Shown piece after piece: positions 1 to 32,000 of a stretch of 32,000 nucleotides of DNA. Source of the DNA: Candidatus Saccharimonadota bacterium (GTDB taxonomy: Bacteria > Patescibacteriota > Gracilibacteria > UBA1369 > 2-02-FULL-48-14); contig CP064962.1 in NCBI GenBank assembly GCA_016699145.1, forward strand, positions 30,001 to 62,000. Direction: 5' to 3'. Within the stretch, counting starts at the first letter, position 1, and every line of letters starts with the position of its first letter. The notes under the pieces were generated by a model. The model worked only from the letters and a program-made list of their open reading frames with translations, ran no database searches and was not told the origin of the DNA. The position numbers and the translations under genes are program-made.

Positions 1-67
1 GATCAAATTGTGCCGGTGGACATTGGCTCTCACGACGAAGTATATTGAAGGCAATTTAACCAATCCT

Positions 68-508
68 ATGAACCTCACCGAACTCCAAGAAAACCTCAAA
101 CAGGCCATGCTCGCAAAGGATGAGCTCAAAACCTCTGTGCTTCGCATGCTCAAGGCTGAAATCATGAAAATTCAAACGGATGGATCTGGCACCGAAATCA
201 CCGAAGAAATCATTCAAAATACTCTCCAAAAACTGGTGAAACAACGCAAAGACGCCGCTCAGCAATTCAAAGATGGTGGTCGCCCCGAACTCGCTGAAAA
301 GGAAGAAGCAGAAATCGCACTTCTACAAGCCTATTTGCCCGAGCAAATGTCCGAAGACGCCATTCGTGCGGAAGTCAAAGCCACCAAAGAAGCACTCGGT
401 ATCACCGACAAAAGTGGCCTTGGAAAGCTCATGGGGGCTCTGATGGGCAAGCTCAAAGGCAAGGCGGATGGAGGACTCATCAAGAAGATTGTGGAAGAGG
501 AACTTTAA
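68..508 (+). CDS. yqeY: GatB/YqeY-domain protein
   Basis: Lies in ORF 8..508. The ATG at 68 gives MNLTELQENLKQAMLAKDELKTSVLRMLKAEI..., which fits the YqeY family pattern. The TTG-initiated 20 aa upstream look non-native. Confidence 0.8.
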   Translation: MNLTELQENLKQAMLAKDELKTSVLRMLKAEIMKIQTDGSGTEITEEIIQNTLQKLVKQRKDAAQQFKDGGRPELAEKEEAEIALLQAYLPEQMSEDAIRAEVKATKEALGITDKSGLGKLMGALMGKLKGKADGGLIKKIVEEEL

Positions 509-768
509 ACGTTCCTTTTAAGCCACACTTTTTTCACCGCAGGAATCGTGAGCGTCGACAAAAAGAATCCGACACTCGGCACGATGGCGTTCACGAAAAT
601 ATTTCCAATCCCCGTCGTCCAAAACACCAATACCATCACGGTGTAGGTCAAAATCAAAACAAGCACTTTGCGCGTCCAACTCGTTTCCCATGCCTTATCG
701 GCCTCCACTTTTTTATTGCGGGCCTTGAGTTGATCGATCTCAGACAGTAGGTCTTCTATCGTAGCCAT
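505..768 (-). CDS. small membrane protein (N-terminal coiled-coil, two hydrophobic helices), function unknown
   Basis: The ATG at 768 gives MATIEDLLSEIDQLKARNKK... followed by two hydrophobic stretches. The longer track ORF 505..873 runs through the tRNA, so I rejected its N-terminal extension. The CDS starts 7 nt after the tRNA 3' end on the same strand. Confidence 0.55.
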   Translation of the reverse strand: MATIEDLLSEIDQLKARNKKVEADKAWETSWTRKVLVLILTYTVMVLVFWTTGIGNIFVNAIVPSVGFFLSTLTIPAVKKVWLKRNV

Positions 769-774
769 AAGTTT

Positions 775-863
775 TGGTGCCGAAAGTGGGGGTCGAACCC
801 ACACTCCCGATGAAGGGAACGGGATTTTGAGTCCCGCGCGTCTGCCAGTTTCGCCATTTCGGC
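775..863 (-). tRNA. tRNA-Leu (anticodon CAA), long variable arm, encoded CCA
   Basis: The reverse complement folds by hand into a cloverleaf. Acceptor GCCGAAA/TTTCGGC; anticodon arm CGGGA-CTCAAAA-TCCCG; long variable arm; T arm GTGGG-TTCGACC-CCCAC; discriminator A then CCA. Confidence 0.9.
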
Positions 864-942
864 ACGGGCGCAAAATTACAGCATTTTTCCGTGCAAAACA
901 AGAAGCATTGTGCTATCTTGCCCGCACACTTATCCACTCGCT

Positions 943-1644
943 ATGGCTTCAAAGTCCAACAACACTCAAACTCTTGTAATCGGTCTCAGTTTTTTGGCCG
1001 TCGGTCTCATCTTAGGCCTGATGCTCGCAAATAAAGTGGTCGTCGACAGTCAAAGCACAGAAAGTAACGAGACGGTGAATGTGGAACAACTGGAAACAGT
1101 TTCCGTCAGTGAAGACGATGACGCTTCCATCGGTTCTGATGATGCACCCGTAACCATTATTGAATTCAGCGATTTTCAATGTTACTGGTGTGGACGCTTC
1201 CATGCAGACACGCTTCCTTCTCTCCTTAAGAACTATGTAGATGCAGGCATTGTGCGCCTCGTGATTCGGGACTTCCCCGCGGGAAGCCACCCTGAAGCCA
1301 AGTTGGCCGCTCAATCGGCTGAATGTGTGAGGGCTTATACTATGGAGGAAGATCCAGACCTCGCGTACTTTGAAATGCACGATCTTTTATTCAACAATCA
1401 AACCGCTTGGTCCGGCAAATCCGACGCCAAGGAGCAACTCATTGCCTTAGCTAAAGACAATTTGGACGTCGACATTAAAAACTGTCTCGATACAGAAGAG
1501 ATGCAAGCAGAAGTGGAAGCCGATTATGTAGCGGGTAGGAGTTATGGCATAGGCGGTACGCCCACTTTCTTCGTGAACGGAAAGAAATTGGTGGGAGCTT
1601 GGCCTTATGAAACCTTCGAAACCGTGATCAAGGCCCTTCGCTAA
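943..1644 (+). CDS. DsbA-family thiol:disulfide oxidoreductase with an N-terminal membrane anchor
   Basis: ATG at 943, then a TM helix. Thioredoxin-fold motif ...TIIEFSDFQCYWCGRFH... (CxxC) and C-terminal GTPTFFVNG typical of the DsbA/BdbD-like family. Confidence 0.85.
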   Translation: MASKSNNTQTLVIGLSFLAVGLILGLMLANKVVVDSQSTESNETVNVEQLETVSVSEDDDASIGSDDAPVTIIEFSDFQCYWCGRFHADTLPSLLKNYVDAGIVRLVIRDFPAGSHPEAKLAAQSAECVRAYTMEEDPDLAYFEMHDLLFNNQTAWSGKSDAKEQLIALAKDNLDVDIKNCLDTEEMQAEVEADYVAGRSYGIGGTPTFFVNGKKLVGAWPYETFETVIKALR

Positions 1645-1672
1645 ATCAAGATCAAAATTTAATCCGAATCTT

Positions 1673-3061
1673 ATGTTTTTCGATGAAGTGTCCCTAGAAT
1701 TGGAAGGAGGAAAAGGCGGCAATGGAGCCCTATTTTTTCACCGCGAAAAATACGTGGAAGCCGGCGGGCCTGACGGAGGAGACGGGGGCAATGGAGGCAG
1801 CCTGGTTTTAGAAGCGGATGAAAACTACAACACCCTCCAGCACTTCATGGGGAAGAAGCATTACAAAGCTCACAATGGAGAAAATGGCTTCAAAAACGAT
1901 ATGGCCGGCCATGCAGGGGAAGACTTGGTTTTAAAGGTGCCCGTGGGCACTCTTGTGCACGATAAAGAATCGGACGAAGTGATTGCAGATCTCGATAAAA
2001 ATGGTCTCAAACTCAAAGTCGCCGCAGGGGGGCGAGGGGGTTACGGGAATGGACACTTTGGTTCCAGTACACGGCAAGCCCCCATGTTTGCGGAGCTCGG
2101 AGACATTGGGGAATTTCGCAGTGTACGCCTGGAGCTCCGCTTGGTTGCGGATGTGGGTCTAGTGGGTTTTCCCTCCGCAGGCAAATCGACCCTCATTTCT
2201 CACGTCTCAGCAGCCAAACCCAAAGTGGCGGCTTACCCTTTCACCACCCTCATCCCCAACCTTGGAGTGGTGCACCTAAGTCAATTCGGCGGCAGCGAGC
2301 AGCAAAGTTTTGTGATCGCCGACATGCCGGGAATCATTGAGGGCGCTTCCGAAGGCAAGGGGCTGGGAGATGCTTTTTTAAAACACATTTCGCGCACCGC
2401 AACCCTTGTATTTGTGCTCGATCCTTTCTGTTACGAAAACCTCACTTTGATTCAGCAATTTGAAATTCTACAAAAAGAACTCAAAGCTCACAATCCAGCC
2501 CTGCTTAAAAAAGATTATTTCGTGGTCATGAATAAAATCGATTCCATCCCTGAAGCCGATCGTGAAGCTCTTAAAAAAGAATTCCTCAAAGCTTATCCCA
2601 AACTCAAATCCAAGTTCCGACTCATTTCGGGTGTCAGTGGGGAAGGTTTGGAAAAATTCATCTTTGAACTCGAAAAAACCGTCAGCGAAACGCGTGAAAA
2701 AAATGAAACACCCCGTACCGTGAATGAAGATTTTATGGAATACGTGCCCACACGTTTTGTGGATGAAAACAACTTTGACGTCGAAGCAATGTACGAAGTA
2801 GACGCCCTTACTTTTGAAGAACCCGTCTTAGGTCAAATTCTAGATGCCGAGACCTTGCCCAAGCGTAATCTTTATAAAGTGACAGGAAAACGCATCGAAC
2901 AAATTTCCCGCATGACCAGTCCAGAGTACCCCGATGCCATCATGCGCGTGGCCGACGTTCTTAAAAAAATGGGCATTCATAAAATGCTCATTAGAAAAGG
3001 AGCCATGAACGGAGATTTCGTTAAAATAGGGCCACGCTTTTACGAATTTCACGAACTTTAA
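1673..3061 (+). CDS. obg: GTPase Obg/CgtA with a C-terminal extension
   Basis: Glycine-rich Obg fold (GGKGGNGALFFHREKY..GGPDGGDGGNGGS). G1 motif GFPSAGKST, G3 DMPGIIEGA, G4 NKID. About 120 aa follow the GTPase domain. Confidence 0.95.
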   Translation: MFFDEVSLELEGGKGGNGALFFHREKYVEAGGPDGGDGGNGGSLVLEADENYNTLQHFMGKKHYKAHNGENGFKNDMAGHAGEDLVLKVPVGTLVHDKESDEVIADLDKNGLKLKVAAGGRGGYGNGHFGSSTRQAPMFAELGDIGEFRSVRLELRLVADVGLVGFPSAGKSTLISHVSAAKPKVAAYPFTTLIPNLGVVHLSQFGGSEQQSFVIADMPGIIEGASEGKGLGDAFLKHISRTATLVFVLDPFCYENLTLIQQFEILQKELKAHNPALLKKDYFVVMNKIDSIPEADREALKKEFLKAYPKLKSKFRLISGVSGEGLEKFIFELEKTVSETREKNETPRTVNEDFMEYVPTRFVDENNFDVEAMYEVDALTFEEPVLGQILDAETLPKRNLYKVTGKRIEQISRMTSPEYPDAIMRVADVLKKMGIHKMLIRKGAMNGDFVKIGPRFYEFHEL

Positions 3062-3066
3062 TACCC

Positions 3067-3606
3067 ATGAAAGTGATCTGCGGCCTGGGGAACCCAGGGG
3101 AAAAATATGAAAAAACTCGCCACAACGTGGGCTTTCGTGCCCTGGATGCTTTTGCTCAAAAAAACGAATTTCCACCTTTTGAATTGCGTGGCAAAGCCTG
3201 GATCTCTGAAAAGGGGCAAGGTTTTAAAAAAGTTCTGCTGCTCAAACCGGTCACATTCATGAATCTTTCAGGCGAAGCGGTTCAAGAAGTGCTACAATTT
3301 TATAAACTGGAACCCAAAAACTTGCTTGTGGTTTACGACGATGTCGATTTGCCACTCGGCACCTTGCGTTATCGTGAAAAAGGTTCTGCGGGCACTCACA
3401 ATGGAATGAAATCGCTCATTCAAAATCTCGCAACCCTCGACTTCCCACGTTTGCGCATCGGCATTGAATCTCGAGGTCAAAGCGCTCCCGAGCAAATGCC
3501 CCTGGATGCCTTTGTTCTGGCTCCTTTTACCGAAGAAGAAGAAAGCGTGCTTAAAAATGAAATTCCCAAAGTCTGTCTGCAAATGGAAGAATGGCTCGTA
3601 AAATAA
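3067..3606 (+). CDS. pth: peptidyl-tRNA hydrolase
   Basis: MKVICGLGNPGEKYEKTRHNVGF... and ...GSAGTHNGMKS.. are canonical Pth motifs. Confidence 0.95.
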   Translation: MKVICGLGNPGEKYEKTRHNVGFRALDAFAQKNEFPPFELRGKAWISEKGQGFKKVLLLKPVTFMNLSGEAVQEVLQFYKLEPKNLLVVYDDVDLPLGTLRYREKGSAGTHNGMKSLIQNLATLDFPRLRIGIESRGQSAPEQMPLDAFVLAPFTEEEESVLKNEIPKVCLQMEEWLVK

Positions 3607-3613
3607 AATAAGC

Positions 3614-3642
3614 TTGCAAAGGCCCATATTTTTCCTTAAAGT
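3614..3642 (+). promoter_or_regulatory. candidate sigma70-type promoter for rplU
   Basis: TTGCAA (3614-3619), 17-nt spacer, TAAAGT (3637-3642), 24 nt before the ATG. No Shine-Dalgarno sequence. Confidence 0.4.
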
Positions 3643-3666
3643 AACCCAGCATTTATCTAAATTCTT

Positions 3667-4116
3667 ATGTTCGCAGTCGTTTATTTTGGAGGTAAGCAGT
3701 ACAAAGTTCGTGAAAAAGATGAGCTTGAAGTGGAAAAATTAGATTTGGAAGCGGGAAAAAACTTCAAAATCAACGAGGTGCTTTTGATGGCGGAAGAAGA
3801 TGGGAGTGAAGTGAAGCTCGGCATGCCTTTTGTGGTTGGGGCTCATGTAGAATGCCAGGTGGTGGAACAAGGTTTGGGTGAAAAGATCCGTGTGTTCAAG
3901 ATGAAAGCCAAAAAGCGTTATCACAAAACTCAAGGGCACCGTCAAGCTTTCACGGCCATTAAAGTCTTGAAAATTTCTGCGGTAGAAAGGAAGACGTCTG
4001 TTCCAGCAAAAGAAGAAGAAGACAAAGAGGTGAAAGCCGAGCCTAAAGCAGAAAAGGTAGAAAAAAAGACGGTGGCTAAGAAACCAGCAGCTAAAAAAAC
4101 GGCGAAAAAGGATTAA
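3667..4116 (+). CDS. rplU: 50S ribosomal protein L21 with a Lys/Glu-rich C-terminal extension
   Basis: MFAVVYFGGKQYKV...KRYHKTQGHRQ is the L21 signature. About 45 extra C-terminal residues are KE-rich (KEEEDKEVKAEPKAEKVEKKTVAKKPAAKKTAKKD). Confidence 0.9.
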   Translation: MFAVVYFGGKQYKVREKDELEVEKLDLEAGKNFKINEVLLMAEEDGSEVKLGMPFVVGAHVECQVVEQGLGEKIRVFKMKAKKRYHKTQGHRQAFTAIKVLKISAVERKTSVPAKEEEDKEVKAEPKAEKVEKKTVAKKPAAKKTAKKD

Positions 4117-4162
4117 AGGTCCTCTAAAGGCTAAGGCAAAACACTTTTCCTGGTTCTTGCTA

Positions 4163-4191
4163 TTGACTTGCAGATTTTTTTTTGGTCTAAT
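4163..4191 (+). promoter_or_regulatory. candidate promoter giving a leaderless or near-leaderless helicase mRNA
   Basis: TTGACT (4163-4168), 17-nt spacer, TCTAAT (4186-4191). The ATG at 4201 lies only 9 nt after the -10 element. Confidence 0.35.
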
Positions 4192-4200
4192 ATCTGGGAT

Positions 4201-5454
4201 ATGGAAACCAACACAGAATCAAACAGCAGCTTCGAACATTTAGGACTCCATCCCAAACTCCTCGACGCCCTTCAACGCCTCAAACTCAGCACTCCTACGC
4301 CGATTCAACATCAGGCTATTCCTGTGGCAACCGCCGGAAAAGACATGATAGGAATTGCGCAAACCGGTACGGGTAAAACCTTTGCATTTGGATTGCCCAT
4401 GTTGCAACGCTTGATGGGTGGCACTGGTTTTCAAGGATTGATCTTAGTTCCAACCCGTGAATTGGCCATTCAAGTGGAAGAAGGCCTTCTTAAAGTGGCC
4501 GGACATTTGGGACTGTGCACCGCTTTGCTCATTGGCGGAGCCCCCATTTTCAAACAAAAGCGTCAACTCAAAGCTCGGGTGAATGTTATTATTGCAACGC
4601 CTGGACGACTCATCGATCATCTCAAGCAAAAAAACTTAAATCTCGCCAAGGTGAGCATTTTGGTTTTGGACGAAGCGGATCGCATGCTCGACATGGGTTT
4701 TGAACCTCAAATTCGTGAAATTTTAAAACAAGTACCTCAAGAACGCCAAACCATGATGTTCTCGGCCACCATGCCCGCCAACCTCACACAAATGGCACAC
4801 TCTTACATGAAGAGCCCACTCCGCATTGAATTGGCCCCTGCGGGAACCGCTTCTGAGCAGGTGGAACAAGCTTTTCTAGTGCTTCCTAAAGAGGAGAAAA
4901 TCAAAGAACTCAGAGCTTTACTCACCACGTTTAAAGAGACTGTTTTAGTTTTCACTCGCACCAAGCACGGAGCCTCAAAGCTCACTCGCGCTTTGCAAGA
5001 CGCCGGATTCACAGCGGCTGAAATTCATTCCGACCGCACGCTCGGTCAAAGGAGAAAGGCCTTGGAGGGATTTAAAACAGGTTATTATCGAATTTTAGTG
5101 GCCACCGACATTGCCGCTCGTGGCATCGACGTGAAGGAAATTGGAATGGTGGTGAATTTCGACCTGCCTGAAAATGCAGAGGATTACGTGCATCGCATCG
5201 GACGCACGGGCCGAGCAGGCCACGAAGGGGTTGCACTTTCTTTTGCCACACCTGATCAACGCAAAGATCTAGAACTCATTCAACGCCTGATTCGAAAGGA
5301 ATTGGACGTGCATTTTAGAGTTCCCTTTGAAGCGCACGCTCCTCGTTCTCGTGGAGCTAAATTTCGACGCAATCCTCGAGGGGGTTATTCCGCCGGAACT
5401 TCATCTAGACCTTCTCGCTCTCGTGGAGCTTCCCATCATCGTCGCCGTCGCTAA
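4201..5454 (+). CDS. DEAD-box ATP-dependent RNA helicase with an Arg/Ser-rich C-terminal tail
   Basis: Q motif (F..LGL...L......TPIQ), AQTGTGKT, PTRELA, DEAD (VLDEADRMLDMGF), SAT, HRIGRTGRAG. I prefer the ATG at 4201 because the track TTG start at 4168 lies inside the -35 box. Confidence 0.9.
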   Translation: METNTESNSSFEHLGLHPKLLDALQRLKLSTPTPIQHQAIPVATAGKDMIGIAQTGTGKTFAFGLPMLQRLMGGTGFQGLILVPTRELAIQVEEGLLKVAGHLGLCTALLIGGAPIFKQKRQLKARVNVIIATPGRLIDHLKQKNLNLAKVSILVLDEADRMLDMGFEPQIREILKQVPQERQTMMFSATMPANLTQMAHSYMKSPLRIELAPAGTASEQVEQAFLVLPKEEKIKELRALLTTFKETVLVFTRTKHGASKLTRALQDAGFTAAEIHSDRTLGQRRKALEGFKTGYYRILVATDIAARGIDVKEIGMVVNFDLPENAEDYVHRIGRTGRAGHEGVALSFATPDQRKDLELIQRLIRKELDVHFRVPFEAHAPRSRGAKFRRNPRGGYSAGTSSRPSRSRGASHHRRRR

Positions 5455-5482
5455 AGCCAAAGAAAGGACGAGGACAATGCAT

Positions 5483-5510
5483 TTGACTCCGACTGACTTT
5501 ATGCTAAGAT
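5483..5510 (+). promoter_or_regulatory. candidate promoter for the FG-GAP gene
   Basis: TTGACT (5483-5488), 16-nt spacer, TAAGAT (5505-5510), 19 nt before the ATG at 5530. Confidence 0.4.
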
Positions 5511-5529
5511 TCAGTCTTTAACACCTCTT

Positions 5530-7026
5530 ATGCAAACTAAAAAACGCCTTTCATTCTTTGCTTTGGCCTTGAGTTTCGTTTTAGTCCTTCCGGTTCAAGC
5601 GGTTTCTTTGACCAGCACCTCAGAGGGTGGTTACGCCATTCAAGAATTTGTCGGAGAATGGACTTCTGATCTTGCTGGAGCCAGTGTGGCAGCTGCAGGG
5701 GACGTGGATGGTGATGGTTACGATGATTTTTTGGTAGGTGCTCCTCAAAATAGTGATGCCGCTACTAATGCAGGGGCTACTTATTTAGTGTATGGCCCTA
5801 TTTACCAAACGGCTAACGAAACTCGCATACCCAATTTTCCATTATTGGGTGGTAGCTCAATAGTTGCAGAATTCTCTGGTGAAGCGGAGTCGTCTTATTC
5901 AGGTTCATCCGTAGCGGGCGTAGGAGATGTCAATGCGGATGGATACGACGATTTTGTGATTGGCGCTTACGCTTACTCCTCCGGAGAAGAAACCTACGAA
6001 GGGGCAGCGTACCTTGTGTATGGGCAATCCACCCGTTATACCTCTGTTTCCTTAAGCTCTAGTTCTGTCGTTCGTTTTCTTGGGGAGGCTGAAAGTTCAG
6101 CTGGAACTTCAGTTTCGGCTGCTGGTGATGTGAACAACGATGGCTATGAAGATTTTCTTATTGGAGCCCCTTATTACAGCAATACCAATGGTTGGGTTGG
6201 AGCCACCTATTTGGTTTTAGGACGAAGTACGCGCTATCAAGATAGAACTTTAGGCAGTGCCAACTCTATTAAACGTTTTGTAGGAGCCACCACGGACAGC
6301 CTTTCAGGCACTTCGGTGGCTGGGGGTGACATTGATGCCGATGGATACAGTGATGTCATCATTGGAGCTCCAGCAGGTAGAGGTGCTGTTTATGTGGTGT
6401 ACGGAGGTGCCAGCATTGCTTCTCGTTCTTTATCTGCCACCTCTGTTTATAAATTTGTGGGTGAAAATACGGGAGATAACGCTGGAGATGAGATTGCTTT
6501 TGCGGGAGATGTGAATGGTGACGGTTATGGAGAAATTTTGGTGGGCGCTCCACTAAATAGCGATGGTGGTTTGAATCAGACGGGTGCGGTCTATTTAGTG
6601 TATGGAACTTCAAGGCAAAATGCCACTCGAGTGACAAGTTTGGGTTCAAGCTCCATTGTAGAGATTATGGGAGTTGACCTGCAAGAACGCCTTGGTGAAG
6701 GTGATTTGGCAGGGTTGGGTGATTTAAATGGAGACGGCTATGGGGAGATTTTGCTCGGTAGCCGTAGTGTAGACTCCTCTGTTGGAACCAATGCGGGTGC
6801 TGCCTATCTTTTATATGGTCAAAGCGCTGCTTTTAGCGCAATGGCCACCACAGACCCTCTTTTCACTGCTTTCAATGGTGAGCTTACGGGTGACCAAGCG
6901 GGATCCAGCGTCTCTTTTGGAGGAACTTTGATCAATAACGATCTTTGTTTCATCGTTGGAGCACTAGCTAATGACGACTCAGGCTATAGCAATGCCGGCG
7001 CGGCTTATGTAATTTGGGCGGAGTAA
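5530..7026 (+). CDS. secreted FG-GAP (integrin-alpha-like) repeat protein, about seven blades
   Basis: Signal peptide MQTKKRLSFFALALSFVLVLPVQA. Six clear repeats and one degenerate repeat of G-D-(V/I/L)-(D/N)-x-D-G-Y-x-(D/E)-(F/I/V)-(L/I/V)-(L/I/V)-G-A-P followed by GA.YLVYG. Confidence 0.85.
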   Translation: MQTKKRLSFFALALSFVLVLPVQAVSLTSTSEGGYAIQEFVGEWTSDLAGASVAAAGDVDGDGYDDFLVGAPQNSDAATNAGATYLVYGPIYQTANETRIPNFPLLGGSSIVAEFSGEAESSYSGSSVAGVGDVNADGYDDFVIGAYAYSSGEETYEGAAYLVYGQSTRYTSVSLSSSSVVRFLGEAESSAGTSVSAAGDVNNDGYEDFLIGAPYYSNTNGWVGATYLVLGRSTRYQDRTLGSANSIKRFVGATTDSLSGTSVAGGDIDADGYSDVIIGAPAGRGAVYVVYGGASIASRSLSATSVYKFVGENTGDNAGDEIAFAGDVNGDGYGEILVGAPLNSDGGLNQTGAVYLVYGTSRQNATRVTSLGSSSIVEIMGVDLQERLGEGDLAGLGDLNGDGYGEILLGSRSVDSSVGTNAGAAYLLYGQSAAFSAMATTDPLFTAFNGELTGDQAGSSVSFGGTLINNDLCFIVGALANDDSGYSNAGAAYVIWAE

Positions 7027-7041
7027 TTAAAAAATTAACTT

Positions 7042-8718
7042 ATGAAATCTCAAGAATTCAATGACAGGCTTCGTGAAGGAGGTATACATCCGGATGAGAA
7101 TCCAAAAACACTTACATGCACTTTAAGAAAACTGTTTTTCCCTCAAACTGATGATGAGAGGATTTTAAGATCTTTGTTATGTCCACAGGTATTTCCAACC
7201 AATAGTCCTTTTAACGATAATTTTGCTCAACATGGTTCACCTATTGCAACAGTTCGAACATTAATAAGTAGCGTGTCAGCTCTGAAGGGTAACAACCATG
7301 AAGACCAACCGTGTTATCGAGAAGGTATTCCAGAAAAATTGCTGAACCAACTTTATGCAGAGGGTATGGAAGCAGTTAAGCCTATCATAGAGAAACCCTT
7401 ACAGGGAGATTGCCCTCCACCAACAGAAGAAGATTTAAAGAAGTTTTTAACTGCATTGCCAGAGAATGTTTATCAAAATCTTCAAAAGGGAGAAGCTTGG
7501 TTACTTTTTACCCCATTGGGACGAGGGGAAGAAATGCGGAAGAGACTATTTGGCTTTGCTGTAAATTGGTCTGTTCATCCAGAGCACAATAAAAGCTATA
7601 TGGGGATCTTGGTACAGCGTTCCATGCTAGCTGGTTTAGATGAAGTTTCAACTTTGGTTGGTTTATCACCTTGGGGTCATTACGCTGCAATCCCAACGTG
7701 GGGGATTACTTGCATTCCAAAACCTAGACCTATGCCCGACCATTCTGGTGTTGCTGTCATTCAGAAGAGGTTTCTAGCTGAATCGATCACCAATCCACAG
7801 TCGGCCTGGGTGTGTTTGAACAGAATCATGCGTGAAATATATTCCAATAATGAGATAATAGATGCAAGAGTTCCCATGTATGTAGAACTAAAAACAGACT
7901 GTAGGTTAATCTTAACACGAAAAACGTTGTTCCATTATGAGCAGTATTGTCACGACAGATCGGGTCGCTGCTCGTCATCCTCTACTATGATTAACAAATG
8001 CGAAGATGATCATGTACCGTTGACTTTAATCCTCGAACGTCGCCCCTTGAATTCAAGTGACTTAGAAGAGGTAACGCAACTGCAAAGCAAAATAGATGAA
8101 TTAAGAAACAGCCCAATCGTTCACCAACTTGGTTCAGTTGACACTCCGGAAGGGGAAATATCAGTGGTCAAACCAGTGGATCCAAGGGTTAAAGCAATAA
8201 TAGACGACATGCAATCGGTACAATTTACTCGGGCAATACAGAGATTGGAAGCATTAAAAGCTCAGCATAGAGGATTCTTCTCAGCTTGTTTCGTTAAGTC
8301 AGAAAAGCCATTGACCACACCTGAAGCGGAAAATCCAGTTCATGCCATGGTCATTGAACGATTTGGTTGGACATCTCCTCGGGCTGAATTAAAAGCTTCT
8401 AGATCTTCAATTCCACGGATAAGAGAAAGCTTTCGAGGCAAGCTTTTATATTTCTTGCACACACATTTACCCTCTCCTGAGCGTCTTGATACAAGTCTCT
8501 CAAGGCGGTTGCTATCTGGTTCTTATGGAGCAGAGTGGGATCGAGTCGAGCCAAACAATCTGGCAACTCAAATCGTAGGACAAATTTCTGAGGGAAAACT
8601 GGGAGCGTCTCGCTTACATGTCTCGAATGGGCTGGGGGCCACAGCCCGTTCATTTAAGGCAAGACCGGCTTTCAATATTAGCTTGCGGCAAGCCTTCTTA
8701 CTTGGGGGTTCCTCTTGA
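7042..8718 (+). CDS. hypothetical protein (ORFan), probably the N-terminal 557 aa of a ~702-aa product
   Basis: Long ORF starting 15 nt after the FG-GAP stop. I recognise no domain. Third codon positions are A/T-rich and AGA/AGG/TTA codons are common, unlike the neighbours. The 3' end overlaps the next ORF by 101 nt. Confidence 0.6.
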   Translation: MKSQEFNDRLREGGIHPDENPKTLTCTLRKLFFPQTDDERILRSLLCPQVFPTNSPFNDNFAQHGSPIATVRTLISSVSALKGNNHEDQPCYREGIPEKLLNQLYAEGMEAVKPIIEKPLQGDCPPPTEEDLKKFLTALPENVYQNLQKGEAWLLFTPLGRGEEMRKRLFGFAVNWSVHPEHNKSYMGILVQRSMLAGLDEVSTLVGLSPWGHYAAIPTWGITCIPKPRPMPDHSGVAVIQKRFLAESITNPQSAWVCLNRIMREIYSNNEIIDARVPMYVELKTDCRLILTRKTLFHYEQYCHDRSGRCSSSSTMINKCEDDHVPLTLILERRPLNSSDLEEVTQLQSKIDELRNSPIVHQLGSVDTPEGEISVVKPVDPRVKAIIDDMQSVQFTRAIQRLEALKAQHRGFFSACFVKSEKPLTTPEAENPVHAMVIERFGWTSPRAELKASRSSIPRIRESFRGKLLYFLHTHLPSPERLDTSLSRRLLSGSYGAEWDRVEPNNLATQIVGQISEGKLGASRLHVSNGLGATARSFKARPAFNISLRQAFLLGGSS

Positions 8719-9151
8719 GAATGATGATATCCTTAAGTTCGGATGGGGCTCCTTTGGCGTTGATCCAATAAGTGCATTGTCTGAGTTTGGGTTCACTATA
8801 CCTGATTGGCATCAATATTTGAAGCCTGCTGTCTATTTCAACATGCTAACACCTGCTATAGACCCCCTTGGGCGACGGGAGGCAATTTATTGTTCAGAGA
8901 GAGAAAGCCTAGTAGTGTATCCTTATACTAATCTAACAGATCCGTGCGTGAGATTGGTGTATGGTGCAGAGCTAGTAGACAAATCTATTCTCAGTTATAA
9001 GAGGATGAATAGTCAATTGGTGGAGTCTTACCGACCTTTATTATCAATTCCCTTGAGAGACATGCCCTCGGTGAGTGTGCATGTAGAAACCAATTCAAGC
9101 TTAAGAGATGAAATAAAACTACCCTTACCTCTTACTTGTGCAGTCAGGTAA
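8618..9151 (+). CDS. hypothetical protein, likely the frameshifted continuation of 7042..8718
   Basis: Frame +1 relative to 7042..8718. There is no plausible independent start context. Removing one G from the G5 run at 8704-8708 joins the frames as ...RQAFLLGVPLENDDILKFGWG.... Confidence 0.45.
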   Translation: MSRMGWGPQPVHLRQDRLSILACGKPSYLGVPLENDDILKFGWGSFGVDPISALSEFGFTIPDWHQYLKPAVYFNMLTPAIDPLGRREAIYCSERESLVVYPYTNLTDPCVRLVYGAELVDKSILSYKRMNSQLVESYRPLLSIPLRDMPSVSVHVETNSSLRDEIKLPLPLTCAVR

Positions 9152-9188
9152 AAAACAGTGGATAGCAACTGAGCTTGGACGCATTTTC

Positions 9189-10034
9189 TTAAAGTCGCAA
9201 AAAATCATCAATTTCCCCCATTACTTTGCGCAATGCAGCAGTGAATGTTGGCAAATATTGTTCAACCGTTTCTAGTAAAGCTTCGAACCTTGTAGGCGTG
9301 AGTTGTTCAGGAAGGAGTGGAGCCCCATGGAGACTCGGCTGAGAAGGTTCAGGATCATCTGTAAGAGATGCAGGGTTTGAAGGGGGTTGAGGATTAGAGG
9401 TGCGGTCAGCACAGTTTTTTCTGATTCTCATAAGTTCTATGGCATCGGTATCTCCTGCTGTTGCTAATTTTTCCACCGTATCCAGTGAGAGAACATTATC
9501 TCCAGGGACTTCCTCTTCTAGCAATGCGTATGCTCCGGCTAGGTTAAATAAATTTGGTGAAACCGCTGTGATAGGTGGGGGAGTTCTTCCTCTTAAATTT
9601 GTAGTCTTGGGAGCCGGAGCTTTTAACGACATCACTAGAGTAGGCTCATCAGGTCCCACTACACCTCTCCCTAGTAGACCTTCATCCCCTTCCAAACCTC
9701 CAAAGACACCTGTTTCTTCACTATCTCCTTCCGCTTCTATTAAAGCAGTAGCCAATCTATTTCGCGTATTTTCAAAACTCAAATATCTTTCAGTAGGAGA
9801 TAAAGACTCCTTACCTTCCCTCAGTCTTATTTCATTGATTTGAGCGTAAATCATTCCTAAAGTTACTCCTTGTATCGAAGGATCTTTTGCCATCTTCTCT
9901 GCCAGCTCCTCCAAAGCAGCCTCAACTGCATCACGAGACGCGCCCAAAATTTTCGCATAAACCAAAAGATCATCCGGTCTTTCACCCTGACCCCTCCCAC
10001 CGTCCTCAACATGACTATCCAAAGCAGATGCCAT
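9189..10034 (-). CDS. hypothetical acidic, Pro/Ser-rich protein (ORFan)
   Basis: 281 aa from the ATG at 10034. Helical-looking N- and C-terminal ends flank a low-complexity centre. A strong promoter-like sequence lies immediately upstream on the minus strand. No domain recognised. Confidence 0.55.
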   Translation of the reverse strand: MASALDSHVEDGGRGQGERPDDLLVYAKILGASRDAVEAALEELAEKMAKDPSIQGVTLGMIYAQINEIRLREGKESLSPTERYLSFENTRNRLATALIEAEGDSEETGVFGGLEGDEGLLGRGVVGPDEPTLVMSLKAPAPKTTNLRGRTPPPITAVSPNLFNLAGAYALLEEEVPGDNVLSLDTVEKLATAGDTDAIELMRIRKNCADRTSNPQPPSNPASLTDDPEPSQPSLHGAPLLPEQLTPTRFEALLETVEQYLPTFTAALRKVMGEIDDFLRL

Positions 10035-10058
10035 ACACAAACGGTTAGCTTATCCTTG

Positions 10059-10086
10059 AGTATAGAACAACCGAACCACATGTCAA
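10059..10086 (-). promoter_or_regulatory. candidate sigma70 promoter for the 9189..10034 gene
   Basis: The minus strand reads TTGACA (10086-10081), 16-nt spacer, TATACT (10064-10059), 24 nt upstream of the ATG. Confidence 0.5.
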
Positions 10087-10117
10087 ATTTTTCTTCGCAG
10101 GTGCTTTCTCCGCAGAA

Positions 10118-10372
10118 CTAATACCCTTTTGAACTGCCTCTAAAAATCCCAATAACCGAAATCAAAGCGGCCAAGGTGGCTACCAAGAATACGACGGAAA
10201 GCACAGATTCCGAAACAGGCCATTCATAAAGACGGGCCAAATCGTAGTAAACGTAAATGCCAAAGGTGAGGGCAAGGCCCATCATGTAAAAGCGTCCGCG
10301 CACAGCAATGAAGAGCGCCAAAATAGCGATGACAAGCTCCAAAACAATGGAGAGGATGGGTATAGTATTCAT
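10118..10372 (-). CDS. small integral membrane protein (three predicted helices)
   Basis: The 84-aa ORF is almost entirely hydrophobic (MNTIPILSIVLELVIAILALFIAV...). Confidence 0.6.
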   Translation of the reverse strand: MNTIPILSIVLELVIAILALFIAVRGRFYMMGLALTFGIYVYYDLARLYEWPVSESVLSVVFLVATLAALISVIGIFRGSSKGY

Positions 10373-10442
10373 TTTTATGAGTGGACTAGAGTATTATATC
10401 AAAGTGAAAAAGTGAAACAATTAGATTTTAACCCTCTCACGT

Positions 10443-10877
10443 ATGGCAGAACTCAAAACTAAAAAGACCAAGGCAAGTGTCTCTGCATTTTTGGCTGCAG
10501 TGGAAGATGAGAAAAAACGTAAAGACTGCCAAGAACTAGCGAAAATTTTCGAAGAAATAACAGAGGAAAAACCGGCCATGTGGGGGGACAGCATTGTGGG
10601 CTTTGGTTCTTACCATTACAAATCTGAACGAAGCAAGCAAGAAGGGGACTGGCCACTGACGGGATTCTCCCCTAGAAAGAAAAACATCACCCTCTACATC
10701 ATGTGCGGGTTCAAAGACCAAGAAAAGTTTTTGAAAAAAATAGGAAAACACAAAGTGAGTGGCGGGTCCTGCCTTTACATCAAACATTTATCGGACATTG
10801 ATCTGGGAATATTAAAGGAACTTATCAAAGCTTCCTTAAAAGTCATGAAGGAAAGATATAAACTTGCTGTATTATAA
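10443..10877 (+). CDS. DUF1801 (YdhG-like) domain protein
   Basis: V..FL........R..D...L..IF.....E.P.MWG.SIVGFG.Y.Y......G.W...GFSPRK..ITLY fits the DUF1801 family pattern. Confidence 0.8.
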
Positions 10878-10882
10878 AACCC

Positions 10883-11233
10883 ATGGACAATACAAGAATT
10901 TTCGCCATTTCCTTTGCCAGCGTTTATCCGCTTTATGTTAAAAAGGCAGAGAAAAAAGGCCGCTCAAAGGCAGAGGTGGACGCCATCATTTGCTGGTTGA
11001 CGGGCTACAATGAGCAAGAACTGGAGCAGCAAATCAACAAAGCGCTTGATTTCAAAACCTTTTTTGCAGAGGCACCGCAGATCCATCCCAACGCCTCAAA
11101 AATCACAGGGGTTATTTGCGGTTGGCGTGTGGAAGAAATGAAGGATAAACTCATGCAAAAAATCCGCTATTTGGACAAATTGATCGATGAATTGGCCAAA
11201 GGGAAGGCCATGGAAAAGATTTTGAGGAAATAG
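10883..11233 (+). CDS. DUF2200 family protein
   Basis: [37 protein letters not shown] is characteristic of DUF2200. Confidence 0.8.
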
Positions 11234-11239
11234 AGCGAG

Positions 11240-11530
11240 TCAATTTTTCAGAATGCGATTTAAACCCAAAGCCAGAAGATAGGGAAGCACTAAAAGGATC
11301 CCAAAGGCACTCAGCCAAGTCCAAATCGTAAGAATGGGGCCGTAGTAAGGGTCCCCGGGGAAAAGGAATTTTCCGTCTTCATCAATCAAAGCGCACAGAG
11401 AAAAATAGTATCCTTGAGTGGAGTCCCAAATAAAAGTTTCACAAGGGAAGATTTGCAAATGGGTAAGGCTCAATACAAGGAGAAAGGCAAGAACCAAAGG
11501 GATGAAAAACTTAAAAACGCGTTTTTTCAT
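11240..11530 (-). CDS. hypothetical membrane protein
   Basis: 96-aa ORF with hydrophobic N- and C-terminal helices. It overlaps the upstream gene by 4 nt, suggesting translational coupling. Confidence 0.5.
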   Translation of the reverse strand: MKKRVFKFFIPLVLAFLLVLSLTHLQIFPCETFIWDSTQGYYFSLCALIDEDGKFLFPGDPYYGPILTIWTWLSAFGILLVLPYLLALGLNRILKN

Positions 11531-11850
11531 AAAAATTCTGAATTAAAGCTTAGAAGAACAGCATAAAATTCCTCGTCGCTGGCTTCCTCTCCCTCCAGAC
11601 AAGCATTGGGATGCGTTTTCCAATAAGGAGAATTTTTCATATTTTTTCGAGTCAGACGTTCACCCATGGCTCGATCGCTCACTCCTTCAATCGTCATGAA
11701 AAATTGAATGCCACCTTCAAAGATTTCGGCACAGTCTTTGATTTTGCCGTCACTGCCTAAACAGTACTGGCAAACCTGACCGAACTCAGTAGCGGTGCCA
11801 AAACCGTGCGCCTCATCCAGAGGCATGGAACAGGAAGCACAAGTGTTCAT
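11527..11850 (-). CDS. putative zinc-ribbon domain protein
   Basis: The N-terminal C-x2-C ... C-x2-C (CASCSMPL....FGT....QVCQYC) resembles the 'putative zinc ribbon' family seen in small bacterial proteins. Confidence 0.6.
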   Translation of the reverse strand: MNTCASCSMPLDEAHGFGTATEFGQVCQYCLGSDGKIKDCAEIFEGGIQFFMTIEGVSDRAMGERLTRKNMKNSPYWKTHPNACLEGEEASDEEFYAVLLSFNSEFL

Positions 11851-11862
11851 AAGTAGAGTAAT

Positions 11863-12270
11863 TTAAACCTGATGATTCACAAAACTCTGGAACCCTCCAT
11901 ACGCCATGCGATTCATGTCCATCGGCATTTCCATGTCTTTGTATTGCTCCGGACTCATTTCAGGATCGGCCATCACTTTGGCGTTCACTTCATCACGATG
12001 TTCGCGTGACTTGAAAATGATAAATGAAAACACAGGCACTTCCTCTACACTTGTTTTGAGCATTTCAGGAAAAGTCATCATCTTGCCCATGTCTGGATGG
12101 TCTTCAGGCATCTCCATCTGAGGAGGCGTCATGTCCTCACCCACGCATTCATAATACGCCAGAGCGCCATGCTTCATCCAAATCTTTCCACCGAGGGAAG
12201 CCATTTGTTTATAAGCATCGAGTTTATCCTTTTTAATAGCCAAGACAAAGCCATCAACGTAGGGTGCCAT
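11863..12270 (-). CDS. DUF1428 family protein
   Basis: The ATG at 12270 gives MAPYVDGFVLAIKKDKLDAYKQMASLGGKIWMKHGALAYYECVGEDM...AYGGF, which fits the DUF1428 pattern. Confidence 0.8.
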   Translation of the reverse strand: MAPYVDGFVLAIKKDKLDAYKQMASLGGKIWMKHGALAYYECVGEDMTPPQMEMPEDHPDMGKMMTFPEMLKTSVEEVPVFSFIIFKSREHRDEVNAKVMADPEMSPEQYKDMEMPMDMNRMAYGGFQSFVNHQV

Positions 12271-12364
12271 AGAAAAAATAAAGAATACTAGCCCCATGCT
12301 ATACTGAACTCACAAATTCGTAAACCAACTTCGCATAGATTGGGGATTACTCTCCAAAGCTATT

Positions 12365-12384
12365 GGCTGGCCACTCGGGTCTAG
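12365..12384 (+). repeat. mosaic repeat family, copy A, L module plus CTAG core (split by IS5)
   Basis: GGCTGGCCACTCGGGTCTAG is identical to the copies at 20946, 23523 and 24804. Confidence 0.85.
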
Positions 12385-13225
12385 GAGCTGTTAACATAAA
12401 TAGAGGAGTGGTGTAGAGTGAAGTTACTCTAACCCTAACGCCATGTACCAGATGCTAACGGATGAACAGTTCAAACTGATCCAGCCTTATTTTCCAAAGC
12501 CCAGAAAGCCTGAAAAGATTCCACTGAAACGTTGCATGGATGCCATTTGTTATGTACTTAAAACAGGGTGCGCATGGAGACAAATGCCCTACGATTACAG
12601 AGAAAAAGAGAATGACTGGCACACGATTTATACAAGATACAAACGGTGGAGCGAATCTGGACTTTTTGGACAAATGCTTAGAGCACTTGAAGTAGCAGAT
12701 GTACTTCAAGTGCGAATAGCTTTCCTGGACAGTACAACAAATAGAGCGCACCACAGTGCAGCGGGAGCCATGAAAAAGGGGCCACAAGCGTTAGGCCGAA
12801 GTAGAGGTGGGTACACTACAAAAATTCACATGATTGCTGGAGATCCAGATCATGGGATGCACTTTGTTTTAACAGGTGGTGAAGTGAGCGATGTGAAAGT
12901 TGGAAAACAAATTTTGAGAGATTATTCGTTTCCAAAAACAGTAGATCATTTGGCTATGGACAAAGGTTATTCATGCTACAAAGTTCTGGAGCTGTGCAAA
13001 GAAAAAGGCATAACTCCAGTCGTTCCTCCAAAGGCAAAAATGAAATTTCCGTGGGAATACAACAAGAACATTTATGCCTACCGCAACGAGATTGAACGCC
13101 TATTTCACCGAATGAAAAATTACAGAAGAATTTCAACTCGCTATGACAAATTAGACCTGATGTATGCCTCCTTTATCTCCCTCTGCCTTGTGGCACTTTT
13201 ACTCAAAGTCTTATGTTAACAGCTC
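12385..13225 (+). mobile_element. intact IS5-family insertion sequence (841 bp)
   Basis: Perfect 15-bp terminal inverted repeats: GAGCTGTTAACATAA at 12385-12399 and its reverse complement at 13211-13225. A 4-bp CTAG direct repeat flanks the element (12381-12384 and 13226-13229). It holds a single DDE transposase ORF whose stop codon lies inside the right inverted repeat. Confidence 0.9.
12443..13219 (+). CDS. IS5-family DDE transposase
   Basis: LTDEQFKLIQPYFP.....R..........AICYVLKTGCAWRQMP.......W.T.Y.RY.RW...G is the N-terminal IS5 motif. FLDST, MDKGY and RNEIERLFHRMKNYRRISTRYDK match the DDE and YREK region. Confidence 0.9.
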   Translation: MYQMLTDEQFKLIQPYFPKPRKPEKIPLKRCMDAICYVLKTGCAWRQMPYDYREKENDWHTIYTRYKRWSESGLFGQMLRALEVADVLQVRIAFLDSTTNRAHHSAAGAMKKGPQALGRSRGGYTTKIHMIAGDPDHGMHFVLTGGEVSDVKVGKQILRDYSFPKTVDHLAMDKGYSCYKVLELCKEKGITPVVPPKAKMKFPWEYNKNIYAYRNEIERLFHRMKNYRRISTRYDKLDLMYASFISLCLVALLLKVLC

Positions 13226-13323
13226 CTAGTACCCTTTGGCCTGTTTCATTGTAGTGCCTCTTGTCGTGAGACACAATTGTGGTGTTTCAGGCTAAATGAG
13301 ACATTTGAGGCAGTATAAAAAGG
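13226..13323 (+). repeat. mosaic repeat family, copy A, core plus type-1 middle plus R module
   Basis: CTAGTACCCTTTGGCCTGTTTCATTGTAGTGCCTCTTGTCGTGAGACACAATTGTGGTGTTTCAGGCTAAATGAGACATTTGAGGCAGTATAAAAAGG aligns over its full length with 23539-23636 and 24820-24918. Confidence 0.85.
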
Positions 13324-13398
13324 AGATGGATTATTGATGAATCGAAGTGGTGGAATTATTTTTCATGTGCTAAACTGAGCCAACTCTTTGCCCCCTAA

Positions 13399-13692
13399 AT
13401 GAACATAATAACTTTTCTTCGCTCTTTCAGGATAGGGCCATTCGCGATTTTTGATTTTGCTCTTACGTACTTAATAGCCTATGCAGTCGGTCCATATTTG
13501 AAAAAAATTGGAATTCCTCTTTCTCGTGAGCAATTCATGTATTTGATATTACCGATAAGCCTTATTGTTCATTACGTTTTTAAGCAGGAGACCCCTTTAA
13601 CCCAAATGGTGCTTATGCCAAATGATTATTTCATTTGGAAAGGGGTTATCGTTCTTATGATAGTAATGGCTATTGTAAGACGAAAAAAGTAA
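13399..13692 (+). CDS. hypothetical membrane protein
   Basis: 97-aa ORF with three hydrophobic segments and a basic C-terminus. Confidence 0.55.
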   Translation: MNIITFLRSFRIGPFAIFDFALTYLIAYAVGPYLKKIGIPLSREQFMYLILPISLIVHYVFKQETPLTQMVLMPNDYFIWKGVIVLMIVMAIVRRKK

Positions 13693-13718
13693 CAGATATA
13701 TTTTAAATTTAAAACGCT

Positions 13719-14186
13719 ATGGGAAAAACCATTAAACTAATTGCGTCAATACTCCTCTGCGAAACGGCTGGAATTATAGGTGTTGGATTTACAACGTCAG
13801 CTATTCCAACTTGGTACGACGCCCTCAATAAACCCTCTTTTAATCCACCATCGTGGATATTTGGTCCGGTATGGACGGCGCTCTATTTCTTTATGGGTCT
13901 GTCTCTATTCTTAGTATGGATTAACCCTTCTAAGACAAAACAAAAAGCTTTCCTCTTCTTCTTTATCCAACTTTTACTGAATGCAATATGGTCTCCGGTT
14001 TTCTTTGGCTTGCGATCCACTTCCATGGGTTTGATCGTCATTATTTTTCTATGGATTTTCATCCTGCTAACACTAATCCACTTCTACAAGATATCTAAAC
14101 CCTCCGCTGCACTGCTAGCCCCATATTTTCTGTGGGTAAGTTTTGCAACCGTCCTCAATTTTTCAATATGGCAACTTAACTTATGA
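13719..14186 (+). CDS. tspO: TspO/MBR tryptophan-rich sensory protein
   Basis: WY..L.KPSFNPP.W.FGPVWT.LY..MG...W and the W-rich five-helix layout are typical of TspO. Confidence 0.9.
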   Translation: MGKTIKLIASILLCETAGIIGVGFTTSAIPTWYDALNKPSFNPPSWIFGPVWTALYFFMGLSLFLVWINPSKTKQKAFLFFFIQLLLNAIWSPVFFGLRSTSMGLIVIIFLWIFILLTLIHFYKISKPSAALLAPYFLWVSFATVLNFSIWQLNL

Positions 14187-14187
14187 G

Positions 14188-14201
14188 ATAGCCTCTAGTA
14201 C
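14188..14201 (+). repeat. mosaic repeat family, short core copy B'
   Basis: ATAGCCTCTAGTAC is identical to 15966-15979. It relates to the long L module by an internal deletion (ATGGC[TGGCCACTCGGG]TCTAGTAC). Confidence 0.6.
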
Positions 14202-14205
14202 AAGT

Positions 14206-14300
14206 AAATGGCAAAATACAAGAAGGGTATACCTATGAACTTGTTGAGCCAGAAGTAAAGAATTTTGATCCCGAATTCAAACCGGAACTTACTCCAAAGC
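14206..14300 (+). pseudogene. decayed 5' fragment of a paralogue of the 15485..15961 gene
   Basis: TTTTGATCCCGAATTCAAACCGGAACTTACTCCAAAG (14263-14299) matches 15531-15567 apart from two substitutions. Translation gives ..YTYELVEPEVKNFDPEFKPELTPK against MQKNYKYVLTEPVGKIFDPEFKPELTPK. The upstream ATG at 14208 is out of frame by one base. Confidence 0.6.
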
Positions 14301-14329
14301 TCACAATTAAATCCTTTAGCCGCGCCTCC

Positions 14330-14989
14330 ATGCCAAAAAAATTATTCTCTAATCATAAAAAAATGAATATACTCTGGATGATAGCCATCATCGCGGCTGC
14401 TCTCTTCTTGGTCTGGGTCGCCTTCGGTTACTTCGGAAGCCGCGTAGAAACACTCTCTTACACCGTTTTGAGCAGCGACAAAGAATATGAAATCAGAGAG
14501 CTGCCGGAGCACATCATTGCCGAAACCACGGTCAGCGGCAATTTTGACGACGCCAGCGGGGAGGCCTTTAACATTCTGGCCGGATATATTTTCGGGAACA
14601 ATGAAAAGAAACAATCCATAAGTATGACCAGTCCGGTGGTTGAAAATGAATACAAAAAGATCGCCATGACTGCCCCGGTTGTTGAACAAGATTCGGGGGC
14701 AAATCAAAAGATTTTTTCATTTGTCATGCCGGCCGAATACACAATGGAAACACTACCCGAGCCATTGGATAAAAGGATCACCATAAAAAAAGTGGAAAGT
14801 AAAAAAATAGCGGTTCTCACTTTCAGCGGTTTTTATTCTGAAAAGAAAATTAATGAAAAAAAACAACTGCTCAAACAATATCTGGATCGTGATGGCCTGG
14901 AATATTCCACCGTATCTTGGGCGGGTTATAATCCACCCTGGACTCCGCCTTTTATGCGCCGACTGGAGGTCTGGGCGGAGCTAAAATAA
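14330..14989 (+). CDS. SOUL/HBP-family heme-binding protein with an N-terminal membrane anchor
   Basis: YEIRELPEHIIAET...SGEAFNILAGYIFGNNEKKQSISMTSPV...MTAPV.. fits the SOUL family pattern, with an N-terminal TM helix. Confidence 0.8.
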   Translation: MPKKLFSNHKKMNILWMIAIIAAALFLVWVAFGYFGSRVETLSYTVLSSDKEYEIRELPEHIIAETTVSGNFDDASGEAFNILAGYIFGNNEKKQSISMTSPVVENEYKKIAMTAPVVEQDSGANQKIFSFVMPAEYTMETLPEPLDKRITIKKVESKKIAVLTFSGFYSEKKINEKKQLLKQYLDRDGLEYSTVSWAGYNPPWTPPFMRRLEVWAELK

Positions 14990-14998
14990 TTTTTAAAT

Positions 14999-15451
14999 AT
15001 GATAACACTCGATTTCATTGGCCTATTTATTTTTCTTGCCGGGTTTGTCATAGGCCTCGGGGCGGTAACGGTCATTGATATTCATGGTTTTCTGGGAAGA
15101 AAGTCCGCCTATTGGACCGAAGCAACCACACGAACACACAAAGTGACCAAACCGTTGATCTGGATTGGAATAATACTGGCGATCATAGGAGGAGCGATCT
15201 TGTATCGACATCAATCCTTTACGGGTGTGCCTTTCATGCACGCAATTATCGCGGTGATATTAATTTTAAACGGAATTTTCTTATCATTCAAAGTCAGCCC
15301 ATTTCTTCTGCAGCAGGAAAAAGAAGGAAAAGCCGGAACACTGCTTCCAAAATCATTACAGAGAAAAATCGTGGTAAGCTTGATTGTTTCCGATCTTGGT
15401 TGGTGGGGAGGGCTGCTTTTGTTTGTCTTTTATCTGGTGAATCAAAACTGA
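14999..15451 (+). CDS. hypothetical integral membrane protein (four helices)
   Basis: 150-aa hydrophobic ORF. No family recognised. Confidence 0.6.
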   Translation: MITLDFIGLFIFLAGFVIGLGAVTVIDIHGFLGRKSAYWTEATTRTHKVTKPLIWIGIILAIIGGAILYRHQSFTGVPFMHAIIAVILILNGIFLSFKVSPFLLQQEKEGKAGTLLPKSLQRKIVVSLIVSDLGWWGGLLLFVFYLVNQN

Positions 15452-15484
15452 TATGCGAAAAAGATAGTCATTGTGAATGACAAG

Positions 15485-15961
15485 ATGCAAAAAAATTACA
15501 AATATGTTTTAACTGAGCCTGTCGGAAAAATTTTTGATCCCGAATTCAAGCCGGAACTTACTCCGAAACAAATGCTGGAACTTGGTGTTTTTGGAGGTAA
15601 ATATATGACCGATTGTCAAAATGAATTCCCCGCAGATTGGTTTGAAAAAGCAAAACTTTGCTCAACCCATCATGAAGCGAAATTAAATTACTTTGGAATA
15701 AATGCGTCACAAGCTCTTTCCGTTTGGCAGAAAAAAGGCTGGATTTATCCTTTAGATCCTCGCGGATGGTTCCAGTGGTATTGCCGTTATTACATGGGAC
15801 GACGCATTGAGGAGGAAGACCGAAGACAAATCAAAAGATGGAAAGCCATCCAAAGACACATCGCACAGGTACGAAAAAACTGCCTAAAAGGCGATTTAAA
15901 TTGCAGACCAAAACAACGACAAGCCATTTTGCATTGGGCTTATGATTCTAGAAAAATATAA
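15485..15961 (+). CDS. conserved hypothetical protein (DPRGWFQWYCRYYMGRR motif)
   Basis: The ATG at 15485 (MQKNYKY...) is preferred over the track GTG at 15473. The soluble protein has a distinctive W/R-rich motif. I cannot name the family. Confidence 0.7.
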   Translation: MQKNYKYVLTEPVGKIFDPEFKPELTPKQMLELGVFGGKYMTDCQNEFPADWFEKAKLCSTHHEAKLNYFGINASQALSVWQKKGWIYPLDPRGWFQWYCRYYMGRRIEEEDRRQIKRWKAIQRHIAQVRKNCLKGDLNCRPKQRQAILHWAYDSRKI

Positions 15962-15965
15962 ATGC

Positions 15966-16072
15966 ATAGCCTCTAGTACCATTGTAGACTTTCTTATCCT
16001 AGCGTTTCTTGTCATGAGTCACAACGGCGGCCTTTCAGGATAAATGAGACATTTGAGACAGTGTAAAAAGGG
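15966..16072 (+). repeat. mosaic repeat family, copy B (short core plus divergent middle plus R module)
   Basis: ATAGCCTCTAGTACC...ATTGTAG...TTTCAGGATAAATGAGACATTTGAGACAGTGTAAAAAGGG. The R module is near-identical to copies D and E. The 5' CTGTCTCA arm is missing. Confidence 0.8.
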
Positions 16073-16142
16073 TTGACGTTAAAGCACTTATTGCAACCTA
16101 TTTGCAATAGTATTCAACTTGTCGCATTCACAAACATCCGAT

Positions 16143-17576
16143 ATGATCCTGCCATCCATGCACTCGATCAAATCGATTAATTCGCCCTGGTTAGAAAACT
16201 GGAGGTCCACGCGCCAATCAGCACAGTTGTCTCAAAATCTTGAAACGGAAATATTAATTGTAGGAGGGGGTATTGCCGGGCTTATGACTGCTTTTTTTGT
16301 GCTTCAAAAAACACGAAAAAATGTGGTTTTGTTGGAAGGAAACAGAGTCGCTCACGGGGCAACAGGTCACAATGCTGGCCAGCTGGTGACTTACTTTGAA
16401 ACAGACTTTTATCGCCTTGTTCAAAACTATGGACTCACCTTGGCTGCTAAAGCGTATCAAGATGTTTTAAGCGCGTGGGACCTATTAGAGGAAGTACAAA
16501 AAATCGTCCAGTTCAAAACTCCAATCCATATTTTTACGGGGTATGCAGGGATCTGTTCAAAGGAAGAGCTGTATGGTTACATGCAGAACCGTTTGTTGTT
16601 CAAGGAGGCAGGTCTGCAAACAGAGGCAATATTGATTTCCAGTGAATACAAAGGCCTCAAATCCATTCCAAAAAAATACGCCTCTACATTTGCATGTGTA
16701 CCACCTGGACAACTGATGAATCTCTTGCAAACAGAAAACATAAATTATTTTGCGGCAGGAGTTGCCAAAGCTGGAGTGACCAACAGCGCTCATCTCACCG
16801 AAGAACTCGCCATCTTCTTAACGGAAAAGTATCCAGATCGTTTCAAGATTTTTGAACACAGCATAGTGGACCGTTTGAAACTGAGAGAAGATGACGCGGT
16901 GGCAGAAGTTCGCGATGGACATCATGTGCAAGCTAAAAAAGTAGTTTTATGCACAAACGGATTCGAAAATATCAGTATATTAGATCATGGCCAATCAGAT
17001 TTAGATACACATTTTCATGAAAGTGTGTATGGGGTGATAGGGTATATGGCCGCTTATGTGGAAAATGTACAAAACGAGGCCACGGCCATCACGTATCATG
17101 ATACAGATTCAATCAAAACACGCAGTGATGCAGAAATCGTTCCTTATTTTTATTTGACGCGTCGGCCTCATGGAAACGAAGCGCAAAATAGTTTGGTGTG
17201 CCTTGGCGGTCCAGAAACTCGTCTGGAAGACAAAAAAGATTATCATGCTCAAGATCATGCTTATCCAGAAATGGCGCTTGCTGATTTAAGTGATGGGCTT
17301 AAAAAAAATTACGCCCCTGTCCCCAAAGGAACACTACGCTTTAAGTATGAGTGGCATGGCCTCATGGGATACACCCCGAGTGGACTACGTTGTGTGGGCC
17401 CCGAACCCTTGAATCCAGTATTGCTTTATAATCTGGGTTGCAATGGAGTGGGAATCCTCCCCTCTATTTTTGGTGGGAAGAGGGTCTCAGATTTCCTGCT
17501 CCATAAAAACTTAGACACATCGATTTTTGATCCACAAGCTACAGCATCTAAAGCTAAAAAGGGGCTTTGCCAGTGA
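16143..17576 (+). CDS. FAD-dependent oxidoreductase (DAO/glycine-oxidase-like superfamily)
   Basis: N-terminal Rossmann motif ILIVGGGIAGLMTAF; length and C-terminal GCNGVG pattern fit the FAD-dependent oxidoreductase (DAO) family. The start is uncertain (TTG 16119 or ATG 16143). Confidence 0.8.
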   Translation: MILPSMHSIKSINSPWLENWRSTRQSAQLSQNLETEILIVGGGIAGLMTAFFVLQKTRKNVVLLEGNRVAHGATGHNAGQLVTYFETDFYRLVQNYGLTLAAKAYQDVLSAWDLLEEVQKIVQFKTPIHIFTGYAGICSKEELYGYMQNRLLFKEAGLQTEAILISSEYKGLKSIPKKYASTFACVPPGQLMNLLQTENINYFAAGVAKAGVTNSAHLTEELAIFLTEKYPDRFKIFEHSIVDRLKLREDDAVAEVRDGHHVQAKKVVLCTNGFENISILDHGQSDLDTHFHESVYGVIGYMAAYVENVQNEATAITYHDTDSIKTRSDAEIVPYFYLTRRPHGNEAQNSLVCLGGPETRLEDKKDYHAQDHAYPEMALADLSDGLKKNYAPVPKGTLRFKYEWHGLMGYTPSGLRCVGPEPLNPVLLYNLGCNGVGILPSIFGGKRVSDFLLHKNLDTSIFDPQATASKAKKGLCQ

Positions 17577-18573
17577 TCAAAACCGCCAAATAACAAAGAT
17601 AAATAAAGATCATGACACCTCCTTGCCATCGTTCTATAACGTGTTTTTTTCCAACAAACATGATCAAGAACAAAACCAAACTGGCAGATATGGCCACCAA
17701 AATATCAAAATTAGAACTGTCACTGAAGGGCAAAGGACGAATGAGCGCACTACAACCCAGAATCCAAAATATATTAAAAATATTAGATCCAACGACATTC
17801 CCAATAGCAATATCAGTTTGTTTTTTATAGGCCGCAACTGCTGAAGTAGCTAATTCTGGCAACGAGGTTCCAATCGCTACAATCGTTAAACCAATGACAG
17901 ATTGACTGATGTTGAATGCTTCAGCCATTTTCACCGCTCCATCCACAATCCACTTGCCTCCAACTAAAAGGCCCAAGAGGCCCATAAGAATATATAGCGA
18001 AGATTTTAATATGCTGAGTTTCTTGATATCCGTCTCACTGCTGACTGGGCCCGTCACCTTTGATATCCCAAAGGTGTAATACAAAAAAATAATAAAAAAT
18101 GCGATGAACACGAGGCCATCAATCCGCGTCAGTCCCGAGTTAAGATCCCCGTCAATCCATGCATCGTTTGCGAGTATGCCTAATAAAATAGCGGCCAATA
18201 AACTGAGGGGAATTTCTTTCCAAACCGTATTCTCTTTAGTCGCCAGTGGATAGATTACAGCAGCAATCCCTAGTATAAGGAATATATTTGCAATGTTACT
18301 CCCAAGTACGTTTCCAATAGCGATTTCTGTATTTCCTTGCGCACTCGCTAGGATATTCACAATCAACTCCGGTGCAGAAGTTCCGAATGCTACAATAGTC
18401 AAACCAATCACCAAGCTTGAAATATTGAATTTCCGAGCTACTGAAGAAGCTCCATCTACCAAAAGATCCGCCCCCTTAATCAGTAAAGGGAACCCAAGAA
18501 TGAACAGAATGGCTGAAACCATAGAGAAAGGAAAATTTTTTGAGAGCATGCATGAAAACCTTTTAACCATCAA
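17554..18573 (-). CDS. Ca2+:cation antiporter (CaCA family, YrbG-like)
   Basis: Two alpha-repeat signatures (GTSAPELIVN...GNVLGSNIANI and GTSLPELATS...GNVVGSNIFNI) in a protein of about 10 TM helices. The 3' end overlaps the convergent oxidoreductase by 23 nt. Confidence 0.85.
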   Translation of the reverse strand: MMVKRFSCMLSKNFPFSMVSAILFILGFPLLIKGADLLVDGASSVARKFNISSLVIGLTIVAFGTSAPELIVNILASAQGNTEIAIGNVLGSNIANIFLILGIAAVIYPLATKENTVWKEIPLSLLAAILLGILANDAWIDGDLNSGLTRIDGLVFIAFFIIFLYYTFGISKVTGPVSSETDIKKLSILKSSLYILMGLLGLLVGGKWIVDGAVKMAEAFNISQSVIGLTIVAIGTSLPELATSAVAAYKKQTDIAIGNVVGSNIFNIFWILGCSALIRPLPFSDSSNFDILVAISASLVLFLIMFVGKKHVIERWQGGVMIFIYLCYLAVLITGKAPF

Positions 18574-18598
18574 GTTTATTTTTCATACTTCATGAGAA

Positions 18599-18618
18599 TT
18601 GGCACTCGGGAGTGACCC
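18599..18618 (+). repeat. degenerate core copy of the mosaic repeat
   Basis: TTGGCACTCGGGAGTGACCC against TGGCCACTCGGGTCTAGTACCC. It lies exactly at the truncation point of the IS30 relic. Confidence 0.5.
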
Positions 18619-18623
18619 AATAA

Positions 18624-18878
18624 ACTGTTAAAACCTACTTCTGCCGTCCGTACCACTCTTGGGAGAAAGGTACGATTGAAAACACCAACGGAAGAATCCG
18701 TAGGTTCATTCCCAAGGGAGCCGATCTGTCCAAGTATTCAGCTGCAGACGTACAAATCGTTGAGGACTGGTTAAACCACACCCCACGAAAATGCTTGAAC
18801 TACCAAACCCCCTATAAAATCATGCAAAAGAACCTGCGCTTTATTTCAACTCATCCAAGTGGTGCATTTGAGGGGTAA
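18624..18878 (+). pseudogene. IS30-family transposase C-terminal remnant (absent from the ORF track because it has no start codon)
   Basis: Manual translation gives ..YFCRPYHSWEKGTIENTNGRIRRFIPKGADLSKYSAADVQIVEDWLNHTPRKCLNYQTPYKIM..*. This is the IS30 catalytic-E region and C-terminus. The frame is closed by a TAA at 18621, and the N-terminal ~250 aa are absent. Confidence 0.8.
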
Positions 18879-18993
18879 ATGCAGGAAAGACATCATTTGG
18901 GTGTTAAGACATATTTTTTTTACATTGCAATACAAGGCGCTTGAGCTGCCTCCAGCTTCTTCTTAGAATCCGGTTTGCCTCTCACTTATATTC

Positions 18994-19455
18994 ATGAAAA
19001 AATACCTCGTCAAAAATTACATGCGGGACAAAGTTGTTACTTTGAATCCTACGGATACTGTTAAACACGCCGTTGAAGTGATGCTGAATCATAAGACGAA
19101 TGGGTTGGTGGTCATCGATGATAGCCGTCATGTATTAGGAATCCTTTCCAGTTGGGATGTCATTGCTTATTTAGTTCCAGATTATTTGGAGAACGATAAA
19201 CATCTTGCTTCTTTTGAAGCAGGGGATGTTTTTGAGGAGCGTGTAAAAGAGATCCAAAATGATTCGGTTTCTAAGTTTATGTCCAGTCATGTTCATACCA
19301 CTCGTCCGGAACATTCTCTCATAGAAGCAGCCACTCTTCTTTCGGAATTCCAAATTAGGCAATTGCCGGTTGTCGATGAGAATGGAATTCTTGTGGGATA
19401 TTTGAATCGTACGGATATCAAGAAGGCTATCGGAGACGTGCTTCACCTTTCTTAA
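18994..19455 (+). CDS. CBS-domain pair protein
   Basis: Two CBS repeats (M...VVTL.P.DTV..A...M..H...GL.V.D......G.LS..D and ..TT.PE.SL.EAA.LL.....RQLPVVDENG.LVGYL.R.D). Confidence 0.85.
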   Translation: MKKYLVKNYMRDKVVTLNPTDTVKHAVEVMLNHKTNGLVVIDDSRHVLGILSSWDVIAYLVPDYLENDKHLASFEAGDVFEERVKEIQNDSVSKFMSSHVHTTRPEHSLIEAATLLSEFQIRQLPVVDENGILVGYLNRTDIKKAIGDVLHLS

Positions 19456-19478
19456 CATTCTCTAACATCCATTTTGCT

Positions 19479-20762
19479 ATGACATTGGATTTTACTCTGA
19501 TTGCGGCTTTGATAATCTTTGTGGCTACCTATGGCCTGATTATTTCTGAAAAAATTCACCGCACTGTTTTGGCTCTTTTTGGGGCCGTGCTCATGATTTT
19601 ATTGGGTATTATCAATCAAGAATTGGCTCTTGAATCAGTAGATTTTAACACCTTGGGTCTGCTTATAGGAATGATGGTGATTGTGGGAATCGCGAAGGAT
19701 TCAGGCATGTTTCAGTTTGTAGCCCTGTGGGCGGCTCGTTTAGCAAAAGGGAAGCCCATTTCCATTTTTCTTTTACTCGGTTTTATTACAGCACTTTTTT
19801 CGGCATTCTTGGATAACGTGACTACCGTTCTTTTGATGGTTCCTGTGACTTTTGTGGTTTGTAATAACCTAAAAGTCAATCCTATGCCTTTTTTAATTGG
19901 GACTATCCTCCTCTCGAACATTGGAGGAACTGCCACGCTTATTGGAGATCCGCCCAATATTTTAATCGGAAGTGCTGCTCAGATTCCCTTCAATGATTTT
20001 TTGATTCATCTTGGACCAGTGATTTTAATCGTAACCTTTGTTACTTTAGCCATGCTTTATGGAATTTATAGGAAAGAACTAGTTGCTACTAAAGAAGCTC
20101 AGCTGTCTATTCTGAGTTTTAATCCTAAAGACGCGATTTCTGACTATCCTCTTCTTTACAGGTCTCTTTTTGTACTGGCCTTAGTTCTGATTGGTTTTTT
20201 CACGCACTCCATGACGCACTTTGAGGGAGCTACAATCGCATTGGGAGGAGCAGCTTTATTATTGCTACTCACCTTGAATGATCCTGAACATCATTTAAGA
20301 GATGTGGAGTGGACCACCATTTTCTTCTTTTTGGGATTGTTTATTCTGGTAGGGGGTTTAGAGAAGGTTGGTGTCATCCATTTTTTGGCAGAAAAGTTAG
20401 TGGAGGTGACGGATGGACAGCAGGTTCCTCTCACCCTTTCTGTGCTGTGGGGTTCTGCTTTCTTTTCTGCCGCTATCGATAATATTCCCTTTGTAGCCAC
20501 AATGATCCCATTGATTCAAAGTATTGGGGAATTTTCTCCCGGAGTGGACGTGATGCCTCTTTGGTGGGCCCTTGCTTTAGGGGCGGATATTGGCGGAAAT
20601 GCAACTCTGGTGGGAGCTTCTGCGAATGTGGTGGTGAGTGGGCTTGCTGGTAAACATGGTCATCGCATTGGTTTCTTTCAGTATATGAAAATCGCCGTTC
20701 CTTTAACCCTGGTTGCGTTGCTTATTTGTACGGTTTATATTTATCTTCGTTATTTGATGTAA
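19479..20762 (+). CDS. ArsB/NhaD-superfamily permease
   Basis: 427-aa polytopic protein. SAFLDNVTTVLLMVP....N.GG.ATLIGDPPN and ..SA.IDNIPF......GA..GGN.TL.GASAN are typical of the ArsB/NhaD (P-protein-like) family. Confidence 0.8.
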   Translation: MTLDFTLIAALIIFVATYGLIISEKIHRTVLALFGAVLMILLGIINQELALESVDFNTLGLLIGMMVIVGIAKDSGMFQFVALWAARLAKGKPISIFLLLGFITALFSAFLDNVTTVLLMVPVTFVVCNNLKVNPMPFLIGTILLSNIGGTATLIGDPPNILIGSAAQIPFNDFLIHLGPVILIVTFVTLAMLYGIYRKELVATKEAQLSILSFNPKDAISDYPLLYRSLFVLALVLIGFFTHSMTHFEGATIALGGAALLLLLTLNDPEHHLRDVEWTTIFFFLGLFILVGGLEKVGVIHFLAEKLVEVTDGQQVPLTLSVLWGSAFFSAAIDNIPFVATMIPLIQSIGEFSPGVDVMPLWWALALGADIGGNATLVGASANVVVSGLAGKHGHRIGFFQYMKIAVPLTLVALLICTVYIYLRYLM

Positions 20763-20844
20763 GCTTTTCTTTTGCAGATTTCTCCTAATGCCACTGCGCC
20801 TCAGGGGAACGGGAATTGAACCCTTTGCTGGACTTCCAAGGAAA

Positions 20845-20872
20845 GATCATCCTTAAACAGGGGTGATCTTTT
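20845..20872 (+). terminator. candidate intrinsic terminator downstream of the permease
   Basis: GATCATCC (20845-52) pairs with GGGTGATC (20861-68), including one G.T pair. The loop is 8 nt and TTTT follows. Confidence 0.5.
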
Positions 20873-20905
20873 ACTTCGTACAACGAAAATTCGAGTATCT
20901 ATCGC

Positions 20906-20967
20906 CATAGCTACTCGGGTCATAGGCTTTCAAACTGCCCGTAATGGCTGGCCACTCGGGTCTAGTA
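20906..20967 (+). repeat. mosaic repeat family, copy G (partial core plus extended L module plus core)
   Basis: CATAGCTACTCGGGTCAT then AGGCTTTCAAACTGCCCGTAATGGCTGGCCACTCGGGTCTAGTA. The extended L module aligns with 23506-23544 and 24783-24825. Confidence 0.8.
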
Positions 20968-21513
20968 TCCAAGCAAATGGGTGACAAGAATTTTTATCCC
21001 TAGAAAGATCAAGATGATTCCTCCAAGCTTTTCTGCATAAGAGGAAAGCGTTTTTTGGAATACTCGACTCAAACAAAGTCCTAAGAAAGACATCAAAAGC
21101 GTGACCACACCAATCATCAAAATACTACTCATAAAGTCGAGGTCAAGAGCATGAAATCCAACTCCTACAACCAAGGCATCAATGCTGGTTGCTAAGGCCA
21201 ATACTCCGATTGTTCCAAAAGAGAGAGGCCCTGACTTTTCTTCAATTTCATGCTCTTTTTTAAGATCAAATATCATATTTACTCCCAAGCCGCTTAGAAC
21301 AAAAAAGGCAATCCAATGGTCCACAGGCGCAATCCATCCTTCAAAGGGCATTCCCAGAAGATAGCCAAAGGCAGGCATCACCATTTGAAAAACAGCAAAA
21401 CTGATCGCAGCAAAAAAAAGCTTTGGGAAGGATCTATATTTGGAGCTTAAAGCTATTGAAGCAGCACAAGCATCCATGCTGAGGCCAAGGGCAGTGAGGA
21501 AAACAACATTCAT
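20962..21513 (-). CDS. mntP: manganese efflux pump MntP (DUF204 family)
   Basis: MNVVFLTALGLSMDACAASIALS... and a second half with ...ALATSIDALVVG... give the two-repeat MntP architecture. The stop codon is the TAG of the repeat core. Confidence 0.85.
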   Translation of the reverse strand: MNVVFLTALGLSMDACAASIALSSKYRSFPKLFFAAISFAVFQMVMPAFGYLLGMPFEGWIAPVDHWIAFFVLSGLGVNMIFDLKKEHEIEEKSGPLSFGTIGVLALATSIDALVVGVGFHALDLDFMSSILMIGVVTLLMSFLGLCLSRVFQKTLSSYAEKLGGIILIFLGIKILVTHLLGY

Positions 21514-21537
21514 AATGGAATTAAACCTAAATAAAAA

Positions 21538-21683
21538 ACTCGGGTCTAGTAATAGGAGCTATTCCCAGAGACTCCATAAGGAGTAAACCCAGCAAAGTTC
21601 TCCGCATGCACACCCAAGCTGGCATTGCGGGGAGACACAATTGTGGCACTTCGGGCTAAATGGGACGTTTGTCTCGTACAAGG
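21538..21683 (+). repeat. mosaic repeat family, copy C (core plus type-2 middle (M2) plus variant R module)
   Basis: ACTCGGGTCTAGTA, then ATAGGAGCTATTCCCAGAGAC, then M2 (TCCATAAGGAGTAAACCCAGCAAAGTTCTCCGCATGCACACCCAAGCTGGCATTGCGG), then GGAGACACAATTGTGGCACTTCGGGCTAAATGGGACGTTTGTCTCGTACAAGG. Confidence 0.8.
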
Positions 21684-21772
21684 ACTTGCTAATGCTCCTT
21701 CACATCTATTCCATCCAAAGAGAATGTCCTGCTAGAATGCCAACGTTTTTTCTCAAACCCATCCCACGAAAA

Positions 21773-23521
21773 ATGATGGCATTTCTAAACTCAGATAAAC
21801 TTGCCCCCGCTCTAGTTATTCTTGGGTACTTTTTAGTCATAGGTCTCATAGGTGCCTACAGTCACCGCTTTTTAAAAAAAACCGCGGAAGATTATTTTTT
21901 GGGAGGAAGGGCCACCAAAACTTTGGTACTGCTCTTCACCATGGCGGCCACTAATTTTAGCGCCGTCACCATTTATGGATTTTCTGGAACGGCCTACCGC
22001 CAAGGTTATAGTTTTTTCCCCATCATGGCCTTTGGAACGGGTTTCATGGCACTCACCTTTTATTTTATCGGTAGACGCGTATGGGAACTGGGAAAAGAAA
22101 AAGGCTACATGACCCCCCCTCAGCTCATGGGAGATGAGATGAAGAGCCCTTGGCTCCGCCGTTTAGTTTTTTTGGTGATGCTTGTGTTCTCTCTCCCCTA
22201 TATCGCTATTCAGCCCATCGCCGGAGGGTACACCCTAGAAGCGCTCTTGGGCATTCCCTATTTTTTGGGAGCAAGCTTAGTAACGGGTATGATTCTTCTT
22301 TATACATTTTGGGGAGGATATCGCTCCGTTGCGTGGACCGATGTGGCACAAGGCATAATTATGCTCACGGTTATGCTGCTTACCGTGTGGGGCATCGCGG
22401 AAGCAGAGGGGGGGGTTGTGGCAGCCAACACAGCGGTATTTGAAAAAATGCCGGAGCTTTTTTCCCGTCCCGGTGCCGGTGAAGTTTATACTCCGGCGCT
22501 ATGGTTCAGTTACATGATTCTTTGGTTTTTTTGTGACCCTCTATTCCCACAACTGTTCCAACGATTCTTTGTGGCTAAAGAAAAAAAAGCTTTGAACCGA
22601 ACGATGATTTGGTACCCCCTCGTGACTGGCGTTTTCTTTTTACTACCCATGGTGATAGGAGTTTTAGGTCACTTGAGCATCCCCGGCCTAGAGGGCAAAG
22701 AAGCCGATAGAATTTTCCCGATGCTCGCAGAGCTGCATTTTTCTCCGGTCACTGCGGCCTTTATTGTAACAGCAGGTCTCGCAGCACTCATGTCCACTAT
22801 GGATTCACAAATGCTCACCCTCAGCTCCATGTTCACTAAAGATGTTTATGAACCACTCACCGGTCGGCCAGTGAAGGGCAATGGTGTGGGTCGAGCTTTT
22901 AGTGTGCTTTTAGCTGGCCTGGGTTTGCTCATTGCCTACTTCAACCCGAGCTCAATCCTGCAGATAACAACAGAAACCTTCACAGGGCTTGCAGTTCTCT
23001 TCCCAGCCTTAGTGGCCATTTTATATTGGCCACGTACCCATGCTGGGGCTGCTTGCACTTCGATATTGATGGGAGAACTCTTGGTTATTTTGTACCATTT
23101 CAAACTCTTACCAACGGGCGGCTTTTTATCAGTTATTCCCATCTTAGGATGCACCACAGTGATTTTGGTCTTGGGAAGTTACCTTGGGAAGGCAAAACCT
23201 CGTACCCTACCCAAAGTGCCTAAGTCCACTTGGATTTGGGGCATGCTTTTTTACAGGGATTTTTGCTTTATCCTTAGATTTTTGGAATTGGAGTCAGACT
23301 CCTACTTTATGGGGGGGCTTGCCTCTATGGGTGTGGGCTACTTTAGCCTTAAATGGGATCACCGCATTGGCTTTTTGGGTCTTGAGTTCAAGGAAGCAAA
23401 TCAAAGAAAACTAACACCTTTTCTCAGGATTGAAAGTATCTTTATAGGATACTCGTTGACTTTTGGAAAGTTTAAAAATTCCCACATGGATCGTTCAATG
23501 GGAAATACAAACTGCACGTGA
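21773..23521 (+). CDS. sodium:solute symporter (SSS) family transporter with an aberrant 3' end (probable frameshift at 23247-23252)
   Basis: The ATG at 21773 (MMAFLNSDKLAPALVILGYFLVIGLIGAYSHRFLKKTAEDYFLGGR) gives a typical SSS N-terminus. After about aa 492 the sequence stops looking like a membrane protein and runs into the repeat L module. The track start at 21641 lies inside repeat copy C. Confidence 0.75.
   Translation: MMAFLNSDKLAPALVILGYFLVIGLIGAYSHRFLKKTAEDYFLGGRATKTLVLLFTMAATNFSAVTIYGFSGTAYRQGYSFFPIMAFGTGFMALTFYFIGRRVWELGKEKGYMTPPQLMGDEMKSPWLRRLVFLVMLVFSLPYIAIQPIAGGYTLEALLGIPYFLGASLVTGMILLYTFWGGYRSVAWTDVAQGIIMLTVMLLTVWGIAEAEGGVVAANTAVFEKMPELFSRPGAGEVYTPALWFSYMILWFFCDPLFPQLFQRFFVAKEKKALNRTMIWYPLVTGVFFLLPMVIGVLGHLSIPGLEGKEADRIFPMLAELHFSPVTAAFIVTAGLAALMSTMDSQMLTLSSMFTKDVYEPLTGRPVKGNGVGRAFSVLLAGLGLLIAYFNPSSILQITTETFTGLAVLFPALVAILYWPRTHAGAACTSILMGELLVILYHFKLLPTGGFLSVIPILGCTTVILVLGSYLGKAKPRTLPKVPKSTWIWGMLFYRDFCFILRFLELESDSYFMGGLASMGVGYFSLKWDHRIGFLGLEFKEANQRKLTPFLRIESIFIGYSLTFGKFKNSHMDRSMGNTNCT
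23184..23414 (+). CDS. two-helix hydrophobic segment in the +1 frame, probably the true C-terminus of the SSS transporter
   Basis: ..FTGIFALSLDFWNWSQTPTLWGGLPLWVWATLALNGITALAFWVLSSRKQIKEN* is membrane-like. It joins smoothly to ...STWIWGMLF if one T is removed from the T6 run. Confidence 0.4.
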   Translation: MGRQNLVPYPKCLSPLGFGACFFTGIFALSLDFWNWSQTPTLWGGLPLWVWATLALNGITALAFWVLSSRKQIKEN

Positions 23522-23636
23522 TGGCTGGCCACTCGGGTCTAGTACCCTTTTGACCTGTCTCATTGTAGTGTCTCTTGCCGTGAGACACAACTATGGCGTT
23601 TCAGGATAAATGAGACACTTGAGACAGTATAAAAAA
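23506..23636 (+). repeat. mosaic repeat family, copy D (complete type-1 unit)
   Basis: ACAAACTGCACGTGATGGCTGGCCACTCGGGTCTAGTACCCTTTTGACCTGTCTCATTGTAGTGTCTCTTGCCGTGAGACACAACTATGGCGTTTCAGGATAAATGAGACACTTGAGACAGTATAAAAAAG. Confidence 0.85.
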
Positions 23637-23637
23637 G

Positions 23638-24303
23638 CTAGGAAGAACGAGCCGCCCACCGAACTTTGGTAGGTCTAAATCCTTGTCGCTCATAAAAATG
23701 CAGAGCAGACTCGTTCCCCACAGCAGCGCTGGTCCAAAATCGCCCCACTTGCCGTTCAGCAGCCCAGGTTTCAGCAGACTTCAAAAGACTTTTTCCATAG
23801 CCCTTGCCGCGAACTTTTTCGAGCACCATGAGTTCCAAAAGATAAGCCGAGCCATCGTCCTCCAGTTCCACCACGCTGAACCCCAGCAACTCTCCAGCCT
23901 CAAACACCCCATAAGCCGCCGCCGTCCCGTCTTGAAGTTTTTCATCGATCTCTACAAGGTAAGCATCGATTTCAAAAACCGCCGGATCAGCAAAATACTC
24001 AGTATCCAATTGATAGTGAAAAGCTTGCTGTTCAAAAAGCAAATCTTTGAACTGACGAACATCAGACAAAGGAACTATCTCCGGACTGACAACATGGACT
24101 TGAGGAATTTTCTCAATAAAAAGAAGCCGCTTTCGAAAGCCAGCGGGAGCTTCCACCTCTAGCGGTAAGTCGATTTGAATCCATTGTTTGGAAGCTGCAG
24201 GGACAGTAAAATCCGACCCAATTTTTTGTGACAAATCCAAGTACAAATAATCCGAAAAACTCAGATCGGTGACGAAGATGTGAACAGTCTCAAAAGGATG
24301 CAT
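23638..24303 (-). CDS. GNAT-family N-acetyltransferase with an N-terminal domain of unknown function
   Basis: The C-terminal half ...LLELMVLEKVRGKGYGKSLLKSAETWAAE......ESALHFYERQGF contains the GNAT acetyl-CoA motif A (R/Q-x-x-G-x-G/A). Confidence 0.8.
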   Translation of the reverse strand: MHPFETVHIFVTDLSFSDYLYLDLSQKIGSDFTVPAASKQWIQIDLPLEVEAPAGFRKRLLFIEKIPQVHVVSPEIVPLSDVRQFKDLLFEQQAFHYQLDTEYFADPAVFEIDAYLVEIDEKLQDGTAAAYGVFEAGELLGFSVVELEDDGSAYLLELMVLEKVRGKGYGKSLLKSAETWAAERQVGRFWTSAAVGNESALHFYERQGFRPTKVRWAARSS

Positions 24304-24406
24304 GCATCCACTTTATTCTTTTAGCAAAGAGTGGTAAACTCCTAACCTGTTAATAACAGACTATGCCAGAAAGACCAAATAGATATGATCGCCACATGAA
24401 TAAAAA

Positions 24407-24619
24407 AGCTTTGGCAGCAAAAAAAACTTCTCCAGGTAGGCCTTCTTCCTGCAAAACACTTCTGAATTCACCAATATTCTCTGCAATTTGCTCAGGGAAA
24501 ACCACATGAAACGGTGTCCCAATAGATCGGGCAAGAGTGGCAAGAGTGGCGCGTTCATTGAGAAGATCAGAAACATTCCTTGATTGCAGTGCTGGGAAAC
24601 GGCCTGGAGAATCACTCAT
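24407..24619 (-). pseudogene. N-terminal fragment (~71 aa) of a type III PLP-dependent (Orn/DAP/Arg-type) decarboxylase
   Basis: ...LARSIGTPFHVVFPEQIAENIGEFRSVL.....GEVFFAAKA matches the family N-terminus (GTP.yV.....i..n...f........yA.KAN). It breaks off before the PLP-lysine context is complete. The remaining track ORF down to 24350 is read-through junk. Confidence 0.6.
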
Positions 24620-24698
24620 ACCAGTTTGATCAAAATGGGGATTATTTTATGTTTTCTTTACAGATAAAACAAGAGGTTATTTCAGTTCGAAGAACAGA

Positions 24699-24918
24699 TT
24701 GACACTGCGGTACTAGCACTTCATAAGGAGTAAAACCAGCGAAGGCTCCGCATGCACGTCCAAACCAGCCTTGCGGATCACAAGGCTTTGTCATGCAACT
24801 GATGGCTGGCCACTCGGGTCTAGTACCCTTGGGACTGTCTCATTTTACCTATTCTTGCCGTGAGACACAATTGTGGCGTTTCAGGCTAAATGAGACATTT
24901 GAGACAGTATAAAAAGGG
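24699..24918 (+). repeat. mosaic repeat family, tandem copies E1 (degenerate L plus M2) and E2 (complete type-1 unit)
   Basis: E1 is TTGACACTGCGGTACTAG, then CACT, then M2 (24721-24776). E2 runs from 24783: AGGCTTTGTCATGCAACTGATGGCTGGCCACTCGGGTCTAGTACCCTTGGGACTGTCTCA...GAGACACAATTGTGGCGTTTCAGGCTAAATGAGACATTTGAGACAGTATAAAAAGGG. Confidence 0.85.
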
Positions 24919-24937
24919 CGACTCAAATTTGTTTTAT

Positions 24938-24980
24938 TTGACAGTTCATAGTATAACCACTAACCTAGGTAGTAGGTTAT
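24938..24980 (+). promoter_or_regulatory. candidate csoR-copA promoter with an overlapping palindromic operator
   Basis: TTGACA (24938-43), 17-nt spacer, TAACCT (24961-66). The imperfect palindrome ATAACCACTAACCTAGGTAGTAGGTTAT (24953-24980) has outer ATAACC/GGTTAT arms and an inner ACCTAGGT. Confidence 0.4.
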
Positions 24981-24996
24981 TTAACAAATCTTATTT

Positions 24997-25272
24997 ATGA
25001 TGGACCCCTACAAAACCAAAGCAGAGCTTGGTACTAAGAAAGCTCTTGGTCAGCTCAAGAAAGTCCTTGAAATGATTGAACAGGAAGCCTACTGCATGGA
25101 TATTTTGCAGCAAGTGAGTGCCGTGGAGGGACTACTCGCCTCCGTCTCTTCCCTCGCCTTAGACAGTCACCTCCACACCTGCGGAAAGCGAGCCTTCTCT
25201 AGTTCAAATGAAAAAGAACAGGAGAAAATCATTCAAGAACTCCTTTTAGCATTTAAGAAATCAAAAAAGTAA
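24997..25272 (+). CDS. csoR: CsoR/RcnR-family metal-sensing transcriptional repressor
   Basis: The small four-helix protein carries the C-H-C ligand pattern (..[10 protein letters not shown]....H.HTC..). It lies directly upstream of copA. Confidence 0.85.
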
Positions 25273-25273
25273 T

Positions 25274-27535
25274 ATGACTCATCAAACCTACAAGATTAAA
25301 GGCATGCACTGCGCCTCCTGCGCTGGAATCATTGAGCGAACCTTTAAGAAAACGGAGGGAGTTAGCTCCGCTGAAGTGAATTATGGCACGGAAACCGCAA
25401 AGGTAGCCTTTGACGAACATAAAGTGCATGCAACCGACCTTTCCAAGAAGATCGAACCCTTGGGCTACTCTTTAGTTCTAGAAGACCATTCTAAACATAC
25501 AGGGATCGGACAATCGAAAGACGACAAACTGAAGGAACTATCCGAACTAAAGAACAAGGTCATTTCAGCCATCCCTCTGGCTGCTTTCAGCATTGTGCTC
25601 ATGACTTGGGAAATCCTTATCCAGTTTGAAGTGCTTCCAGCTATGCCCGAAATTTGGGGGGAATTCTTCCATCATCTTTTGCCCTTGATGGCGACCTACG
25701 TTCTATTTGTGGTCGGTAAACCGTACTTACTGGGCTTCTACCGCTTCCTCCGCTACGGGAAAGCCAATATGGACACTCTGATTGGAATCGGAACTGTGGC
25801 TGCGTACCTCTACAGCTTCATCATAGCCGCCTTCGAGGAACCTCTCTCCGCGTACATCAACACCGAGCATAGCTACTACGACGTGACCATCGTTGTGATT
25901 ACTTTTATTACTCTCGGTAAGTACATGGAGGCACGCTCAAAACTGAAAACGGGAGATGCCATTGAACAACTTCTGAATCTTCAGGCTAAAACAGCCCTTG
26001 TGCTCCGTGACGGCAAAGAAGTCGAGCTGCCCATCGACCAAGTGCTTCATGGGGATCTGATTATTGTGAAGCCTGCAGGTAAAATTCCCGTGGATGGCGA
26101 GCTAACCGAAGGCTCTTCCTACATTGACGAATCGATGGTCACAGGAGAACCCATGCCCGTGCATAAGACCATCGGCGATAAGGTAGTAGGAGGAACCATG
26201 AACACCAGCGGGTCTTTCACTTTCAAGGCAAGCAAAGTGGGAGCTGAAACCATGCTCGCGCACATCATCAAGATGGTGGAAGAGGCTCAAGGCAGCAAAG
26301 CGCCTATTCAAGCCTTAGCAGATAAAATATCCAGCGTCTTTGTACCCGTGGTACTTGTTTTTGCTTTCGTTGCCCTTGCAGCTTGGCTCATTATTGGAAC
26401 GCAGTATCTTGGCTTCTCACAAGCCCTCTCCTACGGGCTGGTTTCTTTTGTAAGCATCCTCGTCATTGCGTGTCCTTGTGCGCTTGGACTGGCAACCCCA
26501 ACCGCTATCATTGTGGGGGTGGGGAAAGGAGCCAAGGAAGGAATTTTAATCAAAGACGCAGCCACCCTTGAAAAGCTCCATAAGGTGAATACGGTGGTGG
26601 TGGACAAAACAGGGACCATCACCAAAGGCAAACCTGAACTCATTTCAATCCTCAACTTTTCCAAGAAAAGCGATAACGACCTCCTCACGATTCTTGCTTC
26701 ACTCGAAAAGAAATCGGAGCACCCCATTGCGCATGCTCTTTTGAGTGCTGCGACCGAGAAACACCTGACTATGCACACGGTCTCGGACTTTGAAGGGATC
26801 AAAGGGAAAGGTCTCAAAGCGTCGATTGACGGCACGGTTTACTACGCAGGAAACGAAAAGCTGATCCACGATCTAAAACTTTCTTTTGACCTCCATGTGA
26901 TTGAGAAAGAAACCGCAGAAGGCAAAACACCCATCGTTCTTGCAAGCAAAGAGGAAGTCCTTGGAATAGCTCTTGTTGCCGATGCTATTAAACCAGAAGC
27001 GAAGAAGGCAGTAGCCCAGCTCCACAAGATGGGACTTGAAGTGGTCATGCTGACGGGGGACAATAAAAACACTGCCAACTTTATAGCCAAGGAAGCGGGA
27101 ATCGACACCGTGGTCGCTGAAGTGCTTCCCGAAGATAAGCTCAACACCATTAAGAAACTCCAAGCAGAAGGAAAAATTGTAGCTATGGCGGGAGACGGTG
27201 TGAATGACGCGCCAGCCCTCGCTCAAGCGGACGTGGGTGTTGCGATGGCAACGGGTACAGACGTAGCGATTGAGTCGGCTGGAATCACCCTCCTTCATGG
27301 AGACATTTCCAAACTGGTGAAAGCCATCCACCTCTCAAAGATGACCATGCGAGGAATCAAGCAAAACCTCTTCTGGGCTTTCTTTTATAACATCATAGGC
27401 ATCCCCTTAGCGGCTGGAGCCTTCTACCCCATCTTCCAGTGGCTTCTAAGCCCCGTGTTCGCAGGACTCGCTATGGCGTTCTCCAGTGTGTCTGTAGTGG
27501 GAAATTCACTACGACTTAAGGCTAAAAAGTTATAA
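25274..27535 (+). CDS. copA: copper-translocating P1B-type ATPase
   Basis: N-terminal HMA domain [19 protein letters not shown] ([12 protein letters not shown]), DKTGTIT, the HP motif (SEHPIA) and [10 protein letters not shown]. Confidence 0.95.
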
Positions 27536-27544
27536 CAACTTCCT

Positions 27545-28135
27545 ATGATAATGAATCGAATTGAGTTCTGGCTCATGAACAACCCCATCCGCGCGCTCAT
27601 TCAAAGATATGAAGCAAGCCGCATGCGCCATATGACCGACTTCAAGGGTGGAGAAGTCCTCGAAATAGGATGCGGGCAAGGAGTGGGGACATTATTGATC
27701 GTCCGACTCTTTAAGCCTCGGAAAATCACTGCCCTTGATCTTGATCCAAAAATGGTTGAAAGAGCGAAGCGAAAAGTTCGGCTTTCACACATTCACTTTG
27801 AACAAGGGGACGCCTCTGCCCTAAGGTTCAAGGAAGAGGAGTTCGATGCAGTATTTGACTTCGGAATACTCCACCACATCCCTAACTGGGAAGATGCGCT
27901 AAAGGAAGTCCATCGGGTACTAAAGCCAAAGGGACTGTTCATTTTGGAAGATTTATCGATAGAAAGTTTCAAACTGCCACTCTTAGGATGGGTTTTAAGG
28001 GTTCTACTGGATCATCCCTATAAGCAGATGTACAAACGAGAAGAGCTTTTGGATTTTACGAAGAAAAATGGCTTTAAGATTGTAGCAAAAAGAATGAATC
28101 CATTTTGGTTCAACCTTATTTTAGAGAAGGAATGA
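27545..28135 (+). CDS. class I SAM-dependent methyltransferase
   Basis: Motif I VLEIGCGQGVG, an acidic loop LDLD, then FDAVFDFGILHHI and LKPKGLFILED. Confidence 0.85.
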   Translation: MIMNRIEFWLMNNPIRALIQRYEASRMRHMTDFKGGEVLEIGCGQGVGTLLIVRLFKPRKITALDLDPKMVERAKRKVRLSHIHFEQGDASALRFKEEEFDAVFDFGILHHIPNWEDALKEVHRVLKPKGLFILEDLSIESFKLPLLGWVLRVLLDHPYKQMYKREELLDFTKKNGFKIVAKRMNPFWFNLILEKE

Positions 28136-28191
28136 CATTTGAGAGACTCTTATTTCTAGTAATTAGATGCCAAATTGGCTAATCTACTTCC

Positions 28192-28500
28192 ATGAGAAAT
28201 TTTAGAGTTTTTCTTGTCGCCTTTCTCTTCCTCCAGATTTTCTGCCTGATGCAGTTCAGCGTGACAATGAACCATGCTAGAGACATGGGGGACCACTGCC
28301 CTGTAGAACACTGCTTGGCTCACAGTGGCGAAGACAGTCCAGCACTCAATACTTTCAATCCGCCCGATCCTGTTGATAAAGCTACTTCTTTCGACGACGG
28401 TGACTACTTAACCTACGCTGAACCCAAACTTTTAATTAAAAACCCTAGAGAACTCTCTAGTTTTTTGCTTCAGACTCAAAACATCGTTTTAAGGTTATAG
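28192..28500 (+). CDS. hypothetical exported protein with a His/Cys cluster
   Basis: N-terminal hydrophobic signal-like segment. HARDMGDHCPVEHCLAH is a possible metal site. No family recognised. Confidence 0.5.
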   Translation: MRNFRVFLVAFLFLQIFCLMQFSVTMNHARDMGDHCPVEHCLAHSGEDSPALNTFNPPDPVDKATSFDDGDYLTYAEPKLLIKNPRELSSFLLQTQNIVLRL

Positions 28501-28530
28501 AAAGTCAAACCAGCTTTCTTATTCCTTAAA

Positions 28531-28965
28531 ATGTCTGTTATGAAGCATTTTCTAACTGCCAAAACTTTCCTCTACATAGCTTGGATTCAATCCTTGCTCG
28601 CCCTTGTAGGAAGCCTCTACTTTAGTGAAGTCATGGATTTGCCACCCTGTGTACTTTGTTGGTATCAACGCATCCTCATGTATCCGCTCGCACTCATTTT
28701 TGCCATTGGCATGCTAAGAAAAGATCAGGGCTTGCACCTTTATGTCCTCCCATTCTCGATCTTGGGCTTTGCCGTCGCCGTTTACCATAACCTTCTGTAT
28801 TGGCAAATCCTCCCTGAAAGTGTTGCGCCTTGTGAGGCAGGCATTTCCTGCACCACCAAATTCTTTGAATGGTTTGGCTTCATTACTATTCCATTCATGT
28901 CCCTAACCGCATTCACCGTCATAACGGTTTGCATGCTTTTATTCAGAAAATTTAACCATAAATAA
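28531..28965 (+). CDS. bdbC: disulfide bond formation protein, BdbC/DsbB family
   Basis: GSLYFSEVMDLPPCVLCWYQRILMYPL...C..G.SC......WFGFITIPFMSL closely follows the Bacillus BdbC pattern. Confidence 0.85.
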   Translation: MSVMKHFLTAKTFLYIAWIQSLLALVGSLYFSEVMDLPPCVLCWYQRILMYPLALIFAIGMLRKDQGLHLYVLPFSILGFAVAVYHNLLYWQILPESVAPCEAGISCTTKFFEWFGFITIPFMSLTAFTVITVCMLLFRKFNHK

Positions 28966-28966
28966 T

Positions 28967-29623
28967 ATGTCAGAAGACTCAAAAGTCATTACAGGAATCT
29001 TAGCCTTCACAGCACTCATAGTGATCGGCATGTTTTTATTCACCTCAAACACGGCCTCCAACTCTGTAGAGGAAGTCGCCAGTACTCCTCCAGCCGATAC
29101 TACTCTCTTAATCCGTGAAGACAGCCAGAAGATCGAAGCCAGTGATGATCGAATAACCATTGTAGAATTTGCTGACTTGGAATGTGAGGCATGTAAAATT
29201 GCCCATCCCATCTTGAAACAAATTCTTGATGAGTATGAAGGTCAGGTGAACTTTGTGTTCCGTAACTTTCCCTTTCACAACAACTCTGTGCTAGCAGCAA
29301 AATCGGCTGAAGCAGCGGGAGAGCAAGGGAAGTTCTGGGAGATGCATGACCTTCTCTTTGAAAACCAGATGGAATGGGGCGAAAAAACCACTCCTCAAAC
29401 CGAACTTTTCATCTCCTATGCTGAAGAACTCGGTTTAGACATTGAAGCCTTTACAGCAGTTATAAACAGCACCAAATACGAAGACAAGATTCTAAGGGAC
29501 CAAGCCGATGGAAAAGCCTTGGGAGTGAACAGCACTCCCACCATTTTCTTCAACGGGCAAAAGCTCGATGGCATCCCAAGTGTTGAAGAACTCGAGGCTT
29601 TAATCGAAGCTGAACTCAAATAA
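28967..29623 (+). CDS. bdbD: DsbA/BdbD-like thiol:disulfide oxidoreductase, membrane-anchored
   Basis: TM anchor; ITIVEFADLECEACKIAHP (CxxC); C-terminal GVNSTPTIFFNGQK. It starts 1 nt after the bdbC stop. It is a paralogue of 943..1644. Confidence 0.85.
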   Translation: MSEDSKVITGILAFTALIVIGMFLFTSNTASNSVEEVASTPPADTTLLIREDSQKIEASDDRITIVEFADLECEACKIAHPILKQILDEYEGQVNFVFRNFPFHNNSVLAAKSAEAAGEQGKFWEMHDLLFENQMEWGEKTTPQTELFISYAEELGLDIEAFTAVINSTKYEDKILRDQADGKALGVNSTPTIFFNGQKLDGIPSVEELEALIEAELK

Positions 29624-29624
29624 C

Positions 29625-30096
29625 ATGCGAGGCATATTTTCTTTTTACAAGAAGCCCTCTGTTGTTTTTCTGACCTTAGCTTTGGGTGTTTTGCTTTCCT
29701 CTCTCTATGCGTACTTTCTTGACACACTTCCAGGCAGTGATCCGAATGGTCTCGCATGCATGGAGGGAGGAAACCTTACGCCTTTCAACTTAATATACGG
29801 GGCCATTCTAAGTTTCCTCGTGAGTGTCTTCGTGGTTGTTTCCCTCTTTTCCTACAAACGAAAAAGAAAAGGAAGCCTCTTGAGTGGTTCTGCCTTCAGT
29901 CTTTCTGCAATGCTCGCATTTTTGAGTGCATTCTGTACCCTTTGCGTATTTCCAAGCCTCGCTTTTTTTGGGGCTTGGGGTCAGTTTGAGCTTTCTTACA
30001 TCGTACGGAGGCGTACTGAAGATATTAAGCATTCTTTTTATTCTAGCTGCCCTTTATTTGATGGATCGAAGACTCCGTATCGCTTGCGACTGTTAA
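29625..30096 (+). CDS. membrane protein with an intramembrane CxxC and a C-terminal CDC, needing a frame correction at T7 (29963-29969)
   Basis: Frame 0 gives hydrophobic sequence up to ...SAFCTLCVFPSLAF. The track ORF then runs 150 nt antisense into uppP as polar junk. Frame +1 gives LGLGVSLSFLTSYGGVLKILSILFILAALYLMDRRLRIACDC*, ending at 30096. Confidence 0.5.
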
Positions 30097-30869
30097 AACC
30101 CAAGGTAGAGGAGCACAAAGAAAAGACACGCTATGCCTATCCTATAGAACCCAAAGGCACTGAAGGTTTGCTTCCGCAGCGTAGCGAGCAGGAACTTGAT
30201 GCTCACGAGTGCCATGAGGAAGGAAGTGAAGAACCCCACGCTTAGCAGCGCGATTTGGTCGGATGTGAAACTTTGAGCGTTTTTATAAAGATCCAAGGTG
30301 GTGGCTGCAAGCATTGTGGGCACGGCTAACAGGAAGGAAAATTCAACGATGGTTTTCTTTTGTAGACCAAGGAGTAAACCACCTACGATGGTAGCGGCTG
30401 ATCGAGAAACTCCTGGGATCATGGCTACCGACTGGAAAAGACCTAGGAGGATGCAAGTTTTGTAGGGAATCGAAGATAGTTCTTGGGTTTCTGTACTTTT
30501 CTCCCTATGAGTTCTCTCAAAGATGATCAAAAGTAGTCCTCCAACGAGCAGTGCCCACAGCATTACGTTGAAGTCCTCGAGAAGATACTGCTTGACCAGT
30601 TTATAAAATAGCAAGCCTAAGATTCCTGTAGGCAGAAAAGCCAACAGTAGGCGGTTGATAACCTCCCACTTGAGAAGGCTCTGCCAGTAGAGAAAGACCA
30701 CCGCTAAGATAGCTCCTAATTGAATGATGATCTCAAAACTTTTCAAATACTCACTTTGATCGAGTCCGAGCAATTTGCCCGTAAGAGCGAGATGCGCGGT
30801 TGAAGATATGGGAAGAAACTCTGTAAAGCCTTCAACCAATCCTAAAATGAGTGCGTGCAGTAAATTCAT
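30093..30869 (-). CDS. uppP: undecaprenyl-diphosphate phosphatase
   Basis: MNLLHALILGLVEGFTEFLPISSTAHL... and ...PGVSRSAATI.GGL are canonical UppP/BacA motifs. Confidence 0.9.
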   Translation of the reverse strand: MNLLHALILGLVEGFTEFLPISSTAHLALTGKLLGLDQSEYLKSFEIIIQLGAILAVVFLYWQSLLKWEVINRLLLAFLPTGILGLLFYKLVKQYLLEDFNVMLWALLVGGLLLIIFERTHREKSTETQELSSIPYKTCILLGLFQSVAMIPGVSRSAATIVGGLLLGLQKKTIVEFSFLLAVPTMLAATTLDLYKNAQSFTSDQIALLSVGFFTSFLMALVSIKFLLATLRKQTFSAFGFYRIGIACLFFVLLYLGF

Positions 30870-30872
30870 AGT

Positions 30873-31481
30873 TTAGCAGTCACACATTTTTTCTTCCTTC
30901 AGCGTGGTATACCCCTCCTTGAAGGTCAGACCGGTGAAGAAAATGCCTGCAAAAGCATCTGCCCACCATAGCTCAAAGAAGTAATTCAGTCCCAGACCCA
31001 CAAAAAGTGCAACGGACATCATGGTACAGATGAAGGTCTGCTGTGAATCTGCAACAAGACTTTTACTGTTGAGTAGCTTTCCAACCTTTCGTTTGGAGTG
31101 GGCTAGCCACGGCATGATGATCAAAGACAAAACCGCAATTACAATTCCAACCGCACTCGGCTCTGGACCCTCCCCAAGGTAAAGGTCTCTCAAAGATTCA
31201 AAGAGGATATAAGCCCCCAAAAGGAAGAAGCTGTACCCAACGAGCTTTGCTGCCTTCTTCTCGATCTTCTCTTCCTCTACTTCACTCACCGTCCGCTGGG
31301 TAAATCTCCAAATCATGACACTGCCTGAAAGAGATTCAATGAAGCTGTCTGCACCAAAGCCTATCAAGGCAATGCTTCCCGTCCCGATGCCCAAGGCAAT
31401 AGAAATAATACCCTCCACGACGTTATAAATGACCGTGAAGTACGAAAGGAACCGAGCTTTTCTTTGCAAAAGGTGTTTCAT
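30873..31481 (-). CDS. cation-efflux-like membrane protein (transmembrane domain only) with a C-terminal CDC
   Basis: Six hydrophobic helices. The first two helices carry ..NVVEG..SI..G..TGSIALIGFGADSFIES.., which resembles the CDF metal-site region. It ends ...EEKMCDC*. Confidence 0.55.
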   Translation of the reverse strand: MKHLLQRKARFLSYFTVIYNVVEGIISIALGIGTGSIALIGFGADSFIESLSGSVMIWRFTQRTVSEVEEEKIEKKAAKLVGYSFFLLGAYILFESLRDLYLGEGPEPSAVGIVIAVLSLIIMPWLAHSKRKVGKLLNSKSLVADSQQTFICTMMSVALFVGLGLNYFFELWWADAFAGIFFTGLTFKEGYTTLKEEKMCDC

Positions 31482-31482
31482 A

Positions 31483-32000
31483 TCAACATTTTTCTAGGTT
31501 ACATTCTTCCTTGCCCCTTTCAAGCTCCAGCGTGGCATGAGGGATGCCATAAGATTGGAGGAGTAATTGTTTGGCGTCGCACTTAACTTCAAACACACGC
31601 TCTTCAGAAAGAGCATTTTCCACTATGAGATGGCTGGTTAGAACGCTTTCCTCTCCATCCAAAGACCATACATGAGAATCGTGTACAGTCAAAACACCCT
31701 TAATACCGAGCAGACTCTTTTCAATCTCTTTGATTTTCAGGTTATCTGGCACTCCTTGCAGGAAAACTTTTACCACGCTTTTGAGGTTCTTTAAAACTTT
31801 AGAAAGGACAAACAACGTGATTAAAATGGAAAGAATTGGATCAAGAATGTGGGTGTCTTGAATGCTCATAACGATGCTAGTCACCAACACCGCTACCCAG
31901 CCCAAAACATCCTCCATCATATGCCATGTAAGAACCTTTTCGGTGAGTCCCTTACCTGACCTTAATCGAAGAGCAGTGAGACCATTGAGCAGTATTCCAA
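31483..32000 (-). CDS. cation diffusion facilitator (CzcD/ZitB-like), 5' end outside the window
   Basis: The reading frame stays open to the window edge (..GILLNGLTALRLRSGKGLTEKVLTWHMMEDVLGWVAVLV..), corresponding to the CDF TM5 H-x3-D region. The C-terminal cytoplasmic domain contains ..VHDSHVWSL.... Confidence 0.8.
   Translation of the reverse strand, partial: GILLNGLTALRLRSGKGLTEKVLTWHMMEDVLGWVAVLVTSIVMSIQDTHILDPILSILITLFVLSKVLKNLKSVVKVFLQGVPDNLKIKEIEKSLLGIKGVLTVHDSHVWSLDGEESVLTSHLIVENALSEERVFEVKCDAKQLLLQSYGIPHATLELERGKEECNLEKC

What the first reader, a model, noticed from the sequence alone, without database searches (positions are those of the whole stretch)
12365..24918. Accessory genes arranged as a cassette-like array punctuated by a novel mosaic repeat family
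At least ten copies or fragments of one repeat family occur between 12.3 and 24.9 kb. All lie in the same (+) orientation, and I saw none in 1-12.3 kb. They are at 12365-84 plus 13226-323 (split by IS5), 14188-201, 15966-16072, 18599-618, 20906-67, 21538-683, 23506-636, 24699-776 and 24783-918. A complete type-1 unit has four parts. First, an L module (..CAAACTGCNCGTRATGGCTGGCCACTCGGGT). Second, a CTAG core. Third, a middle segment (TACCCTTTTGACCTGTCTCATTGTAGTGTCTCTTGCCGT). Fourth, an R module (GAGACACAATTGTGGCGTTTCAGGMTAAATGAGACAYTTGAGACAGTATAAAAA). The copies split the region into blocks of 1-3 genes with unrelated functions and both gene orientations: membrane protein plus TspO; SOUL plus two others; FAD oxidoreductase plus Ca antiporter; CBS plus ArsB/NhaD; MntP; SSS; GNAT; CsoR-CopA. 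Junctions carry gene debris: an IS30 relic, a 5' gene fragment and a truncated decarboxylase. Each block that follows an R module on the + strand starts about 76-92 nt after it, with its own unrelated leader. This is the signature of repeated site-specific insertion. However, the repeats do not resemble integron attC sites (no R''/L''...GTTRRRY organisation) or dif sites, and no integrase or recombinase is in the window.
Basis: partly seen in the sequence, partly recalled or inferred. Interest (0 to 1): 0.85.

Follow-up and report, generated by a model that had tools for sequence, protein, structure and literature searches.

The report
Mobile-element attachment scars mimicking tRNA-Gln
The repeats are real. 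They are most likely the docking-site scars of phage-like mobile elements that insert at the end of a glutamine tRNA gene in tiny "candidate phyla radiation" bacteria, so this 12-kb stretch is an island of imported genes rather than a new kind of repeat.

Summary
The repeat family is real. Eight of the ten listed copies are solid; 14188 and 18599 are too short to judge. All lie on one strand and only between 12.36 and 24.92 kb.

- **The left module copies a tRNA end.** It is the reverse complement of a 28-nt imitation of the tRNA-Gln 3' end (AAGGGTACTAGACCCGAGTGGCCAGCCA).
- **The flanking "debris" recurs next to real tRNA-Gln genes.** The same sequences follow genuine tRNA-Gln genes in related Peribacteria.
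- **All four junction combinations exist.** They switch at a shared CCAGCCA.
- **One contig shows the insertion directly.** It carries a 4.4-kb insert between tRNA-Gln and that flank.
- **The full unit ends a phage-like element.** The 116-nt unit closes a terminase/ParB-methylase/Zn-ribbon-HTH module in seven other loci.
- **A recombinase candidate exists.** Large serine recombinase genes or remnants sit at the opposite end of that module or about 230 nt from the core.
- **The region is variable.** Related genomes join the window's left and right flanks directly to one unit.

Best reading: attachment-site scars from serial site-specific insertions, with cargo between them. The CTAG crossover and the "unrelated to anything known" claim do not.

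Unresolved: arrays elsewhere of 28-nt core-only sites bounding single genes look integron-like. No recombinase is in the window.

The parts
12364..12384 (+). Unit 1, outer part. Read on the minus strand it is the tRNA-Gln-3'-end-like core. It is cut at CTAG by the IS.
   Evidence: D3; nhmmer 12364-12388
12385..13225 (+). IS5-family insertion sequence inside unit 1. Transposase at 12443-13219, inverted repeats GAGCTGTTAACATAA, and CTAG duplicated at 12381-12384 and 13226-13229.
   Evidence: I1; DUF4096, DDE_Tnp_1
13226..13323 (+). Unit 1, inner part: middle segment plus the R arm with TGAGACA boxes, ending TATAAAAAGG.
   Evidence: D1; E=1e-28
14188..14201 (+). Doubtful fragment. ATAGCCTCTAGTAC is shared only with the 15966 copy.
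   Evidence: not found by nhmmer
15966..16072 (+). Unit 2. It is divergent (70% identity to the reference copy). It has the R arm and CTAGTACC but lacks the tRNA-like acceptor part.
   Evidence: E=2e-24
18599..18878 (+). Doubtful core fragment (18599-18618) followed by an IS30-type transposase C-terminal relic (about 18627-18878).
20790..20846 (-). A second tRNA-3'-end-like core with a canonical T loop (GGGTTCAATTCCC). It is homologous to the site that lies next to serine-recombinase gene remnants in L014 and L061.
   Evidence: no tRNA called
20870..20944 (+). 'L extension', the P'-type flank. Its reverse complement matches the sequence that directly follows tRNA-Gln(CTG) in L007/L059 and follows units in L014, L017 and L022.
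20945..20970 (+). Core-only copy. Its CTA (20962-20964) is the stop codon of MntP on the minus strand.
21539..21671 (+). Chimeric copy. It joins the core CTCGGGTCTAGTA, a 93-nt piece of module X (92% identity to L068) and a partial R arm.
   Evidence: (D2, D7, D10)
23506..23637 (+). Unit 3, full at 23522-23637, preceded by a short P'-like stretch that overlaps the stop codon of the SSF transporter gene.
   Evidence: (E=4e-35)
24699..24802 (+). Module X. It is the reverse complement of the sequence that directly follows tRNA-Gln in L003, L016 and L068.
   Evidence: 24718-24809, 91%
24803..24918 (+). Unit 4, full. It occupies exactly the place of the tRNA-Gln gene relative to X.
   Evidence: (E=4e-40)
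11240..31481 (.). Approximate extent of the variable island. Its limits are set by comparison with related genomes; the tRNA-Gln itself is not in the window.
- Related genomes join DUF1428 or DUF2200 on one side directly to a single unit.
- On the other side they join BacA or the cation-efflux genes directly to a single unit.

Best explanation
**What the repeat is.** It is the attachment-site region of a family of phage-derived integrative elements of Peribacteria and other candidate-phyla-radiation (CPR) bacteria.

**Anatomy of a full unit (116 nt).**
- A 28-nt core that, read on the minus strand, imitates the T arm, acceptor strand and CCA of tRNA-Gln (AAGGGTACTAGACCCGAGTGGCCAGCCA).
- A roughly 90-nt arm carrying three to five TGAGACA/TGTCTCA boxes and ending in TATAAAAAGG.

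**How the elements insert.**
- They enter by site-specific recombination at the 3' end of tRNA-Gln.
- The exchange falls within or next to the shared CCAGCCA.
- After insertion the arm plus core lies at the end of the element that is far from the tRNA.

**How the window's array arose.**
- Repeated insertions, some into secondary look-alike sites, followed by decay produced a series of junction scars: unit|X, unit|P'-flank, core-only and chimeras.
- Cargo genes lie between the scars, mainly for ion and metal handling, plus an acetyltransferase.
- Relics of IS elements also lie there.

**Enzyme (inferred).** The likely enzyme is a large serine recombinase encoded at the other end of intact elements. 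None is left in the window.

**Shown versus inferred.**
- Shown: the junction combinations, one 4.4-kb insertion, the link to the phage-like module, and the variability between genomes.
- Inferred: the recombinase identity, the exact crossover, and the role of the TGAGACA boxes as binding sites, possibly for the conserved Zn-ribbon/HTH_17 protein.
For: 1. **tRNA-Gln association.**
   - tRNA-Gln genes lie in 5 repeat-bearing loci, always antiparallel to the unit and on its R side.
   - The core matches the tRNA-Gln 3' end at 15 of 26 positions and ends at the same CCA.
2. **Shared flanks.**
   - Module X follows tRNA-Gln in L003, L016 and L068. It follows a unit in L007/L059 and at window 24803.
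   - The 'L extension' follows tRNA-Gln(CTG) in L007. It follows units in L014, L017, L021, L022 and at window 20945.
   - All four combinations therefore exist, and they switch at CCAGCCA.
3. **A direct insertion.**
   - L068 reads gmk, tRNA-Gln, X without interruption.
   - L059 has a 4.44-kb insert between the tRNA's CCA and X.
   - The insert ends in a unit and is flanked by CCAGCCA on both sides.
4. **Link to a phage-like module.** The unit closes a conserved module (terminase-like, ParB-methylase, Zn-ribbon/HTH_17, then defence cargo) in L008, L046, L061, L062, L067, L069 and L070.
5. **Serine recombinase.**
   - Full genes (63% identical to each other) sit at the other end of that module in L068 and L071.
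   - C-terminal remnants lie about 230 nt from the core on the P' side in L014 and L061. A fragment lies near X in L016.
6. **Variability between genomes.**
   - L028 joins DUF1428 to one unit.
   - L019 and L024 join one unit to BacA or the cation-efflux genes.
   - So window 12.3-30 kb is variable.
7. **Copy number and cargo.**
   - Copies are few and dispersed: 4 exact R matches in a complete 1.3-Mb chromosome.
   - Neighbouring genes are typical island cargo, such as toxin-antitoxin pairs, methylases, Pycsar, SIR2-like genes and metal genes.
Against: - **No tRNA-Gln or recombinase in the window.** No tyrosine recombinase was found in about 400 kb around 58 repeat loci.
- **Serine recombinase link is by position only.**
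  - One related element (L067) carries an rve-type integrase instead.
  - In L014 and L061 the site nearest the recombinase remnant is a second core-like motif, not the main core.
- **Status of X is uncertain.**
  - X may be the arm of an older resident element rather than native flank. Serine recombinase genes lie after X in L068 and L016.
  - If so, no truly empty site has been seen, and insertion into an occupied site would be unusual for serine recombinases.
- **Position of X in the window.** X lies in the middle of the array, not at its far end as simple accretion predicts.
- **Core-only arrays.** Arrays of 28-nt core-only sites bounding intact single genes (L024, L028, L031) are not explained by decay of large elements.
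- **Search bias.** The near-invariance of the R 21-mer across phyla is forced by the search pattern used.
Confidence: 0.65

Rival explanations
1. **Integron-like gene-capture platform.** The full unit is a resident complex site comparable to attI. It may carry an outward promoter (TTGTGT-N17-TAnnAT on the minus strand). A recombinase encoded elsewhere inserts small circles, each one gene plus a 28-nt core, next to it and so builds cassette arrays.
For: - In at least seven loci the order in tRNA orientation is the same: full unit, gene, core, gene, core.
- The core-only sites always lie on the same side of the full unit.
- Cassettes are 400-650 bp, with the site within about 10 nt of the stop codon and 8-30 nt before the next start. 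Most genes point forward.
- Core-only sites are sharply bounded on both sides.
- Cassette genes are all different between arrays.
- L017 has two extra genes plus a core between the full unit and DUF1428, relative to L028 and the window.
- The window's MntP block lies exactly between two TACTAGACCCGAG repeats.
Against: - No recombinase gene is adjacent to any full unit.
- The window holds four full units in 12 kb rather than one platform.
- Full units demonstrably sit at the ends of phage-like elements.
- Variation also occurs on the R side of the unit.
- The promoter is only a weak consensus match and was not picked up by the scan.
- No excised cassette circle and no cassette shared between arrays was seen.
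Confidence: 0.2
2. **Non-autonomous transposable repeat.** The unit is a MITE or a REP/BIME-type element that spreads by transposition and only happens to sit between genes.
For: - The unit is sharply bounded at both ends, with unrelated DNA on both sides in about 40 different contexts.
- It has a mosaic make-up.
- It contains internal inverted TGTCTCA/TGAGACA motifs.
- One related element carries an rve-type DDE integrase.
Against: - There are no terminal inverted repeats and no target duplication other than the CCAGCCA shared with tRNA-Gln.
- Copy number is very low: 4 exact R matches in a 1.3-Mb chromosome.
- Orientation is strictly constant within arrays and relative to tRNA-Gln.
- The left TGTCTCA box varies with no compensating change in its partner, so no hairpin is conserved.
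- There is no palindromic REP core.
Confidence: 0.04
3. **Cis-regulatory or RNA element.** The unit is a promoter/operator module, for example for metal-homeostasis operons, or a small RNA, and was copied by duplication.
For: - It ends in a TATAAAAAGG box.
- In 17 of 21 co-oriented cases the next gene starts 43-107 nt after R.
- CsoR-family operons follow R in the window and in L018, L021 and L037.
- The repeated TGAGACA boxes look like operator sites.
Against: - Half of the R flanks carry a convergent gene, sometimes ending 1-10 nt after R.
- No canonical -35/-10 pair was detected.
- No Rfam family matched.
- There are no compensatory changes.
- This reading does not explain the tRNA-Gln mimicry, the junction combinations or the 4.4-kb insertion.
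Confidence: 0.05
4. **Ordinary homologous recombination.** The scars come from RecA-type recombination or duplication among copies of the tRNA-Gln region, perhaps after DNA uptake, with no dedicated recombinase. The units act merely as portable stretches of homology.
For: - No recombinase is present in the window or in most loci.
- Units of 28-116 nt could support RecA-dependent exchange.
- Chimeric copies such as 21539-21671 look like illegitimate or homologous joins.
Against: - The breakpoints are sharp and recur at the same position (CCAGCCA) in independent lineages.
- Core-only sites are precisely bounded.
- Serine recombinase genes and remnants are physically associated with the sites.
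Confidence: 0.06

Closest known systems
Integrative elements and genomic islands that insert at the 3' end of tRNA genes, including tandem accretion of islands (general knowledge, not from a paper read here)
   Same: - A tRNA 3'-end-like direct repeat sits at the far end of the insert.
- The tRNA gene stays intact.
- All four attB/attP/attL/attR-type combinations are present.
- The cargo consists of defence and accessory genes.
- Several scars lie in tandem.
   Different: - The repeat is an imitation (15 of 26 positions) rather than an exact copy of the tRNA end. Only CCAGCCA is shared.
- A conserved arm of about 90 nt with TGAGACA boxes stays attached.
- Core-only copies bound single genes.
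- The likely enzyme is a serine rather than a tyrosine recombinase.
- The hosts are CPR bacteria, for which I found no published description.
Integrons (IntI, attI, attC cassette arrays)
   Same: - One complex site is followed by same-oriented simple sites that bound mostly single, mostly co-oriented, promoter-less genes of unrelated function.
- The unit size (116 nt) is close to that of Vibrio attC repeats.
   Different: - There is no IntI next to the array.
- The sites have no R''/L''...L'/R' inverted-repeat structure and no conserved hairpin.
- The simple site is 28 nt and tRNA-like.
- Full units occur several times and sit at the ends of phage-like elements.
Large serine recombinase (phage integrase) attP/attB systems
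   Same: - A recombinase gene with Resolvase, Recombinase and Zn_ribbon_recom domains lies a few hundred nt from the core.
- The core has an imperfect dyad, CCCGAG-TGGC-CA-GCCA-TTACGGG, around a non-palindromic centre.
- The identity between the partner sites is short.
   Different: - The conserved region (116 nt plus a P' flank of 70 nt or more) is much longer than a typical attP of about 50 bp.
- Insertion seems to occur into already occupied sites.
- No activity has been tested.
Phage satellites and prophages with cargo hotspots next to the attachment site (P4-like, PICI-like; general knowledge)
   Same: - A conserved small core of phage-type genes (terminase-like, ParB-methylase).
- A variable defence-gene slot (Pycsar, SIR2-like DUF4917, DUF6119, Abi) lies between a conserved gene and the att end.
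   Different: - The gene set is different.
- No capsid or replication genes were identified.
- The hosts are CPR bacteria.

Membership tests
Integron | Tyrosine recombinase IntI encoded next to the array | tested here: not met
   - No Phage_integrase-type protein in the window.
- No XerD-like match in about 400 kb of 58 loci.
Integron | attC sites: imperfect inverted repeats (R''-L''...L'-R', GTTRRRY) that fold as a hairpin | tested here: not met
   - The ends of the unit are not inverted repeats.
- The left TGTCTCA box varies with no compensating change.
- No GTTRRRY motif is present.
Integron | One complex site followed by same-oriented simple sites that bound single-gene cassettes | tested here: inconclusive
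   - Seen in L024, L028, L031, L017, L003, L019 and L044.
- The window itself has four full units and mixed gene orientation.
tRNA-targeting integrative element / genomic island | Direct repeat corresponding to the tRNA 3' end at the far end of the insert, with the tRNA intact | tested here: met
   L059: tRNA-Gln, 4.44-kb insert, then a unit ending ...CCAGCCA, with the 7-bp repeat at both junctions. The repeat beyond those 7 bp is only tRNA-like (15 of 26).
tRNA-targeting integrative element / genomic island | Occupied and unoccupied versions of the same site in related genomes | tested here: inconclusive
   - L068, L003 and L016 have tRNA-Gln contiguous with X, whereas L059 has the insert.
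- X may itself belong to an older element.
tRNA-targeting integrative element / genomic island | Integrase encoded within the element | tested here: inconclusive
   - Present in L068 and L071 (serine recombinase) and in L067 (rve).
- Remnants in L014, L061 and L016.
- Absent from the window and from L059.
Large serine recombinase att site | Site of about 40-50 bp with imperfect dyad symmetry around a central dinucleotide, close to the recombinase gene | tested here: inconclusive
   - The dyad CCCGAG-TGGC-CA-GCCA-TTACGGG was read by eye.
- The recombinase stop codon lies about 230 nt away in L014 and L061.
- No statistical or functional test was done.
Large serine recombinase att site | Recombination between attP and attB catalysed by the enzyme | not testable with these tools
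   Needs an in vivo or in vitro assay.
REP/BIME | Short palindromic units, high copy number, both orientations, genome-wide in intergenic regions | tested here: not met
   - Four exact R matches in a complete 1.3-Mb chromosome.
- One orientation within arrays.
- No palindromic unit.
MITE | Terminal inverted repeats and a target-site duplication | tested here: not met
   The ends TGGCTGGCC... and ...TATAAAAAGG are unrelated, and flanks show no duplication.
IS5 family (the element inside unit 1) | DDE_Tnp_1 transposase, terminal inverted repeats, 4-bp duplication of a YTAR-type target | tested here: met
   (I1); CTAG duplicated.

The most novel reading that the evidence does not exclude
CPR bacteria may have an integron-like gene-capture system built from different parts.
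- Resident site: a 116-nt complex site made of a tRNA-Gln-mimic core plus an arm with TGAGACA boxes and an outward promoter.
- Cassette boundary: 28-nt core-only sites that bound single-gene cassettes.
- Enzyme: a serine recombinase, or another enzyme, encoded elsewhere, for example on a phage-like element.
- Convergence: this would have arisen independently of IntI/attC integrons.
Probability: 0.2. Interest if true: 0.8.

Novelty: new variant of a known kind. Interest (0 to 1): 0.55.

Why it matters
- **Gene flow in CPR bacteria.** Almost nothing is known about how these bacteria, with genomes of about 1 Mb and an episymbiotic lifestyle, gain and lose genes. This family marks the borders of their imported DNA. 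It occurs in many Peribacteria, with diverged versions in Roizman-, Woese- and Gracilibacteria MAGs.
- **A practical marker.** It gives a simple sequence tag for finding islands, defence cargo and phage-like elements in such genomes.
- **A recombinase-site pair to test.** It offers a candidate serine recombinase with defined sites, a type of enzyme used as a genome-engineering tool.
- **Possible convergence with integrons.** If the core-only cassette arrays prove to be an active capture system, that would be an independent invention of the integron principle.

Tried and rejected
- **Known RNA families.** Rfam at gathering and at permissive thresholds found nothing for the units, for X or for 20740-21000.
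- **tRNA in the array.** ARAGORN finds only tRNA-Leu at 775-863.
- **Whole unit as a degenerate tRNA-Gln gene.** Only the last 26-28 nt align convincingly. The apparent D-arm similarity (CAAG..CGGTAAG) was not supported by MAFFT.
- **Promoter or terminator in the unit.** No consensus hit and no orientation bias of the next gene.
- **Conserved hairpin (attC-like).** No compensatory changes. X has a conserved hairpin but no covariation.
- **Source contig.** Exact look-ups of the window's SSF and CopA proteins found nothing, so the window's ends could not be extended.
- **Viral contigs, phage records, plasmids.** No match to the R or L patterns or to unit+X.
- **The 431-aa protein next to tRNA-Gln in L007 as a hidden integrase.** It belongs to a sporadic family of hypothetical proteins with no domains. 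This looks like cargo.
- **Walking further into L061 via its HsdM.** HsdM homologues in L063-L066 have no units.
- **Literature.** No description of this repeat was found.

Full report

Yes. I built a profile from 17 full copies, two from the window and 15 from other genomes. In the window it hits:
- 12364-12388 and 13226-13324
- 15972-16072
- 20945-20972
- 21615-21671
- 23522-23637
- 24803-24918

E-values reach 4e-40, and there is no hit outside 12.36-24.92 kb.

Other points of the observation:
- **Weak copies.** The fragments at 14188 and 18599 are too short to distinguish from chance.
- **IS split.** It is an 841-bp IS5-family element at 12385-13225 with CTAG duplicated on each side.
- **IS30 relic.** Confirmed.
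- **5' gene fragment.** Confirmed.
- **Decarboxylase N-terminus.** Confirmed, though weakly.

**2. Where else does it occur?**

- The 21-mer from the R module (TAAATGAGACAYTTGAGRCAG) was found in 26 stretches of the species-representative genome set.
- Most are Candidatus Peribacteria or Peregrinibacteria MAGs. Diverged versions occur in Roizman-, Woese- and Gracilibacteria MAGs and in some MAGs labelled Gammaproteobacteria.
- It was also found in 32 metagenome contigs.
- Viral contigs, phage records and plasmids gave nothing.
- A complete 1.3-Mb Peribacteria chromosome has four exact matches, at about 392, 880, 920 and 1296 kb, all on one strand. This is a low-copy family, not a REP-like one.
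- The invariance of the 21-mer is forced by the search pattern. The flanking TTCAGGC and TATAAAAAGG were not forced and are also conserved.

**3. The region is variable between genomes.**

- In L028 the window's DUF1428 gene is followed directly by a single full unit.
- In L024 one unit abuts, within 8 nt, the cation-efflux gene that lies at 30873 in the window.
- In L019 one unit is followed by BacA.
- In L059 a unit is followed by other genes and then the window's DUF2200.
- The segment from about 11.2 kb to at least 30-31 kb is therefore a hotspot whose content differs between related genomes.

**4. What the left module is.**

- Read on the minus strand, the left module is AAGGGTACTAGACCCGAGTGGCCAGCCA.
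- That sequence is a T-arm-like hairpin, an acceptor strand, G and CCA.
- Real tRNA-Gln genes of these organisms end GGGTTCGAATCCTACCGCCCCAGCCA, which matches at 15 of 26 positions including the terminal CCAGCCA.
- tRNA-Gln genes were found in five repeat-bearing loci. They are always antiparallel to the unit and on its R side, 0.85-6.3 kb away.

**5. The flanks give the strongest evidence.**

- **Module X.**
  - It is the reverse complement of the sequence that directly follows tRNA-Gln in L003, L016 and L068.
  - In L007/L059 and in the window the same sequence directly follows a unit, with the switch exactly at CCA.
- **The 'L extension'.**
  - The stretch GGGTCATAGGCTTTCAAACTGCNCGTAA is the reverse complement of what follows tRNA-Gln(CTG) in L007.
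  - It also follows units in L014, L017, L021, L022 and window 20945, for at least 70 nt.
- **All four combinations exist:** tRNA|X, unit|X, tRNA|extension and unit|extension. This is the pattern that site-specific recombination between two sites produces.

**6. A direct insertion.**

- L068 reads gmk, tRNA-Gln, X without interruption.
- L059 reads gmk, tRNA-Gln, a 4.44-kb insert, X.
- The insert starts with the extension-type flank, ends with a unit, and has CCAGCCA at both junctions.
- Its genes are cargo-like: a SIR2-like DUF4917, a DUF2971, and a 431-aa protein from a sporadic family without domains.

**7. Which elements carry the unit?**

- A Zn-ribbon protein with a C-terminal HTH_17 domain recurs near units.
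- Its homologues sit in a conserved module. In order, the module contains:
  - a terminase-large-like gene (weak Terminase_6C match);
  - a 137-aa HTH protein;
  - an N6/N4 methylase;
  - a ParB-methylase;
  - a gene of about 200 aa;
  - the Zn-ribbon/HTH gene;
  - variable defence cargo (Pycsar, DUF6119, Abi, DUF4917, KwaB).
- A full unit lies 2-4 kb beyond the Zn-ribbon gene in L008, L046, L061, L062, L067, L069 and L070.
- The unit is therefore the conserved end of a phage-derived element, and the cargo slot lies just inside it.
- This explains why the R edge is sharp and why its neighbour differs in 42 of about 45 contexts. Gene orientation there shows no bias, 21 against 21.

**8. The recombinase.**

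- No tyrosine recombinase was found near any repeat.
- At the other end of the module, L068 and L071 carry large serine recombinases that are 63% identical to each other. L067 carries an rve-type integrase instead.
- tblastn with the L068 enzyme found:
  - a full homologue in L011;
  - C-terminal remnants in L014 and L061, about 230 nt from the core on the extension side and reading toward it;
  - fragments near X in L016.
- The serine recombinase is thus the leading candidate, but the case rests on position only.
- The core with its extension reads CCCGAG-TGGC-CA-GCCA-TTACGGG, an imperfect dyad. This is my reading by eye, not a test.

**9. What does not fit.**

- X may be the arm of an older element rather than native flank, because serine recombinase genes lie after X in L068 and L016. 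In that case I have seen no truly empty site.
- In the window X lies in the middle of the array.
- A second core-like motif lies between the extension and the recombinase remnants. In the window (20790-20846) this motif has a canonical T loop, TTCAATT, where L014 and L061 have TACTAGA.
- Some copies switch near CTCGGGTCTAGTA rather than at CCAGCCA: 21539, 15966 and the two ends of the MntP block.
- Arrays of the form 'full unit, gene, 28-nt core, gene, core' occur in L024, L028, L031 and elsewhere. They have tight spacing and unrelated intact genes, and they look like cassette arrays rather than decayed islands.

**10. Verdict.**

- The family is best read as attachment-site scars of tRNA-Gln-targeting, phage-like integrative elements, with imported cargo between them.
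The CTAG crossover and the lack of any known relative do not.
- The kind of system is known. The particular site architecture, the CPR hosts and the core-only cassette arrays are new as far as I could find.

Noticed in passing
window 24699-24802 and 21539-21631; L003:1335-1500, L016:6440-6606, L068:332-500: Module X is a noncoding sequence of about 130 nt that follows tRNA-Gln.
- Its first 55 nt are almost invariant across genomes and form a GCATG...CATGC hairpin.
- It contains an internal TACTAGACCCGAG site.
- It matches no Rfam family.
- It is unclear whether it is native flank, an element arm or an RNA.
   Followed up: partly
window 20790-20846 (minus strand): A second tRNA-3'-end-like core with a canonical T loop (GGGTTCAATTCCC). 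It is about 70% identical to a motif that lies next to serine recombinase remnants in L014 and L061, where the loop reads TACTAGA. This suggests the odd TACTAGA loops derive from real T loops.
   Followed up: partly
window 12385-13225: An IS5-family element inserted precisely in the CTAG of unit 1, with CTAG duplicated. This is probably why CTAG looked like a recombination core.
   Followed up: yes
window 11240-12297: DUF1428, a Zn-ribbon gene and a 96-aa gene also vary between genomes.
- DUF1428 is a cassette between a full unit and a core-only site in L028.
- It is truncated in L017.
- So the variable array extends left of 12.3 kb, up to DUF2200.
   Followed up: partly
L008:3652-4746 and homologues P0071-P0085 (L046, L007, L026, L039, L061, L062, L067-L071): A protein of about 360 aa with several CxxC zinc ribbons and a C-terminal excisionase-type HTH_17 domain. 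It is always the last conserved gene before the cargo slot and the unit, which makes it a candidate binder of the TGAGACA boxes.
   Followed up: partly
L007:6105-7400 (P0001) and 69 homologues: A protein family of 430-460 aa with no known domains. It is scattered across bacteria and archaea (Methanobacterium, Bathyarchaeota) and here sits next to a SIR2-like gene inside the 4.4-kb insert. It is possibly a defence gene.
   Followed up: partly
L015, L020, L023, L025, L026, L002, L051 (loci): Diverged units in other CPR lineages and in 'Gammaproteobacteria' MAGs.
- They have a different tRNA-like left module (TGCTGAGCGTnCCGGnCTAGAACC).
- They carry an extra TGTCTCA box after TATAAAAAGG, forming an inverted repeat around that box.
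   Followed up: no
L069:15905-16079: The 3' end of another large serine recombinase gene overlaps a tRNA-Ser gene. This suggests serine recombinases commonly target tRNA genes in these organisms.
   Followed up: no
OZ246396.1 (L004, L010, L014, L017): All four exact R-module matches in this complete chromosome lie on the same strand, although they are spread over 900 kb.
   Followed up: no
window 14192-14298 and 15473-15567: An N-terminal fragment (…FDPEFKPELTPK…) of a paralogue of the 162-aa gene lies directly after the doubtful 14188 site. This is debris of a former neighbour.
   Followed up: partly
L018, L021, L037, L014 and window 24997-25272: CsoR-family metal repressor operons lie directly after the R arm in several independent contexts. 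Metal-handling genes (CopA, cation efflux, MntP, ArsR, Fur, FeoAB) are over-represented as cargo.
   Followed up: no

Follow-up and report, generated by a model that had tools for sequence, protein, structure and literature searches.

Two 14-nt repeat cores flanking mntP appear to belong to different members of a modular, tRNA-Gln-associated repeat family

The window, the 32-kb stretch of DNA that was analysed, contains the manganese efflux pump gene mntP between two exact copies of the 14-mer ACTCGGGTCTAGTA, and the next gene module on the right is a sodium:solute symporter (SSF) gene (Table 1). The bases outside the two copies differ, cc/ACTC...GTA/tcc on the left versus aa/ACTC...GTA/ata on the right. 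The enclosed 570 bp hold mntP alone, on the minus strand, with a 24-nt leader. The mntP reading frame appears to be intact, with a match to Pfam Mntp that covers profile positions 6-152 of 152 (E=2.3e-42). Its stop codon TAG is the reverse complement of 20962-20964 and lies within the CTAG of the left core. The exact repeats with their differing flanks, the single gene in the 570 bp, the leader and the position of the stop codon had been reported in a preliminary description of the sequence, as had the lack of inverted repeats in the segment, and all were confirmed; the best end-to-end inverted match scores 7, equal to that of shuffled sequence. A transposon-style insertion of mntP was rejected, the segment having neither terminal inverted repeats nor a transposase, since mntP is its sole gene.

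Matches to the 14-mer with two or fewer mismatches number five, versus a mean of 0.08 in shuffled sequence, and the shuffles rule out a chance origin of the repeat. The window holds further exact copies at 23531 and 24812 and a one-mismatch copy at 12373, so the 14-mer is the core of a repeat family and not a private duplication around mntP. A direct repeat made de novo from a single target copy was also rejected, because both 14-mers are native to separately conserved modules. On both sides the mntP segment ends no more than 0-1 nt from a core edge, and removing the segment together with one 14-mer copy leaves a seamless core, which is what recombination at the core predicts. The GC content of mntP is 0.411, similar to that of the left-hand block (NaCaEx, CBS and CitMHS, 0.405-0.42); the right-hand genes SSF and GNAT have 0.47. 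Recent foreign acquisition of mntP was rejected for want of any compositional anomaly. The mntP leader was searched for a yybP-ykoY Mn riboswitch with the Rfam covariance model (RF00080); there was no match at E <= 1 on either strand in 20700-25100.

Table 1. Coordinates of genes, repeat modules and 14-mer copies in the window
Feature	Coordinates	Strand	Remarks
Unit A	12365-13320	+	split at the CTAG of the core by an 841-bp IS (12385-13225)
Unit B, mid+R without L	15974-16068	+	homology to other units from about TCTAGTACC
Extended-L segment upstream of L+core	20912-20945	+	holds degenerate core ACTCGGGTCATAGG at 20912-20925
Solo L+core, GGCTGGCCACTCGGGTCTAGTAtCC	20946-20972	+	nhmmer match 20946-20969; overlaps last codon and stop of mntP
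Left 14-mer, ACTCGGGTCTAGTA	20954-20967	+	exact
mntP, manganese efflux pump, 183 aa	20962-21513	-	Pfam PF02659; homologues 65-81% identity
24-nt A/T-rich leader, mntP start codon to right core	21514-21537	-	without counterpart in relatives
Right 14-mer	21538-21551	+	exact; 13/14 bases (CTCGGGTCTAGTA) native to type-2
Truncated type-2	21538-21631	+	nhmmer E=2e-28; model positions 31-122 of roughly 155 nt
Partial R module	21625-21671	+	mid+R model positions 24-70; fused to type-2 at TTGCGG/GGAGACAC
Sodium:solute symporter (SSF), next gene module	21776-23414	+	Pfam SSF match
Intact unit D (L+core + mid + R)	23523-23634	+	exact 14-mer at 23531
Composite unit E	24711-24914	+	exact 14-mer at 24812

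Three module types were defined by repeat finding, pairwise BLAST and profile HMMs. The L+core module is about 27 nt long and reads GGCTGGCCACTCGGGTCTAGTACCCTT. The mid+R module, about 83 nt, contains TGAGACA four times, one inverted and three direct. The type-2 module is about 155 nt in its native form. A full unit of L+core, mid and R comes to roughly 125 nt. About 11 module hits were found in the window, all on the plus strand.

The modules occur in the window in several arrangements. A ...GGGTCATAGGCTTTCAAACTGCCCGTAAT segment precedes the solo L+core next to mntP and also precedes L+core at four of the loci used for comparison, which carry L numbers (L015, L017, L004:7357 and L023). The partial R module fused to the truncated type-2 lies about 105 nt 5' of the SSF start codon. 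Homology of SSF DNA to its orthologues covers 21786-23386; the last roughly 60 codons of the gene show homology to relatives in a shifted frame only, and the homologous C-terminus is in the ORF 23184-23414. Unit D lies in a block, 23521 to 24423, that is common to L006 with 88% identity. Unit E is built in the order type-2 3' half (24711-24809), L+core (24804-24831) and mid+R (24832-24914), and composites of this kind adjoin BacA in L008 and L032. The insertion sequence in unit A is of the IS4/IS5 type, with perfect 15-bp inverted repeats GAGCTGTTAACATAA and a CTAG target duplication; a related IS ends at the identical core position in L004:7377.

The left junction of mntP has a counterpart in L009. 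MntP of L009 is 65% identical, and the 3' end of its gene overlaps the L+core variant GGCTGGCTAGTTGGGTCCACTACCC. Homology to L009 spans 20941-21503, and the alignment runs gap-free from GTAATGGCTGG across the L+core/mntP junction to the gene end. The aligned codons at the gene end are TTT GGG TAG in L009 versus CTT GGA TAC TAG in the window, a register that makes the window mntP one codon longer, with its stop at the CTAG of the core. Since it is also present in L009, the L+core/mntP junction is inherited. The TAG of the core serves as the stop of at least four genes: the window mntP, L004:4638, L010:998 and one in L018. The right junction has no such counterpart: L009 has no core 5' of mntP, and DNA homology to L001, L002, L003 and L009 stops at 21503-21517. 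The preliminary description had called for a search for mntP beside the 14-mer in other contexts. Such a case was found for the left junction, with a variant core, and not for the right; L001-L003, whose MntP is 77-81% identical, have no core or module near the gene.

The neighbours of mntP in relatives are NaCaEx, TspO, orf97 and tRNA-Gln, without repeats. In L001 it adjoins NaCaEx (83% identity to the window copy), and in L003 it lies with TspO and orf97; L003 opens with a tRNA-Gln 3' end, which has the orientation of mntP and lies 2.1 kb upstream of that gene. These neighbours, together with the GC content, suggest that mntP is a long-term local resident. The nearest other homologues of MntP and SSF have 81% identity. 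The SSF orthologues (80-81% identity) sit in a VKOR-DoxX-Ldh-SSF operon without repeats, and an empty CitMHS/SSF allele is therefore not to be expected in relatives.

The right-hand 14-mer was assessed with a sample of type-2 copies from a metagenome scan for GGGTCTAGTAATAGGRGCTATT and from the genome loci. Outside the window there are four independent native copies, L005, L025, L026 and L008, the last having the same sequence as L027, L028 and L032. They read ATGCCA(C/G)TCC...CTACCT(TC/CT)(TC/AC)GGGTCTAGTAATAGG...CCGCATGCAC...GGATCACAAGG.TTTGTCATGCAA. The left arm ATGCCACTCC..CTACCT is present in all four. The form ATGCCACTCC..CTACCTTCTCGGGTCTAGTAATAGG...GCAACTnnTGGCTGG runs into tRNA-Gln in L005, L025 and L026 and is degenerate in L008; thus three of the four continue straight into the reverse complement of tRNA-Gln (TGGCTGGGGCGG...). 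The type-2 copies of L005 and L025 contain CTCGGGTCTAGTAATAGG, which accounts for 13 of the 14 bases in the right copy. Because CTCGGGTCTAGTA is present wherever type-2 occurs, this part of the right copy is native to type-2. In the window copy of type-2 the native left arm (ATGCCACTCC..CTACCTT) is missing, and the missing part ends exactly at the core. No covariation indicating an RNA structure was seen among the four native sequences. The duplication had been ascribed to insertion of an mntP cassette; with 13 of 14 bases accounted for by type-2, this is probably not its origin.

The family extends over many genomes. The exact 20-mer GGCTGGCCACTCGGGTCTAG of L+core occurs in 21 stretches from about 14-19 Peribacteria/Peregrinibacteria assemblies; the search covered species-representative genomes, and the comparisons rest on fragments of other genomes. 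Stretches with the 20-mer that are filed under other taxa are short contigs and probably mis-binned. Profile searches gave totals of about 42 L+core, 22 mid+R and 8 type-2. Copies from one source share one orientation (seven in L004, seven in L008 and five in L022). L+core is followed by mid+R in about half of the cases and by unrelated sequence right after TACCCTT in the other half. Segments bounded by family copies hold 1-3 accessory genes in other species as well. L004 has seven cores in 7.5 kb with 1-3 genes between cores, including single-gene segments between co-oriented cores at 4638-5390 and 5395-5752. The separated accessory genes belong to ion- and metal-homeostasis groups, and toxin-antitoxin pairs are also found.

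OZ246396.1, a complete chromosome of 1,306,353 bp, has exact copies solely at 880-888, 904-912 and 920-928 kb, on one strand, a region of about 48 kb. The stretch fetched between these sites contains two further module clusters only. The region is syntenic with the window, since it holds homologues of DUF1428, methyltransferase, DsbA, CDF and BacA. Many family loci are at contig ends or on short contigs, a placement to be expected of a strain-variable region. Across the window array the sign of the GC skew changes, a signal that is too weak in 32 kb, and a Ter-like or replication-polarity role was set aside on this account.

The repeats are associated with tRNA-Gln. Of the 21 genome loci, 7 contain it, in each case antiparallel to the repeats and on one and the same side of them; it also occurs, with the same polarity, in L025, L026 and L003. 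The only tRNA in the window is tRNA-Leu at 775-863, and there is no tRNA-Gln in the 32 kb. The reverse complement of L+core, GGGTACTAGACCCGAGTGGCCAGCCA, and the 26 nt that end tRNA-Gln, GGGTTCGAATCCCTCACCCCCAGCCA, are equally long and agree at 16-17 of 26 positions (about 60%). Sixteen or more matches to the tRNA-Gln end were obtained in 11 of 100,000 shuffles; tRNA-Leu gives 13. In unit E and in L008, L+core follows ...GCAACTnn-TGGCTGG, at the native place of tRNA-Gln. The native type-2 of L008 is followed by an exact 16-nt tRNA-Gln 3' fragment that is broken inside the T-loop. The core heptamer TCTAGTA aligns with the T-loop of tRNA-Gln and is flanked by GGG and CCC. Breakpoints of homology fall at the edges of TCTAGTA in unit B, where type-1 and type-2 diverge after CTAGTA, and at the tRNA fragment of L008. 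Tyrosine integrases that target tRNA genes usually use a 7-nt overlap between short inverted core sites, in the tRNA T-loop. By analogy, the layout around TCTAGTA may be that of such an integrase site.

Searches for an enzyme that could act on the repeats were negative. Pfam revealed no recombinase or integrase among the window proteins apart from the IS transposase. None was found among the families matched by at least two of the 130 ORFs neighbouring repeats, among 10 genes beside tRNA-Gln, or in L032. A search of viral contigs with the repeats gave 0 matches, and a phage or integrative-element origin was set aside on this result. The modules have no Rfam match at gathering thresholds or at E <= 1 beyond true tRNAs, and the relaxed search thus does not support the whole unit as a full tRNA pseudogene. 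Nothing like this repeat family is mentioned in the literature consulted, including the Peribacteria genome paper (PMC4736985).

Three known systems resemble the family in part. Like integrative elements and islets at tRNA genes, the arrays are anchored at tRNA-Gln with a shared polarity. L+core resembles a tRNA 3' end with a GGG..CCC dyad around the 7-nt loop equivalent, one array has a truncated tRNA-Gln 3' fragment, unit E has a junction with both arms, and the cargo consists of variable accessory genes. In contrast to those elements, no integrase was found close to the arrays, module size is only 0.4-3 kb, often with one gene, L+core agrees with the tRNA end at about 60% instead of duplicating it exactly, and the window array is without a tRNA-Gln within 32 kb. 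The second likeness is to integron arrays, in particular CALINs (attC clusters without an integrase). Here too co-oriented repeats bound accessory segments of 1-3 genes, stop codons lie in or beside the repeat, and the arrays are gathered in one part of the chromosome, which covers a few percent of a small genome. L004 has toxin-antitoxin pairs in opposite orientation, and the full unit of ~125 nt recalls the species-specific attC families such as the Vibrio cholerae repeats. However, the units have no attC boxes (RYYYAAC/GTTRRRY), and the solo site is 27 nt as against a hairpin of at least about 55 nt. Moreover, the searches turned up no IntI, attI or Pc, the genes point in both directions, and the sequence of the family, not structure alone, is conserved across species. 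Third, the REP/BIME elements of enterobacteria are also short modules in varied orders, intergenic and mostly at gene ends, and are likewise targeted by IS elements. The present family differs in that its exact copies are confined to 880-928 kb of the 1.306-Mb chromosome instead of being genome-wide, and in that it is uniform in orientation, only weakly palindromic, and tied to tRNA-Gln.

From these comparisons we judge, with moderate confidence, that the two 14-mers represent one core common to a pair of distinct family members, each conserved independently, and not a duplication caused by the arrival of mntP. The left 14-mer belongs to the 27-nt L+core that sits on the mntP stop codon, and the right one is the first 13-14 nt of the truncated type-2. 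The source of L+core may be the tRNA-Gln 3' end (T-arm, acceptor strand and CCA), TCTAGTA then standing for the T-loop. L+core would be an att-like site, and recombination between core-bearing sites would shuffle gene modules. Such shuffling at cores could have given the order L+core, mntP, truncated type-2, either site-specifically by a recombinase or via short homology. The mid+R module is probably a portable upstream or promoter region for the gene on its right. A plus-strand gene starts 51-117 nt on from mid+R in 12 of 16 cases, and the genes concerned (CsoR twice, ArsR, CDF, an antitoxin, HAD and small basic proteins) are diverse, so that mid+R looks like an upstream region for general use rather than the operator of a single regulon.

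The broader idea, modules joined at the core with single genes as units, is plausible from the sequences. It gains some support from the arrays in other species, the anchoring at tRNA-Gln and the homology to the T-loop; it is something that we infer, because neither a recombinase nor an empty site was found. Of the picture given in the preliminary description, the modular repeat and the single-gene segment between co-oriented cores hold, and the reading as an insertion scar is not supported. Its placement of the crossover within the 14-mer is plausible as to the core, with several breakpoints at the edges of TCTAGTA. A bolder and rather unlikely version would have an integron-like platform of the Peribacteria, a single region of the chromosome anchored at tRNA-Gln, in which a 27-nt site mimics the T-arm and acceptor end of tRNA-Gln, crossover takes place in TCTAGTA and the recombinase is encoded elsewhere. 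It would capture and shuffle small modules, promoter-less or promoter-carrying, with mntP as one such cassette.

The modules might instead be cis-acting expression elements kept by selection, with rearrangement by ordinary homologous recombination. The reverse complement of L+core would then serve as an RNA or DNA signal, at 3' ends or between cistrons behind minus-strand genes, and mid+R as a portable promoter or 5' region. At orthologous positions L+core shows 100% conservation where the flanking orthologous genes have diverged down to 65-88% identity, a pattern that fits a cis-acting expression element as well as a recombination site. Placement is also tight. A minus-strand gene has its 3' end at -11 to +58 nt on the right of solo L+cores in 17 of 22 cases, and L+core precedes the start codon of the next minus-strand gene by 10-80 nt in 21 of 33; the 12 of 16 for mid+R and the diversity of its downstream genes point the same way. 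Against this, consensus scans for sigma-70-like promoters and intrinsic terminators gave nothing within the modules, which also lack an Rfam match. Folding predictions are weak to moderate, the sequence changes in the middle section are not compensatory, and L+core has a dyad of 4 bp only, with fold z-scores of about -1.4 to -3.3. Expression elements would moreover leave unexplained the tRNA-Gln anchoring, the tRNA-Gln fragment, the confinement to a single region and the mosaic junctions at the core. We regard this explanation as unlikely, though it accounts well for the perfect conservation of sequence at orthologous sites.

Another possibility is that a circular single-gene mntP cassette with one core recombined into the core of an intact L + type-2 + R unit and left the 14-bp core on either side. 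The exact 14-bp flanks, the one gene with its stop completed by the core, and the single-gene segments between co-oriented cores in L004 all accord with such an event, as does the alignment of the core with the tRNA T-loop, the classic crossover position of tyrosine integrases. A site-specific system would also recreate the same L+core/mntP junction in L009. The event predicts an empty site with L joined to ATAGGAGCTATT, and none was found in the metagenome scan of type-2 junctions or at any locus. Type-2 follows 0 of about 42 L+cores, L precedes none of the type-2 copies (five independent ones), and the metagenome scan of all type-2 junctions returned native copies with tRNA-Gln flanks only. 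The native status of the right copy in type-2, the left junction of L009 without a right-hand core, and the closer mntP relatives (77-81% identity) without a core also stand against a cassette. So do the composition of mntP and its neighbours in relatives, which suggest long local residence, and the lack of a recombinase in the 130 neighbouring ORFs or beside tRNA-Gln. The circular cassette is accordingly judged improbable. Non-autonomous mobile repeats, MITE-like or REP/BIME-like, that inserted beside genes and left mntP between two insertions are highly improbable: the mosaic of short modules in intergenic DNA is very similar across species and an IS targets the same CTAG in two species, but the units have neither terminal inverted repeats nor surrounding target duplications, are uniform in orientation, have their exact copies in one region of the complete genome and occupy orthologous positions in different species.

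Whichever reading holds, the repeat carries a risk for annotation, as ORFs are extended into it, stops are supplied by it, assemblies are broken at it and contigs are mis-binned.

CPR bacteria have very small genomes, and little is known of how they gain and reshuffle accessory genes. The Peribacteria, members of the CPR with genomes of about 1.3 Mb, have a conserved set of co-oriented junctions linked to tRNA-Gln across many species. If the sites are expression signals, they would constitute a lineage-specific and unusually conserved element of gene punctuation. If they are recombination targets, they would represent a cassette-exchange system with a type of site other than attC.

The insertion sequence that splits the repeat unit designated unit A is bounded by perfect 15-bp inverted repeats, GAGCTGTTAACATAA. 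Its target duplication is CTAG and the insertion point falls exactly within the CTAG of the core. At locus L004, from a different species, a related insertion sequence end, GTGCTGTTAACATAT, is found from position 7377 at the identical L+core position. CTAG is scarce in the window, 58 occurrences vs ~122 expected. The element has a preference either for the conserved core site or for CTAG generally.

The motif TGAGACA occurs four times in the mid+R module, once inverted and three times in direct orientation, with a fixed spacing that is retained in all mid+R copies, including those at 23554-23634 and 24832-24914. The middle occurs in two subtypes, …TTGTAGTGTCTC… and …CTTACCTATTC…, both of which recur across species. 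The module looks like a multi-site protein-binding region.

The type-2 element has its native position beside tRNA-Gln and is conserved in several Peribacteria. It contains several hairpins, e.g., GCCTTGCGGATCACAAGGC, and matches no Rfam family. When the sequences were aligned and judged by eye, one stem showed two G-U-compatible changes. These changes are consistent with base pairing in the tRNA-antisense strand, and the four sequences yielded no real covariation.

Coordinates of the insertion sequence, the tRNA-Gln-associated element and the cation-efflux (CDF) homology
Feature	Size	Location	Strand	Remarks
IS4/IS5-type insertion sequence	841 bp	window 12385-13225		transposase domains DUF4096 + DDE_Tnp_1
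Conserved non-coding element	~155 nt	L005 1325-1479; L025 9582-9735; L026 8178-8332; L008 2227-2381		directly downstream of tRNA-Gln
CDF homology, two pieces		window 30873-31920	minus	adjacent ORFs, different frames
CDF piece, ZT_dimer domain		window 31483-31920	minus	ORF
CDF piece, membrane domain		window 30873-31481	minus	ORF

The SSF symporter gene has an apparent frameshift close to its 3' end (23184-23521). The ORF at 23184-23414 holds the C-terminus homologous to that of relatives (543-544 aa), and the long ORF (582 aa in the annotation) reads on in a different frame and enters the L module in the intact repeat unit D. The 3' end reflects either a gene decaying into a pseudogene, an error in sequencing or the extension of an ORF by the repeat. 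Within a single inter-repeat segment, adjoining the TspO and SOUL genes, 95-nt segments at 14204-14298 and 15473-15567 (74% identity to each other) mark unannotated paralogous ORFs around 14186-14330 and 15473-15961.

From 1.5 to 9 kb the GC skew is slightly positive, from 9 to 22 kb it is about zero and from 21 to 31.5 kb slightly negative; this change of sign places the cumulative skew maximum over the repeat array. A replication terminus could lie nearby, but 32 kb gives too faint a signal to decide this. Four short contigs with Peribacteria-type repeats and genes (L007, L009, L021 and L023) have been assigned to bins of Gammaproteobacteria, Pseudobdellovibrionaceae or Bdellovibrionales, probably a binning error in a region that varies between strains and breaks assemblies.

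The two-piece pattern of CDF matches recurs at locus L022 and may represent two genes or a conserved frameshift. Besides the BacA/UppP gene of the window (30093-30869), a second paralogue, P0246, 81% identical, is encoded elsewhere on the same 1.34-Mb source contig. At L007, L008 and L022 BacA-CDF modules adjoin repeat units, a hint that another locus bears repeats or that the module has been duplicated.

Follow-up and report, generated by a model that had tools for sequence, protein, structure and literature searches.

What is the role of a short stretch of DNA in which the heptamer TGAGACA, in direct and inverted form, recurs five times within 82 nucleotides? In the window (the whole stretch of 32,000 nucleotides that was analysed), the sequence-only reading had drawn attention to positions 23555-23636 and proposed nested or alternative hairpins with pairing preserved on one strand, as at transposon ends, in folded single-strand recombination sites or in structured RNAs. 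Comparison with related genomes leads to a different picture. The heptamer stretch is R, one module (about 95 nt) of a composite repeat M-L-R, and L-R marks the joints between independently assorting accessory-gene blocks of Peribacteria genomes. The hairpins of R are mostly a by-product of repeated short sites rather than a conserved RNA fold.

The 82 nucleotides belong to a longer repeat, about 120 nt in length, whose 3' boundary at GTATAAAAAGG is sharp. Its heptamer-bearing module R is accompanied by a module L, TGGCTGGCCACTCGGGTCTAGTACCC, and either of two further modules, M1 or M2, can stand before L. Related loci and genomes are referred to below by numbers such as L001, to be distinguished from module L. 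The copies in the window are the following.

23522-23547, plus strand: L module of copy D, TGGCTGGCCACTCGGGTCTAGTACCC, with the reverse complement GGGTACTAGACCCGAGTGGCCAGCCA; copy D as a whole occupies 23522-23637.
23546-23637, plus strand: R module of copy D, with five heptamers, a 3' part of 65 nt that is almost invariant between genomes, and a sharp end at GTATAAAAA(A/G)G.
24695-24800, plus strand: M1 module of copy E; the same module lies directly 3' of tRNA-Gln genes in L001, L009 and L157.
24803-24917, plus strand: L-R of copy E (E2), with a perfect outer stem, no inner hairpin (haplotype 2) and, on the minus strand, TTGTGT-17-TAAAAT.
12364-12384, plus strand: L part of copy A, interrupted at CTAG by an insertion sequence.
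12385-13225, plus strand: IS5-family insertion sequence in copy A, 841 bp, with inverted repeats GAGCTGTTAACA/TGTTAACAGCTC and a 4-bp duplication, CTAG.
13226-13323, plus strand: R part of copy A, the outer stem of which has two G.T wobbles.
15972-16071, plus strand: copy B, consisting of R alone, with a degenerate 5' half, starting at TCTAGTACC.
20886-20967, plus strand: copy F, an M2 module (20886-20944) followed by an L module (20945-20967) without R.
21539-21680, plus strand: copy C, with the L fragment CTCGGGTCTAGTA and then the 5' part of M1, joined directly to R, of which the 3' half is present.

The IS5-family element inside copy A is separate from the repeat proper. Copy E, in which M1, L and R are contiguous, is an attP-like junction. 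Copy C had been described as a separate "type-2" design; it is instead a deletion derivative of an E-like M1-L-R junction, because its M1 part runs into the 3' half of R at a microhomology, CTTGC(G/C)G. On the minus strand, the M2 module of copy F has the look of a terminator, a hairpin followed by AAUUUUCG. Different R haplotypes stand side by side in the window, each nearer to copies of other genomes than to one another.

The strings claimed for these copies are confirmed by direct reading. Copy D contains CTGTCTCA (23555-62), GTGTCTC (23568-74), TGAGACAC (23581-88), TGAGACA (23611-17) and TGAGACAG (23620-27), and all five TGAGACA-type heptamers attributed to it are where they had been placed. 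The perfect 7-bp inverted repeat GTGTCTC-ttgccgt-GAGACAC is present, as are the perfect 8-bp outer stem formed by CTGTCTCA with TGAGACAG and the equally perfect outer stem reported for copy E2 (24835-42 with 24900-07). The arms reported as changed in copy A, CTGTTTCA (13241-48) and TGAGGCAG (13306-13), do form two G.T wobbles on the plus strand, and the palindrome CACAATTGTG was found in copies A, C and E2 as described. For copy C the reported strings are present but their coordinates were off by one: GAGACA lies at 21632-37 and TTTGTCTCG at 21668-76. The heptamer is also clearly over-represented. TGAGACA occurs 13 times in the window, counting both strands, against 4.0 +/- 2.0 in shuffled sequences (13 or more in 0 of 100 shuffles), and all but one of the 13 fall within four R copies.

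These sites allow folding, and the folding is better than expected by chance. Relative to shuffles, single-stranded copy D has RNA z scores of -3.0 (plus strand) and -4.2 (minus strand) and DNA z scores of -2.6 and -2.7; the RNA z scores of copy E on its two strands are -2.5 and -2.8. As both strands of copy D fold better than shuffles, folding energy singles out neither strand. Conservation and covariation were assessed in an alignment of 21 closely related R copies, in which columns 80-101 were set by the search pattern and are uninformative on conservation. RNAalifold predicts from it the outer stem, in which heptamer 1 pairs with heptamer 5, and a second helix of GCC-G-UGAGA with UUUCA-GGC. 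Pairing is kept in 95.8% of the cells of the outer stem and in 97.6% of those of the second helix. The paired columns contain 35 G.U cells, of which one invariant pair accounts for 21, together with 12 mismatched cells and not a single A.C cell, and transitions in the direction compatible with plus-strand pairing outnumber the others 5:1, against 11:19 in unpaired columns (Fisher p = 0.07).

Such figures speak for an explanation in which R acts as a folded plus strand, either a structured RNA (a leader or a small RNA) or a single-stranded DNA recombination substrate, with the heptamers as its stems. Integron attC bottom strands, the CTX phage attP(+) and IS200/IS605 ends are models for the latter. 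Besides the high fraction of paired cells, the restriction of all pairable non-Watson-Crick cells to G.U on the plus strand and the transition ratio, this explanation can draw on folding z scores of -2.5 to -4.4 and on the retention of TGTCTCA-13 nt-TGAGACA in diverged relatives. We nevertheless regard it as unlikely. Covariation is near zero: the RNAalifold covariation term is +0.12, a compensatory change occurs in one of 22 pairs among the 21 copies, and no covariation is significant, although with only 21 closely related copies the power of this test is low. Shuffles are not clearly exceeded either, with 96.6% of cells paired against 95.9% expected and the covariation score matched in 42 of 500 shuffles. 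There are the 12 mismatched cells, the wobble bias is not significant (p = 0.07), the 5' arm of the distant copies L140, L123 and L109 has an uncompensated A.G mismatch, and the minus strand folds as well as the plus strand. The plus strand has no conserved promoter or terminator, and no gene for an HUH protein, TnpB or IntI lies nearby.

The inner hairpin, formed by heptamer 2 with heptamer 3, fares worst. Only 70.7% of its cells are paired, with no compensatory change, and its outer positions pair in 6-8 of the 21 copies, because its 5' arm varies as three haplotypes (GTGTCTC, CCTATTC and CCGTTTC) and its 3' arm does not change. A perfect inner hairpin is present in about a third of the copies and missing in the remaining two thirds. 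Thus the claim of conserved nested or alternative hairpins is not supported, given a covariation near zero, shuffles that are not convincingly exceeded and an inner hairpin specific to one haplotype. The proposed restriction of pairing to the plus strand fares better in part: the tendency is real, with 35 G.U and no A.C cells, but it amounts to about five substitution events against one (p = 0.07). That G.U outnumbers A.C in the stems points to a possible plus-strand constraint, which lies outside the explanation preferred below.

Column entropy indicates what is conserved in R. Heptamers 3-5 have the lowest values (0.04-0.10), followed by the linkers TTGCCG and TATAAAAAGG (0.17), heptamer 1 (0.32) and heptamer 2 (0.60); the two linkers are conserved like heptamers 3-5, and heptamers 1 and 2 are less conserved. 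The conserved unit is therefore a block of about 65 nt and not the heptamers per se. The heptamers are not more conserved than the linkers between them, a result close to the one that the sequence-only reading had itself named as speaking against its proposal. The 3' 65 nt of R are about 97% identical, while the 5' half occurs as three haplotypes and the neighbouring genes show 60-74% identity.

No Rfam family matches the repeat. Searched with Rfam 15 at gathering scores, the window has a single match, a tRNA-Leu, and a search of 24600-25000 on both strands at E <= 10 returned 0 matches; on these results a known RNA family was rejected. M1 was considered as a structured RNA in its own right and rejected, since its 6 copies show no covariation.

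The repeat is found mainly in one group of bacteria. A pattern scan covering one genome per species yielded 18 loci, most of them in metagenome-assembled genomes of Candidatus Peribacteria/Peregrinibacteria and three in one complete chromosome of 1.3 Mb. The cargo genes of the Peribacteria loci are also found on a few short contigs assigned to Gammaproteobacteria or Bdellovibrionales; these contigs are probably misbinned. Proteins encoded in the window reach up to 100% identity to Peregrinibacteria proteins. A metagenome scan with a degenerate pattern of 17 nt gave mostly chance matches among those listed, and added L048, L092 and a few diverged copies. The distant copies (L014, L017, L043, L123, L140 and L109) retain a small hairpin of the GGGTCTGGAACCC type and, about 30 nt past it, the arrangement TGTCTCA - 13 nt (CyTTCrGGCTAAA) - TGAGACA - WW - TGAGACA - 13 nt (GTATAAAAAGGGr) - TGTCTyA. 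A phage or plasmid origin was considered and rejected: M1-L-R had no blastn match in 50,697 phage and 72,556 plasmid records, and pattern scans of IMG/VR gave chance matches and one compact look-alike, L164. No description of the repeat was found in the searchable literature.

Genes on the two sides of the repeat assort independently. Where L-R follows a DUF1428 gene, the right sides differ among the window, L048 and L165; where it precedes csoR-copA, the left sides differ among the window, L012 and L015, and L144 has csoR-copA without L-R. A block of CDF and BacA genes is seen in both orientations. The cargo comprises CsoR-CopA, CDF, ZIP/Fur, MntP, TspO, toxin-antitoxin, DUF4917/SIR2-like, DUF3800 and DUF6119 genes; metal homeostasis, toxin-antitoxin and defence-like functions of this kind are typical of islands. 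In L018, L048, L092 and L165 there are arrays of L alone, spaced 400-630 bp apart, with a short ORF before each L and a single R at one end. In L018, L048, L165 and part of L092 the cassettes are co-oriented and mostly promoterless, each has the repeat behind it, and the next ORF starts 0-27 nt past CCAGCCA. Genes face both ways in L010, L011, L016 and the window. Truncated variants include L-only copies with 0-15 nt of R, and the many L copies without R imply that R is unnecessary for a junction. An insertion sequence and another insert were found inside copies of the repeat.

A second regularity links the repeat to tRNA-Gln genes. The reverse complement of L, GGGTACTAGACCCGAGTGGCCAGCCA, ends in CCAGCCA, the same as the 3' end of tRNA-Gln, and its layout of a small hairpin, a variable stretch of 7 nt and G-CCA parallels the T-arm, acceptor and CCA of that tRNA. 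Beyond the terminal CCAGCCA the agreement is 8 of 21 positions, which is not significant (p = 0.13). M1 begins right after the CCA end of an opposite-strand tRNA-Gln gene in L001, L009 and L157, and M2 does likewise in L004. In the tRNA-Gln loci L-R lies several kb off, at the distal end of the accessory block. CCAGCCA is always present; in L001 a direct repeat of the tRNA 3' end reaches 14 bp (CCAGCCAAGAGTTG, at the tRNA end and beside the distal L), and in L160, where a one-gene block lies between the tRNA gene and L, a flanking CCAGCCAA(C)ACTTC-type repeat has about 13 nt with one indel. Empty and occupied sites can be compared where tRNA-Gln lies downstream of the same M23 peptidase gene: L158 and L159 have no module, L160 has one small block, and L157, L001 and L009 have M1 and a block. 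The window itself contains no tRNA-Gln gene, its sole tRNA gene being that for tRNA-Leu at 775-863.

Taken together, M beside the tRNA at one border, flank-L-R at the other, and M-L-R between adjacent blocks (copies D and E; L004, L008 and L010) is the pattern expected of attL-, attR- and attP-like junctions at a tRNA gene. Two tRNA-related possibilities for L-R itself were rejected. ARAGORN finds no tRNA or tmRNA gene there, and pairing of the variable part of L with the start of R in an acceptor-like helix is at odds with duplex energies that are no better within copies than between them (-7.6 vs -8.0 on the plus strand, -7.7 vs -7.8 on the minus strand). The variants of L are genome-specific and L is homogenised within genomes L016 and L018, whereas the R haplotypes are not genome-specific.

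Our search for an enzyme that might act on these junctions was negative. Pfam on about 65 ORFs and motif scans, which covered the window and about 30 related loci, revealed no integrase, resolvase or transposase other than that of the IS5-type element. In particular, Pfam detected no Phage_integrase or IntI protein among the larger ORFs of the window and many related ORFs within a few kb of the copies, a scan of the ORFs for the motif H.LRH gave no match, and the examined loci encode no HUH/Y1 transposase or TnpB. One contig (L154-L156) has an integrase, a serine recombinase and homologous cargo, with 74% nucleotide identity to positions 24956-28119 of the window, and carries neither L nor R.

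The ends of the repeat do not conform to named families either. Integron attC ends consist of an inverse core RYYYAAC and a core GTTRRRY on an imperfect palindrome, and IntI is encoded beside the array; by eye, no RYYYAAC/GTTRRRY boxes are seen at the R ends (TGGCTGGCC... and ...GTATAAAAAGG) or at the boundaries of L, and with no core boxes and no IntI an integron attC was rejected. The 5' end TGGCTGGCCACTCGGG is unrelated to the reverse-complemented 3' end CCCTTTTTATACTGTC, and no constant target-site duplication flanks the copies; for lack of terminal inverted repeats and of a constant duplication a MITE was rejected. IS200/IS605 and PATE elements have a Y1 HUH transposase and/or TnpB in autonomous copies and the same hairpin polarity at both ends. 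An IS200/IS605 end or PATE was rejected, given the absence of Y1 and TnpB genes in the loci and the opposite polarity of the hairpins in diverged copies. The mobile or recombinational nature suggested for the module is accordingly supported by its position at the joints of reassorting blocks and by partner modules that abut tRNA-Gln, but attC, IS200/IS605 and structured RNA, the families named for it, are not.

Judged by analogy, the nearest functional counterparts of the repeat appear to be the att junctions of integrative elements that target tRNA genes, along with derivatives of these that lack an integrase. Among the latter are CIMEs, cis-mobilizable, integrase-less derivatives of tRNA-targeting integrative elements that are accreted beside a tRNA gene. 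The likeness lies in a block anchored at the tRNA 3' end with a short tRNA-end repeat at its far border, in complete arm-core-arm junctions between tandem units with accessory cargo, and in one arm with several short direct and inverted repeats. In contrast to these systems, no integrase is near, the core matches the tRNA in CCAGCCA only (and up to 7 nt more once), many L sites are armless, L is genome-specific, and units go down to one short ORF.

Chromosomal integron arrays (homogeneous attC repeats such as VCRs; attI with additional direct repeats bound by the integrase and with the promoter Pc) are also similar in several respects: short, often promoterless ORFs are bounded by the same repeat (L018, L048, L092 and L165), the cassettes include toxin-antitoxin genes, and the longer, platform-like R has a promoter-like site directed into the array as well as short repeats. 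They differ in that here there is no IntI and, by eye, no attC palindrome, L being 26-28 nt long and hardly palindromic; gene orientation is mixed, and R occurs many times per genome. With IS200/IS605 elements and PATEs the repeat shares subterminal hairpins, a strand bias, the lack of terminal inverted repeats and a sharp 3' boundary beyond which the sequence is unrelated. However, TnpA(Y1) and TnpB are found in none of the loci, the two hairpins of diverged copies are opposite in polarity to each other, no conserved target tetra- or pentanucleotide is seen, and the stems do not covary.

A third kind of resemblance is to the ERIC/IRU, BOX A-B-C and BIME repeats, which likewise are intergenic, conserved between genomes, about 120 nt long and modular imperfect palindromes, with truncated and insertion-bearing variants and no encoded transposase. 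M, L and R might be a selfish, non-autonomous repeat of ERIC or BOX type that spread in Peribacteria. Its present role would mainly be to supply homology for RecA-dependent exchange of blocks, as after natural transformation, and the heptamers would be remnants of former end-binding sites, without function today. Variants that are truncated or carry internal deletions (copies B, C and F, and the L-only copies), the lack of an associated recombinase, the homogenisation of L within L016 and L018, the insertion sequence and other insert inside copies, and flanks that reassort on both sides would all fit. Here, however, the repeat lies at the breakpoints of reassorting blocks and by tRNA-Gln, is only partly palindromic, and has one half far more conserved than the other. 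The near-identity of the 3' 65 nt of R beside its variable 5' half and variable genes argues for a sequence-specific constraint, key promoter positions are kept even in the variable part, and the tRNA-Gln link and flanking direct repeats point to site-specific events. We thus consider a purely selfish origin improbable.

The promoter positions just mentioned belong to a site predicted on the minus strand of R.

23562-23590, minus strand: promoter-like site of copy D, with a -35 element TTGTGT (23590-23585), a spacer of 17 nt and a -10 element TACAAT (23567-23562).

The corresponding TTGTGT, 17 (once 18) nt, TA(C/A/G)(A/G)AT is present on the minus strand of 20 of the 21 copies and points into L. 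T45, A46 and A41 (numbers of alignment columns), which give the TA and final T of the -10 element, are invariant within the otherwise variable stretch of three haplotypes. Of the heptamers, number 3 overlaps the -35 element and the spacer, number 1 lies over the predicted start, and numbers 4 and 5 are upstream of the site. This predicted promoter matches the consensus at 7-8 of 12 positions, as is common by chance, and a strict scan gave no call; in diverged copies the best promoter-like sites are found elsewhere in the sequence. In our own tally from ORF maps, 13 of 17 cases have the first ORF past L in the same orientation as the site (p = 0.06 for a subset with 11 of 15). Genes to the right of R stand in either orientation, about 11 versus 10 by the same kind of tally. 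R as the promoter of the gene on its right was rejected: the plus strand has no usable -35 element, csoR has its own conserved promoter about 30 nt past R, and csoR occurs without R in L144.

In L165 the order is R, L, M2, and there the promoter-like site is followed after about 100 nt by a terminator-like hairpin and U-run. An explanation by transcription sees in R-L-M a small unit that descends from a tRNA gene and is transcribed on the minus strand. Its promoter and upstream control region would lie in R, where the heptamers would act as operators or activator sites; L and M would give a transcript of about 100 nt that opens with a mimic of the tRNA 3' half and ends at the M terminator, and the position at block borders would be secondary. 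TTGTGT-17-TAnnAT, L, and the M2 hairpin with its U-run are arranged accordingly in L165 and in copy F of the window; M modules also trail real tRNA-Gln genes (M2 in L004, for instance), and a terminator-like site was called in M1 on the minus strand (24751-24739). Most L-R copies, however, have no M after them, M1 does not covary, the putative RNAs fold no better than shuffles (z -0.2 and -1.6), and the ARAGORN and Rfam searches were empty. Moreover, L has no 5' acceptor partner, since no covariation is seen between it and the start of R. A transcription unit as the primary function is therefore quite unlikely.

The explanation we prefer, tentatively and at somewhat less than an even chance, is that cassettes lacking an integrase meet at att-like junctions of which R is the long arm, providing heptamers bound by protein and a promoter directed outward. 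The unit (M1 or M2)-L-R would mark the borders of horizontally exchanged blocks in a variable region of Peribacteria genomes. L would be the recombination core, which shares CCAGCCA and a similar layout with the 3' end of the tRNA. R would contribute putative protein-binding sites, namely three invariant direct TGAGACA heptamers with invariant linkers and weaker inverted copies, which may serve recombination accessory proteins or a repressor. A predicted sigma-70-like promoter directed outward from R on the minus strand would drive transcription across L and on into either the adjacent block or an M trailer with its terminator. The hairpins would then result from inverted copies of one binding motif and would not themselves be selected. 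Because the surroundings encode no recombinase, movement of the blocks would depend on one supplied in trans or on homologous exchange between the repeats. Against this att-like explanation it must be said that its cognate recombinase is hypothetical, and that the combination of a genome-specific L with shared R haplotypes is unpredicted by a simple scheme of attP x attB.

A more far-reaching version would see here an integron-like cassette system of a new type in Peribacteria. In it L, a mimic of the tRNA-Gln 3' end of 26-28 nt, would be the cassette site and the tRNA-Gln 3' end the primary dock; R would be the platform, with a promoter into promoterless cassettes and heptamer sites for a recombinase or regulator encoded elsewhere in these 1.3-Mb genomes. 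We give this version a low probability.

Bacteria of the candidate phyla radiation have tiny genomes with few recognisable mobile elements and have no cultures, and thus the exchange of accessory genes among them is largely obscure. The repeat described here marks a tRNA-Gln-linked variable region in which genes for metal homeostasis, toxin-antitoxin systems and defence-like functions are exchanged among Peribacteria genomes, with no integrase seen. The main point is accordingly a cassette-border system in a lineage of the candidate phyla radiation, and not the heptamer hairpins. Should it prove to be only a selfish repeat, it would still be a useful marker of recombination breakpoints. If it is genuinely a site of recombination and carries a promoter module of its own, it would represent a cassette system specific to the Peribacteria lineage, and L and R would provide a sequence tag for accessory-gene hot spots in metagenomes.

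The L module (26-28 nt), whose reverse complement ends in CCAGCCA as in tRNA-Gln, is also found without R, repeated at 400-630-bp intervals in four of the database loci compared with the window (L018, L048 600-2300, L092 and L165 150-1760). In these arrays every L comes after a short ORF, the next ORF starts 0-27 nt past CCAGCCA, and only one R is present per array, at one end. The layout resembles that of an integron, but no integrase accompanies it. Within a genome the L variants are uniform (L016, L018).

The M2 module was located as follows:
Window 20886-20944, minus strand, M2.
L004 7420-7482, M2.
L165 about 340-420, M2.
On the minus strand of the window M2 can fold as CGAGUAGCUAUGGCGAUAGAUACUCG, then AAUUUUCG, and judging by this sequence it looks like a terminator. 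In L004 it trails a genuine tRNA-Gln(ctg) gene, and in L165 it comes after R-L.

Copy C corresponds to copy E minus approximately 100 nt (window 21593-21660 versus 24740-24880), with M1 and R joined at a 7-nt microhomology, CTTGCGG/CTTGCCG. The last heptamer of copy C is replaced by its complement (TTGTCTCG in place of TTGAGACAG), possibly by a tiny inversion. A sodium:solute symporter ORF (window 21641-23521) extends up to the first base of L in copy D; its Pfam domain covers residues 42-435 of 583, and the long tail beyond it probably reflects either a damaged 3' end or an open frame continuing through non-coding sequence.

Copy A is interrupted by an insertion sequence:
Window 12385-13225, IS5-family insertion sequence, 841 bp, inverted repeats GAGCTGTTAACA/TGTTAACAGCTC.
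Window 12443-13219, its transposase ORF, DUF4096 and DDE_Tnp_1 domains.
The insertion point is the CTAG of this L-R copy, with a 4-bp duplication.

A putative short ORF (MRHLRQYKKG...) starts at the ATG of heptamer 4 in R:
Window 23610-23642, putative short ORF.
Window 24890-24990, putative short ORF.
Window 13296-13337, putative short ORF.
Its stop lies just beyond the element border in most copies. Substitutions in the conserved half of R are few, and the most variable column (T/C) is the third position of the His codon of this putative ORF. A compact look-alike, ATGAGAC-AGGTCTA-GTCTCAT-TA-TGAGACAGTATAAAAAGG, was observed in a 69-kb IMG/VR contig (L164 4300-4345), where it is intergenic in a putative phage among genes without known function.

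The csoR-copA genes are preceded by their own conserved region, predicted from sequence to be a promoter/operator, TTGAC..N17..TATAACCACTAACCTAGGTAGTAGGTTAT (window 24935-24996; L144 9930-10000), which is common to the island context of the window and the core context of L144, adjoining the PNPase gene. One 18.6-kb contig, found in three samples (L154-L156), appears to wrap round and contains neither L nor R. It encodes CDF-BacA-CsoR-CopA-methyltransferase, with 74% nucleotide identity to window 24956-28119, together with a tyrosine integrase, a large serine recombinase, and a type III restriction-modification pair. Hence the copper and zinc genes of the window travel on a classical mobile element as well.
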